Shown in pieces: positions 1-64,000 of a stretch of DNA of 64,000 bases. Position numbers and translations under genes: made by a program. Within the stretch, counting starts at the first letter, position 1. Every line of letters begins with the position of its first letter. Where the stretch lies: the sequence record NC_061451.1; one strand, written 5' to 3'. The notes beneath the pieces were generated by a model. The model was not told the DNA's origin. It ran no database searches and saw only the letters and a program-made list of their open reading frames with translations.

Positions 1-11
1 AAAACGAAAGA

Positions 12-37
12 GGGCAGACACCTTTCGATGCCCACCC
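12..37 (-). terminator. Intrinsic terminator downstream of the 44..625 gene
   Basis: Minus strand GGGTGGGCATC-GAAA-GGTGTCTGCCC (stem with G.U pairs, GNRA loop) followed by TCTTTCGTTTT. Confidence 0.75.
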
Positions 38-43
38 TTTAGA

Positions 44-625
44 TCACACGAGCAGGCGTCCTGCGATAGTGATCGCCACACCGTTAAGCGTAGTATCAGC
101 AGTATCAGGCGCAACGATGCGAAGCTGATCACCAGATACGAGAATGATTTCCTGATCTTGGTAAGCAGCAAGCGGAGCAAATACGCCAGATTTTGAACCA
201 GCACCGAATGAGACGGTACCAAGCTGGATAACAGCCGCAGTTGCAGAGTCATACGCGCTGATCTTAAAAGCAGAAGCAGCGGTAGCAGCAACGTCGGCAG
301 TAGCCAGAGAACCTGCAAAGTTTTTAGTGATAGCTGTTGTGCGCACAGAGAGGAAACGAGAAATCTCCTGGCCACCAGCGTAACGCTTGAGCACGTTCAT
401 GCCCAAGTCGTATGGGTTGTATGATTGTAGTTGATTAACCCACTTTGCTCGCACTTGGCTATACACGTATAAGCCAGGCTGGTTAGCACCAGACACAGCA
501 GTCAGGTTCCACACGCGGCCGTTAGTCGGGCTAGCAGGGAAAGTTGGGCCAGAAGAATTGGGATCACCTGGGGCGCGAACAATCTGAGAGTTCACACCTG
601 CAAGCTGTAGACCGTAAGATAACAT
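44..625 (-). CDS. Virion fibre/appendage-associated protein
   Basis: 193-aa ORF with AGGAG RBS, last gene of the fibre cluster; small-residue-rich beta-type C-terminal domain like those of phage fibre proteins. Confidence 0.6.
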   Translation of the reverse strand: MLSYGLQLAGVNSQIVRAPGDPNSSGPTFPASPTNGRVWNLTAVSGANQPGLYVYSQVRAKWVNQLQSYNPYDLGMNVLKRYAGGQEISRFLSVRTTAITKNFAGSLATADVAATAASAFKISAYDSATAAVIQLGTVSFGAGSKSGVFAPLAAYQDQEIILVSGDQLRIVAPDTADTTLNGVAITIAGRLLV

Positions 626-636
626 CAGTATTCTCC

Positions 637-858
637 TTAGGCGATTCGCACTTCACCAGTCACCGCGTACGGGAAGGTAATCTTAACAGTGTCCGAGTCA
701 ACGATGACTACATCCAGCGGCAGCACTTGATGTAGCTTACCATCAGGTTGCATAGTGCATGTAGTCACGGCGACAGGACGCCCGAAGTTGTGCAGAATCG
801 TCCATTCAGAAGCAGGCGTGTCTTGCTTGAAGCTACGCCCCATCGAATAGTTGAGCAT
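637..858 (-). CDS. Small virion protein made of one 'W-x-I-x-H-N-x-G' beta-domain
   Basis: WTILHNFGRPVAV...VKITFPYAVTGEVRI matches repeats in 880..1476, 1540..3159 and 5687..6511. Confidence 0.65.
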   Translation of the reverse strand: MLNYSMGRSFKQDTPASEWTILHNFGRPVAVTTCTMQPDGKLHQVLPLDVVIVDSDTVKITFPYAVTGEVRIA

Positions 859-879
859 AAGAGCCTCGCGATTGTGGCG

Positions 880-1476
880 TTAGTACAGGATTACAGTGCC
901 AGACTCAGGATTGTCGAAGGTAATCGTCAACTGGCTGGTGCTGTCATGCACGATAGACTTAGGCTGCACTTCATTCGCACCTTGATAGATACGCACCGCA
1001 GGGTTATAACCGAGATTATGCACAACAACCCACGTAGCCAGATTCTCGTAAGATGCAGTGAATGCAACGGTAGGAGTAGGCAGACCTGACTCAACGCCAG
1101 ACAACAGTACCGCAGTACCGGCCACAGCAGAAGGGAAGAGGACAACGATGTTGTTAGCATCATCAGCGTGAATTGAAGATGGCTGCACCACGTCACCATT
1201 CTCATCGTAGCACTGTACGATAGGCGTAGCGGTATTCATCTTGTGGTTAATCTCCCAACGAGACGAGGCAGTAGGTTGCGAGTAGCGAACCATAGTCATC
1301 TGTTGAGTTAATGGAACCCAGACAGGAACATCTTCGATAGACACGCAGAACATCAGACGCTTGTCCATGAAGATAGCCATACCAGGCTTAGGGTTAAGAG
1401 GCCAGTCAGTCGCTACGTCAAACGCGAAGTTAGCAAGTGAGCCAAACTCTAAATCAAGAGTCCCTAGGACTTTCAT
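880..1476 (-). CDS. Virion protein with two 'H-x-L/M-G/N' beta-domains
   Basis: WEINHKMNTATPIVQCYDENG and WVVVHNLGYNPAVRIYQGAN repeats; RBS AGGAG. Confidence 0.7.
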   Translation of the reverse strand: MKVLGTLDLEFGSLANFAFDVATDWPLNPKPGMAIFMDKRLMFCVSIEDVPVWVPLTQQMTMVRYSQPTASSRWEINHKMNTATPIVQCYDENGDVVQPSSIHADDANNIVVLFPSAVAGTAVLLSGVESGLPTPTVAFTASYENLATWVVVHNLGYNPAVRIYQGANEVQPKSIVHDSTSQLTITFDNPESGTVILY

Positions 1477-1496
1477 AAATCTTTCTCCTGAGAGGT

Positions 1497-1526
1497 AAAA
1501 GGGGCAGGCAGAAGCCCACCCCTTTT
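1497..1526 (-). terminator. Intrinsic terminator after 1540..3159 (possibly bidirectional)
   Basis: AAAA-GGGGCAGGC-AGAA-GCCCACCCC-TTTT on the + strand, T-tract on both strands. Confidence 0.75.
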
Positions 1527-1539
1527 GTATGTGTCGTTA

Positions 1540-3159
1540 TTACTCAGCCGGAGTGTAAGCGTTCGCACCAGTAACGAATGCGATTGCAACTTTCTTCTCG
1601 GTGGTCAGTTCAACACGCAGCGTGTTAGCGTCAACAAACACGACCTCATCAGGGATGATCTGATAGCCGGTATCATCAACGACGGTAACGGTACCGTATT
1701 TGACGCCTGCATTGTGTGCGAAGGTGTGAGTAGTGTTAGCCACGTCACCGCTTGCAGTTTTGTCGTACTGGTACAGCTTAGCAGCAGAACCGCTTGAGCC
1801 AGCAGCAATCGCATCGTCAACATATTTCTTGCTGACAACAGACTCATCAACCAGCGCTTCGGTGCCGGTCAGAGTAAGGGCTTCGACAGCGCCGCCTTCA
1901 CCAGCGATGAAACCAGCGCTTTTTAAGGCGTCTTGGTCCACGATGATTTTGCTGTTGGTAGTGTCCTGTTTCAGGCCAGTACCCAGAGCAGCGCCTGCAA
2001 TCTGCGCATAACCAACGCCACCATCAGTGATTGCCAGACCATCAGCAGTACGTGACAGAGTAGCGCCGTCCAGTTTAACGCGAGTAGCACCAGCGTTATC
2101 TTCCAGGCCACCAGCAGCGTCCAGCTTAGCAGTAACAGCGTTGCTAGTGATTTCGATACCAGCGCCAGTAACCACGTTAACGACGTTCGAAACTTTCTCC
2201 AAACCATTGCCTGGGTTGAAGTCAGAAGCGCCGCCGAAGGTAGTCCACTGAGTAGCGTCGAAGCGACGGTATTCTTTGATGCTCTTAACCCACGTTACAG
2301 CGCCACCAGCTTCGCTATCAGCAGGGTTGAAGACAACAACGAACGCAGTGCCATTGTAACGCACGATAGCGTTATCAACCAGGCCGCTGATAGTACCGAA
2401 GTTCGGGTTAACAGTGTCTGCATCGAGGATGATGTACTGCTTGCCGTTTTCCAGCACAGGGTCAAGGGTGCCGTCAGTCTGAATGTCATCAGAATCGTGC
2501 AGCCAATCGATACCAGCGATAGCGTTGTCAATGTCGATCTTACGAGCGGCATCGTTCGCGTTTGCAGGCGCGGCCAGGTTGGTGATGGTGTTACCGTCAG
2601 CGTTCAGGTCACCAGTCAGAACACCAGCGCCTGCGTCCAGCTTACCTGCCAGAGCAGTTTCGTTGGCGTCAGATTTGTTCTTGACTGCGGTGATCTGAGT
2701 CTGGATAGAAGAGGTAGCACCCTTCAAATAACCCAGTTCAGTTGCAGTAACATCGCTGGTTTCCAGAGTGCTGTCAGCGCCTGCAAACACAACGGCGTTT
2801 TCAGTCAGGCCAGACAGTTTATCCTGCTTGCCGCTGATAACTGTTTCAACGTGCTTCTTACTGACAGCAGCGTTATCTTCTGACGCGCTCTGGTCTGGAC
2901 CAGACAGCAGCAGATCGGCAGTCATGGCTACGGTACCGTCAGCGAGGATAACACCCTCTACAGAACCACCGCCTTCACCCAGCTCTTTGATTGCCGTACC
3001 GTCGAAGTATTTATACTTCTTGTCTGTGGTGTTATACCACATGCGCCCTTCCTGTGCGGCAACCAAGTCACCTACAGCAGGGTCAGCGGCAAGTTGTTCC
3101 GGGCGGAAGTTCTTGAGCTGGGCACCTAACATCAGTTCAATATTACCAGTACGCATCAT
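1540..3159 (-). CDS. Tail fibre/whisker-like structural protein
   Basis: 539 aa, Ala/Gly/Asp-rich fibre-type repeats (ANANDAARKIDID, GLEK...VVTGAGIEIT), coiled-coil segment, C-terminal HTFAHNAG domain. Confidence 0.7.
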   Translation of the reverse strand: MMRTGNIELMLGAQLKNFRPEQLAADPAVGDLVAAQEGRMWYNTTDKKYKYFDGTAIKELGEGGGSVEGVILADGTVAMTADLLLSGPDQSASEDNAAVSKKHVETVISGKQDKLSGLTENAVVFAGADSTLETSDVTATELGYLKGATSSIQTQITAVKNKSDANETALAGKLDAGAGVLTGDLNADGNTITNLAAPANANDAARKIDIDNAIAGIDWLHDSDDIQTDGTLDPVLENGKQYIILDADTVNPNFGTISGLVDNAIVRYNGTAFVVVFNPADSEAGGAVTWVKSIKEYRRFDATQWTTFGGASDFNPGNGLEKVSNVVNVVTGAGIEITSNAVTAKLDAAGGLEDNAGATRVKLDGATLSRTADGLAITDGGVGYAQIAGAALGTGLKQDTTNSKIIVDQDALKSAGFIAGEGGAVEALTLTGTEALVDESVVSKKYVDDAIAAGSSGSAAKLYQYDKTASGDVANTTHTFAHNAGVKYGTVTVVDDTGYQIIPDEVVFVDANTLRVELTTEKKVAIAFVTGANAYTPAE

Positions 3160-3180
3160 GTTCTCCTAGTGCGTGGGGGA

Positions 3181-3924
3181 TTAGAAAAACTGACCGTCAC
3201 ATTCACCAAGACTGCAACGCAGTTCCTGGTATGCAGCGATCCGTTGTTCAATTACATTAATAAACTTGTCATCAATATCATACTTCACACGAAGCGGAGC
3301 ATCATATCCTTCTAAGAGGCCGTGACGTCGATACGCATCTGCACGGAGCAGCGGTGCGCTAACGTGAGCACGTTCCATAATGCTTAAATCTATCTTATCG
3401 GCATAGATGAACGGCCGCTCTCGTTTACACAGAAGGTAATCGATCTCGTGTAAATTAAAGAGTGTGAAATTCATATAGCCAATAATGAACTCCGCAATCA
3501 AACGAAAACTATCTGCCATATCTGCACTCAGATTGTGAGCGAGTATGGGTTCTATGTGTGGTTGCAGTTCAGTACGCATGTCGTACCAAGCTTCACACAG
3601 AACAGCAGGGAAGTCTTCAGGGTGAGCGGCCATAAGACCCATCACCCCTTTCTCCATATCTGCGAATGAGCTTAAAAGATTAGCGGTATCTTCAGGTGTT
3701 TCAATACCGCGACCCGTTGAAATGAACTGGCATTCAATTTCTCTCAACCAAGACTCGGACGCAGATAGGTATTGGAGAAGTGTCTCCCGCGCGCCAGCCG
3801 AAAACTCATGTCGGTCAGACTCAAGAGCCTGGTCCAACAAGAAGGCTTTAGCTTTGTAGAAGTCACTATAGCGTTCAGCGGTAAAGCGGCGGAACGCTAT
3901 ATTATTTCTCAAATAGCCTATCAT
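3181..3924 (-). CDS. Hypothetical alpha-helical soluble protein
   Basis: 247-aa ORF coupled to the upstream gene by an ATGA overlap; no motif recognised. Confidence 0.6.
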   Translation of the reverse strand: MIGYLRNNIAFRRFTAERYSDFYKAKAFLLDQALESDRHEFSAGARETLLQYLSASESWLREIECQFISTGRGIETPEDTANLLSSFADMEKGVMGLMAAHPEDFPAVLCEAWYDMRTELQPHIEPILAHNLSADMADSFRLIAEFIIGYMNFTLFNLHEIDYLLCKRERPFIYADKIDLSIMERAHVSAPLLRADAYRRHGLLEGYDAPLRVKYDIDDKFINVIEQRIAAYQELRCSLGECDGQFF

Positions 3925-4424
3925 CGCAATTTCCTCAGATCATTCGACTCCGAAGCGCCTAAGCCGGGCGGAGCCGTATACAACGAACTGGAGAGGCTCT
4001 GCAATCTTAGCCCTAGCTTCTCTAGCTCATGTTGATTACCATCAAGACGGCCTAACACTTCACGCATTAGGTCAACTGACTCCTGATGGTCACGGGACTG
4101 CTGTGATATAATCCGCTCAAACCGCTGAACTGCTCGAAGAACTGAGTTCAATCCCTCTTTAAGATCTATATTGTCGACCTGCGTGGTTTCCGAAAACTCA
4201 TTAAGGGCTTTGAGGACCTGCGCTAGTTCTGCTTCTAGTGACTCACCATCGAGCACTACGGGATTTGCTTCTAACTCGGCTAACTTCTCTTTGACCCGTT
4301 CATAGTCCTGCATGTCGGGAATGACTTTCCACCAGTAAAAGCCAGCTCCTGCAATGAGAAGAACTACTGACAGGACAGTTGCGAAGTTGGACGCAAGCAC
4401 TTGTCCTAGTATTTCAGCCCACAT
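3921..4424 (-). CDS. Membrane-anchored coiled-coil protein
   Basis: N-terminal hydrophobic helix (FATVLSVVLLIAGAGFYWW) followed by a heptad-rich region. Confidence 0.65.
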   Translation of the reverse strand: MWAEILGQVLASNFATVLSVVLLIAGAGFYWWKVIPDMQDYERVKEKLAELEANPVVLDGESLEAELAQVLKALNEFSETTQVDNIDLKEGLNSVLRAVQRFERIISQQSRDHQESVDLMREVLGRLDGNQHELEKLGLRLQSLSSSLYTAPPGLGASESNDLRKLR

Positions 4425-4429
4425 TTCTT

Positions 4430-4714
4430 CTAACCCTTACAGGCTCGGTCATTGAGTTCGATAATAACTCGCTGTGCGCCTGGTTCGTTTACATCAGTGG
4501 TTTTATACGTGTGCGCCATCTTTGGCTTGAACTCTAAGCAGCTCTGTCCATATCGTCCGTCAACGACGCAGATAGCAGACAGGCAGCTCACATCTTCCTT
4601 GAGGATTCTCGATTCAGGATCTGGGTTGACACTTCTAACGGCCGTGACAATAAGCGACACAAAGGCCAAGGCAATGCCAACCAAAATCACAATCTTGATT
4701 TTCCCGGCGTTCAT
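4430..4714 (-). CDS. Small single-pass membrane protein with Cys-containing C-terminal domain
   Basis: KIKIVILVGIALAFVSLIVTAV transmembrane segment, then CLSAIC...C and a further Cys; candidate late promoter 31 nt upstream. Confidence 0.65.
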   Translation of the reverse strand: MNAGKIKIVILVGIALAFVSLIVTAVRSVNPDPESRILKEDVSCLSAICVVDGRYGQSCLEFKPKMAHTYKTTDVNEPGAQRVIIELNDRACKG

Positions 4715-4745
4715 TTCGCTCTATCCAGTTGAATTTTGATAGGAG

Positions 4746-4753
4746 AAATTAGC
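4746..4753 (-). promoter_or_regulatory. Candidate late promoter GCTAATTT
   Basis: Exact motif 31 nt upstream of the 4714 start; recurs upstream of other structural genes. Confidence 0.55.
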
Positions 4754-4775
4754 GACCGCGCAGATCCTAAACGGG

Positions 4776-5813
4776 TTATTCATCCAATACTCCACTTATA
4801 TCTTGGAACATGTTTTTATACACGAGGCTACCTCCAAGTTTGTCCAGTCGTTCAATCGAAACATACATGTGCGGTTCTGTATTCACCTGTGCCCACTTGT
4901 TGTCTGTACTCAGGTTTTCCAAAGAAGGAATAAGAACGATGCTCAAGTTATCAGAAGCCCTAACGAAAGCCACATCGATATGATTCTTATTGATTCGAAT
5001 GATGTATCGGTTGATTGCGTCCAAACCAACCGTGCGATTGAACTCTACATCACTGACTGTATTCACCAAACTAATAAGGAAGCCTTTCGAGCGACTGTTT
5101 ATGTCGAACAGCGAACTCTTCAACTCAGAGAGGGTAGTAGCCGAGAAGTGTTGAACATCATGGCCCTTGCCTCTTAGACACTCACCCAAGATGCGACTCG
5201 ATTCAATGTGCGCGGTGTTGTCATCACGCATGATATAAATCGGTGCACCTCTGTTGTATGTGCGCTCGGTAATCTGCTGTATCAGGTCGCATGTAGGCTC
5301 CGTAACAGTAGACAGGCCTTTATACGCAATAACAAACTTGTCCTTGTACAGGTCGTAAATCTCAGGCGGCATGTACTTCATGTAATCATCATCAAGGCTC
5401 AAAATCAATCGAGGCTTAACGAGAGGAATCACAAGCTGCACAGACCGCAGAGCGTCCTTGTACTCCGTGTCCGATAGCACACGGTTTATAGGTAGGTACT
5501 GCACAGTCACATACGGGTCAGAGCCTGTATCGACGATAGAGCGAACGGCTGTGCTGCCTACATTAGGACCTGCGGAGAACTGAGTGATAATCATCAAACT
5601 GTTTTGGCCTAAGCCACCGCCACCAGCAACTGTAGTAGCACTACCATCTGCATTCTGGACTGTCTTAGAGCGCGTCAGCGTTGGCGCTACTCGGTCGTCT
5701 CGTCCGTTATCGGCATATACATTAACTGCGCAACACCAGAGACAGCTTCCAAGAACGTAAGCAGCAATACGTTGTCGGGATCTGCGTCTGCCGGGTTGAC
5801 GGTGTCCGGCCAT
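4776..5813 (-). CDS. Putative exported (periplasmic) protein, possibly alpha/beta binding-protein-like fold
   Basis: AAGGAG RBS 7 nt before the ATG at 5813; signal-peptide-like N-terminus (RRRSRQR-IAAYVLGSCLWCCAV-NVYA/D); alternating strand/helix pattern; fold call is tentative. Confidence 0.55.
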   Translation of the reverse strand: MAGHRQPGRRRSRQRIAAYVLGSCLWCCAVNVYADNGRDDRVAPTLTRSKTVQNADGSATTVAGGGGLGQNSLMIITQFSAGPNVGSTAVRSIVDTGSDPYVTVQYLPINRVLSDTEYKDALRSVQLVIPLVKPRLILSLDDDYMKYMPPEIYDLYKDKFVIAYKGLSTVTEPTCDLIQQITERTYNRGAPIYIMRDDNTAHIESSRILGECLRGKGHDVQHFSATTLSELKSSLFDINSRSKGFLISLVNTVSDVEFNRTVGLDAINRYIIRINKNHIDVAFVRASDNLSIVLIPSLENLSTDNKWAQVNTEPHMYVSIERLDKLGGSLVYKNMFQDISGVLDE

Positions 5814-6511
5814 AATACTTCTCCTTTCTCGTCAGTGACATAAGGAATACCGGCGCCTTTACCCAATCCATGACGTAAGGCCCATACGGTGTCGGCATTC
5901 TCTTGAACGAACACAAGACCATGCACCTGTGCTTTATCCCCTGTCTGCTCAAGCGCTGTCACACGACTATCGAGTAACTGCGTTTGCGATTGGAGAGCAC
6001 GAATCGATGCAAGGTTGGAGTTAACACGCGTGTTCATATTGTTGAACATGGTGAAGAAGCTGTTGTTCATCGCAGTACGGACGCTGTCCGTGTACGACTT
6101 AGGAATCAGCTCATTGCTGTCAAACGTTGTTGCGCCCGGTCGAACGAATACCTTACCTTGAAGTGTACCGCCGCTCGCACTGATAATCTGAGGTGCAGGC
6201 AGATCAGCTGCATCCCAAGTCTGAACAGTGTTCATCACAGTAGCGTAGTCCGTTTCCTCCTGCCACGTATTCTTGTACGGGCTGGTGGCTGTTTTAGACT
6301 TGCGGCGTAACACTTTCTTGTAGCTGGCGTTGGCACCATCAGCAATGATCCAGAGACCGTTCAGAGGGAATGTATGCGTAACAGGTTCAGCAAACGCCAG
6401 TATGATAATGACGTCCGCTCCTACCTTATACACAATATCATTCGACGCCGAAAGTCCCTGCTGTTGCGCAAGGCTTACGAGCGTGTCCACATAGTTAGTC
6501 AACTGGCTCAT
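5687..6511 (-). CDS. Virion protein with coiled coil and C-terminal 'WALRHGLG' beta-domain
   Basis: 274 aa; NMNTRVNSNLASIRALQSQTQLLDSRVTALE coiled coil; C-terminal domain paralogous to 637..858. Confidence 0.7.
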   Translation of the reverse strand: MSQLTNYVDTLVSLAQQQGLSASNDIVYKVGADVIIILAFAEPVTHTFPLNGLWIIADGANASYKKVLRRKSKTATSPYKNTWQEETDYATVMNTVQTWDAADLPAPQIISASGGTLQGKVFVRPGATTFDSNELIPKSYTDSVRTAMNNSFFTMFNNMNTRVNSNLASIRALQSQTQLLDSRVTALEQTGDKAQVHGLVFVQENADTVWALRHGLGKGAGIPYVTDEKGEVLWPDTVNPADADPDNVLLLTFLEAVSGVAQLMYMPITDETTE

Positions 6512-6971
6512 CCGAAACTCCTAAGGTTTTTAGAATTGAAGAACTTCTATCGGAGAAGGCTTTTGCAATTGACAGAGCAGCAGCCTTATCGATAACGATT
6601 GTGCTGATAACGCCTTTGGTGTTGCATACGATTGTTTGAGGAGCGTAGTCAACACAAGCTAAGGCGAATAGCAGATGATTACCGAGTTCACCGCTGATAC
6701 AAACGTCTACGTCGAGGTCAGGCACGTAAACGTTCTGGTTAATCTCAGAAATAAACTGCGCCAGCGCAACGGGATCAAACTTAGGAGGCGCTGTATCGTA
6801 TTCCGCAATCAAGTCAATCTGTTTGGTTGCGGGATCGTATTCAAATGCGTTAATGTCCGAGATGATACGACCAAAGAGTTCGTTGCTTACTTCAATGCAA
6901 TACTCATCAGACTTCTCACGGACGCGACCAACTACCTTGTTAGTCGCTGGGTTGATACGAATGATTGGCAT
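6495..6971 (-). CDS. Hypothetical protein, possible fibre assembly chaperone
   Basis: 158-aa ORF directly downstream of a collagen fibre gene; function inferred from position only. Confidence 0.5.
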   Translation of the reverse strand: MPIIRINPATNKVVGRVREKSDEYCIEVSNELFGRIISDINAFEYDPATKQIDLIAEYDTAPPKFDPVALAQFISEINQNVYVPDLDVDVCISGELGNHLLFALACVDYAPQTIVCNTKGVISTIVIDKAAALSIAKAFSDRSSSILKTLGVSDEPVD

Positions 6972-6973
6972 AA

Positions 6974-7795
6974 TTAGTCGCCCTCTGCACTATACCAGAA
7001 GTCCCAGCCGACAACGTTTGTGCCAGTAGACTTAATGGTGAAGCCACCCAACAGGGCGTTCTCGTTCATCGCACTTGTACCATCCAGATTATATAGCTGG
7101 AAGGTCCGAGATTGATTGGTTGCAGTATTGACGAACGTGATTTGCACAGACACACAGCGGTTGATGAACGGGCTGTTGAAGATAACGTTAATCGTATCAG
7201 TAGTGGATGTATTCACCACACGACCAAAGTTCTTCGTGTAACCAGTGTTCAGATCGCGGTCGCTACCAATCCATGCGTTAGGAATAGGCTGACCTGTGAT
7301 AGGGTCAAGCGCTTGTGCTACGAGATACTCATTGATAGCAGCATCACGTCCTGCATTACCAGTAGGACCAGTTGGGCCTGTAGGACCCACACCACCTGTG
7401 TTACCTGTAGCGCCGACAGGCCCTGTGTTACCAGTAGGACCTTGACGGCCACGCTGACCACGAGGGCCAGGACAACCGTCTTCACCATCAGCACCATCAC
7501 GACCATCAGCACCAGGCAGGCCACGTAGACCGTCTTTACCCTGCTTACCTTCCTTGCCTGACTTCAACTGGTCAGCAGTAGGCAGGCCAGGCACTGTGCT
7601 CTGACTACCGTCTGGCCATACAATAGTAAGCGTACCACTCACTGGGTCGAACTGTACGCCTTGTGATCCCGGAATGTTAGCTGCCTCTGTCGGGTCAATA
7701 AACGCAACAGAGTTCAGCGTTTGTTTGCCGAGAACTTTACCGACAGGAAATGCACCGCCATCGATTAGTCCCGGACTTATTTTCTGCAAAGACAT
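6974..7795 (-). CDS. Collagen-like fibre protein
   Basis: Gly-X-Y run (GKEGKQGKDG...GPTGPTGNAG) after an 'FDPVSGTLTIVWPDG...GLPT' domain; C-terminal beta domain. Confidence 0.85.
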   Translation of the reverse strand: MSLQKISPGLIDGGAFPVGKVLGKQTLNSVAFIDPTEAANIPGSQGVQFDPVSGTLTIVWPDGSQSTVPGLPTADQLKSGKEGKQGKDGLRGLPGADGRDGADGEDGCPGPRGQRGRQGPTGNTGPVGATGNTGGVGPTGPTGPTGNAGRDAAINEYLVAQALDPITGQPIPNAWIGSDRDLNTGYTKNFGRVVNTSTTDTINVIFNSPFINRCVSVQITFVNTATNQSRTFQLYNLDGTSAMNENALLGGFTIKSTGTNVVGWDFWYSAEGD

Positions 7796-7805
7796 GGGCT
7801 AGCTC

Positions 7806-8009
7806 CTAACCAGTCAGTGTTGTCCAATCAGGTTGGCCTGATTGACCCGCTTCGGGATTCTTAACTTTCGTGTTGTTGATTGTCATACGAATCCAACGCA
7901 CAGTACCGTCAGAATCCTGCCAGCGAATCTTCGTTCCACCGTATGCTAAATTAGCTACCCATCTGTCTCTGCTAGGGTCTTTGAAAGCAAGACGTGCATA
8001 AGCAGGCAT
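7806..8009 (-). CDS. Small fibre adaptor-like protein
   Basis: 67 aa, resembles the N-terminus of 10936..12957 (R.R/K.....W.....T.+.+...DG...W). Confidence 0.55.
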   Translation of the reverse strand: MPAYARLAFKDPSRDRWVANLAYGGTKIRWQDSDGTVRWIRMTINNTKVKNPEAGQSGQPDWTTLTG

Positions 8010-8018
8010 AAGTTCTCC

Positions 8019-10892
8019 TTAGATTTCGTCAGGTTCCCAACACAGAATAGGACGGCGATACACTTGGAATACGCCAGTAGGCGCGTAGCTTGAGCTAAGG
8101 TATTCTTTAGCGTTCGTACTGAGGCTACGTTCTGACGTAAGCAACTGTTGCCTGTTGTGCGTCCACTGACAACGACCACAAGACTCTGCTTCGATACCCG
8201 CATCTGAATCCCAACCAGGCACGTCGAATGTTTTGTTCCATCCGTTGAAGTGGTGAGTAGACACCGCTCCGTTGCCTGTTGCACACAGCACCATGTACTG
8301 GTAGTCAGACTCGAAGTAGATAGGTACGTTACGGCCTGTAGGGATAGAAGGACCGTTAGCGTTATACGTCAACTGCCAACCAGTACGGTCTGCTGAGCCT
8401 GTAGACATGAACAACGGTCTACGGATAATCATCATGATACCGTTCTGCGTTCCGTTGTCGCTAGTCTTAGTGCAGTACGCATTACAGCGTAGCGCACGGT
8501 CAACAGTGAACAACGTACTGTTGGAGAAGTCAGCATTGTACAGGTTAGCAGCCCACTGAGGTAAGTTAGCAGCTTCTGGTACAATGAAGTGGCGCTCTGC
8601 CAGTTCCAGATCACCGTAGCGGTCATAAGCAAACACGATATACTCATAGCCTGCATCGATCTGAATGTTGTGACCTTGAGAACCCACACCAGTCCACTTC
8701 CAAACAATCTGCCAGTCGTTAGTATCACGTCCAGGCGTATCGTTTATCAGGCCGTACTTGCGTTCGTATATCTGCCATACTCGGGAGCCACCAGTTGCAG
8801 CAAAGTACAAGCTGCCTGGATTAGAGCGGTCACCACCACAACGAGTAAGATGGTCAGGGCCTGCTTCGTTGTAAGCACTGGCTCCGCCTACACCGTCAAA
8901 CATTTCCCAGTTCATCATCAAGTGAGAGGTGCACAACTCATTTGGTCCGCTATCATCCGTTGTCGTAACAAGATATTCGTACTGGTCAGCAAACGGATAG
9001 TAGACAGTCTCTGTTCCTGCCATAGCAACACGACGAACCCAATCGTGTGACTGCACTTTAGGTACAGGGAAGCAAGGGTTAGTCACAGACACGACGAAAC
9101 TTTTAGTCTCGTACATCGGCAGCTTTTTGAAGCGGTTATCACGAATCGTCACCGTGTGCTTCATGCCGTAAGTCTGTGCACCGTCCATACCGCCTAGCAC
9201 TTTGTAGTAGCTGAGATGCGCACTCTTGGTGCTCTCATACAGACCAGTGATACCTAAAGACATTGCGCTGTTGCGGTCAGTACCACAGCAATACTGATTG
9301 CCGTAGCTGTCATACGCGAAGCCCACAGAGAAGTAGCTATCAGGGTCAGACGACTGAGGTCCGTAGTACATCTCAGTAGGCGCATTGCCCTCACCAACAC
9401 CAGGCAGGCCAAAGCAGCAATAGCAACCGCGATACTGATACTGTCCGCCTTCGTACACGCGACGAGAAGCACCGATGCGATACATAGCACCAGCAAGCCC
9501 GCCTTGAGTACGGTTAACGTTCGCCGTGTCATAGGAAACGACATAGACAAAGTGGTCGGCGCCAATCGAGTTCAGGAACGCAGCCATATTAGCAGCATTC
9601 GTCGTGCCTGGCGCAGTACCTTCGGCAGAAACGTGAATGTCATACGCTCTGCGATCTACGAGCACTTGGTCGGACTTGCGAATCTTGTACACGTTGAAGC
9701 CGCGAGAATCTCGGTAGTACACGCCATTCACATACGTGTAACCAACATCGCCTGTGTCAAGCGTGCGCTGATAACCTACGATGTGGCTGAACACGCTACT
9801 ACGCGCTTGCAGACTCGCACCGTTATCGTTCGACCAGTTGACAGATACATCACCCGCAGCCATACGCGCAGCCCAATCATCAGGCTTGTATGGGTAAGTG
9901 GTCACGTCAAAGTTAACGCCATACGCACTGCCTATTTCTACGCAGCACGGGTCACGATAGATGATCTCTGGGTCAAGAATAACATCGTCAGGAATATCGA
10001 CTTGACCACAGTACATCTGACGCCACACACCAGCTTGACCGCCGATAGAACCCGGGCCAGCAGCACCTGCTCCAGAGTTAAACTGGTAAGCAGCAGACGC
10101 ACGATAGTTCTTTTGGTTGCTTAACTGTGGAACGTTCAGCCAGCCTACGTGGTCACCAAAAGCATTGATGGACTTAGAACGCGCAGCCTGAGTAGCTACA
10201 ACGTTAGCAGCACCATTGCTTGTGATACCAAGCGGACTAAAGATAGCGTTGAAGTTAACGTTACCCTCGTACGGTCCTTTCTGGAGTACAATCAGGCTAA
10301 CGCCGTTACGATGCGCTTCACGCAAGGCATTGAGCATTGCAGTAGGCATCGACTGTCCGCTAGAAGATAGCAGCAGCATAACGCAGGACCATTGCTGGAA
10401 ATACTTATAGGTTCCGTCGTAACCGTAAGCACCAGCATTGATTTCATCCCACGTATGAGACAGCATGTCCAGAGGCATACGCTCAAGATAATGAACAAGC
10501 TGTCCCCATGACTCCATTGCAGACTCATCATCCACAGAAGCACCATCACTAATGACCAGCATCGTCGAGCCAGCAGTGATGTTAGAGTTATAGGCACGCT
10601 CGGTCAGGAACTGGCGCAGCGCACCCATGTTGTTAATTGTGGTATTGCGATAGTTACCCATCCAGCCGTAGCCGTCAGTAACCATTGGACTATCACTGCG
10701 AATGAAGCTACCGTTCATATACACAGAACCGTAACCGCAAACATACGCGAGAGCATGACCATCAACAACAAAGGATGTGTAGCGATTGCTATCAACGCCC
10801 ATCGCATCAACAGCAGCTACGGAGCCATCACCTACACCGCCAGTAAAGACAGGAGTAATGCCTCGTGCATACAAGCAACTTTGTTGCAGCAT
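8019..10892 (-). CDS. Large fibre/receptor-binding protein with an ILEI/GG-type (T4 gp35-like) domain and three C-terminal repeats
   Basis: RGFNVYKI...RAYD...MAAFLNSI...VVSYD...RIGAS...YRGCYCCFG resembles the ILEI domain; three 'W.........Y.Y.V' repeats at the C-terminus. Confidence 0.7.
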   Translation of the reverse strand: MLQQSCLYARGITPVFTGGVGDGSVAAVDAMGVDSNRYTSFVVDGHALAYVCGYGSVYMNGSFIRSDSPMVTDGYGWMGNYRNTTINNMGALRQFLTERAYNSNITAGSTMLVISDGASVDDESAMESWGQLVHYLERMPLDMLSHTWDEINAGAYGYDGTYKYFQQWSCVMLLLSSSGQSMPTAMLNALREAHRNGVSLIVLQKGPYEGNVNFNAIFSPLGITSNGAANVVATQAARSKSINAFGDHVGWLNVPQLSNQKNYRASAAYQFNSGAGAAGPGSIGGQAGVWRQMYCGQVDIPDDVILDPEIIYRDPCCVEIGSAYGVNFDVTTYPYKPDDWAARMAAGDVSVNWSNDNGASLQARSSVFSHIVGYQRTLDTGDVGYTYVNGVYYRDSRGFNVYKIRKSDQVLVDRRAYDIHVSAEGTAPGTTNAANMAAFLNSIGADHFVYVVSYDTANVNRTQGGLAGAMYRIGASRRVYEGGQYQYRGCYCCFGLPGVGEGNAPTEMYYGPQSSDPDSYFSVGFAYDSYGNQYCCGTDRNSAMSLGITGLYESTKSAHLSYYKVLGGMDGAQTYGMKHTVTIRDNRFKKLPMYETKSFVVSVTNPCFPVPKVQSHDWVRRVAMAGTETVYYPFADQYEYLVTTTDDSGPNELCTSHLMMNWEMFDGVGGASAYNEAGPDHLTRCGGDRSNPGSLYFAATGGSRVWQIYERKYGLINDTPGRDTNDWQIVWKWTGVGSQGHNIQIDAGYEYIVFAYDRYGDLELAERHFIVPEAANLPQWAANLYNADFSNSTLFTVDRALRCNAYCTKTSDNGTQNGIMMIIRRPLFMSTGSADRTGWQLTYNANGPSIPTGRNVPIYFESDYQYMVLCATGNGAVSTHHFNGWNKTFDVPGWDSDAGIEAESCGRCQWTHNRQQLLTSERSLSTNAKEYLSSSYAPTGVFQVYRRPILCWEPDEI

Positions 10893-10914
10893 ATTATGTC
10901 CTTAGATCGGCAAG

Positions 10915-10930
10915 AGGGGCCGAAGCCCCT
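10915..10930 (-). terminator. UUCG hairpin between 10936..12957 and 8019..10892 (weak terminator or RNA stabiliser)
   Basis: AGGGGC-TTCG-GCCCCT on the minus strand, no long T-tract. Confidence 0.45.
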
Positions 10931-10935
10931 TCCTG

Positions 10936-12957
10936 TTAGCCAAATACAATCTCAGTGATTGCAAGATACGTCACATCGTTTGAGTCACCACGGTCACCAG
11001 AACCGTAGGCCATCAACCAAATCTCTTCACCTGCAGGGATGTTAGTGTCGAATGTGATACGTTGCAGAACGTTAGCGCTTGAGTAAACACGCTGCGCTGC
11101 ACCAGCACCCGCATAACGTTCGTAGATGGACATGTCGTGCCAGCTACCGTTATTGCCATCAAACACCCAATCAAATGTGATTCGCTTGATAGGTCGAGTG
11201 AAGAAGTTATTCCACTTGAACCAACCATTCGAGCCACCCCAGAAGTTCATATAGCTGCCGTCCCAAACCTTCAGGTTCTCAATGCCGCCACTGACTGTAC
11301 GACCGCCAGTCTGTGTGAATGCATAGCAGTACCATGGGAATGGATCTGAATCAGGTGGCTGTGAGTTACCACCAGCAACTGTGATGCAGCGATACGGAAC
11401 TGTGAAGTCTCTGACGTTAATGTGCGGAGGCTGAATCGGACAGTACACATAGTAAGACCAGTCACACCCAATAGGGCCTGTAACGCGCACTGTGATTTCA
11501 GAACGCAGGACATGCTCAGGGTATTTCCAGAACTCAAGTGTACCGACAGCGCCTGCTACGACAATCGACGTATCAAGCAGATTCATATCACGGTCAAACA
11601 CCTCGAACTTGGTATCGAATGAGTTAGCAACGCATACGACCAGCTCTGCTCGGATATCTGTCTGTGTGCCTAACGCAAAATTATCTTCTGTGGTTGGATG
11701 ACCGGCAGAGTAAACGCTGTAGCTTTGGCACGGATGCATGAACTCACGCGCACCACGCTCCGAAGGACAATAAAGGCTGTAGAAGAAGCTGTCGAGTGAC
11801 TCAGCATTTCCAAAGTCTTTAGATACCACGCGCACCATAATGTCACACGCGATGTTCTTAGGGTCAAAGTAGAAATACAGATAACCCTCAAGTGTCTTCG
11901 CATCAAGCGTTGTTGCAATACGTCTACCGTTTTGATACACCTCAATGAAGTCGAGCGTTTCCCAAGAGGTGTAATCAAGGTACATCCAGCCTGCTGTCCA
12001 GCCAACAAAGTGATAATACTCGAACGCGTTAGCATTCTGAATACGCTCTGCAATAGGCCACACTGAGGCATGACACGGAGCTGGGAAGACTGGCGTGCCG
12101 ATATAGTCAGGATTGATAACGTCAGGATAGTTGATAACGTCATACGCAGCTTGACTATCAAGCGCTAACCCACCACGGTCAGAAGGCGCAGAAAGCAGAG
12201 GAGGATAAACCATCATGCTCCAGCCGTAACCTTGAGTTGTGCGCACACGTATCATGATACGCATATCGGCAGCGTCAGGGTCAAACTGGAACTTGATGCG
12301 AGAACGTCCTGTTACTTTGCCGCAAGATGAAGCTACGCGCACGCCCATGTGATAGACGTCAATGCTCGCACCAGCTGGCGCATACGAAGCAAAGTTAACC
12401 TCGACGTAACCTTCAGTTGCAGGCAGCGCATAGATCGTTTCAGTGATAACAGCACCACGACCGTGAGTAGATGCGTAAGGCACGTTGGGGTTAGCATACG
12501 TGCCCAGACCTGCTCTCGATGCTACGCCGACAGGGTCATAAGACTCAAGCGTCTTGATGCCTGGGCGATTGATACTGCGACCAGTTGGAGGTGCTGACGA
12601 GTTGACGACACCGAAGCCTGTACGACCCGCATCAGGCAAGTCGAAGCCTATTGGATAGCCCCCAAGAATCGTGTAGCTCTCACGACCACCACTGCCTATA
12701 CCGTTACCGGAGCCTTTGGTTGTTGACGTAGGGCCGCCGCCACATGCACCTGTTTCAAGATTCGAACAGGGATCATCATACGTAGGGTCAAACGTGTCAT
12801 CGATTAAATGCCAGCGCTTGCCCCACTGATTACGCACGCTGAACTTCTCAGGTGTTAGAGGAGTCCAGTCACCTTCCTTGGTGCGAACGTACATGGGCGT
12901 ATCGACACAATCAAGCCAACCGTTATTCGCAGCATTACGAACGCGAAAACGTGACAT
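10936..12957 (-). CDS. Fibre-tip/receptor-binding protein with three tandem beta-sandwich repeats
   Basis: Three ~90-aa repeats ending in W/F-x-x-x-x-Y-C/P-P (…GWSMMVYPP, …FFYSLYCP, …DWSYYVYCP). Confidence 0.7.
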   Translation of the reverse strand: MSRFRVRNAANNGWLDCVDTPMYVRTKEGDWTPLTPEKFSVRNQWGKRWHLIDDTFDPTYDDPCSNLETGACGGGPTSTTKGSGNGIGSGGRESYTILGGYPIGFDLPDAGRTGFGVVNSSAPPTGRSINRPGIKTLESYDPVGVASRAGLGTYANPNVPYASTHGRGAVITETIYALPATEGYVEVNFASYAPAGASIDVYHMGVRVASSCGKVTGRSRIKFQFDPDAADMRIMIRVRTTQGYGWSMMVYPPLLSAPSDRGGLALDSQAAYDVINYPDVINPDYIGTPVFPAPCHASVWPIAERIQNANAFEYYHFVGWTAGWMYLDYTSWETLDFIEVYQNGRRIATTLDAKTLEGYLYFYFDPKNIACDIMVRVVSKDFGNAESLDSFFYSLYCPSERGAREFMHPCQSYSVYSAGHPTTEDNFALGTQTDIRAELVVCVANSFDTKFEVFDRDMNLLDTSIVVAGAVGTLEFWKYPEHVLRSEITVRVTGPIGCDWSYYVYCPIQPPHINVRDFTVPYRCITVAGGNSQPPDSDPFPWYCYAFTQTGGRTVSGGIENLKVWDGSYMNFWGGSNGWFKWNNFFTRPIKRITFDWVFDGNNGSWHDMSIYERYAGAGAAQRVYSSANVLQRITFDTNIPAGEEIWLMAYGSGDRGDSNDVTYLAITEIVFG

Positions 12958-12968
12958 GTACTATCTCC

Positions 12969-13460
12969 TTACGGTCTGACCCAGATAGCGCCTGCTGGAA
13001 CTTCTTGATCTTGAGCGGGGTCCGTATCTTGTACGAAGACAGCTACCACACCTGGGTTTCCAGGAGCACCAGTCGGGCCTGTAGCGCCAGTAGGACCTGC
13101 TGGACCACGAATACCCACATAGCCTTGCTTGCCTGGCAGACCATCGATACCACGAGGACCAACACAGCCGTCAGTACCGCGTTTACCGTCAGAACCCATC
13201 AGGCCGTCGATACCATCACGACCAGAAGCACCAACGCCACCTTCAGGACCGTAGCCGATGCTGTAGATGGTAGGTAGGCCAGAGATAGCGAGCTTTCCGA
13301 TACTCGGAATATTGATAGACAGCACACCTGTAAGTTGATCGAAGGCGCCTTGTAGCGTTGTTTCGTCTTCGGCAACATCAACAGACACACCGCCTTGAGT
13401 TGCTACTACCTTACCAGACGCATTCGTCTTGAGTAGCGATATATCAACCTTTTCTACCAC
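12969..13460 (-). CDS. Short collagen-like fibre protein
   Basis: FDQLTGVLSI...GLPT domain, Gly-X-Y run containing DGCVGP, ends GAIWVRP. Confidence 0.85.
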   Translation of the reverse strand: MVEKVDISLLKTNASGKVVATQGGVSVDVAEDETTLQGAFDQLTGVLSINIPSIGKLAISGLPTIYSIGYGPEGGVGASGRDGIDGLMGSDGKRGTDGCVGPRGIDGLPGKQGYVGIRGPAGPTGATGPTGAPGNPGVVAVFVQDTDPAQDQEVPAGAIWVRP

Positions 13461-13469
13461 GAGAACTCC

Positions 13470-14102
13470 TTATGGCCATGTGGTGCCTTGATCTTTAGTA
13501 GGGTCCACCCACAGCGTCCCGGCAGCTACTGCTCCAGGCTGAGTGGCGCTAACGATAATTGCAAGACGACCGGAAGGACCTGCAGGACCAGTTGGGCCAG
13601 TAGGACCAGTACCACCAGTAGAGCCAGTAGGACCAGTACCACCGCGAGGACCAGTAGGTCCAGTCGGCCCCATAGGTCCTTCACGACCTTCTCTGCCCGT
13701 AGGGCCAACATTACCGTCACGGCCATCACGACCATCCGGGCCTGGTATGCCTTGCTCGCCATCTGGACCAACAGGGCCTGTACAGCCTGGACCGCCCGTT
13801 GCACCATCACGACCATCACGACCATCTTTTCCGTCTGCACCTGTTTCACCTTTCTGACCTGTACGACCCGCTGGAATATCAGACGCAGTTGGGAAACCTG
13901 AGACTTTGAGACTACTGCCGTTAGCAAAGCGCAGAGTTAACACGCCCGCAGTAGCGTCATACGAGGAATCTGACGTGACCTCTGATGGAGCTTCGGACTC
14001 AGCGCTGTTAACGACAAGTGTGCCGCCAGATGCTCGGACAGGTGTTGCAACAGAACTTATGCCCGCAGCGATTAAACTTGTTTTTACCTTTATCAAACTC
14101 AT
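13470..14102 (-). CDS. Collagen-like fibre protein
   Basis: [15 protein letters not shown]...GFPT domain, long Gly-X-Y run containing PGCTGP, ends GTLWVDP. Confidence 0.85.
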
Positions 14103-15538
14103 TACGTCTTCTCCGCCTGAGCAGTCATATCCGTGTTATGAGCCAGAACATCACCAACGAAATAGCAGTCGAAAGGTTCAACGTCTATGTCTACGGTATT
14201 AACGAGTTGGTCTATACGACGACATTCGTATACAGACACAGGACCTTTACGTCCTCTGACTTGCATTCCTTGCTTAACTTCACGAGCAGGAACATAGCGC
14301 CATTGCTTATCATCGTAGATCAGCACAGGATGTTCGTGCGTAAACTTCTGTCCGTTAATGACGAAGTAGTGATCTTCCTGACCGTACTTGAGTGCTCGAA
14401 CAGCAGCATAGACATTCTTACCTTTCAGGCTCGGCGAGGACCATTTACGGAACTCTTTAGGCTGATTGGAGAACGCAGCAAGCATATCGCCTACAGACAA
14501 ACGCTCAACAGGCACAGAGCCTGCGATTGTATGCACGGTAGAGCCGAACACGATACAACCAGATGTTTTACTCACAGGGTTACGTGCAACTACAGTCAGA
14601 GCAGACTTCACAGTGACTGTAGGACGAGATGGTTGCCCCATGTCTGTTACTAAACAACTGATGGTGCCTTTGATTGTACGATCAGCACCGAGACCAAGAC
14701 GCAGATAGAAGTTAACTATGCAAGTGTTAGTCTCTATGGCGTCAAGATTAACGCCCTCAGTTGTTGTGATTGTCCACTTGTACTTGTATGGACCCACACC
14801 GCCACGCGCATTGACAGGCAGATAAGCAAGCGAGGTAAATACGTCAGACCCTTGTACTGTGCGCGTGCCTACCATGTACAGACTAGACACAGAAGCAACA
14901 AGTGGGCTGATAGTAGGAAGAGGAGGTGCTGGCGATACGTTAGCAGTCGGGTACAGCCACACGAACACGTTAGATGCAGTGGGCTGCACATTAGATAGCA
15001 CAGCAGTTTCGATAGGCGCAGGACCCGTAGGACCCGTTGCGCCCGCGATACAGCTTGGACCGTCATTACCTCGTGGGCCGAGTATGCCAGTAGGACCTGT
15101 TGGACCGATAGGACCTGTTGGACCGTCTTTGCCATCAGGACCCGTGTCACCATCAGGGCCAGTAGCACCATCACGGCCAGGCTCACCCGCAGTACCGTTC
15201 AGACCTCTAGCACCCGGGAGACCACCACAACCGTCAGCGCCAGTAGAGCCATCACGACCGTCACGGCCATCACGACCCGCAGCGCCTGGTGCACCTCTCT
15301 TACCTTGCTTACCTGAACCAAACATTGCACTCGTAGGCAGGCCGGGGATATTAACTAAATCCCCATTCTGTTTGATGAGTACGAGCACGCCGTTCTTACT
15401 GTCAAACTTTACGCTTGCGATCTGTGTCGTTGTCAACACATCGGAGGATTCGAATTGAATACCACCAGCAACAGCAACAACGGATTTACCTTCATCGTTG
15501 CCTGTTGTCTCGATTTGCGAAAGTTTTAAGTCTGTCAT
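14102..15538 (-). CDS. Collagen-like fibre protein with a C-terminal Hint (intein-like) domain
   Basis: [10 protein letters not shown]...GLPT domain, Gly-X-Y run, Ig-like middle domain, then C...THEH...[12 protein letters not shown]. Confidence 0.85.
14135..14557 (-). other. Hint / mini-intein-like domain (141 aa)
   Basis: Block A Cys (G|CIVFGSTV), block B TxxH (THEH), block [19 protein letters not shown] followed by Thr; no endonuclease insertion. Confidence 0.8.
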
Positions 15539-17874
15539 TTAGGCTCGACCTTAATGCACAAGTTACCAATCAGCTTCGAACCGTAGCTCGTGATCTGAGC
15601 GTTACTGATACGCACCTTAGCGACAATATCAATAAAGCCTTGAGGTTGGTTCTCGGCTAACACAACAAGCATCTGAGTGATACTGACATTCGAATACGCG
15701 ATGATCTCGGTCAGGTTTTCTGTAGAATCAACAACGTTGAAACCACTGCTACCCGTACCTTTTAGACCACGACCGTATTCAGCCTCAGCAAGGCCCGGCG
15801 TCTTGTACGATAGAACGTACTCGATATGCTCTTTGCCGCTGGTGGCTTTGAAGCCAGGACCCAATTGACACTGGAAGTCTGCAACACAGGTAAGCATGAC
15901 ACCTTTCTTGAACTCGATACGCTGCGTAATCGTCAGCTCCTCTGAGTCCTCAACATCTTGGTGGATGTTGTACATGTTCTTAGGGTCAGCTTCTTCTGCG
16001 AGCGCTTGCGTGTTGCTGATGGTGATGTTCGGCCACTCACCACTGATCTTGATGCCTTCACCCTGAATGATTTCAGGAACGAACATAGGCACATCAATAG
16101 GCGAGAGTCCCTGACGCTTGAACATAAAGCCTGTTGGCGTAGGGATAACATCGATGATAACGCCATCAACAGAACTGTCTTTCGAGCCTACAGCCATCAC
16201 GTTTTCGAAGATGGTGATTTCCACCAGCGTGTCTGCTGGGATAGGCGATACAGTCTGCAACGAGTTACCAACAACGGTGAAGTCAGAAGGATGAATCGTC
16301 AGACCACCCATCGTTGCAACAACGTGCGCTTTGTTTAGTGGGCTAGTCGGAAGAATGTATGTATCAGCATCATAAGGAAGACGATACTGAGAAACACGCA
16401 TACGAGTAGACCAGTTGGCGCGTTCTTCATAGCGGGCAACATAGAAAGAATATTTCTGGCCAGAAGGAATTGCCTGCGTTAGCGTAATCTTATTGCCGTT
16501 GTTGATCTTGTAGACTGTGGAGGGCTGCCACGTTGAGCCTACAACACAGAAGACCATATCGGCGCTTTCGATTACTTGGCTACCCAGAGAGAACTGAGTT
16601 GTCTGACCGTCACCTACACCTTCGTACAGCTCAAACAGAACGACATGGCCTTGAGATGGTTCGATACGGAACTGTCTCAGGTCAAGCAGCATCTGCTGTT
16701 CAGGGTAGGATGAAAGCAGCAACTGATCTTCCTGAACGGAGTATGCAGTACGCGGCTGGAGAACGCCTGACGTGCCTACAAACAAATCAGTAGAGCTATC
16801 AAGAATCTCGGTCAGTTGGTAACGCAGAGCATCAGGAGTAGCTGTGGTCACAACAGAACTAAACAGCATCTTGCCTGGGGGTACAAACAGGCTTGCGGTC
16901 GTCTGACGTGAGCCACCAACAGGACCCCAATAAGGTTCGTTGTCTGCGCCACGCATCAATCCCCAAGTGCTTGGCACATCGTTGTTAGCAGGCCACGGGA
17001 TGCCAGCGCTCGGCGTAGTTGGGTTAGTGATTCGACGCCACACAGCGATAGACGTTTGCGCAGACACGAATGGGATAGCGCTGTCCAAGTTGACAAGCTG
17101 CTGGTTGGTGTATTTGAAGTGACGACAAGCGCCTGCACCAGTACCTGCAATAGTCTGCACGAGGACGGTCTCACCTTCTTTGAGAGAAGTAAGACTTGGA
17201 ATCTTAAACGTGTTAGCGTTAATGAAACCAGTAGAGGTAATCTGACCGCTGAACACACGGTCGTGCTCGCTGAAAGCCCAATAGTAAGAGCCTGCACCGT
17301 AGCGCGAAGCCTGACCAGGAGACTTAGAGCCATCGCTGTTGATATGCATGTCCAGCACAGACACAACGTTGAACACGTTATCGTTCAGGCTAGGCAGATT
17401 CTCCAGAGTTGCTACACTCGGGATGGACGTATAATCTGCCATCTCAACAGCAAGAATCTTCTGGACGTCCTGCGTCAAATGGATGAGCAAGCTAACGCGA
17501 GACACAGAGTTTGGAACTGCAATGATAGGCTCTTGCAGAACAACGTGACCGAAAGGACGGTTGTCTTTGAGCATGATCATCAACTCACCCACACGCTTCA
17601 ATTGCTCACCAGCAGCGTAGGTCAGTTTTATATCAAAGATAAAGCGTGCGCTATTCTCAGAGAGAACCTGTACATAGGACAGAGCACCGGAAGCAAGCTC
17701 GTTGCCAAGTAACTGCTCTGGAACCTCAGATGGGTTAGAGCCGATATAGTCACCTGCTTTGAACGAAACTGGCTGCACAGCAATGCCGCCTGCGTTAGCG
17801 TTCGCAACGGCCTGTTCTCCCTGAGGCGTTAAACGCAGAGCGTCAACGTAGATAGATTCATCAGCGGCCATCAA
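15535..17874 (-). CDS. Baseplate-to-fibre attachment protein (tail-collar-fibre-like N-terminus)
   Basis: N-terminal [12 protein letters not shown]...FKAGD resembles P2 gpH-type fibre anchors; four repeated 'GV/T.Q....Y.V....L.L' modules. Confidence 0.65.
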
Positions 17875-17901
17875 AAGAACTCCTTGAATATTTACGTTCT
17901 T

Positions 17902-17909
17902 AAATTAGC
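17902..17909 (-). promoter_or_regulatory. Candidate late promoter GCTAATTT
   Basis: Exact motif 27 nt upstream of the 17874 start, just after a terminator. Confidence 0.6.
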
Positions 17910-17915
17910 AATAAA

Positions 17916-17960
17916 CAAAAAGGGAGCCAGGAACACGCAGCTCCAAGCTCCCTTTATTTT
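17916..17960 (-). terminator. Intrinsic terminator after 17961..22487
   Basis: Minus strand AAAGGGAGCT...GGCTCCCTTT followed by TTTGTTT. Confidence 0.65.
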
Positions 17961-20900
17961 CTACTGGTATCTGACGGTTAGCACAGAACTGCCGAAAGCA
18001 CGCGCATTGGTACGATAGATACAGACAATATCTGTCAGGTTATCGTAGACTCTGCGCCCAACAATCGGTCCTGTTTTACCATCTGATCCCGTTACTGGCC
18101 ACTGAGCACCATCAAAGCCTAACCACGCACGATTCACGTTGCCTGTAGCATCAGCAGCAGCGCTGAACACAGGCGTACCGTAATCTTGACGCACAACAAA
18201 GTAACCATATTCCTCTGTCTTAGTTGACAGTACGAACTGACCACCAGTGTTAGAGCGCAAGCGCGTAGGCAATTGATCGAGTGCAATGCTTATCGTTGTC
18301 AAACCAAATGGCGCAACACCGAAACGAGGATAGGATGAATACGCTGTCATGAAGTGGGTCTGCGTCAAACGCTGTTGCCCTTCAATGTACAGTGCTTTCA
18401 CACCAAACTTGGTATCGTTAAGCAACGTACCGATAACCAGCTTACCTGTCTGAGCGTTAATGCTGATACCTTGCACGTCTACAACGTCACCCTTCTCGTT
18501 TGTTATCTGCCACAAACATTTGGCGCTAACATCTTCCTTGTCAAACGTACCAGTACGGCCGAGCAATGCGCTGATCTGCATCGCGCTATCATCGCGCACG
18601 TTAGTGTAACCACCCACAGATAAATCTTGAGGGAAGCCAACGCCCGGACAAACGATTGTCTGTGTCAGGCTTATCGTGGTGCGTTGTTCCGTAATGATAC
18701 ATTCCACTTGAACAGTCTGTGGGTCCTTCGAAGCAGCAAAACTAAACGTACCATCTTGCGCTAAGGTGAATCCAGTAGACGACTTAACAACGTTCCATTG
18801 GAATGACACAGAGTTAGCATCAGGCAGAACAGACGAGCCTGTCGCACCAGAACGGCGTTCATAGTATGCGATAAACTTGTAGTCTTTGTTCGGCTCAATG
18901 TTTGAAGCAGGGTTCTCGATGGCACCACTAAGGATAGTGTTCAACGTTTGCAGATTAACAGTACGACTGCTGGTAATCGTTTCATCCACCAGCGAATACG
19001 GGTTCTGCTTGGTGAACGTGGCGTTGATTGTAATCAGACCATCAGACAACTGAGACTGACCGATATACAGATGACCGTTAAGCTGATCAATCGATACGCC
19101 ATCAACGTTGGTGCTTTCCCCAATAGACCACAGTGCGTCTGTTGTTGTCAGCTCATCATCAGGGTCGATAATGATACGCAGCGAGAACGGAACGAACCAG
19201 CGGCCATTCTCGTACCCAACATCAGGGTTACGATCAGACACATCCCACACAATATCAGGACCAACGATACCCATCTGACGCAGGTACGTGTTAGCCTGTA
19301 CGAGGAATACAGTCAGCGTCTTCTCAATCTGATATTGGTCACATGTATAACGCGCACGCAACGTCACAGCACCATTAACGTTCTGGTTAGGTGTGATGTT
19401 ACCTTCATCGTCAATCACTGCGATTATATCGTCGGTCGGCACAAGCACTGTCGTATTATTCGGACCCGCCTGTGTGTAATACTGACCAATGATAGCCCAC
19501 TCGGCATACTGCTCAAGTTCGAATGTGGTAGGCTTCTCTTCCAGATATGAACCATCAATCGTCCGCGCTACGCCACCTGTTTGATACGTGAGTACAAGCG
19601 CATAAGACTCAGACAACACGCCAGCAGAAATCTGAGTAGCACCTTCAATGCGACTGTTGATCACATTGTTGATACTCTCTTTAGGCTTAGGCGAAACGAT
19701 CAAATCAATCTTGTTGCTCACACGGAAGAACGAGGCAATCACCTGAGTATACGTCGGATAGAGGCACTTGCCCGCTTGCAGTATCGCACCATCGTAGAAC
19801 GTATTCTCCAAATCAGTCAGACTCGCAATGGAGTTGAACATAGGCAGCTTGGAGACTTTCATCGCACGGAAGTCTTTGTACGATGCAGGCGTTGAGCCTT
19901 CTACGATTTCAACAACAGCCATACCACTATAACGACCAGGCGAGAACTGTAGGACCTTGTAATCGTCTGTGTCTTTATCAGGCCAGTTGCCAGACCACTG
20001 TGCGGCAGTAACGTATTCCTGAGTACCATCTGCATAGGTCGCAAGCAAACGCACAAAGGTACGCGTGTTCGAATACAGGGTATCAGGACATTCGATAGTG
20101 ATTGAATCCACCAGCGCACGTAACGGGATAAGCTGAATGTCTCGGTAGTTTACCAGCTCAGTGCCTTCGTACTCATAGTGCATCGTAATGCGTGCAGCAC
20201 CATGCAAGTCACCTTGGAAGTAAAGCGAGTATTCATCCGACTGACGTTCCATAATCGGGTCATACACACTGTTGGACGAGGCAGATACGTTCAGCGTTAC
20301 CCAGCGAGCATAATCAGGATTGTCGGGGTCATACTGCGTTGGGTCCTGACCTTGCTCGACAGCTTCCTGTTGCAGCTTGATGGTACGCTCACGCGCTTCT
20401 TCCTTGGCGCTCGCACTCGGCACGTACTCTACGCTAACTGATGCAGCCGCAGCATACACTTGGCCATCGTTCCACAAACAAACAGTCGGCAGCATCAACG
20501 TATTACCGTTACCGATAGACGATGAGCTACGCAGATCCACCTGCTTAGGAATCATGATAGTATCATTGATCAAGAACAGGTTCTGGTATGTCTGTGTTGT
20601 GCCTTCTGTGTAAGCAAAGCACAGAGCATAGCGCACAGCATCACCATCAACCAGAGGCGCAGTGAACTCACCGCTCTTCGGGTCAACATACGTTAGGGCA
20701 TGTGTATCGGTCGCTGTGTCTGCACGACTGAACCAGACGCCTTGAACCTCTGTGTAAGCTACCACGATCGAGGGGTCACGCGCAGCAATCTGCTCAGGCG
20801 TTGCAGCGGCAAGAACATACAGCGCCATGGCTTTAGGACGAATGATTGTGCGCTCGACGATGGTGTCAGGAATAACGAGGTCAACAGTCGCAAGCGCAAT

Positions 20901-22487
20901 CTCAGGCGCCTTCATCTTGATCTGACGCACAGCCTGAATAGGAGTGACGTCACCAAACTCGGCATACAGCGAGGTCATGTAATCCTGACGCATCACCTTA
21001 GACTTGAGTGTGGACTCTACAATGTCAGTCCATTCAGATGTAGAGCGGCACTGTGCAGAGGAGACCTTAGACGTACCATCGTTGTATGTAACGACATACT
21101 TGATAGCTTGGTCCTGCCCTTGAGCAATCTCGTCATCAACAAGAATCTCCAGATTAACAGGCACAAGGTCCTTGACGCTGCGGTTGACAGCAAACTCTTT
21201 CGTCTGCGTCATATCAAACTGACCCTGGAAGTCTACCGTGATATCCAGAGTGGTGTCAGCATCAACACTAGGCAGCACCAACGTCGAACCGTTGAACGTA
21301 CCCAGAGTAGAACTCAGTTTGACCATGCCGCTATCAGTCAGGTCTTTTGTCTGGCCAGTAGTTTTATACAGACCGTACACTTTGACCTTAGCACTTGAGT
21401 TACCATACAGGCTAGACGTTTCGATTGTCAGCTCATCAGGGTCAGGCTCAACGCCGATAGGATAGATGCGACTCTCCAGCACTTGGCTGGTGGTGTTGTA
21501 GCGCAAAGTAAGGCTGATCGATGTGATAGCAAGAGGCTCATTGAAACGCACAGCATTACCATCACGCTCTGCAATCCATGAACTGTCTTCTACCCACACT
21601 TCGACTGTTTGTTCTGTGTTGTCGCTGTAACTGATAACAGCACCGAACGTCATCCACTCACCGCCACGAATGAACTCAGGCTGAATGAATGAGATAGCAG
21701 ACTGCAAAGGACTGCCTACAGTGAAGCGGCGAATAGGCTCTACCACTGTGTGCGCACCGATATAAATCTGCGCTGTCATGTTGATTGCAGCGTACACGCC
21801 TTCAAGAACTTCCTCGATAGGCGCCCACTGGTAGAATAGCTCGGAGATGCGACGATAGAACATCGCACTACGCGCCGTGTACTGCTCAACATCGTTGTTC
21901 ACAGGGTCAAAGCCAATGTGGTTGTTGAACCAGTCTTCGGCTTCTGTTTGCGTCAACCCTACTTGCTGTAGCGCATTCACAACATCGGTCTGCGCGTCTT
22001 TTGTGATCGTCAGGTCAAGTCCACCGTCAATCAGATGCGCATCGACTTCCAGATTAACCTTGTTCGTCTTATACCACTGGCCACCATCTTGAATTAGAGC
22101 ACCAAGAGGTGTAGGCAGGAATGTCTGATAGTCCGCAGTGTACAGACGGTTAGTATCAAACTGGCCACCCAGCAACAGACCAACAAACTTGTTCCACTGT
22201 GTTGTTCCACTGACTTGCTGCCAATCAGGCAAGCAATCGATAACACGCTTTAACGTAGGCAGACGCGCGCTCATCAGGTCACGCGTCAAGTTGATGCCTA
22301 ACTGGCGAATGGATGCAGCCGCCAGTTCATCGTTAGAGTCAGCATTGATGCGACGAAGGTCTAACAGTTGTTGAATCGCTGTCAGGTTTTGTTCGTCGTT
22401 GTGATCATCAAAGATTTGGAACAACTCAGCCCATGCTTCATTCGACTCAACAAAGTCGATGTTAAAGGCTATTGAGTTAGTCTTCAC
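17961..22487 (-). CDS. Large baseplate wedge protein with multiple Ig-like repeats
   Basis: 1508 aa; directly follows the gp6/J-like gene; repeated 'I.GP......A..Y.DG......V...W' Ig-like modules. Confidence 0.7.
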   Translation of the reverse strand: MKTNSIAFNIDFVESNEAWAELFQIFDDHNDEQNLTAIQQLLDLRRINADSNDELAAASIRQLGINLTRDLMSARLPTLKRVIDCLPDWQQVSGTTQWNKFVGLLLGGQFDTNRLYTADYQTFLPTPLGALIQDGGQWYKTNKVNLEVDAHLIDGGLDLTITKDAQTDVVNALQQVGLTQTEAEDWFNNHIGFDPVNNDVEQYTARSAMFYRRISELFYQWAPIEEVLEGVYAAINMTAQIYIGAHTVVEPIRRFTVGSPLQSAISFIQPEFIRGGEWMTFGAVISYSDNTEQTVEVWVEDSSWIAERDGNAVRFNEPLAITSISLTLRYNTTSQVLESRIYPIGVEPDPDELTIETSSLYGNSSAKVKVYGLYKTTGQTKDLTDSGMVKLSSTLGTFNGSTLVLPSVDADTTLDITVDFQGQFDMTQTKEFAVNRSVKDLVPVNLEILVDDEIAQGQDQAIKYVVTYNDGTSKVSSAQCRSTSEWTDIVESTLKSKVMRQDYMTSLYAEFGDVTPIQAVRQIKMKAPEIALATVDLVIPDTIVERTIIRPKAMALYVLAAATPEQIAARDPSIVVAYTEVQGVWFSRADTATDTHALTYVDPKSGEFTAPLVDGDAVRYALCFAYTEGTTQTYQNLFLINDTIMIPKQVDLRSSSSIGNGNTLMLPTVCLWNDGQVYAAAASVSVEYVPSASAKEEARERTIKLQQEAVEQGQDPTQYDPDNPDYARWVTLNVSASSNSVYDPIMERQSDEYSLYFQGDLHGAARITMHYEYEGTELVNYRDIQLIPLRALVDSITIECPDTLYSNTRTFVRLLATYADGTQEYVTAAQWSGNWPDKDTDDYKVLQFSPGRYSGMAVVEIVEGSTPASYKDFRAMKVSKLPMFNSIASLTDLENTFYDGAILQAGKCLYPTYTQVIASFFRVSNKIDLIVSPKPKESINNVINSRIEGATQISAGVLSESYALVLTYQTGGVARTIDGSYLEEKPTTFELEQYAEWAIIGQYYTQAGPNNTTVLVPTDDIIAVIDDEGNITPNQNVNGAVTLRARYTCDQYQIEKTLTVFLVQANTYLRQMGIVGPDIVWDVSDRNPDVGYENGRWFVPFSLRIIIDPDDELTTTDALWSIGESTNVDGVSIDQLNGHLYIGQSQLSDGLITINATFTKQNPYSLVDETITSSRTVNLQTLNTILSGAIENPASNIEPNKDYKFIAYYERRSGATGSSVLPDANSVSFQWNVVKSSTGFTLAQDGTFSFAASKDPQTVQVECIITEQRTTISLTQTIVCPGVGFPQDLSVGGYTNVRDDSAMQISALLGRTGTFDKEDVSAKCLWQITNEKGDVVDVQGISINAQTGKLVIGTLLNDTKFGVKALYIEGQQRLTQTHFMTAYSSYPRFGVAPFGLTTISIALDQLPTRLRSNTGGQFVLSTKTEEYGYFVVRQDYGTPVFSAAADATGNVNRAWLGFDGAQWPVTGSDGKTGPIVGRRVYDNLTDIVCIYRTNARAFGSSVLTVRYQ

Positions 22488-23947
22488 TGATTCATCTTCC
22501 TTTCGCTATAAAGGATATTGACTCGCAGGTTACGCAGCGCAACATACTCAAGCACAGTGTTAGGAATGATATCCTGAACAGGGCTTGGGATATTGCAGTA
22601 GTCCACTTCTGGGCGGCGCACTGGCTTGTCTGGGTCTGTCCAGTCGTACAGCACACGGTCAGTAATGTCAGACAGCGCAAGACGTTTACCTAACATACCA
22701 GGGCGACGCTCAAACAACTTGAGGACAGACGCTTCCAGCACAGACTGATTCGACTCACGCGTGCCTGGTGCATCAGCATAGAGCGACACGTCCAGCACAC
22801 AGTCAATCTGCAACTTGTCAGGGTTCCATGATTGAATATCGAGTGGACTGCTGTACTGTGAAAGCCAGTTGAGGAACTTAGTCCACTGTGCAGATGAAGG
22901 GTTCGGGTTGATGCCACCCCACGAGCTGGTGTTACGGGGCAACACACAGATACGCACAACGCCTTGCCACTCTTTGTCGTTAGGTGCTATCTCTGCTTGT
23001 CCCTGAACAACAACATCAGCAACGTCAGGATAGAGCGCACACGCTGCTTTCCATTCATCACGACGAATCAGTTTCTTGCGGCTACGACCAACAATCGGGC
23101 TGTAGTTGCGATAATACTCAGGAGGAGTTTCATCAGAACCACCAAGCGCGGCAGTAGTAGTCTTGCCTTGAAGCTGAGGGTTATCTAAGCACTGCACTTT
23201 CAGGCCCATGCTGTCAGTATTACCAGCAGCGCCTACAGCCTTGATGCCCTGAACTTTCATCGTATAGCCAGCGGGTGGTTTGATTCCCCACTGCTCGCCA
23301 CCGAACTGAATCTCAACGTCACCGCTATCTGTAGTTACATCGAGGAAGATCTGTTGTCCAGCATACGCTTCAAACAAACACTTCTCATAGCGCTGATACT
23401 CAGTTTTGGTACCAGTAGGATGCTCGAACCAGACACGCAAGTCAGAGGTAAGCTCAAAGTTCTCGGTGCCTAAAGCAACAGTCATGTAATCATACGGGTT
23501 AGTGATCACTTGGCTGAACGTGAACATGCTACCGATAATCAAATCAACTGTCTTGACTTCGCCTGGCGCCCATTGAGTTACTTCGGACAGGAGAGCATTG
23601 CTATCACCTACAGTGAATGCCGTGTACTTGTCATAACTGACTTTCACAGCACTCAGGTTAGCGATAGTGGCACTGACTGTAGATGTTGACTTGCGTCCAA
23701 TATCCACACCCAGATAGCGGGCGTTAGCAAGTAGGCTTGTATTACGACGAGCAAGACGGCTGAACGCTTCACGCGCTGCAATCAGTGTAGCCCACGAGTT
23801 AGATACACCGATATCGCCAAGAGCATCAGCAAGGAGTGCAGTCAATGAACTGACTTGACTATCAGTCCAGTAAGAAGATTCGTTGATACGCTTAAGGAAG
23901 TCTTGTGCAAACTCCTCGTGCGTAGTGTACGTGTTAAGCATGGACAT
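22484..23947 (-). CDS. Baseplate wedge protein (T4 gp6 / P2 gpJ-like)
   Basis: SRLARRNTSLLANARYLG, FGGEQWGIKP, GAAGN, ALGGSDET...RDEWKA motifs typical of the baseplate J family. Confidence 0.8.
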   Translation of the reverse strand: MSMLNTYTTHEEFAQDFLKRINESSYWTDSQVSSLTALLADALGDIGVSNSWATLIAAREAFSRLARRNTSLLANARYLGVDIGRKSTSTVSATIANLSAVKVSYDKYTAFTVGDSNALLSEVTQWAPGEVKTVDLIIGSMFTFSQVITNPYDYMTVALGTENFELTSDLRVWFEHPTGTKTEYQRYEKCLFEAYAGQQIFLDVTTDSGDVEIQFGGEQWGIKPPAGYTMKVQGIKAVGAAGNTDSMGLKVQCLDNPQLQGKTTTAALGGSDETPPEYYRNYSPIVGRSRKKLIRRDEWKAACALYPDVADVVVQGQAEIAPNDKEWQGVVRICVLPRNTSSWGGINPNPSSAQWTKFLNWLSQYSSPLDIQSWNPDKLQIDCVLDVSLYADAPGTRESNQSVLEASVLKLFERRPGMLGKRLALSDITDRVLYDWTDPDKPVRRPEVDYCNIPSPVQDIIPNTVLEYVALRNLRVNILYSERKMNQ

Positions 23948-24366
23948 TATTGGGCCCTCATGGCAAACGTAACTGACTGCGTGTTTTCCAGTTTAGGACA
24001 ACGCCAGTTGATGGTACACACATAGGTCTGATCGTACTGAGCGCTCATACCACACGTTGTCCGTACATCGGTAACGTCATCAGTCAACCCGTTCGCTGGG
24101 TCTTCTAGTGCGATACGCATGTAGGTTGCAATCCACTGCGCGGTCTTATCATCAAACGGTTCGAACAGGTATTGATAGACGTCAGCACCAAACGCTTCAC
24201 GCCATTTACGTGAACGCTTTCTCGTACCAACAACCATCAGAATCTTTTGGACGATGCTATCCATGTTCTGGACGTTATCACGAGGCTCAAGATGAATCCA
24301 TACGTTAACGTCACAGTAAACACGCTCGGAGACAGGCACGTCAATCAAACGAATAGCGATAGCCAT
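23947..24366 (-). CDS. Baseplate wedge subunit / sheath initiator (gp25-like)
   Basis: SIVQKILMVVGTRKRSR...FGADVYQYLFEP motif; position between PAAR and gp6-like genes. Confidence 0.8.
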   Translation of the reverse strand: MAIAIRLIDVPVSERVYCDVNVWIHLEPRDNVQNMDSIVQKILMVVGTRKRSRKWREAFGADVYQYLFEPFDDKTAQWIATYMRIALEDPANGLTDDVTDVRTTCGMSAQYDQTYVCTINWRCPKLENTQSVTFAMRAQ

Positions 24367-24656
24367 TAGCCAAATCTCACGTTGTTGCTGCCATTGGATG
24401 CGGTGTCATTGCACGTATTAGGGTCACCATTGCGTTGAGCAGGCTTACCGTTAACACGCACAGTCGAACTGGAGATAGCGTAGCCCACATGTGGTGGTTT
24501 CTTAGGTGCTGAGTGGGGTTGATACGCATCACCCTGACGCACGCTTCCCTTACCATTGATCATGACATTGGCTGAGGCTTGTACTGCGACAACAGGATAA
24601 AACCCATTGTGTCCTGTGGACAGGTCTGCGCCTAACCGAATTGCTTTCTGGCCCAT
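24366..24656 (-). CDS. PAAR-type spike tip protein (T4 gp5.4-like)
   Basis: AIRLGADLSTGH, VMINGKGSVRQGD...H, VRVNGKPAQRNGD..TC; His/Cys metal ligands. Confidence 0.85.
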   Translation of the reverse strand: MGQKAIRLGADLSTGHNGFYPVVAVQASANVMINGKGSVRQGDAYQPHSAPKKPPHVGYAISSSTVRVNGKPAQRNGDPNTCNDTASNGSNNVRFG

Positions 24657-24679
24657 TGTTATTCTCCTCTGTTAGGCAC

Positions 24680-24687
24680 AAATTAGC
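24680..24687 (-). promoter_or_regulatory. Candidate late promoter GCTAATTT
   Basis: Exact motif 23 nt upstream of the PAAR start, right after a terminator. Confidence 0.6.
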
Positions 24688-24701
24688 TTTATACGCGACA
24701 G

Positions 24702-24731
24702 AAACAAAAACGGGCAGCCTAATGGCCACCC
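24702..24731 (-). terminator. Intrinsic terminator closing the 24.7-26.0 kb unit
   Basis: Minus strand GGGTGGCC-ATTA-GGCTGCCC-GTTTTTGTTT. Confidence 0.8.
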
Positions 24732-24755
24732 GGTTCTTGCGCTTGGATTTTGTCG

Positions 24756-24917
24756 CTATTCCCACATCCCTCGAACGTGTGCCACTGTGCCCTCAAGCAC
24801 GTAGCCGGAATGAATAGAGGAAGGATAGACTACCTGAGGTCCTTCCTGTAACGATAACAACCGACCAAGCATTGCGATTGCTATCAGCGACAATATGAGC
24901 AGTACAATCGTCATCAT
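24756..24917 (-). CDS. Possible 53-aa small membrane protein (not in the ORF track)
   Basis: MMTIVLLILSLIAIAMLGRLLSLQEGPQVVYPSSIHSGYVLEGTVAHVRGMWE*; ATGA overlap with a 13-codon upstream ORF; no strong RBS. Confidence 0.4.
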   Translation of the reverse strand: MMTIVLLILSLIAIAMLGRLLSLQEGPQVVYPSSIHSGYVLEGTVAHVRGMWE

Positions 24918-25014
24918 ATCGTCGTTACTCTTCTTTTGGCCGAACGGTACTGCATGGTTTGATCAGATTACTCCGCTGCCTATCGTCCACGATCACTTAG
25001 GTTTCAGTTTCTTC

Positions 25015-25930
25015 ATCTCTTTACCGCCTGCGCTGCGGTCAAGCCGCACACCCTGCACACGGGTCTAACACAAAGGGGCGGAAGAACCTTTATGCTCGAA
25101 ACATGCACATGGCGAAGGAGGCCACGCATCGGTGATCTGCTGGTGTTAACACACTTTTAAGGCCTTTCGTTTGTGCACCATTCAAGAGACAGGGCCACCA
25201 GCTAGTGATCTCTTTAAGGTATCGCACTGACTTGTGAACAAGTCACGGGTTGAAAACTATACACTTCCATATGCGCATCGGGAGAAACGCATAAGGCTGA
25301 TGCACAGCTTTGACTAAGAAGGATTGCGCCCGTCGCCCGACTTCACTTGGGTATCGACAATCGCTCTCTCTTACTCCCTTGAGTACAGCGCAAGGAACAC
25401 TGAGTCAATGAGTAGTCTGCGGGTGTTTCTCACTAGAGGGTGAAAGCCTCTTAGATTCTTTATTCTGTACAGCACCTTAGTGGACTGAATCGCCCGCTGG
25501 AGCATCCAATAAGGCCCTCTCGGTTAGGCACCTTACTGTACAGAAAACCCGGGGAGTACGTTACCATATAAAACGACTCTCCCCAATGCATACCAGAGCG
25601 ACTTGATATGCATCAGGCAGTGAACGTTTGCAGAAGTTCAACTGCTTTGCTTCCCGCTGAACTAGAGCCACACCGTTGAGTCTACGGTCCACAGTAGTTA
25701 CATGCCTAGAGGATATTGCCTTGGAGTTTATGTCCTATGGAATAACCGGGCTCGTCGCGTCGGTGCCACAGCAATATTCTATCATGTGGTGCTGGGGTTG
25801 TTCCCCACATTATGCGATTGCTCGCAACCAGCTGGAGGTCTGCGTCCGATGAAAAGAATAACTAAGACGCAGATGAGCTTTTCAGAAAAAACGGCACACC
25901 AAGAAAATTGGCTAAACTTAGTGTGCGTAT
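25015..25930 (-). ncRNA. Candidate large structured non-coding RNA of unknown class
   Basis: ~0.9 kb with no credible ORF in an otherwise gene-dense genome; roughly 15 or more hairpins and nested stems; strand is tentative (minus-strand GCAA, GAGA and GTAA loops, but some G.U pairs favour +). Confidence 0.55.
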
Positions 25931-25973
25931 AGATATTACTATCTACAATTTTTATTTACAGATTTTTCTGAGA

Positions 25974-27737
25974 TTAGAATGCCTTACGTTCAACATTCGA
26001 ATAGTACGTTTCGTACGGCTCAGAATACAACTCAGGACCGCGCTGCGCACGCACAGTAACATAGCCTGTATGGCGATTCACTGCGGTGATTTCGATAGTA
26101 GGCTGTTTAGGCTTAATCGTGCCGTAGATAGGCGCGTTCATCGTTGGTGGGTCTGTCTGAATCTTGTTTACAGATTGCAGTGCAGCACCAGACAGCGTAG
26201 GGAACTTAAAGCGCAATTCAGCACGCGTGCGGCCTGTAGCGATCTTGATGCTACCAGCAGGCAGTTCAACGCCGCTTTGTTTCAGGTAAGCAGCGATGCG
26301 ACGACCAATACCCGCTAATTGGTTCTTAGCGACAGGGTCCATCAGACCATCGAAGCTAATGGCTGATTGCGGTTGATTCACTGACAGATGCATACCCGTG
26401 TTGAAGTAGCCTTCTGCGAGAAAGCGATACAACTGACGAACAATCTCAGGAGTGTTCTGTGCAATCACAGGCGTCAACAACTCAGGTGGATTGGTCTTCA
26501 TCGGGTCGCGGTATTCAACCTGACCTTGTGAGTAACCCATACTGATATGCTTAACACGAGGATAAGCAGACTGCAACGAACCAGTAGAGCGAATCAGGAT
26601 AGAGCCAGACTTCGCTTGATCATACAGTTCATCGCTGGTGGTTGTTGAGAACAGGAAGTAGTCGGTAGGCACAGCCATACGACCGATAGCTTCGATTGCT
26701 TTCGTCTGCACTTCTTTGATCGTCGAACCAAACACTACGCGGCTACGATTCGGCTGAGCAGTAGACACAGCGAAGAATGCGCCGTACACTACCTTCTGGT
26801 CTTTGACGATAGGCGAAGCAGACTTAACCTTTTGACCGCCTGGCAGTGGAGGTAGCTTAACGCCCACCAGCTTGCCTTTAGTGATTGCTTTGTTCGCAAC
26901 AACAGGCTTCAAGGAGGACAGCAGCTTGTTCAACTCAGACCCGTCAAGAATCTTCTCCAGCGGAACAACGAGGTTCTGCGGCAGATAGTGTTTCTTGCGC
27001 AACGTATAGATAACGGTGTCTTTCTTGATCTGTAGAGGAGTAGCCATGTTACGACCAGCTTGACCAACAGGCTGGAACGTATTCGCTTTGTCCTGACCAA
27101 CAGAGCCGAACTCTTTGTCAAACACAGACTGACCGATGATGTTCGCTGCACGCAGATGGCCACGCACGTTGAACACAATCTTAGGTTCATCTTTCATGCG
27201 CAACTCATAGCGGTCACGCGTCAGATAGACCATGCTGAACTTGTCGCCTTTCTCCAGCTCAAGGTCATACTCATCGTTAGCGTCATCGATAACAACTTTC
27301 TTACCCTGATAGGTAGCGTACACGCGAGCGGCAGCAGACTCCGAAGCAATCTTCAACGCTACGCCACAGTTAGACAGCGCAGTAGCATAGTTGGTTGCGT
27401 GGAACAGCGCGTCGTTCGATTCCGTGATAGCGACTTCTTTACCGCGTACGCCCAGCGCAAGGTGGATAGCGCTAGAGCTGGACATGAACACAGTGTGACC
27501 TGTATCTTCATGCTTACCAGCAAAGGACATACCACTAACACGCGAAATAGACAGCGCATTTAGGTGTGGAGTAGTGAACGTATCACCCGCAGCAAAGTCA
27601 AAGATTTCACCTTGACGCCACGCGTAACCGATGTTGTTTGAACTCAAGCCAACAAACGCATCACCCACCTGTCGAATCGTAGTAGGGATAATGCTGAGAT
27701 CGCGAACGATCTGATTTTGTTTCTGAATGATGGTCAT
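25974..27737 (-). CDS. Hypothetical protein, putative internal head protein
   Basis: 587 aa; ASESAA motif followed by the ~65-aa domain shared with 40431..41108, 49036..50148 and 56251..58197. Confidence 0.6.
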   Translation of the reverse strand: MTIIQKQNQIVRDLSIIPTTIRQVGDAFVGLSSNNIGYAWRQGEIFDFAAGDTFTTPHLNALSISRVSGMSFAGKHEDTGHTVFMSSSSAIHLALGVRGKEVAITESNDALFHATNYATALSNCGVALKIASESAAARVYATYQGKKVVIDDANDEYDLELEKGDKFSMVYLTRDRYELRMKDEPKIVFNVRGHLRAANIIGQSVFDKEFGSVGQDKANTFQPVGQAGRNMATPLQIKKDTVIYTLRKKHYLPQNLVVPLEKILDGSELNKLLSSLKPVVANKAITKGKLVGVKLPPLPGGQKVKSASPIVKDQKVVYGAFFAVSTAQPNRSRVVFGSTIKEVQTKAIEAIGRMAVPTDYFLFSTTTSDELYDQAKSGSILIRSTGSLQSAYPRVKHISMGYSQGQVEYRDPMKTNPPELLTPVIAQNTPEIVRQLYRFLAEGYFNTGMHLSVNQPQSAISFDGLMDPVAKNQLAGIGRRIAAYLKQSGVELPAGSIKIATGRTRAELRFKFPTLSGAALQSVNKIQTDPPTMNAPIYGTIKPKQPTIEITAVNRHTGYVTVRAQRGPELYSEPYETYYSNVERKAF

Positions 27738-27745
27738 ATTGATCC

Positions 27746-28180
27746 CTAATACGAAACAAGGCGGAAGGCATTCTTCTTGAGAAGATTCAAATTGCCTAAC
27801 ATGAGACTGTAGGCCATTGTGCCGTGCTCTTTAATAAGCTCGTCAGGCACAAGTGAACCGAAATAAATTGAGCGGTCTGGACGTGAGTTAATCTCAACGC
27901 CACTGGACTTCATTGCATTCGGTACGATGAAGCACCAAGGCTCTGCAACGTACTTACCTTTCACATACTGAACTCTATAGCCAACGGCAACGCGCTGGCC
28001 TTTCGGCGGGCTGTATGAAAAGACATCCGTCTGCAATTCGAGGGCTTTCGACACGGAGAAAAGCGCCATAGTCAGAAAGCGTTGCTCGAATTGTGGAATG
28101 AATGCGTTGTCTTCGCATATCTTTTTCAGTACAGCCTCTTGCCGTGCTCGTGGGAACGAAGCGAAGAGGCTCAGGTTCAT
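27746..28180 (-). CDS. Hypothetical protein
   Basis: 144-aa ORF, ATGA overlap with tmk. Confidence 0.6.
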   Translation of the reverse strand: MNLSLFASFPRARQEAVLKKICEDNAFIPQFEQRFLTMALFSVSKALELQTDVFSYSPPKGQRVAVGYRVQYVKGKYVAEPWCFIVPNAMKSSGVEINSRPDRSIYFGSLVPDELIKEHGTMAYSLMLGNLNLLKKNAFRLVSY

Positions 28181-28791
28181 CCGAGACGCGCCAGAATCTG
28201 TCGAACCACCTCAGACACAGATGCCGTTTCAGTATCGATAACAAGATCGAAACCACCTGGCACTTGCTTGTAGCGTTCGCTGTATTGCTCGAACACTTCT
28301 TTGGTCTGACGTTGTTCTATGCGGTCTTCACCACCAACGCGATGTTTACGGCGCTCTACCGAAGTCTCATAAGAAACATTCAGCAGCACAGTAAGGCGCT
28401 TCTCAGGTGCGAGCACTTCCCACGTATGACGATAGATGCGATCATTGATATCCGAATCACCCGCTTGATAAACGAAGGTGGACGGGTAACCACGGTCAGC
28501 AATAATCATCGTGTTAGGTTCGTTGGCGAGAATACGCTCGTAGGAATTCATGGTCGATGAACGCGCGGCCAAGAACAGTAGCATTTCGGTGCGACTGTCC
28601 ATATCTGTTGCGAGGCCGCCTCTGTCGTTAAGCAGAATATCACGCAGATGTTCTGACAAAGGAGTACCACCAGGCTCGCGCAGTCTCAGGACCTGAGAAC
28701 CACGTTGTTGCAAAATTTCGGAGATTGCTGTGCAAACGGTAGATTTGCCAGAACCTTCGGGACCTTCTACTAAAAGATAAACAGAGTTCAT
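28177..28791 (-). CDS. tmk: Thymidylate (dTMP) kinase
   Basis: P-loop EGPEGSGKST, REPGGT, LLFLAAR, DRGYPSTFVYQ. Confidence 0.92.
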   Translation of the reverse strand: MNSVYLLVEGPEGSGKSTVCTAISEILQQRGSQVLRLREPGGTPLSEHLRDILLNDRGGLATDMDSRTEMLLFLAARSSTMNSYERILANEPNTMIIADRGYPSTFVYQAGDSDINDRIYRHTWEVLAPEKRLTVLLNVSYETSVERRKHRVGGEDRIEQRQTKEVFEQYSERYKQVPGGFDLVIDTETASVSEVVRQILARLG

Positions 28792-28800
28792 AGGGATTCC

Positions 28801-29292
28801 TTAGGCAAATCGCCCACCACGCCATGCGGCCTTGATGAGCAACTTAGCCACGATTTCGTTCTTCATTGTCTTTCGCTTTGCATTGCTACGGACAAATGCA
28901 GAGCCGAACTTATTCACGACAATCAAACCAACACCGCTCACGCGTATGCGTTCAATTATTCTATCGCCGTGAGATTCAAACAGGGCTTCGTCTATGGCAA
29001 AGTACATACGCATACAAAACGGTAGATACTTGTGCCACTTCTTATCAGTATTGAAATCGGCCCAGCAACTCTTAACCTCAGTGATAATCATATCGCATTT
29101 GGTATTAAGGCAGAACACGTCTGCTCTTAGGTTGCCTTGCTTAATCAAACCCAGCTCAACATGACAGGAATAACGTTTGTCAATCCAATAACGCTGAGCT
29201 GCCTCAGTGATAAACATAGTCCTATCAGGACGACTCATTGAGGTAAAGACTGCCTGTGTTTGACGTTCAGCTTTGCGGCGCTTAAAGGCCAT
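28801..29292 (-). CDS. mmcB: MmcB-family PD-(D/E)xK DNA repair nuclease
   Basis: RADVFCL...IITEVKSCWADFNTDKKWHKYLPFCMRMYFA. Confidence 0.8.
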   Translation of the reverse strand: MAFKRRKAERQTQAVFTSMSRPDRTMFITEAAQRYWIDKRYSCHVELGLIKQGNLRADVFCLNTKCDMIITEVKSCWADFNTDKKWHKYLPFCMRMYFAIDEALFESHGDRIIERIRVSGVGLIVVNKFGSAFVRSNAKRKTMKNEIVAKLLIKAAWRGGRFA

Positions 29293-29737
29293 ACGAGTCG
29301 ATAATGTCCAGCGCCTGAGCTAAAATTGGGCGGAGTTTCTTGTCCACCTTCTTTAGAGCTTTATCAGCACTGAACCACTTACGCTCACGCATGCCTGCTT
29401 CATCGTATTCAGTCAGTTCCTGCTTGACCTTCATGATGAACCATTCAACGTTCTGGGCGCGGCCGGTCTTGCCTTTAACATACTTCATAATGTCGATGAA
29501 GTCTTTAGGCTTACCGAGAATGCCGCCTTCTTCCATGGCTTCTTTAAGCGCGGAATCCAGTGGCGTCATACCTTTCTCAACGCCACCTTTAGGGAATCCC
29601 CAATTGTTTCCGTGTGTGGTGCGAATCAACAAGATCTGCACTTCACCTTTTTTCTTTTTGTATGGGACAACGCCTGACTGCTTACGCGCTTTCTTTTCAG
29701 AAGGCAGCTTAGCAGAGAGTGACACATTCAGCATCAT
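29282..29737 (-). CDS. Nudix hydrolase
   Basis: QSGVVPY...ILLI...WGFPKGGVEKGMTPLDSALKEAMEEGG (Nudix box with R to K), EAGMRERKWF. Confidence 0.9.
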   Translation of the reverse strand: MMLNVSLSAKLPSEKKARKQSGVVPYKKKKGEVQILLIRTTHGNNWGFPKGGVEKGMTPLDSALKEAMEEGGILGKPKDFIDIMKYVKGKTGRAQNVEWFIMKVKQELTEYDEAGMRERKWFSADKALKKVDKKLRPILAQALDIIDSYGL

Positions 29738-30234
29738 AGATAATCACTTCCACGAGGCATGTTCACTTCCCAGCGTCCAGAGTTGTCTACCCACAGACCG
29801 TTATCCTGCAGGCGCTTGTACGCATCATACAGAGAGCATGAGGCGAGCACTTGCAGTTCGGTGCCGAAGTCCGACATTGAATAGCTATAGATAGATTCAG
29901 GCAAATATGACAGGCGTTGGCCTTCATAAGAGTCGTGAACAATACAACCATCAGCATCAGTTACAACGGCGTGAGATGCAACAATGGTAGGCCCCAGAAC
30001 AACGATACGATAGTCTGGGTGCTTGTTGTAGTTGCGCTGAATGAACAACGCAGCTTCTGCAAACGGACGTGCGACTTGCGCAGCGCGTGTGCAGTTTTGT
30101 TCAAACGCAGATTCAGACAAAGAGCGTGCACCAGTCAGATTCATGGCCGATGCAAAAATCATTGTTGTCAGATCGTTTGGTGCGATAGCTGTGGGGAAGA
30201 ACTTCGTGCCCCACGCTTGATCTAAAGAAAGCAT
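29734..30234 (-). CDS. Hypothetical protein
   Basis: 166 aa, RBS AAGGAG, preceded by GCTAATTT; contains SLSESA. Confidence 0.65.
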   Translation of the reverse strand: MLSLDQAWGTKFFPTAIAPNDLTTMIFASAMNLTGARSLSESAFEQNCTRAAQVARPFAEAALFIQRNYNKHPDYRIVVLGPTIVASHAVVTDADGCIVHDSYEGQRLSYLPESIYSYSMSDFGTELQVLASCSLYDAYKRLQDNGLWVDNSGRWEVNMPRGSDYL

Positions 30235-30264
30235 GGACCGTCTCCTTATTCGATAGTCTAAACT

Positions 30265-30272
30265 AAATTAGC
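30265..30272 (-). promoter_or_regulatory. Candidate late promoter GCTAATTT
   Basis: Exact motif 30 nt upstream of the 30234 start. Confidence 0.55.
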
Positions 30273-30273
30273 G

Positions 30274-30564
30274 TTAATCAGCAGGACAGATAAGGACTTG
30301 TCTGCGATTCTGCATAAAAGACTTTGGAGCAGGGCCACCTATCACGATAGCGTATTTTAACAGGAAGCCAGGCTTCTTTGTCGCTACGTTACAGCCACCG
30401 TGTGAAAGAGCTGCCAGAGCTTGACTGCGAAAAGGACCGGTCAAGCACAGCGTATGAGCGAAGAAGGGTTTGCTCACCTTCTTCATTGTTCTGCTCATTA
30501 GAGCGCGGATAGCTTCGCATTGTTCCGCAGTAGGTTCAGCACCGCAATAAACATCGAAATGCAT
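30274..30564 (-). CDS. Small protein, possibly a stand-alone BRCT-like domain
   Basis: LCLTGPFRSQALAALSHGGCNVAT...YAIVIG resembles the BRCT beta1/alpha1/GG pattern. Confidence 0.45.
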   Translation of the reverse strand: MHFDVYCGAEPTAEQCEAIRALMSRTMKKVSKPFFAHTLCLTGPFRSQALAALSHGGCNVATKKPGFLLKYAIVIGGPAPKSFMQNRRQVLICPAD

Positions 30565-31265
30565 TATGCGCCCTTAATAGTCATCAGGCTCTTGTACAGG
30601 CCGAACTTCTTCGAGAAGTCAGCAAGCGCATAGCCAGCCATATCTGCGGAATCAATCTGCTTAGTAATCAGCTTGCAGTTGGACGCGCTCAGGTTGTTTG
30701 CATTGTCTTCGTACAGGACAAGGGTATGACCATCATAGCGCTTATCGTCTGTGAAGAACACACCAAACTCTTTCCACGAGCGCGTGCCATACTCAAGGAC
30801 AAACACCGACGTTTCATAGAAGCCTGTGCCCATCTCCTGACTGTTGTCATTGAGGAAGTGCTGGTCAACGTGGTCAGCAGCAACAACGTCAATCGTAATG
30901 AACTCACACACCTCAGGACAGTTGCGCAACCACGCACGCATACTGCGCTCAAAATACGCAGCCAGTGCGCAGCAGATGCAGCTACGATTGTTCGGGTCTT
31001 TATCGACACGCGGGATAGCTGTCAGCAGACGGTCCTGCACAGCCCACGAGATGAAATCTGTGTCCAGACGTCCATCCGAGTACTCGTATTCTTCGTCGTT
31101 GATAACAAACAGATTGTGGCGCTGCATGTTGATGTTGCCTAACACATGCTTAACGCGGTTCATCTGCCCGTAAGGGAATTGGAATAGAACCTCGGTATTG
31201 ATAACACGAGGTACGCCATTTTCTAAGTAGGCAAACTCCATAGGGTGCCGTAATACAGAACGCAT
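30564..31265 (-). CDS. Hypothetical protein
   Basis: 233 aa, RBS AAGGA, TAATG coupling to the downstream gene. Confidence 0.6.
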   Translation of the reverse strand: MRSVLRHPMEFAYLENGVPRVINTEVLFQFPYGQMNRVKHVLGNINMQRHNLFVINDEEYEYSDGRLDTDFISWAVQDRLLTAIPRVDKDPNNRSCICCALAAYFERSMRAWLRNCPEVCEFITIDVVAADHVDQHFLNDNSQEMGTGFYETSVFVLEYGTRSWKEFGVFFTDDKRYDGHTLVLYEDNANNLSASNCKLITKQIDSADMAGYALADFSKKFGLYKSLMTIKGA

Positions 31266-31275
31266 TGTCTTTCCT

Positions 31276-32064
31276 TTAGTTCAGGTGGATTATCTGGCCA
31301 TTAGCTGTAATGTCTTGACCTGCTTCAATTCCGACGCGGCCTTTGACGTCCAGAGTATCATCGCCCTTTATTGTGGTCTTGCGATTACCTTCAATCACAA
31401 CTGTCTGATTGCCTGTAATCTTCGTGTACTGATTACCGCCATCACCTTTCGCAACACCAGCAAACTTGATGCGCTTCTTAGGGTCAGGCTTGAGAGCTTT
31501 AGGCGTCATTGTCGGGTCATTCAAGATATAATCAGGAATGTCGTTCTTGCTGCCTGTGACGATAAGCTGTTGGTTGCCTACGATTGTCTGATTCACGTCA
31601 CCCATGATCGTCATATTGAAATCACCAGACGTCACAAGGAAATGTTCGTTAGTCAGACGGTCAATAATCAACTGCGTGCCTGTAGACAGACGAACGCCCA
31701 CGCGATGCGGATAGTTGATCAAGAACTCGGGCAGCTTATCGGCCTCTGTCATGCGCACGTTGGTGCTGTATACACCTTCATGCAACTGACCAGTAGGGAA
31801 TCTGACTGATACCTTAGCGCCCATCATAGGAACAAACTGTGCGCCGAACACAGTTCCAGTAGAGCCACCTTTGAGTCCTTCAAGATGACCGATGCCTGGA
31901 CGAATCCACGGAATCATCTCATCAGGAATATCATCGGTAAGCCCCATGATGCGTGCGCGTATCATCTGAATCTTCTTGGGGTCTGAGCTATCAATAACAA
32001 TAGCCTCGTACTCCATTTGCGGGTCAATCCCTTTCTTTGAGTTTACAGCATTTAGAGGAATCAT
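31276..32064 (-). CDS. Baseplate central spike (gp5/VgrG-like OB-fold plus beta-helix, no lysozyme domain)
   Basis: AIVIDSSDPKKIQMIRARI...PWIRP...VPMMGAKVSVRF OB-fold; GDVNQTIVGNQ / GNQTVVIEGNRKTTIKGDDT beta-helix repeats. Confidence 0.85.
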   Translation of the reverse strand: MIPLNAVNSKKGIDPQMEYEAIVIDSSDPKKIQMIRARIMGLTDDIPDEMIPWIRPGIGHLEGLKGGSTGTVFGAQFVPMMGAKVSVRFPTGQLHEGVYSTNVRMTEADKLPEFLINYPHRVGVRLSTGTQLIIDRLTNEHFLVTSGDFNMTIMGDVNQTIVGNQQLIVTGSKNDIPDYILNDPTMTPKALKPDPKKRIKFAGVAKGDGGNQYTKITGNQTVVIEGNRKTTIKGDDTLDVKGRVGIEAGQDITANGQIIHLN

Positions 32065-33959
32065 TGTTTTACTCGCGGTAGGTACATCTCAAGTTTCTCA
32101 CCGTCTGGCGTGCCTGTTTTATTAGAGCCGTCAACAGTGCCGTCACCGAGAGAGCACAGGAAGTTACGCAGGTCTTCTTCTGCTTGTCTGATCAACTGGC
32201 TCAAGTTAGTGCTCGGACCCATCAGCTTACTAATAGAGGAAGCATCGAGACACTTGTCAGGCAGAGAGTTGTCCAGCATCTTCTGCATATCATCAAGTTT
32301 GTTTGAGACGCAGCGCTGGTTGATCTGAGGACCATCAAGATACTCAGCAGGGATATCACCGTTAGCGATAAGACCGTTAATGTCACCAGTCATGCCGCCG
32401 AGCATATTCTCCATGCTGTCTAAGCGACCTGCAAGTCCATCGAGTATGCCTGTCTTATAGTTGATGGACAGGTCAACGCTCATCTTCTGGAGTTTGTTGA
32501 GCGCAGCACACATACCCGTAAGCAGCTTGGCTAGGCTGAACTCCTGCATAAGACTGTTCAGGTAGTCAGCGCCTTCGCCATACTTAGCGGCCAGCTCTGG
32601 GAACTTGAACGCTTCGCTGTCTACTTGGAACTGGTTGAGCATCACATCGAGTTTAAGGCTGTGTTGCTGTGCAATCCAATCGAGCGGGCTAGCACCATCA
32701 AGCGCCTGTTTGATGTTCGCGTTAATCTGCATAGGGCGCAGAATGTTAGCGACTGTATCGAGTGGAGTAAGGATGATGTTCTTACCGCCACCGATATTCG
32801 ACGTGCCTTCAACAGGAGTGAAGTTACGCGCCAGCAAAAATGCTTCACTGTACATGTGACCAGAGTAAACGCGTGTGCGACCGATGATAATCCACTTGCC
32901 TGACAGCTTCTCATCGAGAATCAGTTCACGGTTAGAAGACACCATACCAGCTGTCACTTCGACAATATCAAACAGGTCAACCTCAGGACAGCCGCCCATG
33001 ATTAGTGCGCGTGCAGTCTCGGTATACGTCATTGCCTGACGCTTGTTTGAATAGAACGCCTGCATGTATTTATCGTGCAGGTTAATGTCATTCGAAGGTC
33101 TGGCGTAGGCTTTGCGTGCACCAACAATATCACCACGCGTATCACTGTTGATATTGAGAGGGTCACGGCCTTTAACAGTCACTGTGGACATTTCATTGAC
33201 AGCGCCTTTGCTATCAGCCCACAGCAGCTTGTCACCATAGTTCGACATACCGTTGAAGATACCGCTAAGTGATTTCGGTCGGAACTCATGCACGTTATAT
33301 TCAGGACTACGACCTGTTGGCGTGTGGTTGAACGTCCAGTAAGCTACAGGGTCTTTGTCGAACTGCGCATTGAGGTCACGCACTATCATGCGCTTGTCTG
33401 CGCTGATAATCATCTTAGGTGCAGCTTCTTCCGATATCCAGATGTGCTGCTCAATCTCCGACGCAAACTTCTTAGGCGAACACGCAGCAGACACCCAACT
33501 CATAATGTCTTTGGTCTGCATATCACCTGCATCAAGCGTAAGCCCACACGACTGTGCGACTGTGCGTAGCGCTTCAAGGCTGGTGGATCGCATTGCATAC
33601 GAGCGAGAGTCAAAGAGGAACTTGGGTGCATCGATAGCACACAGCACGTTCATCATATGGAAGCCACCCTCGTCGTACTCACGCACGGCAAACACACTAA
33701 ACGTCAGTGTCGTAGACCTGTCAACTGAGGGACCAGTGGTTATCGTGATCTTTGTACCATCAACGATAGCGTGGGAGCTACGCAGGATATTCGTGCGATC
33801 AGCTAATACGAGAAGACAGGCAGGAACAGCGAAGGTGTTTTCATACGTGTGAACGTTGCGAACAAGATTCGGTGCATCCGGAGGAGCTTTACCGTCAAGC
33901 AACAGACCAAAGTAGCCCTGATTCTTGACGCCACCAGCGGAAGGATTTTCCATCGCCAT
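32061..33959 (-). CDS. Baseplate hub protein (gp27/VgrG N-terminal-like) with a helical C-terminal extension
   Basis: 632 aa next to the spike; ends of hub domain SGKWIIIGRTRVY...EAFLLAR. Confidence 0.65.
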   Translation of the reverse strand: MAMENPSAGGVKNQGYFGLLLDGKAPPDAPNLVRNVHTYENTFAVPACLLVLADRTNILRSSHAIVDGTKITITTGPSVDRSTTLTFSVFAVREYDEGGFHMMNVLCAIDAPKFLFDSRSYAMRSTSLEALRTVAQSCGLTLDAGDMQTKDIMSWVSAACSPKKFASEIEQHIWISEEAAPKMIISADKRMIVRDLNAQFDKDPVAYWTFNHTPTGRSPEYNVHEFRPKSLSGIFNGMSNYGDKLLWADSKGAVNEMSTVTVKGRDPLNINSDTRGDIVGARKAYARPSNDINLHDKYMQAFYSNKRQAMTYTETARALIMGGCPEVDLFDIVEVTAGMVSSNRELILDEKLSGKWIIIGRTRVYSGHMYSEAFLLARNFTPVEGTSNIGGGKNIILTPLDTVANILRPMQINANIKQALDGASPLDWIAQQHSLKLDVMLNQFQVDSEAFKFPELAAKYGEGADYLNSLMQEFSLAKLLTGMCAALNKLQKMSVDLSINYKTGILDGLAGRLDSMENMLGGMTGDINGLIANGDIPAEYLDGPQINQRCVSNKLDDMQKMLDNSLPDKCLDASSISKLMGPSTNLSQLIRQAEEDLRNFLCSLGDGTVDGSNKTGTPDGEKLEMYLPRVKQ

Positions 33960-33962
33960 ATT

Positions 33963-34175
33963 TTACTCCAGAATGCGAAAAGGCCCGCTAACAAAGCGGA
34001 TAGCTATGTTACTCAGGCCATGTTGTTTCAACAGTTTTGCACAGCAGTTGCAGCAAAGTCTTTTGTCAGTTGGATTGATTACGGACGAGGCGTATTCGCT
34101 TATCACGTAATTGTCGTACGGTTCATCGCAGAACTGACACAGCTCCTGCTTTTCGAGTGATACTCGGATGCGCAT
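33963..34175 (-). CDS. Small zinc-finger protein
   Basis: CQFC...CCNCC. Confidence 0.55.
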   Translation of the reverse strand: MRIRVSLEKQELCQFCDEPYDNYVISEYASSVINPTDKRLCCNCCAKLLKQHGLSNIAIRFVSGPFRILE

Positions 34176-34177
34176 GG

Positions 34178-34600
34178 TTAGCCCTCGGCGTCAAGCTCCA
34201 GCGCAATGGCTTTCAGTTTCGCAGCAAGCAACTTAATCTCAGAAGACTTGGCTTGCATGTTAAAGCCACCACGCCCTGGTTTTATTTCGGAGTCTTTCTT
34301 CGTGTTGTACCACTTGCGCACTTCTACGACACGGTTACCGGCATCATCGTTAGCGAGATCAACAGACAGGAAGGTGTTAGGGCCGATAGCGATGCGAAAC
34401 AGCTCTGGCGCAGAAGTCTCTTTGCGAGTCTTCTTTGCTTTCTCTTTCACAGGCTCAGACTTTTTAGACTTCTTAGCAGGCTTCGCTAACTCTCCCTTAG
34501 CAGGCTTCTCTGCCTCACGTTCAACAGGCTTAACCTTGCTCAGGGTCTTCTTGATCTTCTTCGCTTTCGCGCCAACGATTTTGCCGTTAACCATTGCCAT
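34178..34600 (-). CDS. Lys-rich protein with a PC4/YdbC-like ssDNA-binding domain
   Basis: Basic tail, then IAIGPNTFLSV...VEVRKWY...KPGRGGFNM resembling the PC4 'DIRxW/Y...PGKKGISL' motif. Confidence 0.65.
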   Translation of the reverse strand: MAMVNGKIVGAKAKKIKKTLSKVKPVEREAEKPAKGELAKPAKKSKKSEPVKEKAKKTRKETSAPELFRIAIGPNTFLSVDLANDDAGNRVVEVRKWYNTKKDSEIKPGRGGFNMQAKSSEIKLLAAKLKAIALELDAEG

Positions 34601-34890
34601 TAGATTTGCGTCCTCTTAACTTGCTTTATTGCAGCACTAGGACGAGGCTGGGGAATAGCAACGAGTGCGCCTGCCAGCATCTCGGATGAGTGAACCCATC
34701 CGTTAGCTATCAGAATATTCCGCCAGTATGCGTTAGTGCTGAGTTCTTTGTACGACAGCAACTGAGGATTTCCCTCCATAGATGCGTCGATACGTTTGGT
34801 CGTGAACAACGATCTGTCCACGTCATCGAATACAGAAACAGACAGCGGGTCAATTCCCCACTTGTCTATGTTAGCGATAGTTTCAGCCAT
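34600..34890 (-). CDS. Baseplate wedge protein, T4 gp53 / LysM-like
   Basis: PQLLSYKELSTNAYWRNILIANG...GALVAIP. Confidence 0.7.
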   Translation of the reverse strand: MAETIANIDKWGIDPLSVSVFDDVDRSLFTTKRIDASMEGNPQLLSYKELSTNAYWRNILIANGWVHSSEMLAGALVAIPQPRPSAAIKQVKRTQI

Positions 34891-35609
34891 TTTTTCAGAT
34901 CCTCACGAGTCACGGCAAAGTAACTGCTTACCTGCAGGACGAAGTCAACGGAGATTGGATTTCCTGTACCATCTTCCCACACGTTGTCGAAGTTAGCACT
35001 GACGCTATCAACAACGCAAGGTGTCATAGAGAAGAAATTACCAATATCAACTGAAAACGCCTCGTCATCAGAAAACTCTATGTTCTGTCCCGCTTGAGCA
35101 GCAGCCGCATTAGCGATTGCTTTAGCAGGGCTTGGGCCTGGCGCAACAAGTATACCGCCTACCTCAGACGGAGCACACAGGCTCAACAGATTATAGGTTG
35201 TCTCGACGACTTCACTGCGCGTGTCATCGTAAGCATCAACGAAGATAGGGAGGTCAAGCGTAAAGTAACTTGGTCCTCCCCACATCTTGAAGCTGGCCAA
35301 CTTGTGAATGGAGCTGGCACCACCGAGCTTTAACGCAGAGTCAGCAGTGCCTGCGAGTCTACCCAACATACCGCCAGACCTATCAGAGATCCCCTGACCG
35401 ATTGAAGTGTCCCCGAAAGGAGCACTCCAACCGCTTGACAGAGAGAACGTAAAGTCGGGTGGCACGAATCCGGTAAACTTGATGGTACCGCTTTTGTTGT
35501 AGATCTGAACACGGTACATGTTATCGACGCTTATCACGTCACCACGTTGTCGTGCAGTACCCACAGCAGTGGCGGTATTACCATCAGCAGGAATCAGATA
35601 GTTAGCCAC
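34866..35609 (-). CDS. Tail tube initiator / baseplate-tube junction protein (gp48/gp54-like)
   Basis: Tube-fold-like C-terminus (IGNFFSMTPCVVDSVSANFD...PISVDFVLQ); sits between tape measure and gp53-like genes. Confidence 0.55.
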   Translation of the reverse strand: MANYLIPADGNTATAVGTARQRGDVISVDNMYRVQIYNKSGTIKFTGFVPPDFTFSLSSGWSAPFGDTSIGQGISDRSGGMLGRLAGTADSALKLGGASSIHKLASFKMWGGPSYFTLDLPIFVDAYDDTRSEVVETTYNLLSLCAPSEVGGILVAPGPSPAKAIANAAAAQAGQNIEFSDDEAFSVDIGNFFSMTPCVVDSVSANFDNVWEDGTGNPISVDFVLQVSSYFAVTREDLKKWLKLSLT

Positions 35610-35620
35610 AGATAGTCCTC

Positions 35621-38386
35621 TTACATATAATCCATAGTAATCATGTTCGTCATAGGGTCGTTCATGAATACTGGGATACCATCCAATGAATGTGCATTGC
35701 CTGGGCGACCTTGAGCAGGAACAGGACCTTGCTGAGGAGTAGCAGCACCTGTAACTTTAGCCGTATCTGTCGGAGCAGGAGGCGGCGCTACAGGCTCAGG
35801 TACTTCGGTACGAGCAACATCCCCTACAGACACTAGAGGCTGGTGATCGACTTCGGGCTGAGGTTGCTGTTTAGGCTCAATGCGTGATACTTGGTCCTGT
35901 ACTTCTTTAGGCTGTAGTCCACCAGCTTGCTCATCGTTGACACGCTTACGCGCAGCAGGCAGCTCTTTGCCTTGACCAGAAGCAACGAGGTCTTGCATCT
36001 TACGGTCGTAGTCTGCTTGAGACTGCTTAGGCGTGACAGCACCTTTACCAGTCAAGTCTGGGACGTTTTTGTTTGCATCCACTTGCGTGTTCGCATAGTC
36101 CTCAGGCTTACCAGTGCCTTTCTTCAACTCAGGGAACTTCTCTGCAATGCGGCGATCTTCATCGGACATATCTGTCAGCTTAGGCATCTTTACAGACTTA
36201 TTTAGGTCTGCCTCAGATACTTTGAGCAACACGTCCTTTTCGTTTTGAGCACGGTTCGCTACTGATTGTTGCGTCTGTGCTGAACTTGATTTGAAGTAAC
36301 GATCGGTTGTCGCGGCTTTGTAGTCCTGAATGGTCTTAATCATATCCGCATCGGACATGGAGTTAACGTCTTTGCCTTTGAGAGCATTGGCAATAACGCT
36401 AGTACCAGCACCATACTGAACTGCCGTACTGTACATTAGTTCCTTAACACCAGCACCACGCTTCGTCAAGTCCACACCAACATCGTTCTGCACTTTAGCA
36501 GCAAGCGGTGCGTAGTGAGTACGCGTAATGTAATCACCCTGTGCTTTATCGAACTCTTCTCCTTGAGTGTTAGCAACGTCCTTGTACACAGAGTTGAACT
36601 GTGCTGTGCCTGGAGCAAGGCCACCGAAACGAGCGAGGAATGGTTTGCCTTCAGGACTGTTCAGGAAGTTAGTCATACTGCCTGTGTTGGTAGCAAGCTG
36701 GTGCTTACCGTAGCTTACACCACCAGCATCACCTGCGCCCGTAGACACAGTACCAACACCACGACCGCCTGATTCGAATTGCTCTGACACTGAACCAAGA
36801 CCGCCCTCAGCAATAGCCTTGTTAGCGATATCGGTTACTTGCTTGCTGTCCATACGACGAGAAGGCTGTGCACGGAACGGGCCTTGATACTGACCAGCAC
36901 CAGAGCCAGGCATACCACCAGCAAGAGCGCCTAAGTTAAACGGTACAACAACAGGTGCAGGAGTCTTAGACTTGTCCAAGTTCTCAAGCGTTGTGTCGTT
37001 GTATTCATCCATCTTCTCTTGGCGATCTTTCTCACCATCAGCAATCATCTTGTCAGAGGTGTCGGTAATCTTGTCAGACACGTACTCACCAACAGAGCTA
37101 CCGAAGTAGTCACCTAGGATGCCGCCAATAGTAGCACCAAGAGCAGCGCCAGCAGCAGTCCCCGCTACAGGTACGACAGACCCCAATATGCCACCAATCC
37201 AACCGCCAGCCACTGCGCCGATAGAGCCACCAGCAGTGCCACCAATGGCCGAGCCAGCAGCCTTCTTTTTAGCTCCAGCTTTCTCAGCATCTGTCATGTC
37301 CTGATCAGCATCGATGTGTTGAACATCGTTTGCGTATGAAAGGCCATTACCTAACGCTGGACCGATTACAGGGATGCGCTTAGAAGCACCCATAAGCAGT
37401 GCGCTGGTTCCCGCAACTGCAACGTCCTGAACAGCTGAAGGTGCAGTTGGTGTCTTAGCAGCGATAGTCTGTGCAGCACTATCGTCAGCTTGTGTTGTGT
37501 CTTGTTGTGCAACGGATGGATTAACCGCAGCAGGAACAATGTCAGGCTTACCTGCACCTTCGTTGCTTGCGTTGTCATCAACAGAATCCGTGTCAGTCTT
37601 ATCCTTGAGCCAGTTACCTACACCCAGACCAGCAGCGGCAGTAAGAGCAACAGCAGCAAACGATCCCCACTTACCGAGCTTACCCAGACGAGGGAAGCGT
37701 TCACGTAGAGGTCTACGACGATTAGGCAAGTCACGACCTGGACCACGACGTTCACCACGATTGCGTCCATAGCGTCTACCACGTCTGCGACCTCTTCTGC
37801 GATCTGGCCCATCAAGGTCTATGCCTGGGCCGTCATCCGCTGGTGGTGGTCCATCGTCATTAGCAGACTTACCGCCTTCACCATTCTGTTGACCATACGG
37901 GTCAGACTTGGCTTTGTTCTTAGCGCGGAATGCTTCTGACTTCTCCCACGCTAACCATTCTTCCAGTGCTTTCTGCGTCTTCTGATTGACCAACGTACCG
38001 TCACGAATAGCATCAACGATTTCATCACTGGAGCGCTCGCCTGAGATGAACAGGTCTTCAAGCGCAGACTCAACCTGTTTAGGATTCGGCACGGTAGCAC
38101 GCGGCGATGGGTCCTGACTCAGGTTGATATTGATTGCACGTTCTTTCTCACGGGCAGCTTTACGCTCACGCACAGCACGGTTCTTAGCACGCGAACCTGG
38201 GCCAACATAATACTCGTCTTCATCATCCACGAGATCATCGTCGTGCATGTTAAACGAGAAGTCAGGACCTTTCTTTCGCGCTTTGCGTCCTTTAGGCATA
38301 CCCGCTACAAAGGAGCCTAAGCCATCAGCGTGCTCGATCATTAGTTCGAGTGCAGATAGCTCTTTCTCTTGAGGCTTAGCCATCAT
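35621..38386 (-). CDS. Tape-measure-like protein with a peptidoglycan hydrolase domain
   Basis: 921 aa; Gly/Ala-zipper hydrophobic helices; SEQFESGG...DAGGVSYGKHQL...MYSTAVQYG resembles VgrG3-type muramidase domains. Confidence 0.7.
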   Translation of the reverse strand: MMAKPQEKELSALELMIEHADGLGSFVAGMPKGRKARKKGPDFSFNMHDDDLVDDEDEYYVGPGSRAKNRAVRERKAAREKERAININLSQDPSPRATVPNPKQVESALEDLFISGERSSDEIVDAIRDGTLVNQKTQKALEEWLAWEKSEAFRAKNKAKSDPYGQQNGEGGKSANDDGPPPADDGPGIDLDGPDRRRGRRRGRRYGRNRGERRGPGRDLPNRRRPLRERFPRLGKLGKWGSFAAVALTAAAGLGVGNWLKDKTDTDSVDDNASNEGAGKPDIVPAAVNPSVAQQDTTQADDSAAQTIAAKTPTAPSAVQDVAVAGTSALLMGASKRIPVIGPALGNGLSYANDVQHIDADQDMTDAEKAGAKKKAAGSAIGGTAGGSIGAVAGGWIGGILGSVVPVAGTAAGAALGATIGGILGDYFGSSVGEYVSDKITDTSDKMIADGEKDRQEKMDEYNDTTLENLDKSKTPAPVVVPFNLGALAGGMPGSGAGQYQGPFRAQPSRRMDSKQVTDIANKAIAEGGLGSVSEQFESGGRGVGTVSTGAGDAGGVSYGKHQLATNTGSMTNFLNSPEGKPFLARFGGLAPGTAQFNSVYKDVANTQGEEFDKAQGDYITRTHYAPLAAKVQNDVGVDLTKRGAGVKELMYSTAVQYGAGTSVIANALKGKDVNSMSDADMIKTIQDYKAATTDRYFKSSSAQTQQSVANRAQNEKDVLLKVSEADLNKSVKMPKLTDMSDEDRRIAEKFPELKKGTGKPEDYANTQVDANKNVPDLTGKGAVTPKQSQADYDRKMQDLVASGQGKELPAARKRVNDEQAGGLQPKEVQDQVSRIEPKQQPQPEVDHQPLVSVGDVARTEVPEPVAPPPAPTDTAKVTGAATPQQGPVPAQGRPGNAHSLDGIPVFMNDPMTNMITMDYM

Positions 38387-39222
38387 TTACTCCTATTGCG
38401 CTTCGATTTCTCCAGCGCTCGGGCTTCTTCTGCTTTGTTCTTATCGTGAACGTAAGCACTATGCCAGTAGAGCAGTTTGTTTATATTGATGTTGTCTGGC
38501 ACGTAAATGTTCTTGGCCGAGGCAAGGTCCAACGTCATGTTGTTCATTGACGTATCGGAGTACACACGCAAGTAACCCAAGATATTGATAGGGCTTTTGT
38601 GCTTGTACGTGCGGAAGCAGCGGTTACACTTGTGGGTTGTTTCCAACTCGCAGCTAATGTACTCGTAGCTTCCTGCATTAAGCAGCTCGGCAGGGTCCGT
38701 GTACAGGATGGTATCTTCCAGTGACAAGTCGCTGTCCACGTAAAGCGCATTCATTACCTGTGTGCGTTCATACGTCTCTGCCAACAACTCGGCTTCAATC
38801 CAACGCTGCACTGTAGGGTGACGAACACCAGCAGGTACATCATACCACTTGTGCTCGATGATGCGTTGCTTACTCACTTCCTCTGTGTTAAGCATATCAC
38901 AAGGCACTTCAACAAACTTGCGACCACGCGGTCTGTCGTAATGACGTTCACCACGCATATCAACAAAGAACGACTGCACACAGCGCCACTCATACAGACG
39001 GTGAGACTGAGGCCAACTGTTTCTGTCGAACATCGCAAGCATATATCTAAAGTCTTCCAGATACATATCGCGGACACGCACGTTGGTAAAACGTTGCAGC
39101 GTATCAACAAAGAGGTCAGGCAGTTTATACTTCTGCGCGTTGTACAGGCTAGACATAGCATCAGCCGTCACCTGTTGAATACGCACATCGGTCCTGCCTG
39201 AGGGCAGATATATCTCTAACAT
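38383..39222 (-). CDS. Baseplate hub/tail assembly chaperone (T4 gp26-like), paralogue 2
   Basis: Probable start MLEIYLPSG at 39222 (TAATG coupling; track start 39288 is likely too early); C...C and HKCNRC motifs. Confidence 0.6.
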   Translation of the reverse strand: MLEIYLPSGRTDVRIQQVTADAMSSLYNAQKYKLPDLFVDTLQRFTNVRVRDMYLEDFRYMLAMFDRNSWPQSHRLYEWRCVQSFFVDMRGERHYDRPRGRKFVEVPCDMLNTEEVSKQRIIEHKWYDVPAGVRHPTVQRWIEAELLAETYERTQVMNALYVDSDLSLEDTILYTDPAELLNAGSYEYISCELETTHKCNRCFRTYKHKSPINILGYLRVYSDTSMNNMTLDLASAKNIYVPDNININKLLYWHSAYVHDKNKAEEARALEKSKRNRSK

Positions 39223-39905
39223 TAGCTGATAAAGATCTGAGGTGTCATTTCCCAGCGACGAGTCGAGTGACGGCCGCAGGAAGGACACAGGAGTTCAATA
39301 TCATTGAGCACACCATGACGAGAAGCAAGCACCCACTCGGATAATTCAGTCCACAGCTTGAGGTCTTGCTGATCTTCTAAGCGTGCCATGTTGCGATCAA
39401 AGTTAGGACCAAGATGCGCTACGTGCCAGTTGAAAATATCTTCTGACGCACGTTCGTAATCACGCATACGAGGCAGGTCGAAATGTTCATGCTCAGCAGT
39501 TAGCACCGCGATTGTCATAGACGAATCATCGATGATACCAACGTTACGGCTGGCGCACGGGAAGGTGTTGATAACGCCTGCATCCGTACGTAATTCGTTG
39601 ACGATACCATCAGAATATTCAAACAGAGGTTTCTTACACTGCCAGTATGTGCGCAGCGGCACAACAGGCGACATGAACATGCGTTGCTGGAATACAAGTG
39701 CATGCGCATCAGGTATTGTCAGCTCATCCAGACTAACGTTCAGGCAAGGAGCCAGAGCATCAAGCAAGATGTAGCGCATATCTTTTGTTTCAACTGCTTT
39801 GGCGATAGCACGGTTCTGTCTGCCGCTAAAGTGTGTCATCTCAAACGACTCAGGCAGGTTAGCCTTGTAGCCGTGTGACGGTAAGCTCGCTGTTTGAATT
39901 TCCAT
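39222..39905 (-). CDS. Baseplate hub/tail assembly chaperone (T4 gp26-like), paralogue 1
   Basis: Probable start MEIQTASLPSHG at 39905; ELTIPDAHALVFQQR, C...C, LLCPSCG. Confidence 0.6.
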   Translation of the reverse strand: MEIQTASLPSHGYKANLPESFEMTHFSGRQNRAIAKAVETKDMRYILLDALAPCLNVSLDELTIPDAHALVFQQRMFMSPVVPLRTYWQCKKPLFEYSDGIVNELRTDAGVINTFPCASRNVGIIDDSSMTIAVLTAEHEHFDLPRMRDYERASEDIFNWHVAHLGPNFDRNMARLEDQQDLKLWTELSEWVLASRHGVLNDIELLCPSCGRHSTRRWEMTPQIFIS

Positions 39906-39912
39906 AATGATC

Positions 39913-40428
39913 TCAACTAAATTCAGGGATTTGGGCATCAAGTTGCATTTGCACTGACCATACACCACGGCCGCCTGTGCCGTTAAGTTGTATGCCTTGC
40001 CCACCCACTGGCCAACAGTTACGAAGCTGCATAGCGGCAACCATTTTTCCTTGGTTGTCGTACAGTTCAATGAACATATTCTTTTTATAAGCTGACGGTA
40101 AACGCATACCGCCTGTGTACGGATTCTGAATCAGGTTCTGCCACGCTGTGAAATATTTCATTACAGCAAGACGTTGGTCGACACCGAACATCAGATTGAA
40201 TCCGTCAATGCTGGAACCATGTGGCCAGTTAATTGCTACAGAGGCCACTTCTTTTGATTTAGACTGAAAGACAGAGAACGGCAAATCGACTTCTTCACAC
40301 GCAAAAGGACTGAGTGACACACCGCCCATTGTAGGAAACTCACGGATGCGCCACTTGTCCAGCATGAAGGGATCGTCTAAGCCAGGTGCAGATGTGTCTT
40401 GCAGGTCAGCAAGCGTCGGCAGCGGCAT
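39913..40428 (-). CDS. Tail tube-like protein (gp19-family paralogue)
   Basis: VMKYFTAWQNLIQNPYTG...YKKNMFIELYDNQG...LRNCWP pattern. Confidence 0.75.
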   Translation of the reverse strand: MPLPTLADLQDTSAPGLDDPFMLDKWRIREFPTMGGVSLSPFACEEVDLPFSVFQSKSKEVASVAINWPHGSSIDGFNLMFGVDQRLAVMKYFTAWQNLIQNPYTGGMRLPSAYKKNMFIELYDNQGKMVAAMQLRNCWPVGGQGIQLNGTGGRGVWSVQMQLDAQIPEFS

Positions 40429-40430
40429 GA

Positions 40431-41108
40431 TCAGTCCTCTACAATAATAAGCACAGGTCTAACAGCATCATCGAACTTGATGAACGCAGCGCCAACAAGA
40501 TAGCCACCCTTCTCTACTTGTTTCACGACAGCCTTTTCAAGATCTGTTTCCCACTTATCGCGCTGTGCGGGTTTGTAAGAAGCAAACGTCTCAGAAGCAT
40601 CGTAGTAGTTATAGGTACCACCAGTAGGCATTGGGATACGTGCAAGGAACTCTAAGCGACTACAGTTCTTGAACGGGGTCTTGCGTAGCTCTTGCGTCAG
40701 CTTGGTGTTCTCTGATTTAGAGCCAGGCACAGCGGTGAATACTTTCTTAGGCTGAGGCTCACGAGGAGCAGCAGGCATCTTCTCACGCGCTGGCGTATTC
40801 TTGTCGCTGGCTTTCTTAACACGAATACCAGAAACAGTCCCTGTGAATGGGCGACTGCGACCAAGCAACGAACGTGCGGCCGTAGCGTCAACAACAAACA
40901 CAACAGACGGGTCATCACGGTGCAGCACATAGAACTTGTTACGTGCAGCGGCCTTGATACCGAATACGTCTTTGTCCTCAATATCCGCTTCGTGTTCTTT
41001 GTTCTCGATACTGACCTTGCGCTTACCTTCAAAGCGATACCAGTCGCAGTCATTGATAGACACGATAGGTGTTTTGCGTGAAGCACTCTCGCTCAGAAAA
41101 ATAAGCAT
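40431..41108 (-). CDS. Hypothetical protein, putative internal head protein
   Basis: Starts MLIFLSESAS, followed by the shared ~65-aa domain. Confidence 0.6.
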   Translation of the reverse strand: MLIFLSESASRKTPIVSINDCDWYRFEGKRKVSIENKEHEADIEDKDVFGIKAAARNKFYVLHRDDPSVVFVVDATAARSLLGRSRPFTGTVSGIRVKKASDKNTPAREKMPAAPREPQPKKVFTAVPGSKSENTKLTQELRKTPFKNCSRLEFLARIPMPTGGTYNYYDASETFASYKPAQRDKWETDLEKAVVKQVEKGGYLVGAAFIKFDDAVRPVLIIVED

Positions 41109-41128
41109 GGTATCTCCAGGAAACGAGA

Positions 41129-41151
41129 AAGGGCCAAAACATCTGGCCCTT
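41129..41151 (-). terminator. Hairpin/terminator after the tail tube gene
   Basis: AAGGGCCA-GATGTTT-TGGCCCTT-TCTCGTTT on the minus strand. Confidence 0.55.
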
Positions 41152-41156
41152 AGTTA

Positions 41157-41669
41157 TTACGATGCGAGTTCAACGTAGTCGAAGGACCATTCGATTGAGA
41201 TCGGTACAGCCTGTGCAGCGCCAGAGAAGCTCAGGTCAGGAACCTGCTTCGGCCACACACCGAACACGTTGTATTCTGCAACCACAGAACCATCCATATC
41301 AAAGATACGGAAGATAGCTTTGGTTGAGTAGTCCGCTTTCTTCGCACCCAACTGAGTCTGCGTAGCACGAACGAGTTCATGCCATGCTTCCAGTTGTTTG
41401 TACACAGCCATCTCTGAGTTTTCATTGTACTCAGTGGAGATTGTGTGCGAGAAGGTTTTACGACCCGCGTAGTTAAGCTGGTGGCCGAACGCTTCTTTCA
41501 ATACTTCTTCCAGCGTTGAACCAGGCTTAACGCCAGTCTTACAGAAGATACGCAGAGTACGCGCATAGTCTGTACCACCAACTGGCGGGTTCGGAATCAG
41601 GAACTCGAAGTTGTCATCGAGTAACGGATCGAGCGTAGACGAAAATTCGTCAAGAGTTACCTTTGGCAT
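41157..41669 (-). CDS. Major tail tube protein (T4 gp19-like)
   Basis: YAGRKTFSHTISTEYNE...LEAWHE...IFRIFDMDG...YNVFGVWPKQV; directly downstream of the sheath gene. Confidence 0.85.
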   Translation of the reverse strand: MPKVTLDEFSSTLDPLLDDNFEFLIPNPPVGGTDYARTLRIFCKTGVKPGSTLEEVLKEAFGHQLNYAGRKTFSHTISTEYNENSEMAVYKQLEAWHELVRATQTQLGAKKADYSTKAIFRIFDMDGSVVAEYNVFGVWPKQVPDLSFSGAAQAVPISIEWSFDYVELAS

Positions 41670-41679
41670 CTAAAGCTCC

Positions 41680-43365
41680 TTAGATTGCGCCAGACTGGAT
41701 GAGTTGCAGCGCGTACTGGATATCGCCAACAGGTGGCACGATAGCAGTTACGTGAATGCGTTTAGTGTAGCGAGTCGGGTCAAGGAAAATATCGATGATC
41801 AGATCGCCACGCGCTTCGTCTTCTGCGGTGTTGTTGGTATAGTCACAAGTAACTGCATACCAACGTAAACCACGACCGGTCTTAATCGGTTCGAGGATTG
41901 CTTCCATCGCAGACTTCTGGCGCTGCTTCAGGATGTCATCGTTCGGCTCAAACACGGCGCTAAGGTTGTTAGCACGCGCAGATGCATGAAGCATCGCAAG
42001 CAGACGACGTACACCGATATCCTGAAGAGGAGACTTCGTGGTGTAAGTGGTATCAGCACCCCACATGAAGATGCCTTCACCTTCGAAGATAGCAATCGGG
42101 TTGATTTGGTTCTCAACCAGAATATCGCGATCACCGAGTTTGAAGCGATAGCGCACGTCAGTAGCGAAGTCCAGTTTACCACGTTGCAGACCGCCAGGAG
42201 CAAGCCATGAAGCAACTTGGTCAGCAGTCAACATGCAGTAAGCAGAACACACAGACGCAGGCACATAGAAGTCGCGTGCGTTGTCGTTGTCGCGTGCTTT
42301 AACATCGGAGTTAGCCAGAGAAGACCAAGAACCCGTGATAGAGAACTCAGCGTTCTGGTACTCTTTGTTACCACGACGATAGGCAACAGCGTTGTCACGA
42401 CCCTGCAGCAGCACAGGGATACCGTGCGTTGCAATACAGTCCATGCGAGACTCGGCCAGGGTGTCAATCTTGTTGGCAATCACGGGATGCTCAAGACCAC
42501 CAGAGCACAGGATGCCAGCTTGAATGTCTTCCCAATCGCGGTAGTTATCCCACGCACTGACAACAGCGCTCAGACTCTGGTTAGCTATAGTTGCATCGGA
42601 GTGATCGACGTCAATAACAGCACCATCAGAACCGCCAGTAAACTGACCGTTAACTGCATCAGGGTCCGTAGGATCAGCTGGCCCACCACCGATAGCATTG
42701 ATGACCACATAGTTTGGGTCCTCCAGCAATTTGTAGTGATCGGTATTCAGCTTGACACGGATATACTTGGACGCTGTGTTGATAACGTCTTCAATATAGA
42801 ACTGATTGCCAGCTTCGTCTTTGTAGTAACGAGTAGTCACCACGTGGGTTTCGAGTGCTGTCAGGTAACCTGTCTGATACACTTTGATGATGGACTTAAT
42901 GCCCAGTGCATCAGTCACGTCAGGCTCAAACGTGATGTACAGGTTGTTCGCCGCTGCATACTGAGACAAGGAATAAATCAGGCAAATGTCGCGGGTAGAG
43001 AAAGCGACTTGCTCTGGGTCATCTAATCCAGCATCACCCAGAGGGCGGCAGGTGGCGAAGTTGTTATAAGTTGTGAGGAACACACCTGCGTACTTGACAG
43101 AGAGAGCGACACGCGTAATGTTCAGCTTGGTCGCCTTCGTCATCAGAATCTTAGCGATCTGAACGTTGTTGGCATACTGACCGGTCGCTGGACCAAACAG
43201 GGCATCAATCTCGTCTTTGCTTGTCACAGTTGTGTTAACGCCAACAGGACCTCGTGGGAACGGCAGCACAAGAGTACACATGCCAAAAGTGACAAGTGAC
43301 GCTTGGTTACTGCGGTCGTTCTCCATCGAGTAAACCCCAGGAGAGGGGTGATTCGGAATTAACAT
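41680..43365 (-). CDS. Contractile tail sheath protein (T4 gp18-like)
   Basis: SPGVYSME N-terminus, FPRGPVG, WLAPGG..RG, NQINPI, MWGADT, VRRLL. Confidence 0.92.
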   Translation of the reverse strand: MLIPNHPSPGVYSMENDRSNQASLVTFGMCTLVLPFPRGPVGVNTTVTSKDEIDALFGPATGQYANNVQIAKILMTKATKLNITRVALSVKYAGVFLTTYNNFATCRPLGDAGLDDPEQVAFSTRDICLIYSLSQYAAANNLYITFEPDVTDALGIKSIIKVYQTGYLTALETHVVTTRYYKDEAGNQFYIEDVINTASKYIRVKLNTDHYKLLEDPNYVVINAIGGGPADPTDPDAVNGQFTGGSDGAVIDVDHSDATIANQSLSAVVSAWDNYRDWEDIQAGILCSGGLEHPVIANKIDTLAESRMDCIATHGIPVLLQGRDNAVAYRRGNKEYQNAEFSITGSWSSLANSDVKARDNDNARDFYVPASVCSAYCMLTADQVASWLAPGGLQRGKLDFATDVRYRFKLGDRDILVENQINPIAIFEGEGIFMWGADTTYTTKSPLQDIGVRRLLAMLHASARANNLSAVFEPNDDILKQRQKSAMEAILEPIKTGRGLRWYAVTCDYTNNTAEDEARGDLIIDIFLDPTRYTKRIHVTAIVPPVGDIQYALQLIQSGAI

Positions 43366-43407
43366 CGTGAATCTCCATAAGAGAGGGTATCGTGCAACGA
43401 CTGGTGT

Positions 43408-43415
43408 AAATTAGC
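43408..43415 (-). promoter_or_regulatory. Candidate late promoter GCTAATTT
   Basis: Exact motif 42 nt upstream of the sheath start. Confidence 0.6.
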
Positions 43416-43421
43416 GTGTTG

Positions 43422-43766
43422 TCAGTAGCAAATCACATTAACACGCTGATCAACGTCACTTACCAGAACACTTTTATCCATAGAGCCAGTAAGAGTAAAC
43501 TGACCTTCGATAATCATCTGGCCACCAGCGAATTGCAGAATAATAGGCTCGGCAGTATCGATATACAACAGGCCTACGATAGCAGGCAGTTGATAACCAG
43601 TAGGCCCTACGATAACAGACTGCATCTGATACAGGCCATCAAGAGGTACGCCCACGGCATGAGACTGACGCTTGAGCACTTCGTTCTGATTAGAAGTAAC
43701 TGAACGCACACGGCTGTCAACGACTAGCGTACGGTCGAGCTTACGATACTTTTGGCGCGTATACAT
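43422..43766 (-). CDS. Hypothetical virion protein
   Basis: 114 aa, TAATG coupling to the upstream gene. Confidence 0.55.
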   Translation of the reverse strand: MYTRQKYRKLDRTLVVDSRVRSVTSNQNEVLKRQSHAVGVPLDGLYQMQSVIVGPTGYQLPAIVGLLYIDTAEPIILQFAGGQMIIEGQFTLTGSMDKSVLVSDVDQRVNVICY

Positions 43767-44437
43767 TACTCTTCCTCTTCGTCGTCAGGCAATCCCAAGT
43801 CCATATCGATCTCAACGTTCTCGGAGACTTCACCGTAGTTGTTGATTTTCGCTTGTTCGAGGTTAAAGCCAATCTTTGTTTTAATCGAGAACGGGATCTC
43901 AAGTTCAAAGCTGCCCGGCGTCGAGCCTTCATCGAGGTTATCGATGGTGGGCATTGGGATGCTGTCACCGTCAAGCAACACACGCACAGTCCAAGTGGAC
44001 GTAGGCATCTCAATCTTAAAGCTGAGCAGTTCGGTGATGTATGCGATCAACAGTTGCTGCGTGAACAACAGCGCTTGGTCGATATCCATGAACTTGACAT
44101 AGAAGCTACCACTAAGAGTAACAGGGAAGTAGTAGTTAGTGACGACGATAGCATTGGTATCGTCTTGACCCATTGCCCAGCCAGAACCAAAGCGAGCAAC
44201 AGTCTTAGGGTTGGCCATCAGTTCACGGTCGAATGTGATGTTGGACAACTTGAACCAACCGTAAGGATATTCTGTGCTCTGATTGTTATTGGCACGAATA
44301 CCTTGCTTAGGGTTGTTGTGTACAGACCACACAAAGCGCTTTAGACCAAAGCCTCGGCATAGTTGTCGTTGTACTCCGAAAATCGAGGTGCGCAATGAAG
44401 TAGAGTTCTTCATCAGACCTGTAATGTTTACCGTCAT
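43766..44437 (-). CDS. Putative tail terminator / neck protein
   Basis: Position between head and sheath genes; beta-rich 223 aa; function inferred from synteny. Confidence 0.5.
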   Translation of the reverse strand: MTVNITGLMKNSTSLRTSIFGVQRQLCRGFGLKRFVWSVHNNPKQGIRANNNQSTEYPYGWFKLSNITFDRELMANPKTVARFGSGWAMGQDDTNAIVVTNYYFPVTLSGSFYVKFMDIDQALLFTQQLLIAYITELLSFKIEMPTSTWTVRVLLDGDSIPMPTIDNLDEGSTPGSFELEIPFSIKTKIGFNLEQAKINNYGEVSENVEIDMDLGLPDDEEEE

Positions 44438-44456
44438 TTGTGGTACCCCAGATACG

Positions 44457-44483
44457 AAAAAGGGCAGCCGAAGCCACCCTTTT
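44457..44483 (-). terminator. Intrinsic terminator ending the head unit
   Basis: AAAAGGGTGGC-TTCG-GCTGCCCTTTTT. Confidence 0.85.
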
Positions 44484-44502
44484 GGTTACCCGTAATCGGG
44501 TG

Positions 44503-44907
44503 CTAGTCGAGACGCAAGCGAATCAGCGAGCTAGACTCAGAATCAACAACGGTAACGTCATCTTCATCGTCCAGGTCTTCTTCGTCTTCAACATCATCCG
44601 CAGAATCATCTTCGGAGGTATTGAGACTAACTACTTCATCGTCATACAACGACTCGGCTCTTTCTTCCTCGGCAGTAAGCGCTAAGGCCGCAGACAGAGC
44701 AGTAACCGAATCAGCCATGCTTGATGCGCTACTCACGGAGTTAACGAGGCAATTAGCTTCGAAGTTATCAGTGAGTTCGCATTCAAGGAACTGATCAGCA
44801 TCTGGCGCAACAGCAGCTTGAGTTAACAAGCGAGCTACGTCCAACCACTGCCCGTCACGCGCGGCGACAATTGCCAGTGCAGCTAAGGAACCAGATAAGG
44901 TCTTCAT
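44503..44907 (-). CDS. Small acidic head-associated (scaffold-like) protein
   Basis: 134 aa after the capsid gene; acidic tract ending VDSESSS. Confidence 0.6.
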   Translation of the reverse strand: MKTLSGSLAALAIVAARDGQWLDVARLLTQAAVAPDADQFLECELTDNFEANCLVNSVSSASSMADSVTALSAALALTAEEERAESLYDDEVVSLNTSEDDSADDVEDEEDLDDEDDVTVVDSESSSLIRLRLD

Positions 44908-44924
44908 GTTTGGTCCTCAGTGAA

Positions 44925-44946
44925 GAGGGCAGCTTATGCCACCCTC
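44925..44946 (-). terminator. Hairpin immediately after the major capsid gene (weak terminator or stabiliser)
   Basis: GAGGGTGGC-ATAA-GCTGCCCTC with only a short TTC tail. Confidence 0.55.
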
Positions 44947-44962
44947 AGATTGCACAACAATG

Positions 44963-46063
44963 TTAGCCGCGAACTGCTTTGGCAACGGAACGCACGTTCG
45001 CCAGAGTGAAGGAGAAGGTGCTTGACAGCAACCAGCCGCGGTCAGTGTTACCCTGGTTAGCACCAGAGGTAGGAGTAGACTGCGTACCGCCACGAGTGGT
45101 GTACACTGCATGGTAGTCCTGATCAGCCAGAACATACAGCTCGCCCTGTTTCAGAACGATGTGCTCTGGAGCACGCATACCATCGGTAACCAGCTCCATA
45201 CCCAGCAGGGTACCCAGACGACCGGTGATCAGCAAATCATACTTAGACACTGGGTCCAGAGCAGAAGAGAACTGATCGTTACCGATAATGTCGTTCCAGT
45301 AGTCCCACGCCATCACGGCGGTAGAGGTCGGCAGCGGCCATGAAGCAACGCTGTTTTTCAGGGTAGACAGCAGACGCGGAGTCAGGTCACCGTGAACGTA
45401 GGTGATCGGGTTAGCGATACCAACAGCTTCGTCACACGCTTGTTTCCACAGACGGTCTTCTGCAACCATGATAGAAGACAGGCCATCTTGCTGCGCACGG
45501 TCCAGCAGGTCGCCGTTGATCTGGTCCAGATCCATTTTGCTTACGCGGATGTTGGATTTCAGTTCAAACTCAGCCGGCTGGTAGGTACGGCCACGGAACT
45601 GGCGGTAACCGAAATCGGTAGGACCAGTTGCGATGATTGCTTCTGCCTGGTGAATTTTCAGTTCGATACGAGCAATGTCGCCCTGACGAACGGTAGCACC
45701 CTTACAGACTTTGCGCAGCAGACCAGCACGCTCAGCACGGTCTTCGATAGATGCAACGATAGAAGCACCCAGCGAGTCCCACTTAGCGCCAGAGGTATCA
45801 GCAGCAGCTTCGGCGAACAGTTCAATCTTCTCAGCTTCTGACAGACCGTTAGAAGCGTTAGACTGTGAATGAACCAGCTCACCATTTTGGAACGCGTTAG
45901 CCAGACGGCTGATCTGAGAGATCAGGTCTTTCTGGCTTGATGCGTTAATCTCACCAGTGCTTTGGCTCAGAGCTAATTCATTGCTCTTGCCGAAACGCAG
46001 GTCTTCAATCGGGGCGCCATTACGCAGAGTTACTTTCGCGCCGCGCATTAAGGAATTAGTCAT
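44963..46063 (-). CDS. Major capsid protein (HK97 fold, inferred)
   Basis: 366 aa downstream of protease, scaffold and decoration genes; highly biased codon use; strong RBS behind a hairpin; AEFELKSNIRVSKMDL...DGLSSIMVAEDR and GRLGTLLGMELVTD. Confidence 0.8.
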   Translation of the reverse strand: MTNSLMRGAKVTLRNGAPIEDLRFGKSNELALSQSTGEINASSQKDLISQISRLANAFQNGELVHSQSNASNGLSEAEKIELFAEAAADTSGAKWDSLGASIVASIEDRAERAGLLRKVCKGATVRQGDIARIELKIHQAEAIIATGPTDFGYRQFRGRTYQPAEFELKSNIRVSKMDLDQINGDLLDRAQQDGLSSIMVAEDRLWKQACDEAVGIANPITYVHGDLTPRLLSTLKNSVASWPLPTSTAVMAWDYWNDIIGNDQFSSALDPVSKYDLLITGRLGTLLGMELVTDGMRAPEHIVLKQGELYVLADQDYHAVYTTRGGTQSTPTSGANQGNTDRGWLLSSTFSFTLANVRSVAKAVRG

Positions 46064-46126
46064 TGCTTTGCTCCTGAGATTTTAATCTCGTAGTTTCAGT
46101 TTCTAACAGTTACGGTGCGCGACGAA

Positions 46127-46834
46127 TTAGGCGCCGTAAGAGGAAGACATTTCGATGATCAGGTAACCTTTATCAGAGGTCGGCGAGTGCTTGATGATGC
46201 AGCCAGTCAGCTCAGTGCCGGTACCGCCGATAGTCAGCATACCGTTCGGGCCCAGGGTAGGATGCAGCACATTGTCAGCAGACCAGTCAACAGACGGGTC
46301 GAACATTGACGTTGCGATGTTACCCAGCTTGATGTAGCCGATACGGCCAACAACGTTTGATGCCAGACCACCGATAGGAGCATCAGCAGTGTAAGAACGC
46401 GCTTCGGTAACGGTCAGCTCGTATGCGTACTGAACGTATACGGTTTTGCCAACGTCATCAGCGTGGAAGTACAGGTCAGCGCCATCAACGCCAACGATAC
46501 CTTTAGCAGACGCTTCGGTATCAGCTTCCTGGTCAGCTTTTTTGCCGTCGATTTTAACGAACAGCTTACCAGCATCAGGTACGCGAGAAGCGGTGAACTT
46601 TTTGGTAGCGTCGATAGTGAAGGTTTCAACGCGGTTCATGTGCGCAGGCGGCATGTTACGAGCCAGAGCGAAACCAGCGAACACTTCGTTAGCAGCACCA
46701 GTAGACAGACGCAGGAATGATTGACCGTTTTCACGGGCCCATACCAGCGCAACGCCTTCTTCGTGGATTACTTCGCCCGGCAGCAGGTCAGCTTCCTGGG
46801 TCTGTACAATGTCAGTAGCATTCTGATACAACAT
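46127..46834 (-). CDS. Head decoration / minor capsid protein
   Basis: ATG at 46834 with GGAG RBS (track start 46849 is TTG); biased codons; lies between scaffold and capsid genes. Confidence 0.6.
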   Translation of the reverse strand: MLYQNATDIVQTQEADLLPGEVIHEEGVALVWARENGQSFLRLSTGAANEVFAGFALARNMPPAHMNRVETFTIDATKKFTASRVPDAGKLFVKIDGKKADQEADTEASAKGIVGVDGADLYFHADDVGKTVYVQYAYELTVTEARSYTADAPIGGLASNVVGRIGYIKLGNIATSMFDPSVDWSADNVLHPTLGPNGMLTIGGTGTELTGCIIKHSPTSDKGYLIIEMSSSYGA

Positions 46835-46884
46835 AATTGGAATCTCCAATAAGAGAGTAAAGTTTAACTAGCGTAAGGCCGCTC

Positions 46885-48957
46885 TTATGAGCAGCGCAGA
46901 CGGGCCAGTTTATCTTCGAACGAGTCAGTGGAAGCTGAACTCTGTGATTGAATAGGTGCACTATCTTCGTCACCCAGAAGCTGCGCTGCAACGCTTGGTT
47001 GCTGCGGCTTAACAGGTGCGGTGACCTGCTGTTGAACTACAGGCTGAGCCTGCTGCACGGTACCGGCTGCGGCTTCGATTGACTGTGCAACTTCGTTCTG
47101 TGCAGTTTCAGACATAGACATAAGAGCCTGTGCTTTTGCCAGAGAAGTTGTCAGGAAATCTTTACCATGCGCGATAAACGCGTTTTGAATCAGCGCGTTC
47201 GGGTCTTTGATGCCTGCGGCAGACAGAGAGCGAACGAGAGAATCAACGATCGGGTTACGCACTTCACCCCAGTAGTTTTTGGTGATACCCAGCTGAGCAG
47301 AAGACAGGGCAGCAATCAAACGTTCCTGATGGGAAGCAACAGTGTCGTTGATAGTAGACGATACGCTGGTGGTAGCTTCGTTGATGCGAGCATCAGATTC
47401 AGCAACCAGCAATTTGTCTACAGGCATTTCGATTTGATACGGCATAAAGCCATACGCTTCGACTGTACCTACAACACCGCTTTGAACCAGGCTGTGTGAA
47501 ACGGCACGGATGAAATTATCAGTTGCGAAAGATTTACGCGCAACTTCTTCACCAACAACGTTAGACACAGAGTTGAACGTGGCGCGAGCAACTGGCTGGC
47601 CGTCGTAGTACATGTGTACCGATTCGACTTTACCGCCGTTAGAACGGCTGAGGCTTACCAGGGTCGGGTCCAGTTCGCCGTACTGAGCTTGTACGGTAGA
47701 CAGGCTGTCGAAGGTGCGATTAACGACTTTAGATTCAGAATCGAAGTCTTCATCGTCGAGGTCGAGATCATCTTCTTCCAGATCTTCGTCATCGTCGAGG
47801 TCTTCGTCGTCTTCATCGTCAGCGCCAGACTCAGAATCGAAATCTTCGTCTTCGTCGTCTTCGCCATCCAGATCGTCTTCATCCAGATCTTCGTCATCAT
47901 CGCCTGCACCAGATTCGGAGTCGAAATCTTCGTCTTCCAAATCTTCGTCATCTTCGAGGTCTTCCTCGTCTTCGTCGTCCAGATCATCTTCATCCAGATC
48001 TTCGTCGTCGAGGTCATCCTCTTCGTCTTCGTCGAAGTCATCTTCATCGAAGTCGTCTTCATCTTCATCACCATCAGATGATTCAGAATCAAAGTCGTCG
48101 TCAGAATCTTCGTCTTCGTCGTCGAGGTCCAGATCGTCTTCGTCCAGGATATCAATGTCGCTGTCGCTATCATCGTCACCGGAGTTAGATTCAATCGGCT
48201 CGTCGACCAGCGCCGCAGAGCAATGCGCACAGAAGACAGGCTCTTCATCGGAGCTTACAGTAAACGGCTGTTCGCATTTAGCGGAGCAGCTATAGATGTG
48301 AGCTTCGACGGTACCGTCAGCGGCAGCAGAAGACAGAGCAGTAACAGCTTCAGGAGCGTCCTGAGCGTCACAGCTATCAACAGCCTGGCCGGTGTACGGG
48401 TCGAATTTGGCAACAGTAGCAGCGTTGAAGCTACCAGTGTTGGACAGCGCTGTGAACGTTTGAGCACCAGACAGGGCCTGCGCGAAGTTGCGTTGAGCTT
48501 CTTCGGCAGTCTCGCCAGTAGCGATCAGGCTCGCGTGTTCAATCTGTTCATCAGCGTTTGCGCTCTCAGCAAGGAACTGTGATACGCGTTCATCAGTGAT
48601 TTCTGACAGGTCAGCAGAGCACGACGGGCAGCAGCCCTGAACGAGCGAAGCACTGTCGCTGATAACGTGGCTACCACAACCATCCAGACAGATAGTGTAA
48701 TGCGCCTTCACGTCACCAGCAGAAGACTGAGACTGAACTTCGGCTTTCTCAACCAAATCAGGATGCTCATCCAGCAGTTCGTTACCGCCGGTTGGGTTGT
48801 AGAGGTCAGCGCCACTTTGCGAAGCAAAGCCCACACCGTCAGAAGAACCATAAATCATTAAGTTCTGGCCTAACGCAGTGCGACGAAAGTTCTCTACTGC
48901 CTGATTATGGTTTTTACCGACACACAGGATACCCGCGAGTTGGGTAATCTTTGGCAT
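46885..48957 (-). CDS. Prohead core / scaffolding protein with long Asp/Glu tract
   Basis: ATG at 48957 with GAGG RBS; two Cys-rich knuckles, a ~150-aa acidic tract punctuated by FDSES, helical C-terminus. Confidence 0.7.
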   Translation of the reverse strand: MPKITQLAGILCVGKNHNQAVENFRRTALGQNLMIYGSSDGVGFASQSGADLYNPTGGNELLDEHPDLVEKAEVQSQSSAGDVKAHYTICLDGCGSHVISDSASLVQGCCPSCSADLSEITDERVSQFLAESANADEQIEHASLIATGETAEEAQRNFAQALSGAQTFTALSNTGSFNAATVAKFDPYTGQAVDSCDAQDAPEAVTALSSAAADGTVEAHIYSCSAKCEQPFTVSSDEEPVFCAHCSAALVDEPIESNSGDDDSDSDIDILDEDDLDLDDEDEDSDDDFDSESSDGDEDEDDFDEDDFDEDEEDDLDDEDLDEDDLDDEDEEDLEDDEDLEDEDFDSESGAGDDDEDLDEDDLDGEDDEDEDFDSESGADDEDDEDLDDDEDLEEDDLDLDDEDFDSESKVVNRTFDSLSTVQAQYGELDPTLVSLSRSNGGKVESVHMYYDGQPVARATFNSVSNVVGEEVARKSFATDNFIRAVSHSLVQSGVVGTVEAYGFMPYQIEMPVDKLLVAESDARINEATTSVSSTINDTVASHQERLIAALSSAQLGITKNYWGEVRNPIVDSLVRSLSAAGIKDPNALIQNAFIAHGKDFLTTSLAKAQALMSMSETAQNEVAQSIEAAAGTVQQAQPVVQQQVTAPVKPQQPSVAAQLLGDEDSAPIQSQSSASTDSFEDKLARLRCS
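47710..48190 (-). repeat. Asp/Glu low-complexity coding repeat with recurring FDSES units
   Basis: Degenerate (tcttcgtc/tcatc)n periodicity; encodes DEDFDSESGA...DLDEDDLD near-tandem units. Confidence 0.85.
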
Positions 48958-49002
48958 GGTTAAAACCCTCATAAGGAATGAAGTCGTTGAATCGACAGGT
49001 TG

Positions 49003-49010
49003 AAATTAAC
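49003..49010 (-). promoter_or_regulatory. Variant candidate late promoter GTTAATTT
   Basis: One mismatch to GCTAATTT, 45 nt upstream of the scaffold start. Confidence 0.45.
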
Positions 49011-49035
49011 GAAAGCAGAAAAATTTAAGGTATTT

Positions 49036-50148
49036 TTAGACTTTTCTGCTATCAATATCTGACTGAGGAATATAGCGATTTTCGAAGTATTTATTCACTA
49101 CTTCGACACCGTTTAGCGTATAAACGTTACGCAAACTATCTCCCCATACCATTAGTTCTGCCAGCGTTGCAAAGTGCTCCGTAGGCACGGATTTAATGGT
49201 CAGTGCATTGTTCGAATCAGGATGGATTCGCTTACCACGAATGGCCTGATCAAACTTCATACGGTCTACGTTACGCAGCATAGTATGGTCCACAAAGTGA
49301 GCCAATTCATGCGTCATAACATGGGCCATACTTTTGCTGTTATATCCACCCAGCAAACGAACAAGCTGTTGTGGACTAATAGCGATAACACCGTACATAA
49401 AACCACGAATCATGTACGTGCTAATGTGAGAACCGCCTACATCGTTACCTTCCTGCCCGCCCAGAATAGAAACGTACAGACGCTTAAACGGCAGATTAAC
49501 GTTCAGCCCTACAGCAGGCATTACGTTGTCCTGGATATCCTTTAGCACGAATGCTGGTGGACTAACACCGTTGACTGAGATGTTTAGGCCAGGGATATTC
49601 AGTTCATCTGCGCCACGCACTTCAAGATGTACCGTACCACATTTAGGCAGCGGTTGAATTGCGTAGTTGTTTGGCGTACCACCAGCATAAGCAATATCAG
49701 AGTATTGCAGAGGCGTAAATTTACCGAACTGAGGCCTGTCAAGTTCTCGACGTTGACGCGCTTCTTTGGACGCACGATCATCATCGATAGGAGTATCAAC
49801 AGGAGGTTTTGGCTCGGGTTCAGGCGGTGGGATTGGCACTTCGGCAGCGGCAGGCTTAGGCACTTTGACAGGCTTAGGCTTAGCAGACTTCTCCTCGAGT
49901 GGAGTAAAGTCAAAGCTATCAAACAACGCATCAGGCTGAGCAGCAAAAGGTCTGCTATTAGCCAGTATCATTCCAGCGCTCTCCCCGCTGATTGCAACAG
50001 CTTGAGGGTACTTAGGGTGAGCGATGTAATAGAGGTCATCGTTAACTTGATGGAGACCTACGACCTCGCGGGGCTGCATACGCACACCATTTGAAATCAT
50101 AGTATCTCCACCTAAGTAACGGACGAATTTGTAGTCCGTTATATCCAT
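49036..50148 (-). CDS. Zinc metallopeptidase-like protein (HExxH) with the shared N-terminal domain
   Basis: Start MDITDY at 50148 (TAATG coupling); Pro-rich linker; HVMTHELAHFVDH and downstream EHFATLAE. Confidence 0.7.
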   Translation of the reverse strand: MDITDYKFVRYLGGDTMISNGVRMQPREVVGLHQVNDDLYYIAHPKYPQAVAISGESAGMILANSRPFAAQPDALFDSFDFTPLEEKSAKPKPVKVPKPAAAEVPIPPPEPEPKPPVDTPIDDDRASKEARQRRELDRPQFGKFTPLQYSDIAYAGGTPNNYAIQPLPKCGTVHLEVRGADELNIPGLNISVNGVSPPAFVLKDIQDNVMPAVGLNVNLPFKRLYVSILGGQEGNDVGGSHISTYMIRGFMYGVIAISPQQLVRLLGGYNSKSMAHVMTHELAHFVDHTMLRNVDRMKFDQAIRGKRIHPDSNNALTIKSVPTEHFATLAELMVWGDSLRNVYTLNGVEVVNKYFENRYIPQSDIDSRKV

Positions 50149-50927
50149 TAACGCATCCGCAGCAGGTGTTCTTTGTACGTTGCAGCACAAGCAAACGCTG
50201 GGTCATCCACAGAGCTACACTCGAAACCAGTGAGGCCCTTACAATCACGATACACCAGGCGGCCTGTACGTGCATCCAAATACGTAGGCTTGTTGAACGC
50301 TGTATGCGAGCAGAAGTTACGATTCTTCGGTGTCACCATCTGACCACAGATACTGCATTTATAAGCACGGTAGGTTGTGCCCTTGCTGTACGTGTTCAGT
50401 TCACCGCTGAGAATACGGTCACAACGTTCCTTGCAGCGCGTGCGGTCAAACGCCAGCAACAGAGTCAGACGCGCATGATTGCCACGGAAGTTTTTCAGCT
50501 TAGACAGGTTCGAGTCAAAGATCATGCCCATTGCTTGGCGATAGTCTTTGTTGTTGTGCTCGATAAACGTCGGCTTACCAATGAACGTCTGATACGCAAG
50601 GCGTCCTTGATCAGGGTTAAACGTCAACCATTCCTGCAAGCTGAATGCATCACCGTTAGTGTTCGGCAGCTCCGTGATGTTTACCACAACAGGCGCAATG
50701 ATATAGTCACGGATATCACGCGAGGTGTTGTACATCTCAGCAGCTTTAGGCAGCCACACGTTAACGTCGAGGTTAAAAGATCCCGTCTCAATACCGAAAC
50801 GCGAAGCATCAACACGAATAGACTTAGCGTTTCGGCTAACATCTTCTTTGTGCATATCAATCGCGTTCAGTCCGACGAGGCCCATGTCTGAGGTATCAAA
50901 CGACTCAGACTTGATGAGCTGGGTCAT
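50148..50927 (-). CDS. Putative prohead (head maturation) protease
   Basis: FIGKPTFIEHN (His), YSKG (candidate catalytic Ser), CSICG...CSH zinc motif; upstream of scaffold and capsid genes. Confidence 0.7.
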   Translation of the reverse strand: MTQLIKSESFDTSDMGLVGLNAIDMHKEDVSRNAKSIRVDASRFGIETGSFNLDVNVWLPKAAEMYNTSRDIRDYIIAPVVVNITELPNTNGDAFSLQEWLTFNPDQGRLAYQTFIGKPTFIEHNNKDYRQAMGMIFDSNLSKLKNFRGNHARLTLLLAFDRTRCKERCDRILSGELNTYSKGTTYRAYKCSICGQMVTPKNRNFCSHTAFNKPTYLDARTGRLVYRDCKGLTGFECSSVDDPAFACAATYKEHLLRMR

Positions 50928-50937
50928 CGTGTTCTCC

Positions 50938-51354
50938 CTATTGGAAATTGTTTATGTTATCAAGGCCGCAATTGGCTAGACGCACATGCGACTCAGGCAC
51001 CTCGAAGATTTGAGAGCAACCCAAGTCGGTCAGTTGATATATCAATCGTCCATTAGAAATTATTGCGTTTTCAACATAGGCAGCAACTTCTGTACCATCT
51101 TCTTGCTTGACCATAACTTCAACGCCAGGATAGAATACGTCGAAACTCTTGGAGCTAAAGATAGGTCGAACAATGTCGGTCTCTGCAACAGGATGCTGGG
51201 CATAGCGCGTTTGAATCATATACAACGCACAGTCACCGCTGATCAGGATAGTATTGATTGTGCCACGCAGATTGTACGGAGCACCCTGAGCAGTAGTGCC
51301 AGCAACGAACGTGACAATATCACCGATGTTATACGCAAACGAGAACTGAGCCAT
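50938..51354 (-). CDS. Hypothetical protein with two SH3/KOW-like repeats
   Basis: ATG at 51354 with GAGG RBS; YNIGDIVTF...GTINTILI and FYPGVEVMV...AYVENAII. Confidence 0.55.
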   Translation of the reverse strand: MAQFSFAYNIGDIVTFVAGTTAQGAPYNLRGTINTILISGDCALYMIQTRYAQHPVAETDIVRPIFSSKSFDVFYPGVEVMVKQEDGTEVAAYVENAIISNGRLIYQLTDLGCSQIFEVPESHVRLANCGLDNINNFQ

Positions 51355-51355
51355 G

Positions 51356-52210
51356 TTAACCTCGAAGTGCACCACGCGCCCAAGACTTAGCGAGAGCCAG
51401 AGTCATGCGGCTAGGGTTCTGGAGTTTGACTTCACCCCGATGAACAGCAGTAAACGGTTCATTAGGGTTCTCGCTGCGTCCAGAACGATACGCAGATTCA
51501 TTGAAGCCGTCAAACAAAGTAACCAACCAGCCAGTTGACTTGTCAGAGCATTCGCCGCACTTGTTGTCCCAGCTAATCTTACCGCATGTACGACCACCAG
51601 CATTGATAGCGTATGACACACGGTCTTTGTCAGAGTAAACGTCCTTAGCACGAATGGTCTTGAACGTCACGCGAGACGAGGACTCGGAGCGCGGCATCAT
51701 GCGTGCTTTAATCGCTTCTGCATCAATCGATGACCAGAACGATTCAAACAGCATACCCAGCTTCTGATCGATAGGCAGCTTGAGTCCATTGATTTGGGCA
51801 ATGGTACTGGAGCTATCATTGATAACGCGATTCAGGAAGTAGCCACCAATGATTATCGGCAGCTGTGTTCCCTGTGAGCCTACAGTGATACCAGATTGCT
51901 TGCAGTAGATCTCAGACAGACCGATAGCGAGACGCGCAAGAACCTTGAACGTCTCTTTTTCTGTCGTGTTTGAGATTTCAGTATACAGACGCGCTGCAAT
52001 GTTCGGCACGACTGTACGCTTGGCAACGCTGGCAATATCTTCGGCTGTGATAGTCTGACCAAGTTTCTTCTTGGCCGCTAACGCAAAGGCGTTATACAGG
52101 CTGGCTTTGTTCTCCGCCGTCAGGGCTTCGTTTAGCTTGCTGATCGTCGTCTCCGCGCTGCTTTTCAGACTCGGAGTTTGAACTGTTTTGAGTCTCGCAA
52201 CTTTCGGCAT
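51356..52210 (-). CDS. Hypothetical two-domain protein
   Basis: AGGAG RBS; helical N-domain and beta C-domain separated by RSESSS. Confidence 0.65.
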   Translation of the reverse strand: MPKVARLKTVQTPSLKSSAETTISKLNEALTAENKASLYNAFALAAKKKLGQTITAEDIASVAKRTVVPNIAARLYTEISNTTEKETFKVLARLAIGLSEIYCKQSGITVGSQGTQLPIIIGGYFLNRVINDSSSTIAQINGLKLPIDQKLGMLFESFWSSIDAEAIKARMMPRSESSSRVTFKTIRAKDVYSDKDRVSYAINAGGRTCGKISWDNKCGECSDKSTGWLVTLFDGFNESAYRSGRSENPNEPFTAVHRGEVKLQNPSRMTLALAKSWARGALRG

Positions 52211-53324
52211 TGGAGTTTTTCTCCTGGTTGAGGGCTTGCTTCGCTAAAATCCCAAGCAGGCCAGAGGCTTTAATTTCTGTCTCAACGTCAAGCCCACGAT
52301 GCAGACTGAGTTGAGCTAAATAGTTCAATGCGGGTTCGACCATATTAAGATTACGACAACCCCAATAGGCACATTCGTAACATAGGTCTAAATTAACAGA
52401 GGTCTGGTCAAACAAGAAACTTTTTGGATTCTGTTGCGCAACAGACAGTCCCTGGATAGCCATGCCCACAGAGTTGATCATATCGTCACGGCGATAGAAA
52501 ATATCAGACAGCATCGCGTAGCATTCAATACGATCAGAGCGGGCTGCAATAGCACGGTAGCAGCAGTTAACGGCCTCCTGAATAAAGCCCTGCTTGAACG
52601 TTGCTTTTGACAGTTCCAGATTAGCCACAGCAACATAGTCAGACCAAGTTGCTAGTTTGGTCAGACGTGCCACTTCGGCGCGTGCATCATCGAGCAGGTC
52701 AGCACGGTCGTAGTAAGCAACCGAGTAGCACAGCTCACGCGCATAATAGAACGAGCAACGCTGGTCACGAGGCCAATCGCCCGCATCACGCGCAAGCTCC
52801 ATGAGATAACCACGAGGCTTAGTGTGATCGGGGAAATGGTCAGTAGCGAACTCAGCACGCACAGTATGCGGTGGGTTACCTTCACGAATACGCATCAACA
52901 CTTCATGCGCACGGTAACGCCACGTATACGCTCGGCTCTTGTATGCTTTCATCTGGTCATACTGGCTATCGCCGTTACGCATCAGAATCCAAACACCATC
53001 AGCCTGTTCAATGTCAGGCATCTGACGTAACTTCTCAACCCAATCTGGGTCGTCGAAGCGTTCATCAATGTCCAGCCAAACGATTAAATCATCTTCATGG
53101 AATGGCGCAGCGGCCAGGTCGCGACTTGCACCCAGATTGCGTTCTTCGGAGATGTCCGTAGAGTGATACAACGCTGGGTGCGCGAACTCGGAAACAATCT
53201 GAGTCGTTGCATCAATGCTGCCTGTGTCCACGATACTGATAGCGTCAGCAGCAGACACATGCTTCAACCACTCGGCCATATTCTTTTCTTCATCACGGCA
53301 GATAGCCGCTACGCAAATTCTCAT
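52092..53324 (-). CDS. Family 2 glycosyltransferase with TPR-like C-terminal helices
   Basis: ICRDEEKN...IVDTGSIDAT...NLGASRD...WLDIDE (DxD); TPR-like FYYARE / EAVNCCYRAI / ECYAMLS. Confidence 0.85.
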   Translation of the reverse strand: MRICVAAICRDEEKNMAEWLKHVSAADAISIVDTGSIDATTQIVSEFAHPALYHSTDISEERNLGASRDLAAAPFHEDDLIVWLDIDERFDDPDWVEKLRQMPDIEQADGVWILMRNGDSQYDQMKAYKSRAYTWRYRAHEVLMRIREGNPPHTVRAEFATDHFPDHTKPRGYLMELARDAGDWPRDQRCSFYYARELCYSVAYYDRADLLDDARAEVARLTKLATWSDYVAVANLELSKATFKQGFIQEAVNCCYRAIAARSDRIECYAMLSDIFYRRDDMINSVGMAIQGLSVAQQNPKSFLFDQTSVNLDLCYECAYWGCRNLNMVEPALNYLAQLSLHRGLDVETEIKASGLLGILAKQALNQEKNSNAESCETQNSSNSESEKQRGDDDQQAKRSPDGGEQSQPV

Positions 53325-53335
53325 GAGTGCCTCTT

Positions 53336-54244
53336 TTATACAAGAACGTTACCGCTATCCCACCACTTCTTGCCATAGATTTCGGACAGGCGGTAGTCAA
53401 GCACGATTGGTTGGTCAAGATCGACCTGAAGGATATCGCGACCTAGTGCAGCGCTATAAACTGTTTTCTCCTCAGTGTATACGCGTATCTCTAGTTCCAT
53501 GTCGCCTTGCGAATACTTGGGAACGAACGGCACATTCAGATCGCCATTGAACCCCTGACCGAGCGTATCGTCAAAGTAAGTAGACATACGAATCTCGGTG
53601 CCCTGATTGATAACTGTAGGTGCGTACACCGTGCGATTGTTATACGCCGTGTAGTCAGCTACCGTGGACTGTTGAATCAGGCGGCGCTTATAGATGCGCG
53701 TTACGCCTTTGTCGTCCACTACCGTACGATACTGATTGTAGAACCAGTTGATCTCATAGAACTTAACAGGCTTGAGGCCCGCAGATGAAACCAATGTCGC
53801 AGTCATACGGTGATAGGTCTTCTCCGTATTCAGACGGTAGAGCAGAATCTTAAACGCGTACCATTGGTAAACGTCTAACGTGATTGAGCCTGCATCTGAT
53901 TGCTGAGTACCGTTAGTGAGGATATACGAGAAGCAATCGCCACCAACGTAACCGCTACGGGGATCGTAAATGAACGCATCACTAAAGCTATTCAGTTCGA
54001 CAGTACCCAACAGTGGGTCGCTCACTTTGATTGCAGCAAGGCGCCAACCACGCTGGGCTGGAACCTTGTCGAGAACGCCTTCTGTGGGACTGTGACCTGT
54101 TAGCTCGTCGCGTGCGCCTTGCAGAATCTGATCGATAGTGATTTCAGTTTTACCTGAGTTCTTCACACGTATCGTTCTGTTTGGTGCTATTGGCTTATAG
54201 TTGCGCCAGTAGTCAAACGTACAAGGCAAAGAGAGCATAGTCAC
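53336..54244 (-). CDS. Virion protein with an Ig/cadherin-like domain
   Basis: P..GTVELNS..AFIYDPRSGYVGGDCFSYILTNG...GSITLDV. Confidence 0.6.
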   Translation of the reverse strand: MTMLSLPCTFDYWRNYKPIAPNRTIRVKNSGKTEITIDQILQGARDELTGHSPTEGVLDKVPAQRGWRLAAIKVSDPLLGTVELNSFSDAFIYDPRSGYVGGDCFSYILTNGTQQSDAGSITLDVYQWYAFKILLYRLNTEKTYHRMTATLVSSAGLKPVKFYEINWFYNQYRTVVDDKGVTRIYKRRLIQQSTVADYTAYNNRTVYAPTVINQGTEIRMSTYFDDTLGQGFNGDLNVPFVPKYSQGDMELEIRVYTEEKTVYSAALGRDILQVDLDQPIVLDYRLSEIYGKKWWDSGNVLV

Positions 54245-56211
54245 TCCAACTTATATTTACGTCGGAACTCTGCTAGACCCATGACAGGAATGCCTTTGTC
54301 CATGGCCTTCTGGAGTTTCGCAGAACCCGAGCCTGGGTCTTTGGCGATAAGAATGGTTGTATCTGCTTTCATGCTATCTGAGGCAGTACCACCAAGCTCA
54401 ACGATACGCTGCATCAGTTCACGATCACGAATGCCAGTGAATGCAACGTTAACGCCTTTCAGCTTAGAACTCTTCACCTGAACGCGCTTCGGTGCCACCA
54501 GCTTAACACCGATTTCATTCGCAAGCTGATACGCAGAGACACACGCAAGAGCAATGTCAGGTGATTTCGTTTTGATGCCGTGAATATCCGAGATAGCTTT
54601 AGCGAGCGCCAGAGGATTCTGTTTGCGCACTAGCTTGTCAAGGTCAGGCACGCTATCGACCACTTTATCAAACGTAGTGTTAGCGCCTCGCATGAAGTAC
54701 GGCGAGCACGCTTTAAGCCACGTATTGACAGCAACGCTTGAGCGTAATGCTTTGAGGTCTTTCGCAAGCTGAGCGCCACGCGAGTCACCAACCACTTCAC
54801 GCAGCACACTGATAGATGCAGCAAACAAACGGGCAGGCGTATCAATGCCAGACTCTACGAGCAGCTTCGACGTACTCGGTCCTGTGTTAGCAACATCCAA
54901 TCCTTTGAGGAATGAACTGAGCAGTCGAGTAGTGCCTACCTCAGTCTTGGTATTGATAACGAACTCAACGCCATTGACTTTGTATGGCACATCAGGCAGC
55001 TTTGGCTTCTTCGCAGGCTTGAGAATCTCCATGATGTATGGGATTACCTTACCGCTACGAATCAGCTTAACGGTAGCACCTGGGCCAAGAGGTTTCTTAG
55101 CGTGAGGTGCAGTCGCTTTGCCTTTAGGCTTGAGATAGCCGTGCTCAACATAGAATCCATTGTGACCATTAGCACGCTGCACAGTGACGCCGCCCGTCAT
55201 CAACGTCGGTGGGAAGATGATAACAGGCTGCAAGATACCGTACTTGGTTTCTTGGTAGATAACATCCTCTACCTTAACTATCACTGTGTCAGCTTCTGCA
55301 TTCATTTTAAACTTGAATGCGTGCTTTGGATTGGATGCAGTCGCTTTAGGGCTTGGTACATCTTCCGTGAGTACAACACCATCCAGCTCGTAGATAGCTT
55401 TAGACAGACGGCGCTCCAAGAACGCGATCAACTCATCTTCTGAATTGAAGCGCTTTGGTGGCGTATGCCTAACAACTTCGAATCCCCAGCGCTCCAGCAG
55501 GGCGAACTGCTTAGACTGTTTGAGTGTAGCACCATCACCGCCGATGATAGAAAAGCACACCATGCGGACGTACTTGAACTCGGATGCTGTTTCGAAGTTA
55601 CGCACAAGTCCCGACGCAGCGTTACGCGCAGCCTTGAAGCGACCACCAGCAGACTCATGCATCTTAGCCATGAATGTCTTTTGAGGAATGAGTGCCTCAA
55701 AGCGCAACACCGTCTGACCTCTGACTGGAATCTTTTTAGGGATTTTCATCGCAGGGATATGATGGGATACGTCTTTACCGTGAGTAGCATCACCACGAGT
55801 GTACGCCTTTACAGGGACACCGTCTTGATACACAATCTCAAGGCTCAAGCCATCGAGCTTGTCGGTTGCAACGTAGTCCACATCTTTCGACAGTGCTTTG
55901 GCAATCTGCTTCGAGCCAGCCTGAAACTGATTGAGACTTGCCATAGGTACAGGCAGCTTAACATCAGCATCATCACGCTGGCCAATCTTACGAGCCAGCT
56001 TCGACTTAGGCCATTTAGCGTCGATGTAGTTACGAATTGAATCGTACACTGCATCGCTCACCAGACCTTCATCATCCGTATGATATGCGTTGTCCAGAGC
56101 GGTTATTAAGTTACGCACTTGCGTCTGGTTCAAGGTGTCCAAGACCTTTTGAGGGTTCTTGGACAGTTGCTTGAGACTAACAGAGGCAGAAATAGAAAGC
56201 CTTACTTTCAT
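54241..56211 (-). CDS. ligA: NAD+-dependent DNA ligase
   Basis: Domain Ia YH...SDAVYD, KxDG motif TDKLDG, YTRGD, ELDGVV, AFKF, RANGHN, IRSGKVIP, HhH and C-terminal BRCT (AFTG.RD); no four-Cys zinc finger seen. Confidence 0.93.
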   Translation of the reverse strand: MKVRLSISASVSLKQLSKNPQKVLDTLNQTQVRNLITALDNAYHTDDEGLVSDAVYDSIRNYIDAKWPKSKLARKIGQRDDADVKLPVPMASLNQFQAGSKQIAKALSKDVDYVATDKLDGLSLEIVYQDGVPVKAYTRGDATHGKDVSHHIPAMKIPKKIPVRGQTVLRFEALIPQKTFMAKMHESAGGRFKAARNAASGLVRNFETASEFKYVRMVCFSIIGGDGATLKQSKQFALLERWGFEVVRHTPPKRFNSEDELIAFLERRLSKAIYELDGVVLTEDVPSPKATASNPKHAFKFKMNAEADTVIVKVEDVIYQETKYGILQPVIIFPPTLMTGGVTVQRANGHNGFYVEHGYLKPKGKATAPHAKKPLGPGATVKLIRSGKVIPYIMEILKPAKKPKLPDVPYKVNGVEFVINTKTEVGTTRLLSSFLKGLDVANTGPSTSKLLVESGIDTPARLFAASISVLREVVGDSRGAQLAKDLKALRSSVAVNTWLKACSPYFMRGANTTFDKVVDSVPDLDKLVRKQNPLALAKAISDIHGIKTKSPDIALACVSAYQLANEIGVKLVAPKRVQVKSSKLKGVNVAFTGIRDRELMQRIVELGGTASDSMKADTTILIAKDPGSGSAKLQKAMDKGIPVMGLAEFRRKYKLE

Positions 56212-56250
56212 GCTTTTCTCCGATCGACATTAACACTCTTGTTTACAGTG

Positions 56251-58197
56251 TTATGATGCGATAGGGTCCTTGTTGACCTCGTAATCTTCCGCCATGTCGT
56301 ACACGCGATTGAACAGCTTAGGCGCCATATCTTTCACATGCTCGGCATAGTCAAACAGGTTCTGCTTACGCGCACGATTGACACGTACCTGACGTACTTC
56401 GTCTGGGCTATTCGTAATGTCGTACAGCGTATACACAACGATGTTATCGGAGGAATTATGGGTGCTTACTTTGAGGACTACCCAATCGCGTTGCAGCTTA
56501 GCATCAGCCTTGAAGCGGAGGACGTCGCCCTCTTCGGCTTCATCTGCACGCGCATCAGGAGTAGACTTGTTAGTTGCGGCAATCTTCTTCGCAGTTTCAG
56601 CAGCTTCTTTCTCTGCCTCAGCCACATCAGAATCTTGGTCTTCATCCGCTTCTGTTTCGTCTACGGCGTCAGAGGTATCGTCAGCGGAGTCGTCGGCTTC
56701 TTCGTCGTCATCTCCAGACGTATCTTCCTCGTCATCTCCTCCGTCGTCGGCATCATCAGATTCCACATCGGAGTCGTCATCTGAATCGTCGGAGCTATCA
56801 TCCCCATCCTCATCATCAGACTCTGAATCGCTATCGTCAGCATCTTCTTCTGCATCTGAATCGTCCTCTTCCGTTTCGTCGTCTGGGTCAACGTCACCGC
56901 CTTCAGGGTCATCCTCTTCCAGCTCGGAGTCATCGTCGAGGTTAGCCTCTTCTGAGTCGTCTGGCTCATCATCCTTGGTTGAGTTCTTAGCAGAGCCGCC
57001 TTTCTTGCGAACCTTAGACTTAGGAGCAACTTCCTCTTCGTCATCATCTGGCTCATCAATGTCAGACAGGTCAAGCTCGGAATCGACTTCGTTGTCCGCG
57101 CTATCGTCACCACCGAACATAGAGCTAACGGTGTCTTCCAGACTGAACACATCACCTGCAAACGGGCTACGTTGAAGAATGTCTTCAAGGCGTTGCTCAT
57201 CGAGGTCCTGCTCAAGGTCCAGATGTTCTTCGATAGCATCATCGAGGTTTTCATGCTCAATGACTTTAGGCAGACGACGACGATCATTCAGGCCAGGGTC
57301 ATCAGAGTAGATGGTACGCTGAGGTCCTGTAGGCGCTTCAATCTCACCGTCACGCACTTTGCGTCTGAGGTCACGCATCTCTGCGCTACGCTCACGAGCT
57401 TTCTTACGTGCTTCCTGTGCGAGTTCCTTGCGCTGTTGTTTGCGCTCAAGGGCAGATGCCTCACGACCTAAACGTTCAGCTTCCTCAAGTTCACGGCCTT
57501 CGCGATGGCGAGCGCGACGAACCATACGACGATACTGTTTGATAGTATCAACATCAACACTACCAACAGGCCAGTCATTAAGAGGCAGAATGTTTGTGTC
57601 ATGCACAATCAGATCGTACTGGGCGTCATCGACTTTCAGGAACAGGCCTTCTGTGTTGATAACGATACCGCCTTTACCTTGACGCAAGAAACGCACGCCA
57701 ATCATATCGTTGCGGTACATCTTATAAATACCCTTTGTGGTCTTCACAGGATATTCATTGCCCGGCACCATGCGCCATTGATAGTTGGCAAAGTCAACGC
57801 CATACACAGCTTCTGACTTAACCGATTTCGGCATAAAGCGAGGAGCATCAAACAGGGTACGATTGATCTTACGCTCAAGGCTCTTAGCGCCCGCAACGCG
57901 TGCAGTAGTACCAGCCTCACGTTTAACCACAGCTGGTGGCTTACGCAACTTAGAGCTACGTTCAATGAGGAACAGACCTGTCGTTTTGTCGAGAGGGAAA
58001 TCGACGTGCGGCATATCTGGGAAAATCAGTGTATAACGACCACCATTCCTGAGTGGCAGAATACCAAAAGTGTCGCCATTACGAATCATACGTTTGTGTG
58101 ATCGCTGCGTCACCTCTCGTCCACGTGAACCAGTAAACTGCATCCACGCGTACTTCGATACGGCATCTTCATATGATGCGGATTCGGAGAGTACCAT
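56251..58197 (-). CDS. Large hypothetical protein with acidic tract, putative internal head protein
   Basis: Starts MVLSESAS, two copies of the shared domain, charged coiled coil, ~170-aa Asp/Glu tract. Confidence 0.65.
   Translation of the reverse strand: MVLSESASYEDAVSKYAWMQFTGSRGREVTQRSHKRMIRNGDTFGILPLRNGGRYTLIFPDMPHVDFPLDKTTGLFLIERSSKLRKPPAVVKREAGTTARVAGAKSLERKINRTLFDAPRFMPKSVKSEAVYGVDFANYQWRMVPGNEYPVKTTKGIYKMYRNDMIGVRFLRQGKGGIVINTEGLFLKVDDAQYDLIVHDTNILPLNDWPVGSVDVDTIKQYRRMVRRARHREGRELEEAERLGREASALERKQQRKELAQEARKKARERSAEMRDLRRKVRDGEIEAPTGPQRTIYSDDPGLNDRRRLPKVIEHENLDDAIEEHLDLEQDLDEQRLEDILQRSPFAGDVFSLEDTVSSMFGGDDSADNEVDSELDLSDIDEPDDDEEEVAPKSKVRKKGGSAKNSTKDDEPDDSEEANLDDDSELEEDDPEGGDVDPDDETEEDDSDAEEDADDSDSESDDEDGDDSSDDSDDDSDVESDDADDGGDDEEDTSGDDDEEADDSADDTSDAVDETEADEDQDSDVAEAEKEAAETAKKIAATNKSTPDARADEAEEGDVLRFKADAKLQRDWVVLKVSTHNSSDNIVVYTLYDITNSPDEVRQVRVNRARKQNLFDYAEHVKDMAPKLFNRVYDMAEDYEVNKDPIAS
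56600..57110 (-). repeat. Asp/Glu/Ser low-complexity coding tract
   Basis: Degenerate triplet periodicity (tcatc/tcgtc) encoding DDSDSESDDEDGDDSSDD... Confidence 0.8.
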
Positions 58198-58230
58198 GTT
58201 ATTGTCTCTTTGTTATACGAACGCTCATTG

Positions 58231-58238
58231 AAATTAGC
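58231..58238 (-). promoter_or_regulatory. Candidate late promoter GCTAATTT
   Basis: Exact motif 33 nt upstream of the 58197 start, right after a hairpin. Confidence 0.6.
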
Positions 58239-58250
58239 TTTTTGAGGGAA

Positions 58251-58270
58251 AGCGGGGATTATCCCCCGCT
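58251..58270 (-). terminator. Hairpin overlapping the stop codon of 58259..62452
   Basis: AGCGGGG-GATAAT-CCCCGCT followed by TTCCC; the TAA stop lies in the loop. Confidence 0.55.
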
Positions 58271-61200
58271 CATATAACCTCGTGCGGAACAAGACATAGA
58301 ACCACATGCAGAATCACACACGGTTACCTGTGCCCACGTCCATGCACCATTAGGCTGCTCGATAGCGTACACAGCAGACGCATCGAATCCCCAAACCTGA
58401 GTAGCATTTTGCAGCGCCTCCAGCTCAGTAGCGAAGTAACCCTCTTTGAGCGGTTCATCTCGCGTACCGTGATTAGGAGTTGCAGTCCACGTTTCAAACA
58501 CAGGACCTTTGACACGCACAGCACTGTTGGACGTAGCTTTACGCGCAGTAGGCACTTTAGCACGAACAACAGGACGAGCTGTAGTCTTAGGCGCACTTAC
58601 CTTAGCACGAACAGCATTAGCACTCACGACCTTGATAGGCGGGGCTGCCTCTGGATGTCCGATAGCCGCAGTAGGAACGTGTTTGATTCCCTCGTTTGAA
58701 GCCAGATACGCAGGCGCGGTAGCTTTGAACGCAATGCTATGCGGAACTACTGAATCAGCCACCAGCTTCAATTGATAGAACTGAGGACGTGATGGGTCAA
58801 TCAGATATTTCTGCGGAGCTTTCTGCCAGTCAGACGCAGCAGGACCTACGTGGTAGTAGACAGGGTTCGTATGGAAACGAACGAACGGTATCTCAGGCAT
58901 AAAGATTACTGCCGGATGATATACCGGGTCCACATACTTACCGACGATAGCCTTGACCTGATACGTCACTACCGAAGGCATCCACTGAGGACGTGCTGGG
59001 TCGATGTGATACGTTGTCGATGTAGACACATACACAGGCAGTGCAGTATCAGCAGCGTACAGGCCTGGCTGTTTGACGTACTGAGGTCGTGCACCTTCAA
59101 CGACGACATAAGAGTGATCGACTTTACGGCCAGGCGCAGCAGGAACATGATGCAGGCCAGGCTCAGGACGATACTTACCTTCTGTCTTAGGTGCTACAGC
59201 CAGAGTCTGCTTAACGTAACGCGGAGCAGCAATCTCGAATGAATCCCATGCAGCTTCCAAACTAAAGTGCGCATCGAACTCAGGGACAAACGCATCAGCT
59301 ACTGCCTTACTGCCTTGCGTCATCTCAAACAATGGGAACTCTGCAACAGAGTCCTTTTGTCCGAGTGTTGCTTCGAACAGAGGCATGTCTGTGACTGTGT
59401 GCTCTGTGCCTTGAGTCATTTCGAATAGCGGCATGTCCGTGACTGCGTGCTCGGTGCCCTGAGTCATTTCAAACAGATCAAACTCAGTTACACCATTAGA
59501 GCCTGCAACTGCTTCCGGTTTCATCAAAGGAGTTGTTTCGACAACATCCTTCTTACCTTCCACCAGCTCAAACAGAGGCATGTCCGTTACTGCTTTCTCT
59601 GTGCCTTCCACAAGTTCGAACAGGTCGAAATCGGTAACAACAATATCCGAACGAGCAATAAGATCTGCCATTCGGAAGTTATCAACGAAGTCTTTCTGAC
59701 CTGTATCAAACGCAGGACCTGCAACAGTTTCCGCATTGAACTCAGGTGCTACGAAGTTTCTGACAAGAGGCTCTGCGAGAACAACAGACGCGTCTTCGAA
59801 CTCAAACAGGTCAATGTAGTTAGCACTGTCTGTCTTAGTCGCGTACTCAACCTCGATCGAGGTAACGTTCTCCGTATGTGCTGCGACAAAGTGCTGGTCA
59901 ACGAACTGTGCTGTTTGCTCTCCCCACTCGTAGGTAGGGTCAACCGTCATGTCGTACAGCCAAGGCAGTGGTGCATTGCCCAGCATCAACGTATGCGGCT
60001 GATCGTGCGACGGCAGGCCGTAGATTTTCAGCATCGTGTCTGCGCATTCGAATGGACCTACAACGAGTCCTTGATTCTTATACACACCACGTACGTCCAG
60101 CTCTTGGACAACACGATTGCCGTCAACATCAAGCAGCAGACCTGCAGGCACTGTGATATACGTCCAAAAGTTATCTGGGATGTTATCAAAGAAAATGTCG
60201 CCGCTATCTGTCATGACGTAACGTTCGGCACGTTTTGTCTGTGGCACATCACCCAGCCACACCTTGTCAGCCCACACGTACCATTCGTAGTTGTGCTGCT
60301 CTGTGCTGAACTTGACAGTGTACTGAATGTTCTCTGTAGGCGTGAACTCAATCTGAGCCGTACCATTAGCAGGAACAGTTACTGTTTTACCGCCTGACAC
60401 AAACTTAGCATCGGTGTCAGTGATTGTCAGAACAAGAGCACTGGTGCCTGTATTGCGAATAACATCAGAACGTACAGGCTTACCGATAGGCGCGTATGCC
60501 CAGTGACGTCCTACATCCAGCACAGGCTCAACGATGGTATACACACCAAACGAGGAGCTTGTCTTGCCTACTTCAACGCTAATCTTTGTCGTGTTGTTTT
60601 GTTGCAGCACTTCGAAGCCAAGCGTCTGACCGTTACGAATAACAGCAGGCTGGGCAGTCTCTACGCCATCAACAAAGATCTTAACACGTTCATCAGTTGC
60701 TTCTTCACCATCCACCAGCACTGTGATAGGAACGGTAACGTTGATGCCGCTGATTGTCACATCTTCGGTGCGTGTCCACGTATCGTTCTCAACACCGACA
60801 ATGTTCTCCCACTTGAAAGCGTTAGGAGTATCATCGATTTTAGTTTCGAACTGATATACGGTGCGACCAATCGCTACAGGGAAAGATGTTCCTGTGATGT
60901 AAGCATGAGACAGCGTGACAGTAACTTCATCACCGTTGAACACATGCGTTACAGGCTTATCGCCGACAGTTGCAGATACAGACACACCAGCAGGAGCTGA
61001 GATAGCGAGAGGTAAGTCTGGATCTTCTGCCTGAACGGTCAACGTGAAACTAACAGTCGGACCTAGCTCAACACCATCCAGGTTTGGCCAGACAGTGTTG
61101 TAGTTGCGATAGTCGATGTGCTTCAGGTTGTTCGTAGGACGCGCTGCGTAATAGAACAGGCGGTCATACTGGTCAGCATCTGTATAAGGCGCATTGAACA

Positions 61201-62452
61201 GCGACAGCACAGGCCAGCCGTTACGCGTAGACGTAGCAACATCAGAACCACGAAGCGAACTGACAAGAGCATCCGTACCGTTAGTACACATACCCTTAGA
61301 CATATAGCCTGCATCAGTCCAAGCACCATCTGACCAATAGAACAGTCGATCACCGTTATCATTAGTACGACTACCGTGTCCAGCAAAGGACCAGCGCATC
61401 TCTATTGAATTAGGACGGTCTGGGTATGTTTCCGAGCGTGCAACATCATAGCCCACAGCAACAGTCGAACCAGTAGGAAACTGGAACCATAAGACGTCGG
61501 CTGGTGGGACATAGCTACCGTTATCAGACACGAAACCTACAAGCTCACCAGATGCAGTGGCGAGCATGTCTGTACCATCAGAGGCGTTGACGTAGAACTT
61601 ATCCGTCAGTACCTTAGTCTGATTGAAAGACGCATCGAGGTAATGTGCAGCACCGTCGCGGTCAAACACCACATAGCTGTCCGCAGTACCGTTAAGCGCG
61701 AAGTTAGCGCGACGATACACAACACGGTTGACCTTATACCCGAGTTCGATAGGGTCTGCCGTAGACGTCAGGGCTTCATCGAGAATATCGATATGACCAT
61801 CACGGTGGATCAGCACCAGACCTGTACGCTTGCCCGTAGAGTCAAACGTCACATGGTAGTGTGCGAGGTCAACGTCAGTCAGTGCGCTAAAGATCTTCGT
61901 GTTAGCCACAGCACCGTTGGTATACAAACAGTACAGAGTTTTGGCTTGGCGATCATACACGAACGACACACGCTTGGTAAGGTCAAACGGTGCGTATGCG
62001 AGATCACTGATTTTAACTACAGGCGATTGTTGCAATTCAGCCTGAGTAGGATTGCGTACACCACCACCAATAACAAGACCGTTGTACGTCGGGTTTAGGG
62101 ACGCACCAAGCGGCATTGCATCAACGCCTTGCGTGAAGAAGCGATAGTCCAGCGTCTTCTTGCGAGGTACGGTGAAGATACGAGAAGCTGAATGAACCAG
62201 CATCCAGTTGTCACCGTCTTTGTAATAGACGACTACAGGCTGGGTTGTTGTCTCATCAACAGTGATAGTTGCCTTGAGCGATACTGCATACACAGAACCA
62301 GTAGGCGTAATGTCAATCTGAGATGTGTTGTTGCTAAACGTACCACCAGCAACACGAAACGTCAGGACGTCGGTATGACCAGAAATCGTTACGCTATCTG
62401 ACCACGTAACTGGACCGCTGGCTTGCTCGACTACAGGAATCAATTCAGCCAT
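58259..62452 (-). CDS. Very large virion/fibre protein with Ig-like modules and short tandem peptide repeats
   Basis: 1397 aa; DTPNAFKW...VTISGIN modules; ~14-aa repeats (VTDMPLFEMTQGTEH; IDPARPQ; AVRAKV); Cys-rich C-terminus. Confidence 0.75.
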   Translation of the reverse strand: MAELIPVVEQASGPVTWSDSVTISGHTDVLTFRVAGGTFSNNTSQIDITPTGSVYAVSLKATITVDETTTQPVVVYYKDGDNWMLVHSASRIFTVPRKKTLDYRFFTQGVDAMPLGASLNPTYNGLVIGGGVRNPTQAELQQSPVVKISDLAYAPFDLTKRVSFVYDRQAKTLYCLYTNGAVANTKIFSALTDVDLAHYHVTFDSTGKRTGLVLIHRDGHIDILDEALTSTADPIELGYKVNRVVYRRANFALNGTADSYVVFDRDGAAHYLDASFNQTKVLTDKFYVNASDGTDMLATASGELVGFVSDNGSYVPPADVLWFQFPTGSTVAVGYDVARSETYPDRPNSIEMRWSFAGHGSRTNDNGDRLFYWSDGAWTDAGYMSKGMCTNGTDALVSSLRGSDVATSTRNGWPVLSLFNAPYTDADQYDRLFYYAARPTNNLKHIDYRNYNTVWPNLDGVELGPTVSFTLTVQAEDPDLPLAISAPAGVSVSATVGDKPVTHVFNGDEVTVTLSHAYITGTSFPVAIGRTVYQFETKIDDTPNAFKWENIVGVENDTWTRTEDVTISGINVTVPITVLVDGEEATDERVKIFVDGVETAQPAVIRNGQTLGFEVLQQNNTTKISVEVGKTSSSFGVYTIVEPVLDVGRHWAYAPIGKPVRSDVIRNTGTSALVLTITDTDAKFVSGGKTVTVPANGTAQIEFTPTENIQYTVKFSTEQHNYEWYVWADKVWLGDVPQTKRAERYVMTDSGDIFFDNIPDNFWTYITVPAGLLLDVDGNRVVQELDVRGVYKNQGLVVGPFECADTMLKIYGLPSHDQPHTLMLGNAPLPWLYDMTVDPTYEWGEQTAQFVDQHFVAAHTENVTSIEVEYATKTDSANYIDLFEFEDASVVLAEPLVRNFVAPEFNAETVAGPAFDTGQKDFVDNFRMADLIARSDIVVTDFDLFELVEGTEKAVTDMPLFELVEGKKDVVETTPLMKPEAVAGSNGVTEFDLFEMTQGTEHAVTDMPLFEMTQGTEHTVTDMPLFEATLGQKDSVAEFPLFEMTQGSKAVADAFVPEFDAHFSLEAAWDSFEIAAPRYVKQTLAVAPKTEGKYRPEPGLHHVPAAPGRKVDHSYVVVEGARPQYVKQPGLYAADTALPVYVSTSTTYHIDPARPQWMPSVVTYQVKAIVGKYVDPVYHPAVIFMPEIPFVRFHTNPVYYHVGPAASDWQKAPQKYLIDPSRPQFYQLKLVADSVVPHSIAFKATAPAYLASNEGIKHVPTAAIGHPEAAPPIKVVSANAVRAKVSAPKTTARPVVRAKVPTARKATSNSAVRVKGPVFETWTATPNHGTRDEPLKEGYFATELEALQNATQVWGFDASAVYAIEQPNGAWTWAQVTVCDSACGSMSCSARGYMSGG
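59270..59640 (-). repeat. Tandem ~42-nt coding repeat (V-T-D-M-P-L-F-E-x-x-x-G-x-x)
   Basis: About seven units; DNA-level similarity such as ggcatgtccgtgactgcgtgctc / ggcatgtctgtgactgtgtgctc. Confidence 0.85.
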
Positions 62453-62477
62453 TGCTTTTCCTCACGATGTAGAAACT

Positions 62478-62501
62478 AAAAAGGGCGGCCGAAGCCACCC
62501 T
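62478..62501 (-). terminator. Intrinsic terminator after 62515..63687
   Basis: AGGGTGGC-TTCG-GCCGCCCT-TTTT. Confidence 0.85.
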
Positions 62502-62514
62502 GTGAGGAATAGGC

Positions 62515-63687
62515 TTAGGCGCCTGAAGTTGGAGCTGGGTCTGCCGCTTTGTAGCCACGCAGGAAGAAGACACGCATACCGGTGTTGTTCGGACTGTTAG
62601 CAGTCAGAGCTTTATAGGTACGCTTCTTCGGCGTAGTGCCATCGCTTTCCATCTCGTTGTACACCTGCACGTCGAGGTCGGTACCGTTCGATACAACGTC
62701 AGCAGACGCGTAACCAACAATATCCATCTCGTACGGGTAGCTGTAGCGCTGCGTGTTGAAGCCTGCAGGCAGACGGAAGTCGAAGTGGTTATCCTCAGAG
62801 AATGGAACCATCTGATACGGGTTGATAACCGCAGAGCAGTCAGCACTGTGCAGATGCGCAGGAGCTGGAGCAGTCGGCGCATTCACGTCAGACTCACGCA
62901 CGGTAAAGCGCATAAGCTGGTACGAACCTGGGCTGTACGTGATAGGACGCACTTCGGTGTTGTTGTCCGCAGCGCCGCCACCGTTAACGGTGAACATACA
63001 GAACAGAGGAGCTTTACCATCGACAACCACAGTACCATCACTGTTGATAGCACGCTGAACAACGAACCATGCAGCACGGCAGCCATCAGAGTCATGGCCT
63101 TCTGCCTGAATGTGAACAGCGAAGCCGTGCTCAGTCAGAGAGATGTGGTAAGTGAACGGCGTAGCTTCCGGGTCAGCGAAGATCAGACTGTCTGGGTTAG
63201 TCTGAGTTGGCGTGGTAACGTTCTGTGGGAACGCCATAGTGCCGCTGTAGTAAACGCTGTTTTGGTTAGCGCCAGCAATGCCGCGATGCCAGAAGCATAC
63301 TTCGGTATCACCAGTTGCACCCTGAGTACCAGTGAAGCGAGCACCAATCTGACCTGAATACTCAGGCATAGAGTTGGAGGTGGTGCCAGTAGTGCCAGTC
63401 TTAGACACAGTGCCAGTGTCAGAGATCTGAGTAGGCGAAGCAACATAAAGCTGCGTGCGCTTATCAGTTCCCTTCATGGCAACACGCCATTTCTGCGTAG
63501 CAGCCAGCGGGTCAATGGTATCAGTCGCTTCAATTACGAAGGACGACAGGTCGGTAGAAGGCACAGTGGCCGCTGCCGTACCGTTGAAGCTAATCAGCTT
63601 AAAGCCATTGGCCAACAAATCATTCAGAATGTCTTTCCACATCTTCAGGTTGTTGGTGTAGCCTGATTTAACAATCAGTTTGTTCAT
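62515..63687 (-). CDS. Abundant virion structural protein (fibre/hair subunit candidate)
   Basis: 390 aa, highly biased codons, followed by a strong terminator; paralogous to the upstream ORF. Confidence 0.65.
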   Translation of the reverse strand: MNKLIVKSGYTNNLKMWKDILNDLLANGFKLISFNGTAAATVPSTDLSSFVIEATDTIDPLAATQKWRVAMKGTDKRTQLYVASPTQISDTGTVSKTGTTGTTSNSMPEYSGQIGARFTGTQGATGDTEVCFWHRGIAGANQNSVYYSGTMAFPQNVTTPTQTNPDSLIFADPEATPFTYHISLTEHGFAVHIQAEGHDSDGCRAAWFVVQRAINSDGTVVVDGKAPLFCMFTVNGGGAADNNTEVRPITYSPGSYQLMRFTVRESDVNAPTAPAPAHLHSADCSAVINPYQMVPFSEDNHFDFRLPAGFNTQRYSYPYEMDIVGYASADVVSNGTDLDVQVYNEMESDGTTPKKRTYKALTANSPNNTGMRVFFLRGYKAADPAPTSGA

Positions 63688-63705
63688 GTTTCAAATCCCC
63701 TAAGA

Positions 63706-63999
63706 TTAAGCTGAATCGCCGGCAGCAACAGGAAGCATCAGACGCATACCACGGTTGTCTTTACCGTTAGCGTTCATACCCTGATACACGGTCTTATCAG
63801 CAGCTTTCAGCGGGTTCAGTTGTACCTGAGAGCCAGAAGACAGCACGTCGGCAGAGGTGTAGCCCAGCATGTCCAGTGTAGCGAAGTACACGTAACGCTG
63901 AGTGTTGATCATCTGCGGGAACAGCACGATAGCGCGGTTACCTTCGGCAATCATAACCTGTTGCATTGGGTTGATGATTGGGCCGCAGTCAGCGCTTGC
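63706..63999 (-). CDS. 3' end of a paralogue of 62515..63687 (5' end outside the window)
   Basis: Frame is open to the window edge; ASADCGPIINPMQ...NTQRYVY...LGYTSADV...NRGMRL aligns with HSADCSAVINPYQ...NTQRYSY...VGYASADV...NTGMRV. Confidence 0.75.
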   Translation of the reverse strand, partial: ASADCGPIINPMQQVMIAEGNRAIVLFPQMINTQRYVYFATLDMLGYTSADVLSSGSQVQLNPLKAADKTVYQGMNANGKDNRGMRLMLPVAAGDSA

Positions 64000-64000
64000 C

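What the first reader, a model, noticed from the sequence alone, without database searches (positions are those of the whole stretch)
29282..58197. S-x-S motif shared by head proteins and by enzymes: possible Ser-directed maturation and capsid-targeting code
Seen: S-[E/Q/N/L/I]-S recurs in head proteins: capsid (LALSQSTG, LVHSQSNA), scaffold (ASQSG, QSQSS twice, ESNSG, FDSES four times spaced through the acidic tract), 44503..44907 (DSESSS) and the protease N-terminus (IKSESF). A tighter [L/V/A]-S-x-S-A form is at or near the N-terminus of 40431..41108 (MLIFLSESAS), 56251..58197 (MVLSESAS), the Nudix hydrolase (MMLNVSLSAK) and the DNA ligase (MKVRLSISAS), and internally in 25974..27737 (IASESAA) and 29734..30234 (SLSESA). 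Known: T4 gp21 and phiKZ gp175 cleave after Glu in short motifs, and T4 internal proteins carry a cleaved N-terminal capsid-targeting sequence. Inference: this phage's protease may cut at S-x-S, and the motif may tag cargo, including an NAD+ ligase and a Nudix enzyme, for packaging and injection.
Basis: partly seen in the sequence, partly recalled or inferred. Interest (0 to 1): 0.75.

Follow-up and report, generated by a model that had tools for sequence, protein, structure and literature searches.

The report
Serine-x-serine head-protein processing motif
A short hydrophobic-x-Ser-x-Ser motif in this Erwinia jumbo phage is real, conserved and concentrated in head proteins and at the N-termini of likely packaged proteins, so it is probably the cutting signal of the phage's head-maturation protease; this specificity was not found described in the papers searched here.

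Summary
The window is Erwinia jumbo phage pEa_SNUABM_7 (window = record − 62,000).

**Observation.** All 14 quoted strings exist. S-x-S is not enriched in the capsid protein or the protease taken alone. Across six phage lineages it is the most over-conserved a-x-b pair in head proteins: 18 of 39 sites against 4.7 expected (p=1.4e-7), and 14 of the 18 have a variable middle residue. A hydrophobic residue sits two positions upstream in 16 of 22 conserved sites, so the real motif is Φ-x-S-x-S-[small].

**Evidence for a protease site.**
- In PaBG and Lu11, homologous sites carry A-x-A instead. That argues against Ser modification and for a small-residue pocket.
- The enzyme (50148..50927) models as a prohead serine protease with invariant H124 and S181.
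- Capsid site VHSQS↓N (residues 64–68) lies in a low-confidence loop. Cutting there removes 18.4% of the mass; PaBG capsid protein loses about 20%.

**N-terminal tag.** Genome-wide, Φ-x-S-x-S-A occurs 10 times within the first 30 residues against 1.4 expected. Carriers include KMPT-N paralogues and a 1,944-aa SNF2 helicase whose PaBG orthologue is a virion protein.

**Weak points.** The ligase tag is in only 3 of 6 lineages and the Nudix tag in 5 of 6, so packaging of those enzymes is poorly supported. No cleavage has been shown experimentally.

The parts
50148..50927 (-). Prohead serine protease (RefSeq gp151), the proposed enzyme. Its own N-terminal site IKSESF lies at 50898..50915.
   Evidence: PHROG 'head maturation protease'. 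No Pfam family matches. 1,162 homologues; H124 and S181 are invariant. AF2 model pLDDT 88. Top PDB fold hits are T4 gp21 5JBL. 131 viral-model hits include many prohead proteases. S-x-S-F is kept in 6 lineages and in PaBG.
46885..48957 (-). Scaffold-like 690-aa protein with Cys-rich N-terminal part, poly-acidic tract and helical C-terminal part. It carries 13 Φ-x-S-x-S sites listed, from 48811..48828 (FASQSG) to 46936..46953 (IQSQSS).
   Evidence: S-x-S 22 against 8.4 and Φ-x-S-x-S 15 against 2.0. 13 S-x-S sites are conserved in six lineages. S-x-S is the top non-acidic a-x-b pair here, and A-x-A is the top pair in PaBG/Lu11 homologues. The gene lies between protease and capsid genes. The PaBG homologue gp82 is not among the 14 identified virion bands.
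44963..46063 (-). Major capsid protein (366 aa). Site 1 ALSQST at 45956..45973 (residues 31-36). Site 2 VHSQSN at 45857..45874 (residues 64-69).
   Evidence: PHROG major head protein. Related to phage G gp27, 6WKK. Site 1 is S-x-S-T in 65 of 95 homologues and D-x-K/R-T in 13. The linker around site 2 has S-x-S in 61 of 94 homologues against 26 expected. Residues 66-71 have pLDDT<50. Cutting after S68 removes 18.4% of the mass; PaBG capsid protein loses about 20%.
44503..44907 (-). Small acidic head-module protein (134 aa) with VNSVSS (44728..44745) and a C-terminal DSESSS (44527..44550).
   Evidence: Φ-x-S-x-S 3 against 0.6 expected. S57-x-S59 is conserved in six lineages. PaBG and Lu11 homologues carry A-x-A-S strings (LATAS, EAVAS, VAMAS).
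40431..41108 (-). KMPT-N protein (225 aa) with N-terminal tag FLSESA at 41082..41099.
   Evidence: Pfam KMPT-N at residues 21-85. The tag is [FL]-x-S-[EAV]-S-A in six lineages.
56251..58197 (-). KMPT-N protein (648 aa) with N-terminal tag VLSESA at 58177..58194.
   Evidence: Pfam KMPT-N at residues 16-81. The tag is S-[EVLQ]-S-A in six lineages. PaBG's similar N-terminal KMPT-N protein gp217, next to its ligase gene, has MIAEA directly upstream of its KMPT-N domain.
25974..27737 (-). KMPT-N protein (587 aa) with internal IASESAA at 27330..27350, directly upstream of the domain.
   Evidence: Pfam KMPT-N at residues 139-201. [AS]-S-[ETM]-S-A-A is kept in 4 lineages.
49036..50148 (-). Fourth KMPT-N protein (RefSeq gp150). 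It has no N-terminal tag. One conserved internal site YNSKSM lies at 49327..49344.
   Evidence: Pfam KMPT-N at residues 20-79 of the long ORF. The PHROG alignment starts at M15. The site is conserved in six lineages. The corrected start is at 50148.
54241..56211 (-). NAD-dependent DNA ligase with N-terminal LSISAS at 56182..56199. Doubtful member.
   Evidence: Pfam ligase domains. The tag is present in SNUABM_7, SNUABM_5 and JA11. It is absent in Alexandra, Y3, Yoloswag and PaBG.
29282..29737 (-). Nudix hydrolase with N-terminal VSLSAK at 29708..29725. Doubtful member.
   Evidence: Pfam NUDIX. V-S-L-S-A is kept in 5 of 6 lineages and lost in JA11. The hydrophobic residues sit at -1 and -3 rather than -2.
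28801..29292 (-). MmcB-like protein with FTSMSR at 29230..29247 (residues 16-21). The site is conserved, but it may simply be part of the domain.
   Evidence: F-x-S-x-S-R is kept in six lineages. The Pfam MmcB-like domain covers residues 17-141.

Best explanation
Φ-x-S-x-S-[small] is the recognition motif of the phage's prohead serine protease (50148..50927). This enzyme is a distant member of the HK97 / T4 gp21 / assemblin fold.

Proposed mechanism:
- Inside the prohead, the enzyme binds an extended substrate strand whose alternate side chains face it: hydrophobic at P5, Ser at P3 and Ser at P1.
- It most likely cuts after the second Ser.
- It fragments the acidic scaffold-like protein at a dozen or more sites.
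- It trims its own N-terminus.
- It removes the capsid protein's N-terminal ~68 residues at VHSQS↓N.
- It clips short N-terminal leaders from proteins that stay in the head. These include three KMPT-N paralogues in the window and, elsewhere in the genome, a 1,944-aa SNF2 helicase and several unknowns.

Status of each step:
- Shown here: existence of the motif, its enrichment, its conservation with a variable middle residue, its switch to A-x-A in other lineages, and the protease fold with conserved His and Ser.
- Taken from the literature: processing of virion proteins in the relative PaBG, and virion location of the PaBG helicase orthologue.
- Inferred: that this protease cuts at the motif, which bond is cut, and that tagged proteins are packaged.
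For: - Unbiased scan: S-x-S is the top of 145 a-x-b pairs for six-lineage conservation in head proteins, 18 of 39 against 4.7 expected (p=1.4e-7). The middle residue varies in 14 of the 18.
- Head S-x-S conservation exceeds other Ser-Ser spacings and exceeds S-x-S in non-head proteins. Φ at -2 is present in 16 of 22 conserved sites, p=6e-5.
- The scaffold-like protein has 15 Φ-x-S-x-S against 2.0 expected.
- Lineage switch: A-x-A is the top pair in PaBG and Lu11 scaffolds. Homologous sites swap, e.g. IESNSG / EEATAG / ERATAS. The N-terminal tag VLSESA compares with MIAEA on PaBG's similar KMPT-N protein gp217.
- Protease: H124 and S181 are invariant. The fold matches T4 gp21 and many prohead proteases.
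- Capsid site 2 lies in a pLDDT<50 loop. S-x-S persists in that hypervariable linker, 61 of 94 against 26 expected. The 18.4% mass loss matches about 20% reported for PaBG (PMC7412058).
- N-terminal Φ-x-S-x-S-A occurs 10 times against 1.4 expected. It is conserved in JA11.
- PaBG gp202, the orthologue of the tagged helicase, is a virion band and keeps an LNSLSA tag.
- The register agrees with SPN3US gp245: A-X-E with Val at P4 and Ser at P1' (PMC10052503).
Against: - No experimental N-terminus or cleavage site exists for this phage or any relative that I could find.
- Taken alone, the capsid protein and the protease show no S-x-S excess.
- Capsid site 1 sits in a very conserved block and is D-x-K/R in a subclade. 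That pattern looks more like a structural pair than a cleavage site.
- Part of the signal is not independent: the FDSES duplication and KMPT-N paralogy.
- The fold match to solved structures is weak (E=0.05, TM-score 0.50 normalised to the target), and no Pfam protease family matches.
- The position of the hydrophobic residue differs between lineages: -2 here, mostly -1 in Lu11.
- Several conserved S-x-S sites lie in tail or enzyme domains where cleavage is unlikely (tail sheath S346, ligase BRCT S628).
Confidence: 0.65

Rival explanations
1. The motif is a docking or assembly contact rather than a scissile site. Short Φ-x-S-x-S strands would bind the scaffold, capsid interior or protease and so recruit proteins into the prohead. 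Cleavage, if any, would occur elsewhere.
For: - Capsid site 1 lies in an invariant block (G37, N40, A41).
- It shows a coupled S..S to D..K/R change typical of interacting side chains.
- The tags sit directly upstream of the KMPT-N domain in three paralogues.
- The N-terminal position matches a targeting role.
Against: - A dozen copies spread through a scaffold's acidic tract, and one in a disordered capsid linker at the place that fits the observed mass loss, fit degradation sites better.
- Small-x-small with a hydrophobic anchor is a classic protease subsite pattern.
- The register parallels the SPN3US A-X-E↓S motif.
Confidence: 0.15
2. The recurrence is a by-product of history and composition, with no shared function: Ser-rich low-complexity sequence, internal duplication in the acidic tract, paralogy of KMPT-N proteins, and a general preference for Ser/Ala codons near start codons.
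For: - Two FDSES copies arise from an 84-nt duplication.
- Three tag carriers are paralogues.
- Ser is slightly commoner in N-terminal windows, 7.8% against 6.7%.
- The capsid protein and the protease alone show no excess.
Against: - Local-composition shuffles still give 10 against 1.4.
- Conservation of both Ser with a variable middle residue is specific to spacing 2 and to head proteins.
- The same motif occurs in unrelated proteins: capsid, protease, helicase, gp180, gp254.
- There is a concerted swap to A-x-A in PaBG and Lu11.
- The two LSESA tags use different codons.
Confidence: 0.08
3. S-x-S marks sites of Ser modification (phosphorylation or O-glycosylation), perhaps by the glycosyltransferase that is conserved in the head gene module.
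For: A beta-1,4-glycosyltransferase gene (52092..53324) keeps its place near the protease gene in all relatives examined.
Against: - Homologous sites in PaBG and Lu11 carry Ala-x-Ala, which cannot be modified in this way.
- Many sites lie in a scaffold that is not expected to remain in the virion.
Confidence: 0.04

Closest known systems
T4 prohead protease gp21 with its substrates, including the cleaved N-terminal capsid-targeting sequence of the internal proteins
   Same: - The protease model's best solved-structure match is gp21.
- The gene order protease, scaffold, capsid is the same.
- There are many sites in the scaffold, a propeptide on the capsid protein, a candidate self-trimming site, and very short N-terminal leaders that end at the site on proteins retained in the head.
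   Different: - T4 cuts after Glu in L/I-x-E. Here [LIV]-x-E and [AGS]-x-E show no excess or conservation, and P1 is predicted to be Ser (Ala in PaBG and Lu11).
- No Pfam S77 match.
- Targeting by the leader is untested here.
phiKZ gp175 and SPN3US gp245 (giant-phage prohead proteases; S/A/G-X-E and A-X-E)
   Same: - Small residue at P3, any residue at P2, Ser favoured at P1', Val at P4 (PMC10052503). This is almost the Lu11/PaBG string V-A-x-A-S.
- N-terminal propeptides occur on many head and ejected proteins.
   Different: - P1 is Glu there and small (Ser/Ala) here.
- The capsid protein here is a compact 366-aa HK97-type protein.
- The phage belongs to the PaBG/Lu11 'Lupandier' group, not the phiKZ-like group (PMC7412058).
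HK97-type (COG3740/XkdF-like) prohead proteases and herpesvirus assemblin
   Same: - Many predicted-structure matches are annotated prohead serine protease, COG3740 or XkdF.
- Conserved His then Ser about 57 residues apart.
- Assemblin also takes a small P1 (Ala) followed by Ser, with a hydrophobic residue upstream (established knowledge).
   Different: - No Pfam S78 or S21 match.
- This protease has a Cys-rich insert after the catalytic Ser.
- The motif has Ser at both P3 and P1.
Signal peptidase I '-3, -1 rule' (Ala-x-Ala)
   Same: Small residues at -3 and -1 preceded by hydrophobic residues. This is an analogy of subsite logic only.
   Different: - It is an unrelated enzyme family and compartment.
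- The leaders here are far too short to be signal peptides.
- The main substrate is a cytoplasmic scaffold.

Membership tests
Prohead serine protease of the HK97 / T4 gp21 / assemblin fold | Characteristic fold | tested here: met
   AF2 model pLDDT 88. The top three PDB hits are T4 gp21 5JBL (E=0.05, probability 0.85, TM-score 0.50 normalised to the target). There are 131 BFVD hits at E<=1e-3, including many annotated prohead proteases and phage G gp19. The match to solved structures is weak; the match to predicted viral structures is strong.
Prohead serine protease of the HK97 / T4 gp21 / assemblin fold | Conserved catalytic His and Ser | tested here: met
   H124 and S181 are invariant in 56 diverse homologues. 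Intein-like inserts sit right after H124 in several homologues. Catalysis itself is not testable here.
Prohead serine protease of the HK97 / T4 gp21 / assemblin fold | Match to a curated sequence family (Pfam S77, S78 or S21) | tested here: not met
   No Pfam hit for the protein. Among 56 homologues, one has a weak Peptidase_S78_2 hit at E=0.11. No PDB sequence hit.
Prohead serine protease of the HK97 / T4 gp21 / assemblin fold | Gene next to scaffold and major capsid genes | tested here: met
   Order protease, KMPT-N protein, scaffold-like, virion protein, capsid in this phage and in Alexandra, Yoloswag, JA11, Y3, SNUABM_5, Lu11 and phiRSL1.
Glu-directed cleavage motif of T4 gp21 / phiKZ gp175 / SPN3US gp245 | Glu at P1 after L/I-x or S/A/G-x | tested here: not met
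   [AGS]-x-E is not enriched: scaffold 11 against 18.5, capsid 4 against 5.4. AxE, SxE, GxE, LxE, IxE and VxE show no excess conservation.
Glu-directed cleavage motif of T4 gp21 / phiKZ gp175 / SPN3US gp245 | Multiple sites in the scaffold or propeptides, and N-terminal propeptides on head proteins | tested here: inconclusive
   The distribution of the motif fits, but no cleavage has been measured. PaBG virion proteins are reported as processed, without mapped sites.
T4-type capsid-targeting sequence (cleaved N-terminal leader) | Short N-terminal leader ending in the protease site | tested here: met
   Φ-x-S-x-S-A occurs within the first 30 residues 10 times against 1.4 expected. It is conserved in JA11 for gp083, gp141, gp157, gp180, gp183 and gp254. 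This holds only if the motif is the protease site.
T4-type capsid-targeting sequence (cleaved N-terminal leader) | Carriers are found inside the virion | tested here: inconclusive
   Only indirect evidence: PaBG gp202, orthologue of the tagged helicase, is virion band 1. There are no data for this phage, the ligase or the Nudix enzyme.
T4-type capsid-targeting sequence (cleaved N-terminal leader) | The leader is necessary and sufficient for packaging | not testable with these tools
   This needs reporter fusions and virion analysis.
Phage scaffolding protein (for 46885..48957) | Position between protease and capsid genes; extended or acidic composition; absent from mature virions | tested here: inconclusive
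   Position and composition fit. The PaBG homologue gp82 is not among the 14 identified virion bands. There is no Pfam scaffold family, and the PHROG family is named 'ATPase'.
KMPT-N domain proteins (Pfam PF20294) | Domain match above the gathering score | tested here: met
   25974..27737 (71.2 bits), 40431..41108 (68.4), 49036..50190 (72.8), 56251..58197 (62.9); the cut-off is 28.9 bits.

The most novel reading that the evidence does not exclude
The N-terminal Φ-x-S-x-S-A leader is a portable processing-and-encapsidation tag. It would mark a set of enzymes for delivery with the DNA: the SNF2 helicase, the KMPT-N proteins and, in some lineages, the NAD+ ligase and the Nudix hydrolase. That would make a readable and engineerable cargo code for a whole clade of jumbo phages, read by a prohead protease with a Ser/Ala-directed specificity not described before.
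Probability: 0.25. Interest if true: 0.8.

Novelty: new variant of a known kind. Interest (0 to 1): 0.6.

Why it matters
Known cleavage rules exist for T4, phiKZ-like phages, HK97 and a few others. I found none for the PaBG / Lu11 / Erwinia-Dickeya jumbo phage group, although PaBG virion proteins are known to be processed.

A Ser/Ala-directed small-x-small rule would have several uses:
- Mature capsid, portal and internal proteins could be predicted from sequence alone in about a hundred phage genomes and many metagenomic contigs.
- It would explain SDS-PAGE and mass-spectrometry discrepancies.
- It would nominate packaged and probably injected proteins: a giant SNF2 helicase and the KMPT-N family.
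- It would give a direct handle for testing how cargo enters large capsids.
- It shows that specificity in this protease fold can move from Glu to small residues while keeping the P3/P1 logic.

Tried and rejected
- Simple enrichment per protein gave nothing for the capsid protein or the protease. Conservation was the informative test.
- Sequence searches of the protease against Pfam and the PDB found only a spurious zinc-finger-like match to its Cys-rich insert.
- T4/phiKZ-type Glu motifs were tested and rejected.
- The DNA-repeat explanation for the N-terminal tags was rejected because the codons and upstream DNA differ.
- The Ser-modification reading was rejected because of the A-x-A replacement.
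- Literature searches for KMPT-N, for phiRSL1, Y3 or Alexandra proteomics, and for phage G capsid processing gave no mapped termini. The Y3 virion proteome paper is not in the held library.
- PaBG gp83, the virion protein encoded upstream of the scaffold gene, is not detectably a KMPT-N protein. It therefore gives no support for KMPT-N proteins being virion components.
- I did not test the scaffold of the D-x-K/R capsid subclade for a matching motif switch.

Full report
**Identity of the window.** An 8-kb probe (window 44000-52000) matches Erwinia phage pEa_SNUABM_7 at 100% (NC_061451.1, Snuvirus, 265,635 bp). Window coordinate equals record coordinate minus 62,000. All genes in the window are on the minus strand. 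Capsid-protein relatives run from Alexandra, Y3 and Dickeya AD1 (about 88% identity) through Yoloswag, pEa_SNUABM_5 and Dickeya JA11 (71-77%). More distant are Pseudomonas phages PaBG and Lu11 (45-47%) and Ralstonia phiRSL1 (35%).

**Check of the observation.** RefSeq and PHROGs call it 'ATPase', but it has no Pfam domain. It consists of a Cys-rich N-terminal part, a long poly-acidic tract and a helical C-terminal part.

Shuffling each protein gives the following:
- S-x-S is not enriched in the capsid protein (2 against 2.9) or the protease (1 against 1.0).
- It is enriched in the scaffold-like protein (22 against 8.4).
- Φ-x-S-x-S is enriched in the head group as a whole (23 against 5.4). Other window proteins give 36 against 27.6 (p=0.06).

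**Conservation is the decisive evidence.** I took orthologues as stop-to-stop ORFs so that annotated start codons could not bias the result. In Alexandra, Y3, Yoloswag, pEa_SNUABM_5 and JA11 both Ser are kept at 18 of 39 S-x-S sites in head proteins. Other Ser-Ser spacings in the same proteins give 22 of 107 (Fisher p=0.003). S-x-S in non-head proteins gives 4 of 49 (p=5e-5).

In an unbiased scan of all 145 a-x-b pair types with at least 8 occurrences, S-x-S is by far the most over-conserved: 18 against 4.7 expected (p=1.4e-7). The middle residue varies in 14 of the 18. Examples:
- capsid LS[QSE]ST
- protease [KRPE]S[EHQK]SF
- gp141 [LIV]S[EAV]SA
- gp157 S[EVLQ]SA

Of 22 sites conserved in all six lineages, 16 have F, I, V, L, Y or M two positions before the first Ser (background 0.31, p=6e-5). 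The residue after the second Ser is mostly A, S, G, T or N. The motif is therefore better written Φ-x-S-x-S-[small].

**Non-independence.**
- Two FDSES copies (residues 345 and 373) derive from a degenerate 84-nt duplication.
In 40431..41108 and 56251..58197 the tag precedes the domain by 9-12 residues. In 25974..27737 the internal IASESAA (130-136) is followed at residue 139 by the domain.
- A fourth paralogue, 49036..50148, has no tag.
- The two LSESA tags use different codons and have unrelated upstream DNA, so selection acts on the protein.

**Lineage switch.** In PaBG and Lu11 the most enriched non-acidic pair in the scaffold homologue is A-x-A (z=4.7). In the four Erwinia/Dickeya phages tested it is S-x-S (z=5.6-6.2). 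Homologous positions swap directly:
- IESNSG / EEATAG / ERATAS
- FDSESK / EEATAS / VATASS
- capsid LSQST / LSSST / LSSAT
- VLSESA on the KMPT-N protein 56251..58197, against MIAEA on PaBG gp217, a similar N-terminal KMPT-N protein encoded next to PaBG's ligase gene

PaBG keeps S-x-S at the protease N-terminus (MMSRSF) and at the helicase N-terminus (LNSLSA). Both positions therefore accept Ser or Ala. This rules out a phosphorylation or glycosylation reading and points to a small-residue binding pocket.

**The enzyme.** The 259-aa product of 50148..50927 has no Pfam or PDB sequence match, but it has 1,162 homologues. H124 and S181 (in Y-S-M-G) are invariant among 56 diverse homologues. Several homologues carry an intein-sized insert directly after residue 124. 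The AF2 model (pLDDT 88) gives T4 gp21 (5JBL) as its three best solved-structure matches (E=0.05, probability 0.85, TM-score 0.50 normalised to the target). It also gives 131 predicted viral structures at E<=1e-3. These include PaBG, phiRSL1, phage G gp19 and many entries named prohead serine protease, COG3740 or XkdF. It is a prohead serine protease of the HK97/gp21/assemblin fold. It falls outside curated sequence families.

**Capsid protein.**
- *Site 1* (ALSQST, residues 31-36) lies in a strongly conserved block. Among 95 homologues it is S-x-S-T in 65 and D-x-[KR]-T in 13. That coupled change could equally reflect a structural pair, so site 1 is uncertain.
- *Site 2* (VHSQS↓N, residues 64-69) lies in a hypervariable linker (26% mean pairwise identity against 56% in the core). 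The linker nevertheless keeps an S-x-S in 61 of 94 homologues against 26 expected, and Φ-x-S-x-S in 31 against 6.9.
- In the AF2 model, residues 66-71 are one of only three segments with pLDDT<50.
- Alignment to phage G gp27 (6WKK) places the start of that 280-residue chain near residue 70.
- Cutting after S68 removes 18.4% of the mass. The PaBG paper reports that its capsid protein loses about 20% on maturation. It also reports that several virion proteins appear in multiple bands (PMC7412058).

**Which bond is cut.** This cannot be read from sequence. I favour cutting after the second Ser, for three reasons:
- P5, P3 and P1 would all face the enzyme on an extended strand.
- The following residue is small.
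- The Lu11/PaBG string V-A-x-A-S matches the measured SPN3US logo V-A-x-E↓S except at P1 (PMC10052503).

**N-terminal tags, genome-wide.** I fetched the rest of the genome and called 296 genes of at least 60 aa. Against shuffles of each protein's own N-terminal window, Φ-x-S-x-S-A falls within the first 30 residues 10 times against 1.4 expected (0 of 1000 shuffles reach it). Counting motif starts within the first 24 residues, its density is five times that in the rest of the proteome. Carriers outside the window include:
- gp180 (VKSESA)
- gp198 (VVSESA)
- gp183, a 1,944-aa SNF2 helicase (IISTSA)
- gp253 (FVSLSA)
- gp254 (VPSLSA)
- gp083 (YTSVSA)

The portal has EFLSQSA at residue 49. In JA11 the tags of gp083, gp141, gp157, gp180, gp183 and gp254 are kept. 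So are the related Φ-x-S-x-S sites of gp126, the protease gp151 and gp210, where the following residue is not Ala. PaBG_00202 is the orthologue of gp183 by synteny and by 28.6% identity over about 1,850 residues (query residues 91-1942). It is the 221-kDa top band of the PaBG virion, and it keeps a tag in an otherwise unalignable N-terminus. This is the best indirect support that tagged proteins are packaged.

**Ligase and Nudix.** The ligase tag S-[IL]-S-A-S is present in SNUABM_7, SNUABM_5 and JA11. It is absent from Alexandra, Y3, Yoloswag and PaBG, where the ORF simply starts later. The Nudix tag V-S-L-S-A is present in five of six lineages and lost in JA11. Both have their hydrophobic residues at -1 and -3 rather than -2. 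They may be occasional substrates, but packaging of these enzymes is not supported beyond that. SLSESA in 29734..30234 is not conserved. FTSMSR in the MmcB-like protein is conserved in six lineages but lies inside the Pfam domain.

**Comparison with known systems.** The layout matches T4, phiKZ and SPN3US: many scaffold sites, a capsid propeptide, a candidate self-trimming site on the protease, and short leaders on retained proteins. The defining Glu at P1 of those systems is absent. The predicted specificity (Ser/Ala at P3 and P1 with a hydrophobic anchor) resembles assemblin's Ala↓Ser and the signal-peptidase -3/-1 rule in logic only. I found no paper in the held library that defines a cleavage motif for this phage group.

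**Verdict.** The reading as a protease motif is the best explanation (confidence about 0.65). The 'cargo code' is plausible for the KMPT-N proteins and the helicase and weak for the ligase and the Nudix enzyme. It is a new variant of a known kind and can be tested directly by virion mass spectrometry.

Noticed in passing
window 50148..50927 and homologues P0002, P0004, P0010 and others: Many homologues of the protease are 520-930 aa long and match in two pieces split right after residue 124 (FIEH). This looks like an intein inserted at the catalytic His.
   Followed up: partly
window 49036..50190: The RefSeq start of gp150 (50100) cuts into its KMPT-N domain. The Pfam and PHROG alignments fit a start at the ATG at 50148 (MDITDY...), which overlaps the protease stop codon by one base.
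   Followed up: yes
window 46885..48957: The product name 'ATPase' (RefSeq, PHROG 20988) is probably wrong. There is no ATPase domain. The protein has CxxC-type Cys pairs, a poly-acidic tract and the position of a scaffold gene.
   Followed up: partly
window 44963..46063, residues 33-35: In 13 of 95 capsid homologues S-x-S-T is replaced by D-x-[K/R]-T, a coupled change at both positions. Whether the scaffold motif also changes in that subclade was not tested.
   Followed up: partly
window 52092..53324: A beta-1,4-glycosyltransferase gene keeps its place a few genes from the prohead protease gene in all relatives examined (Alexandra, Yoloswag, JA11, Y3, SNUABM_5, Lu11, PaBG). Its role is unknown.
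   Followed up: no
window 24657..25973: A 1.3-kb stretch has no annotated gene in a tightly packed genome. No tRNA was found. One strong terminator-like hairpin lies on the minus strand at 24732..24711, just upstream of the PAAR gene's start on the coding strand. No sigma-70-like promoter was found.
   Followed up: partly
window 13470..14102; record 146664..147911, 166356..167477 and 207712..208524: Four proteins start with MSL[IV]K (MSLIKV, MSLIKL, MSLIKI, MSLVKL). Three of them carry the S-x-S-A tag 9-14 residues in. They may share an N-terminal module.
   Followed up: no
window 54241..56211 and orthologues in L003, L004, L005, L018, L019: Presence or absence of the ligase's 10-residue N-terminal extension does not follow capsid-protein similarity: SNUABM_5 has it and Yoloswag lacks it. 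This suggests repeated loss or exchange.
   Followed up: partly
L019:12904-13983 (pEa_SNUABM_5): The orthologue of gp150 is annotated 'peptidase family M34' by its depositors. That fits the metallopeptidase association in the KMPT-N domain's name. I did not verify it.
   Followed up: no
window 34600..34890; record 5351..5569: Several RefSeq product names look like mis-transfers: a 96-aa 'tail sheath', and a 72-aa 'DNA ligase' between the terminase and portal genes. The latter carries VKSQSS at residue 15.
   Followed up: no
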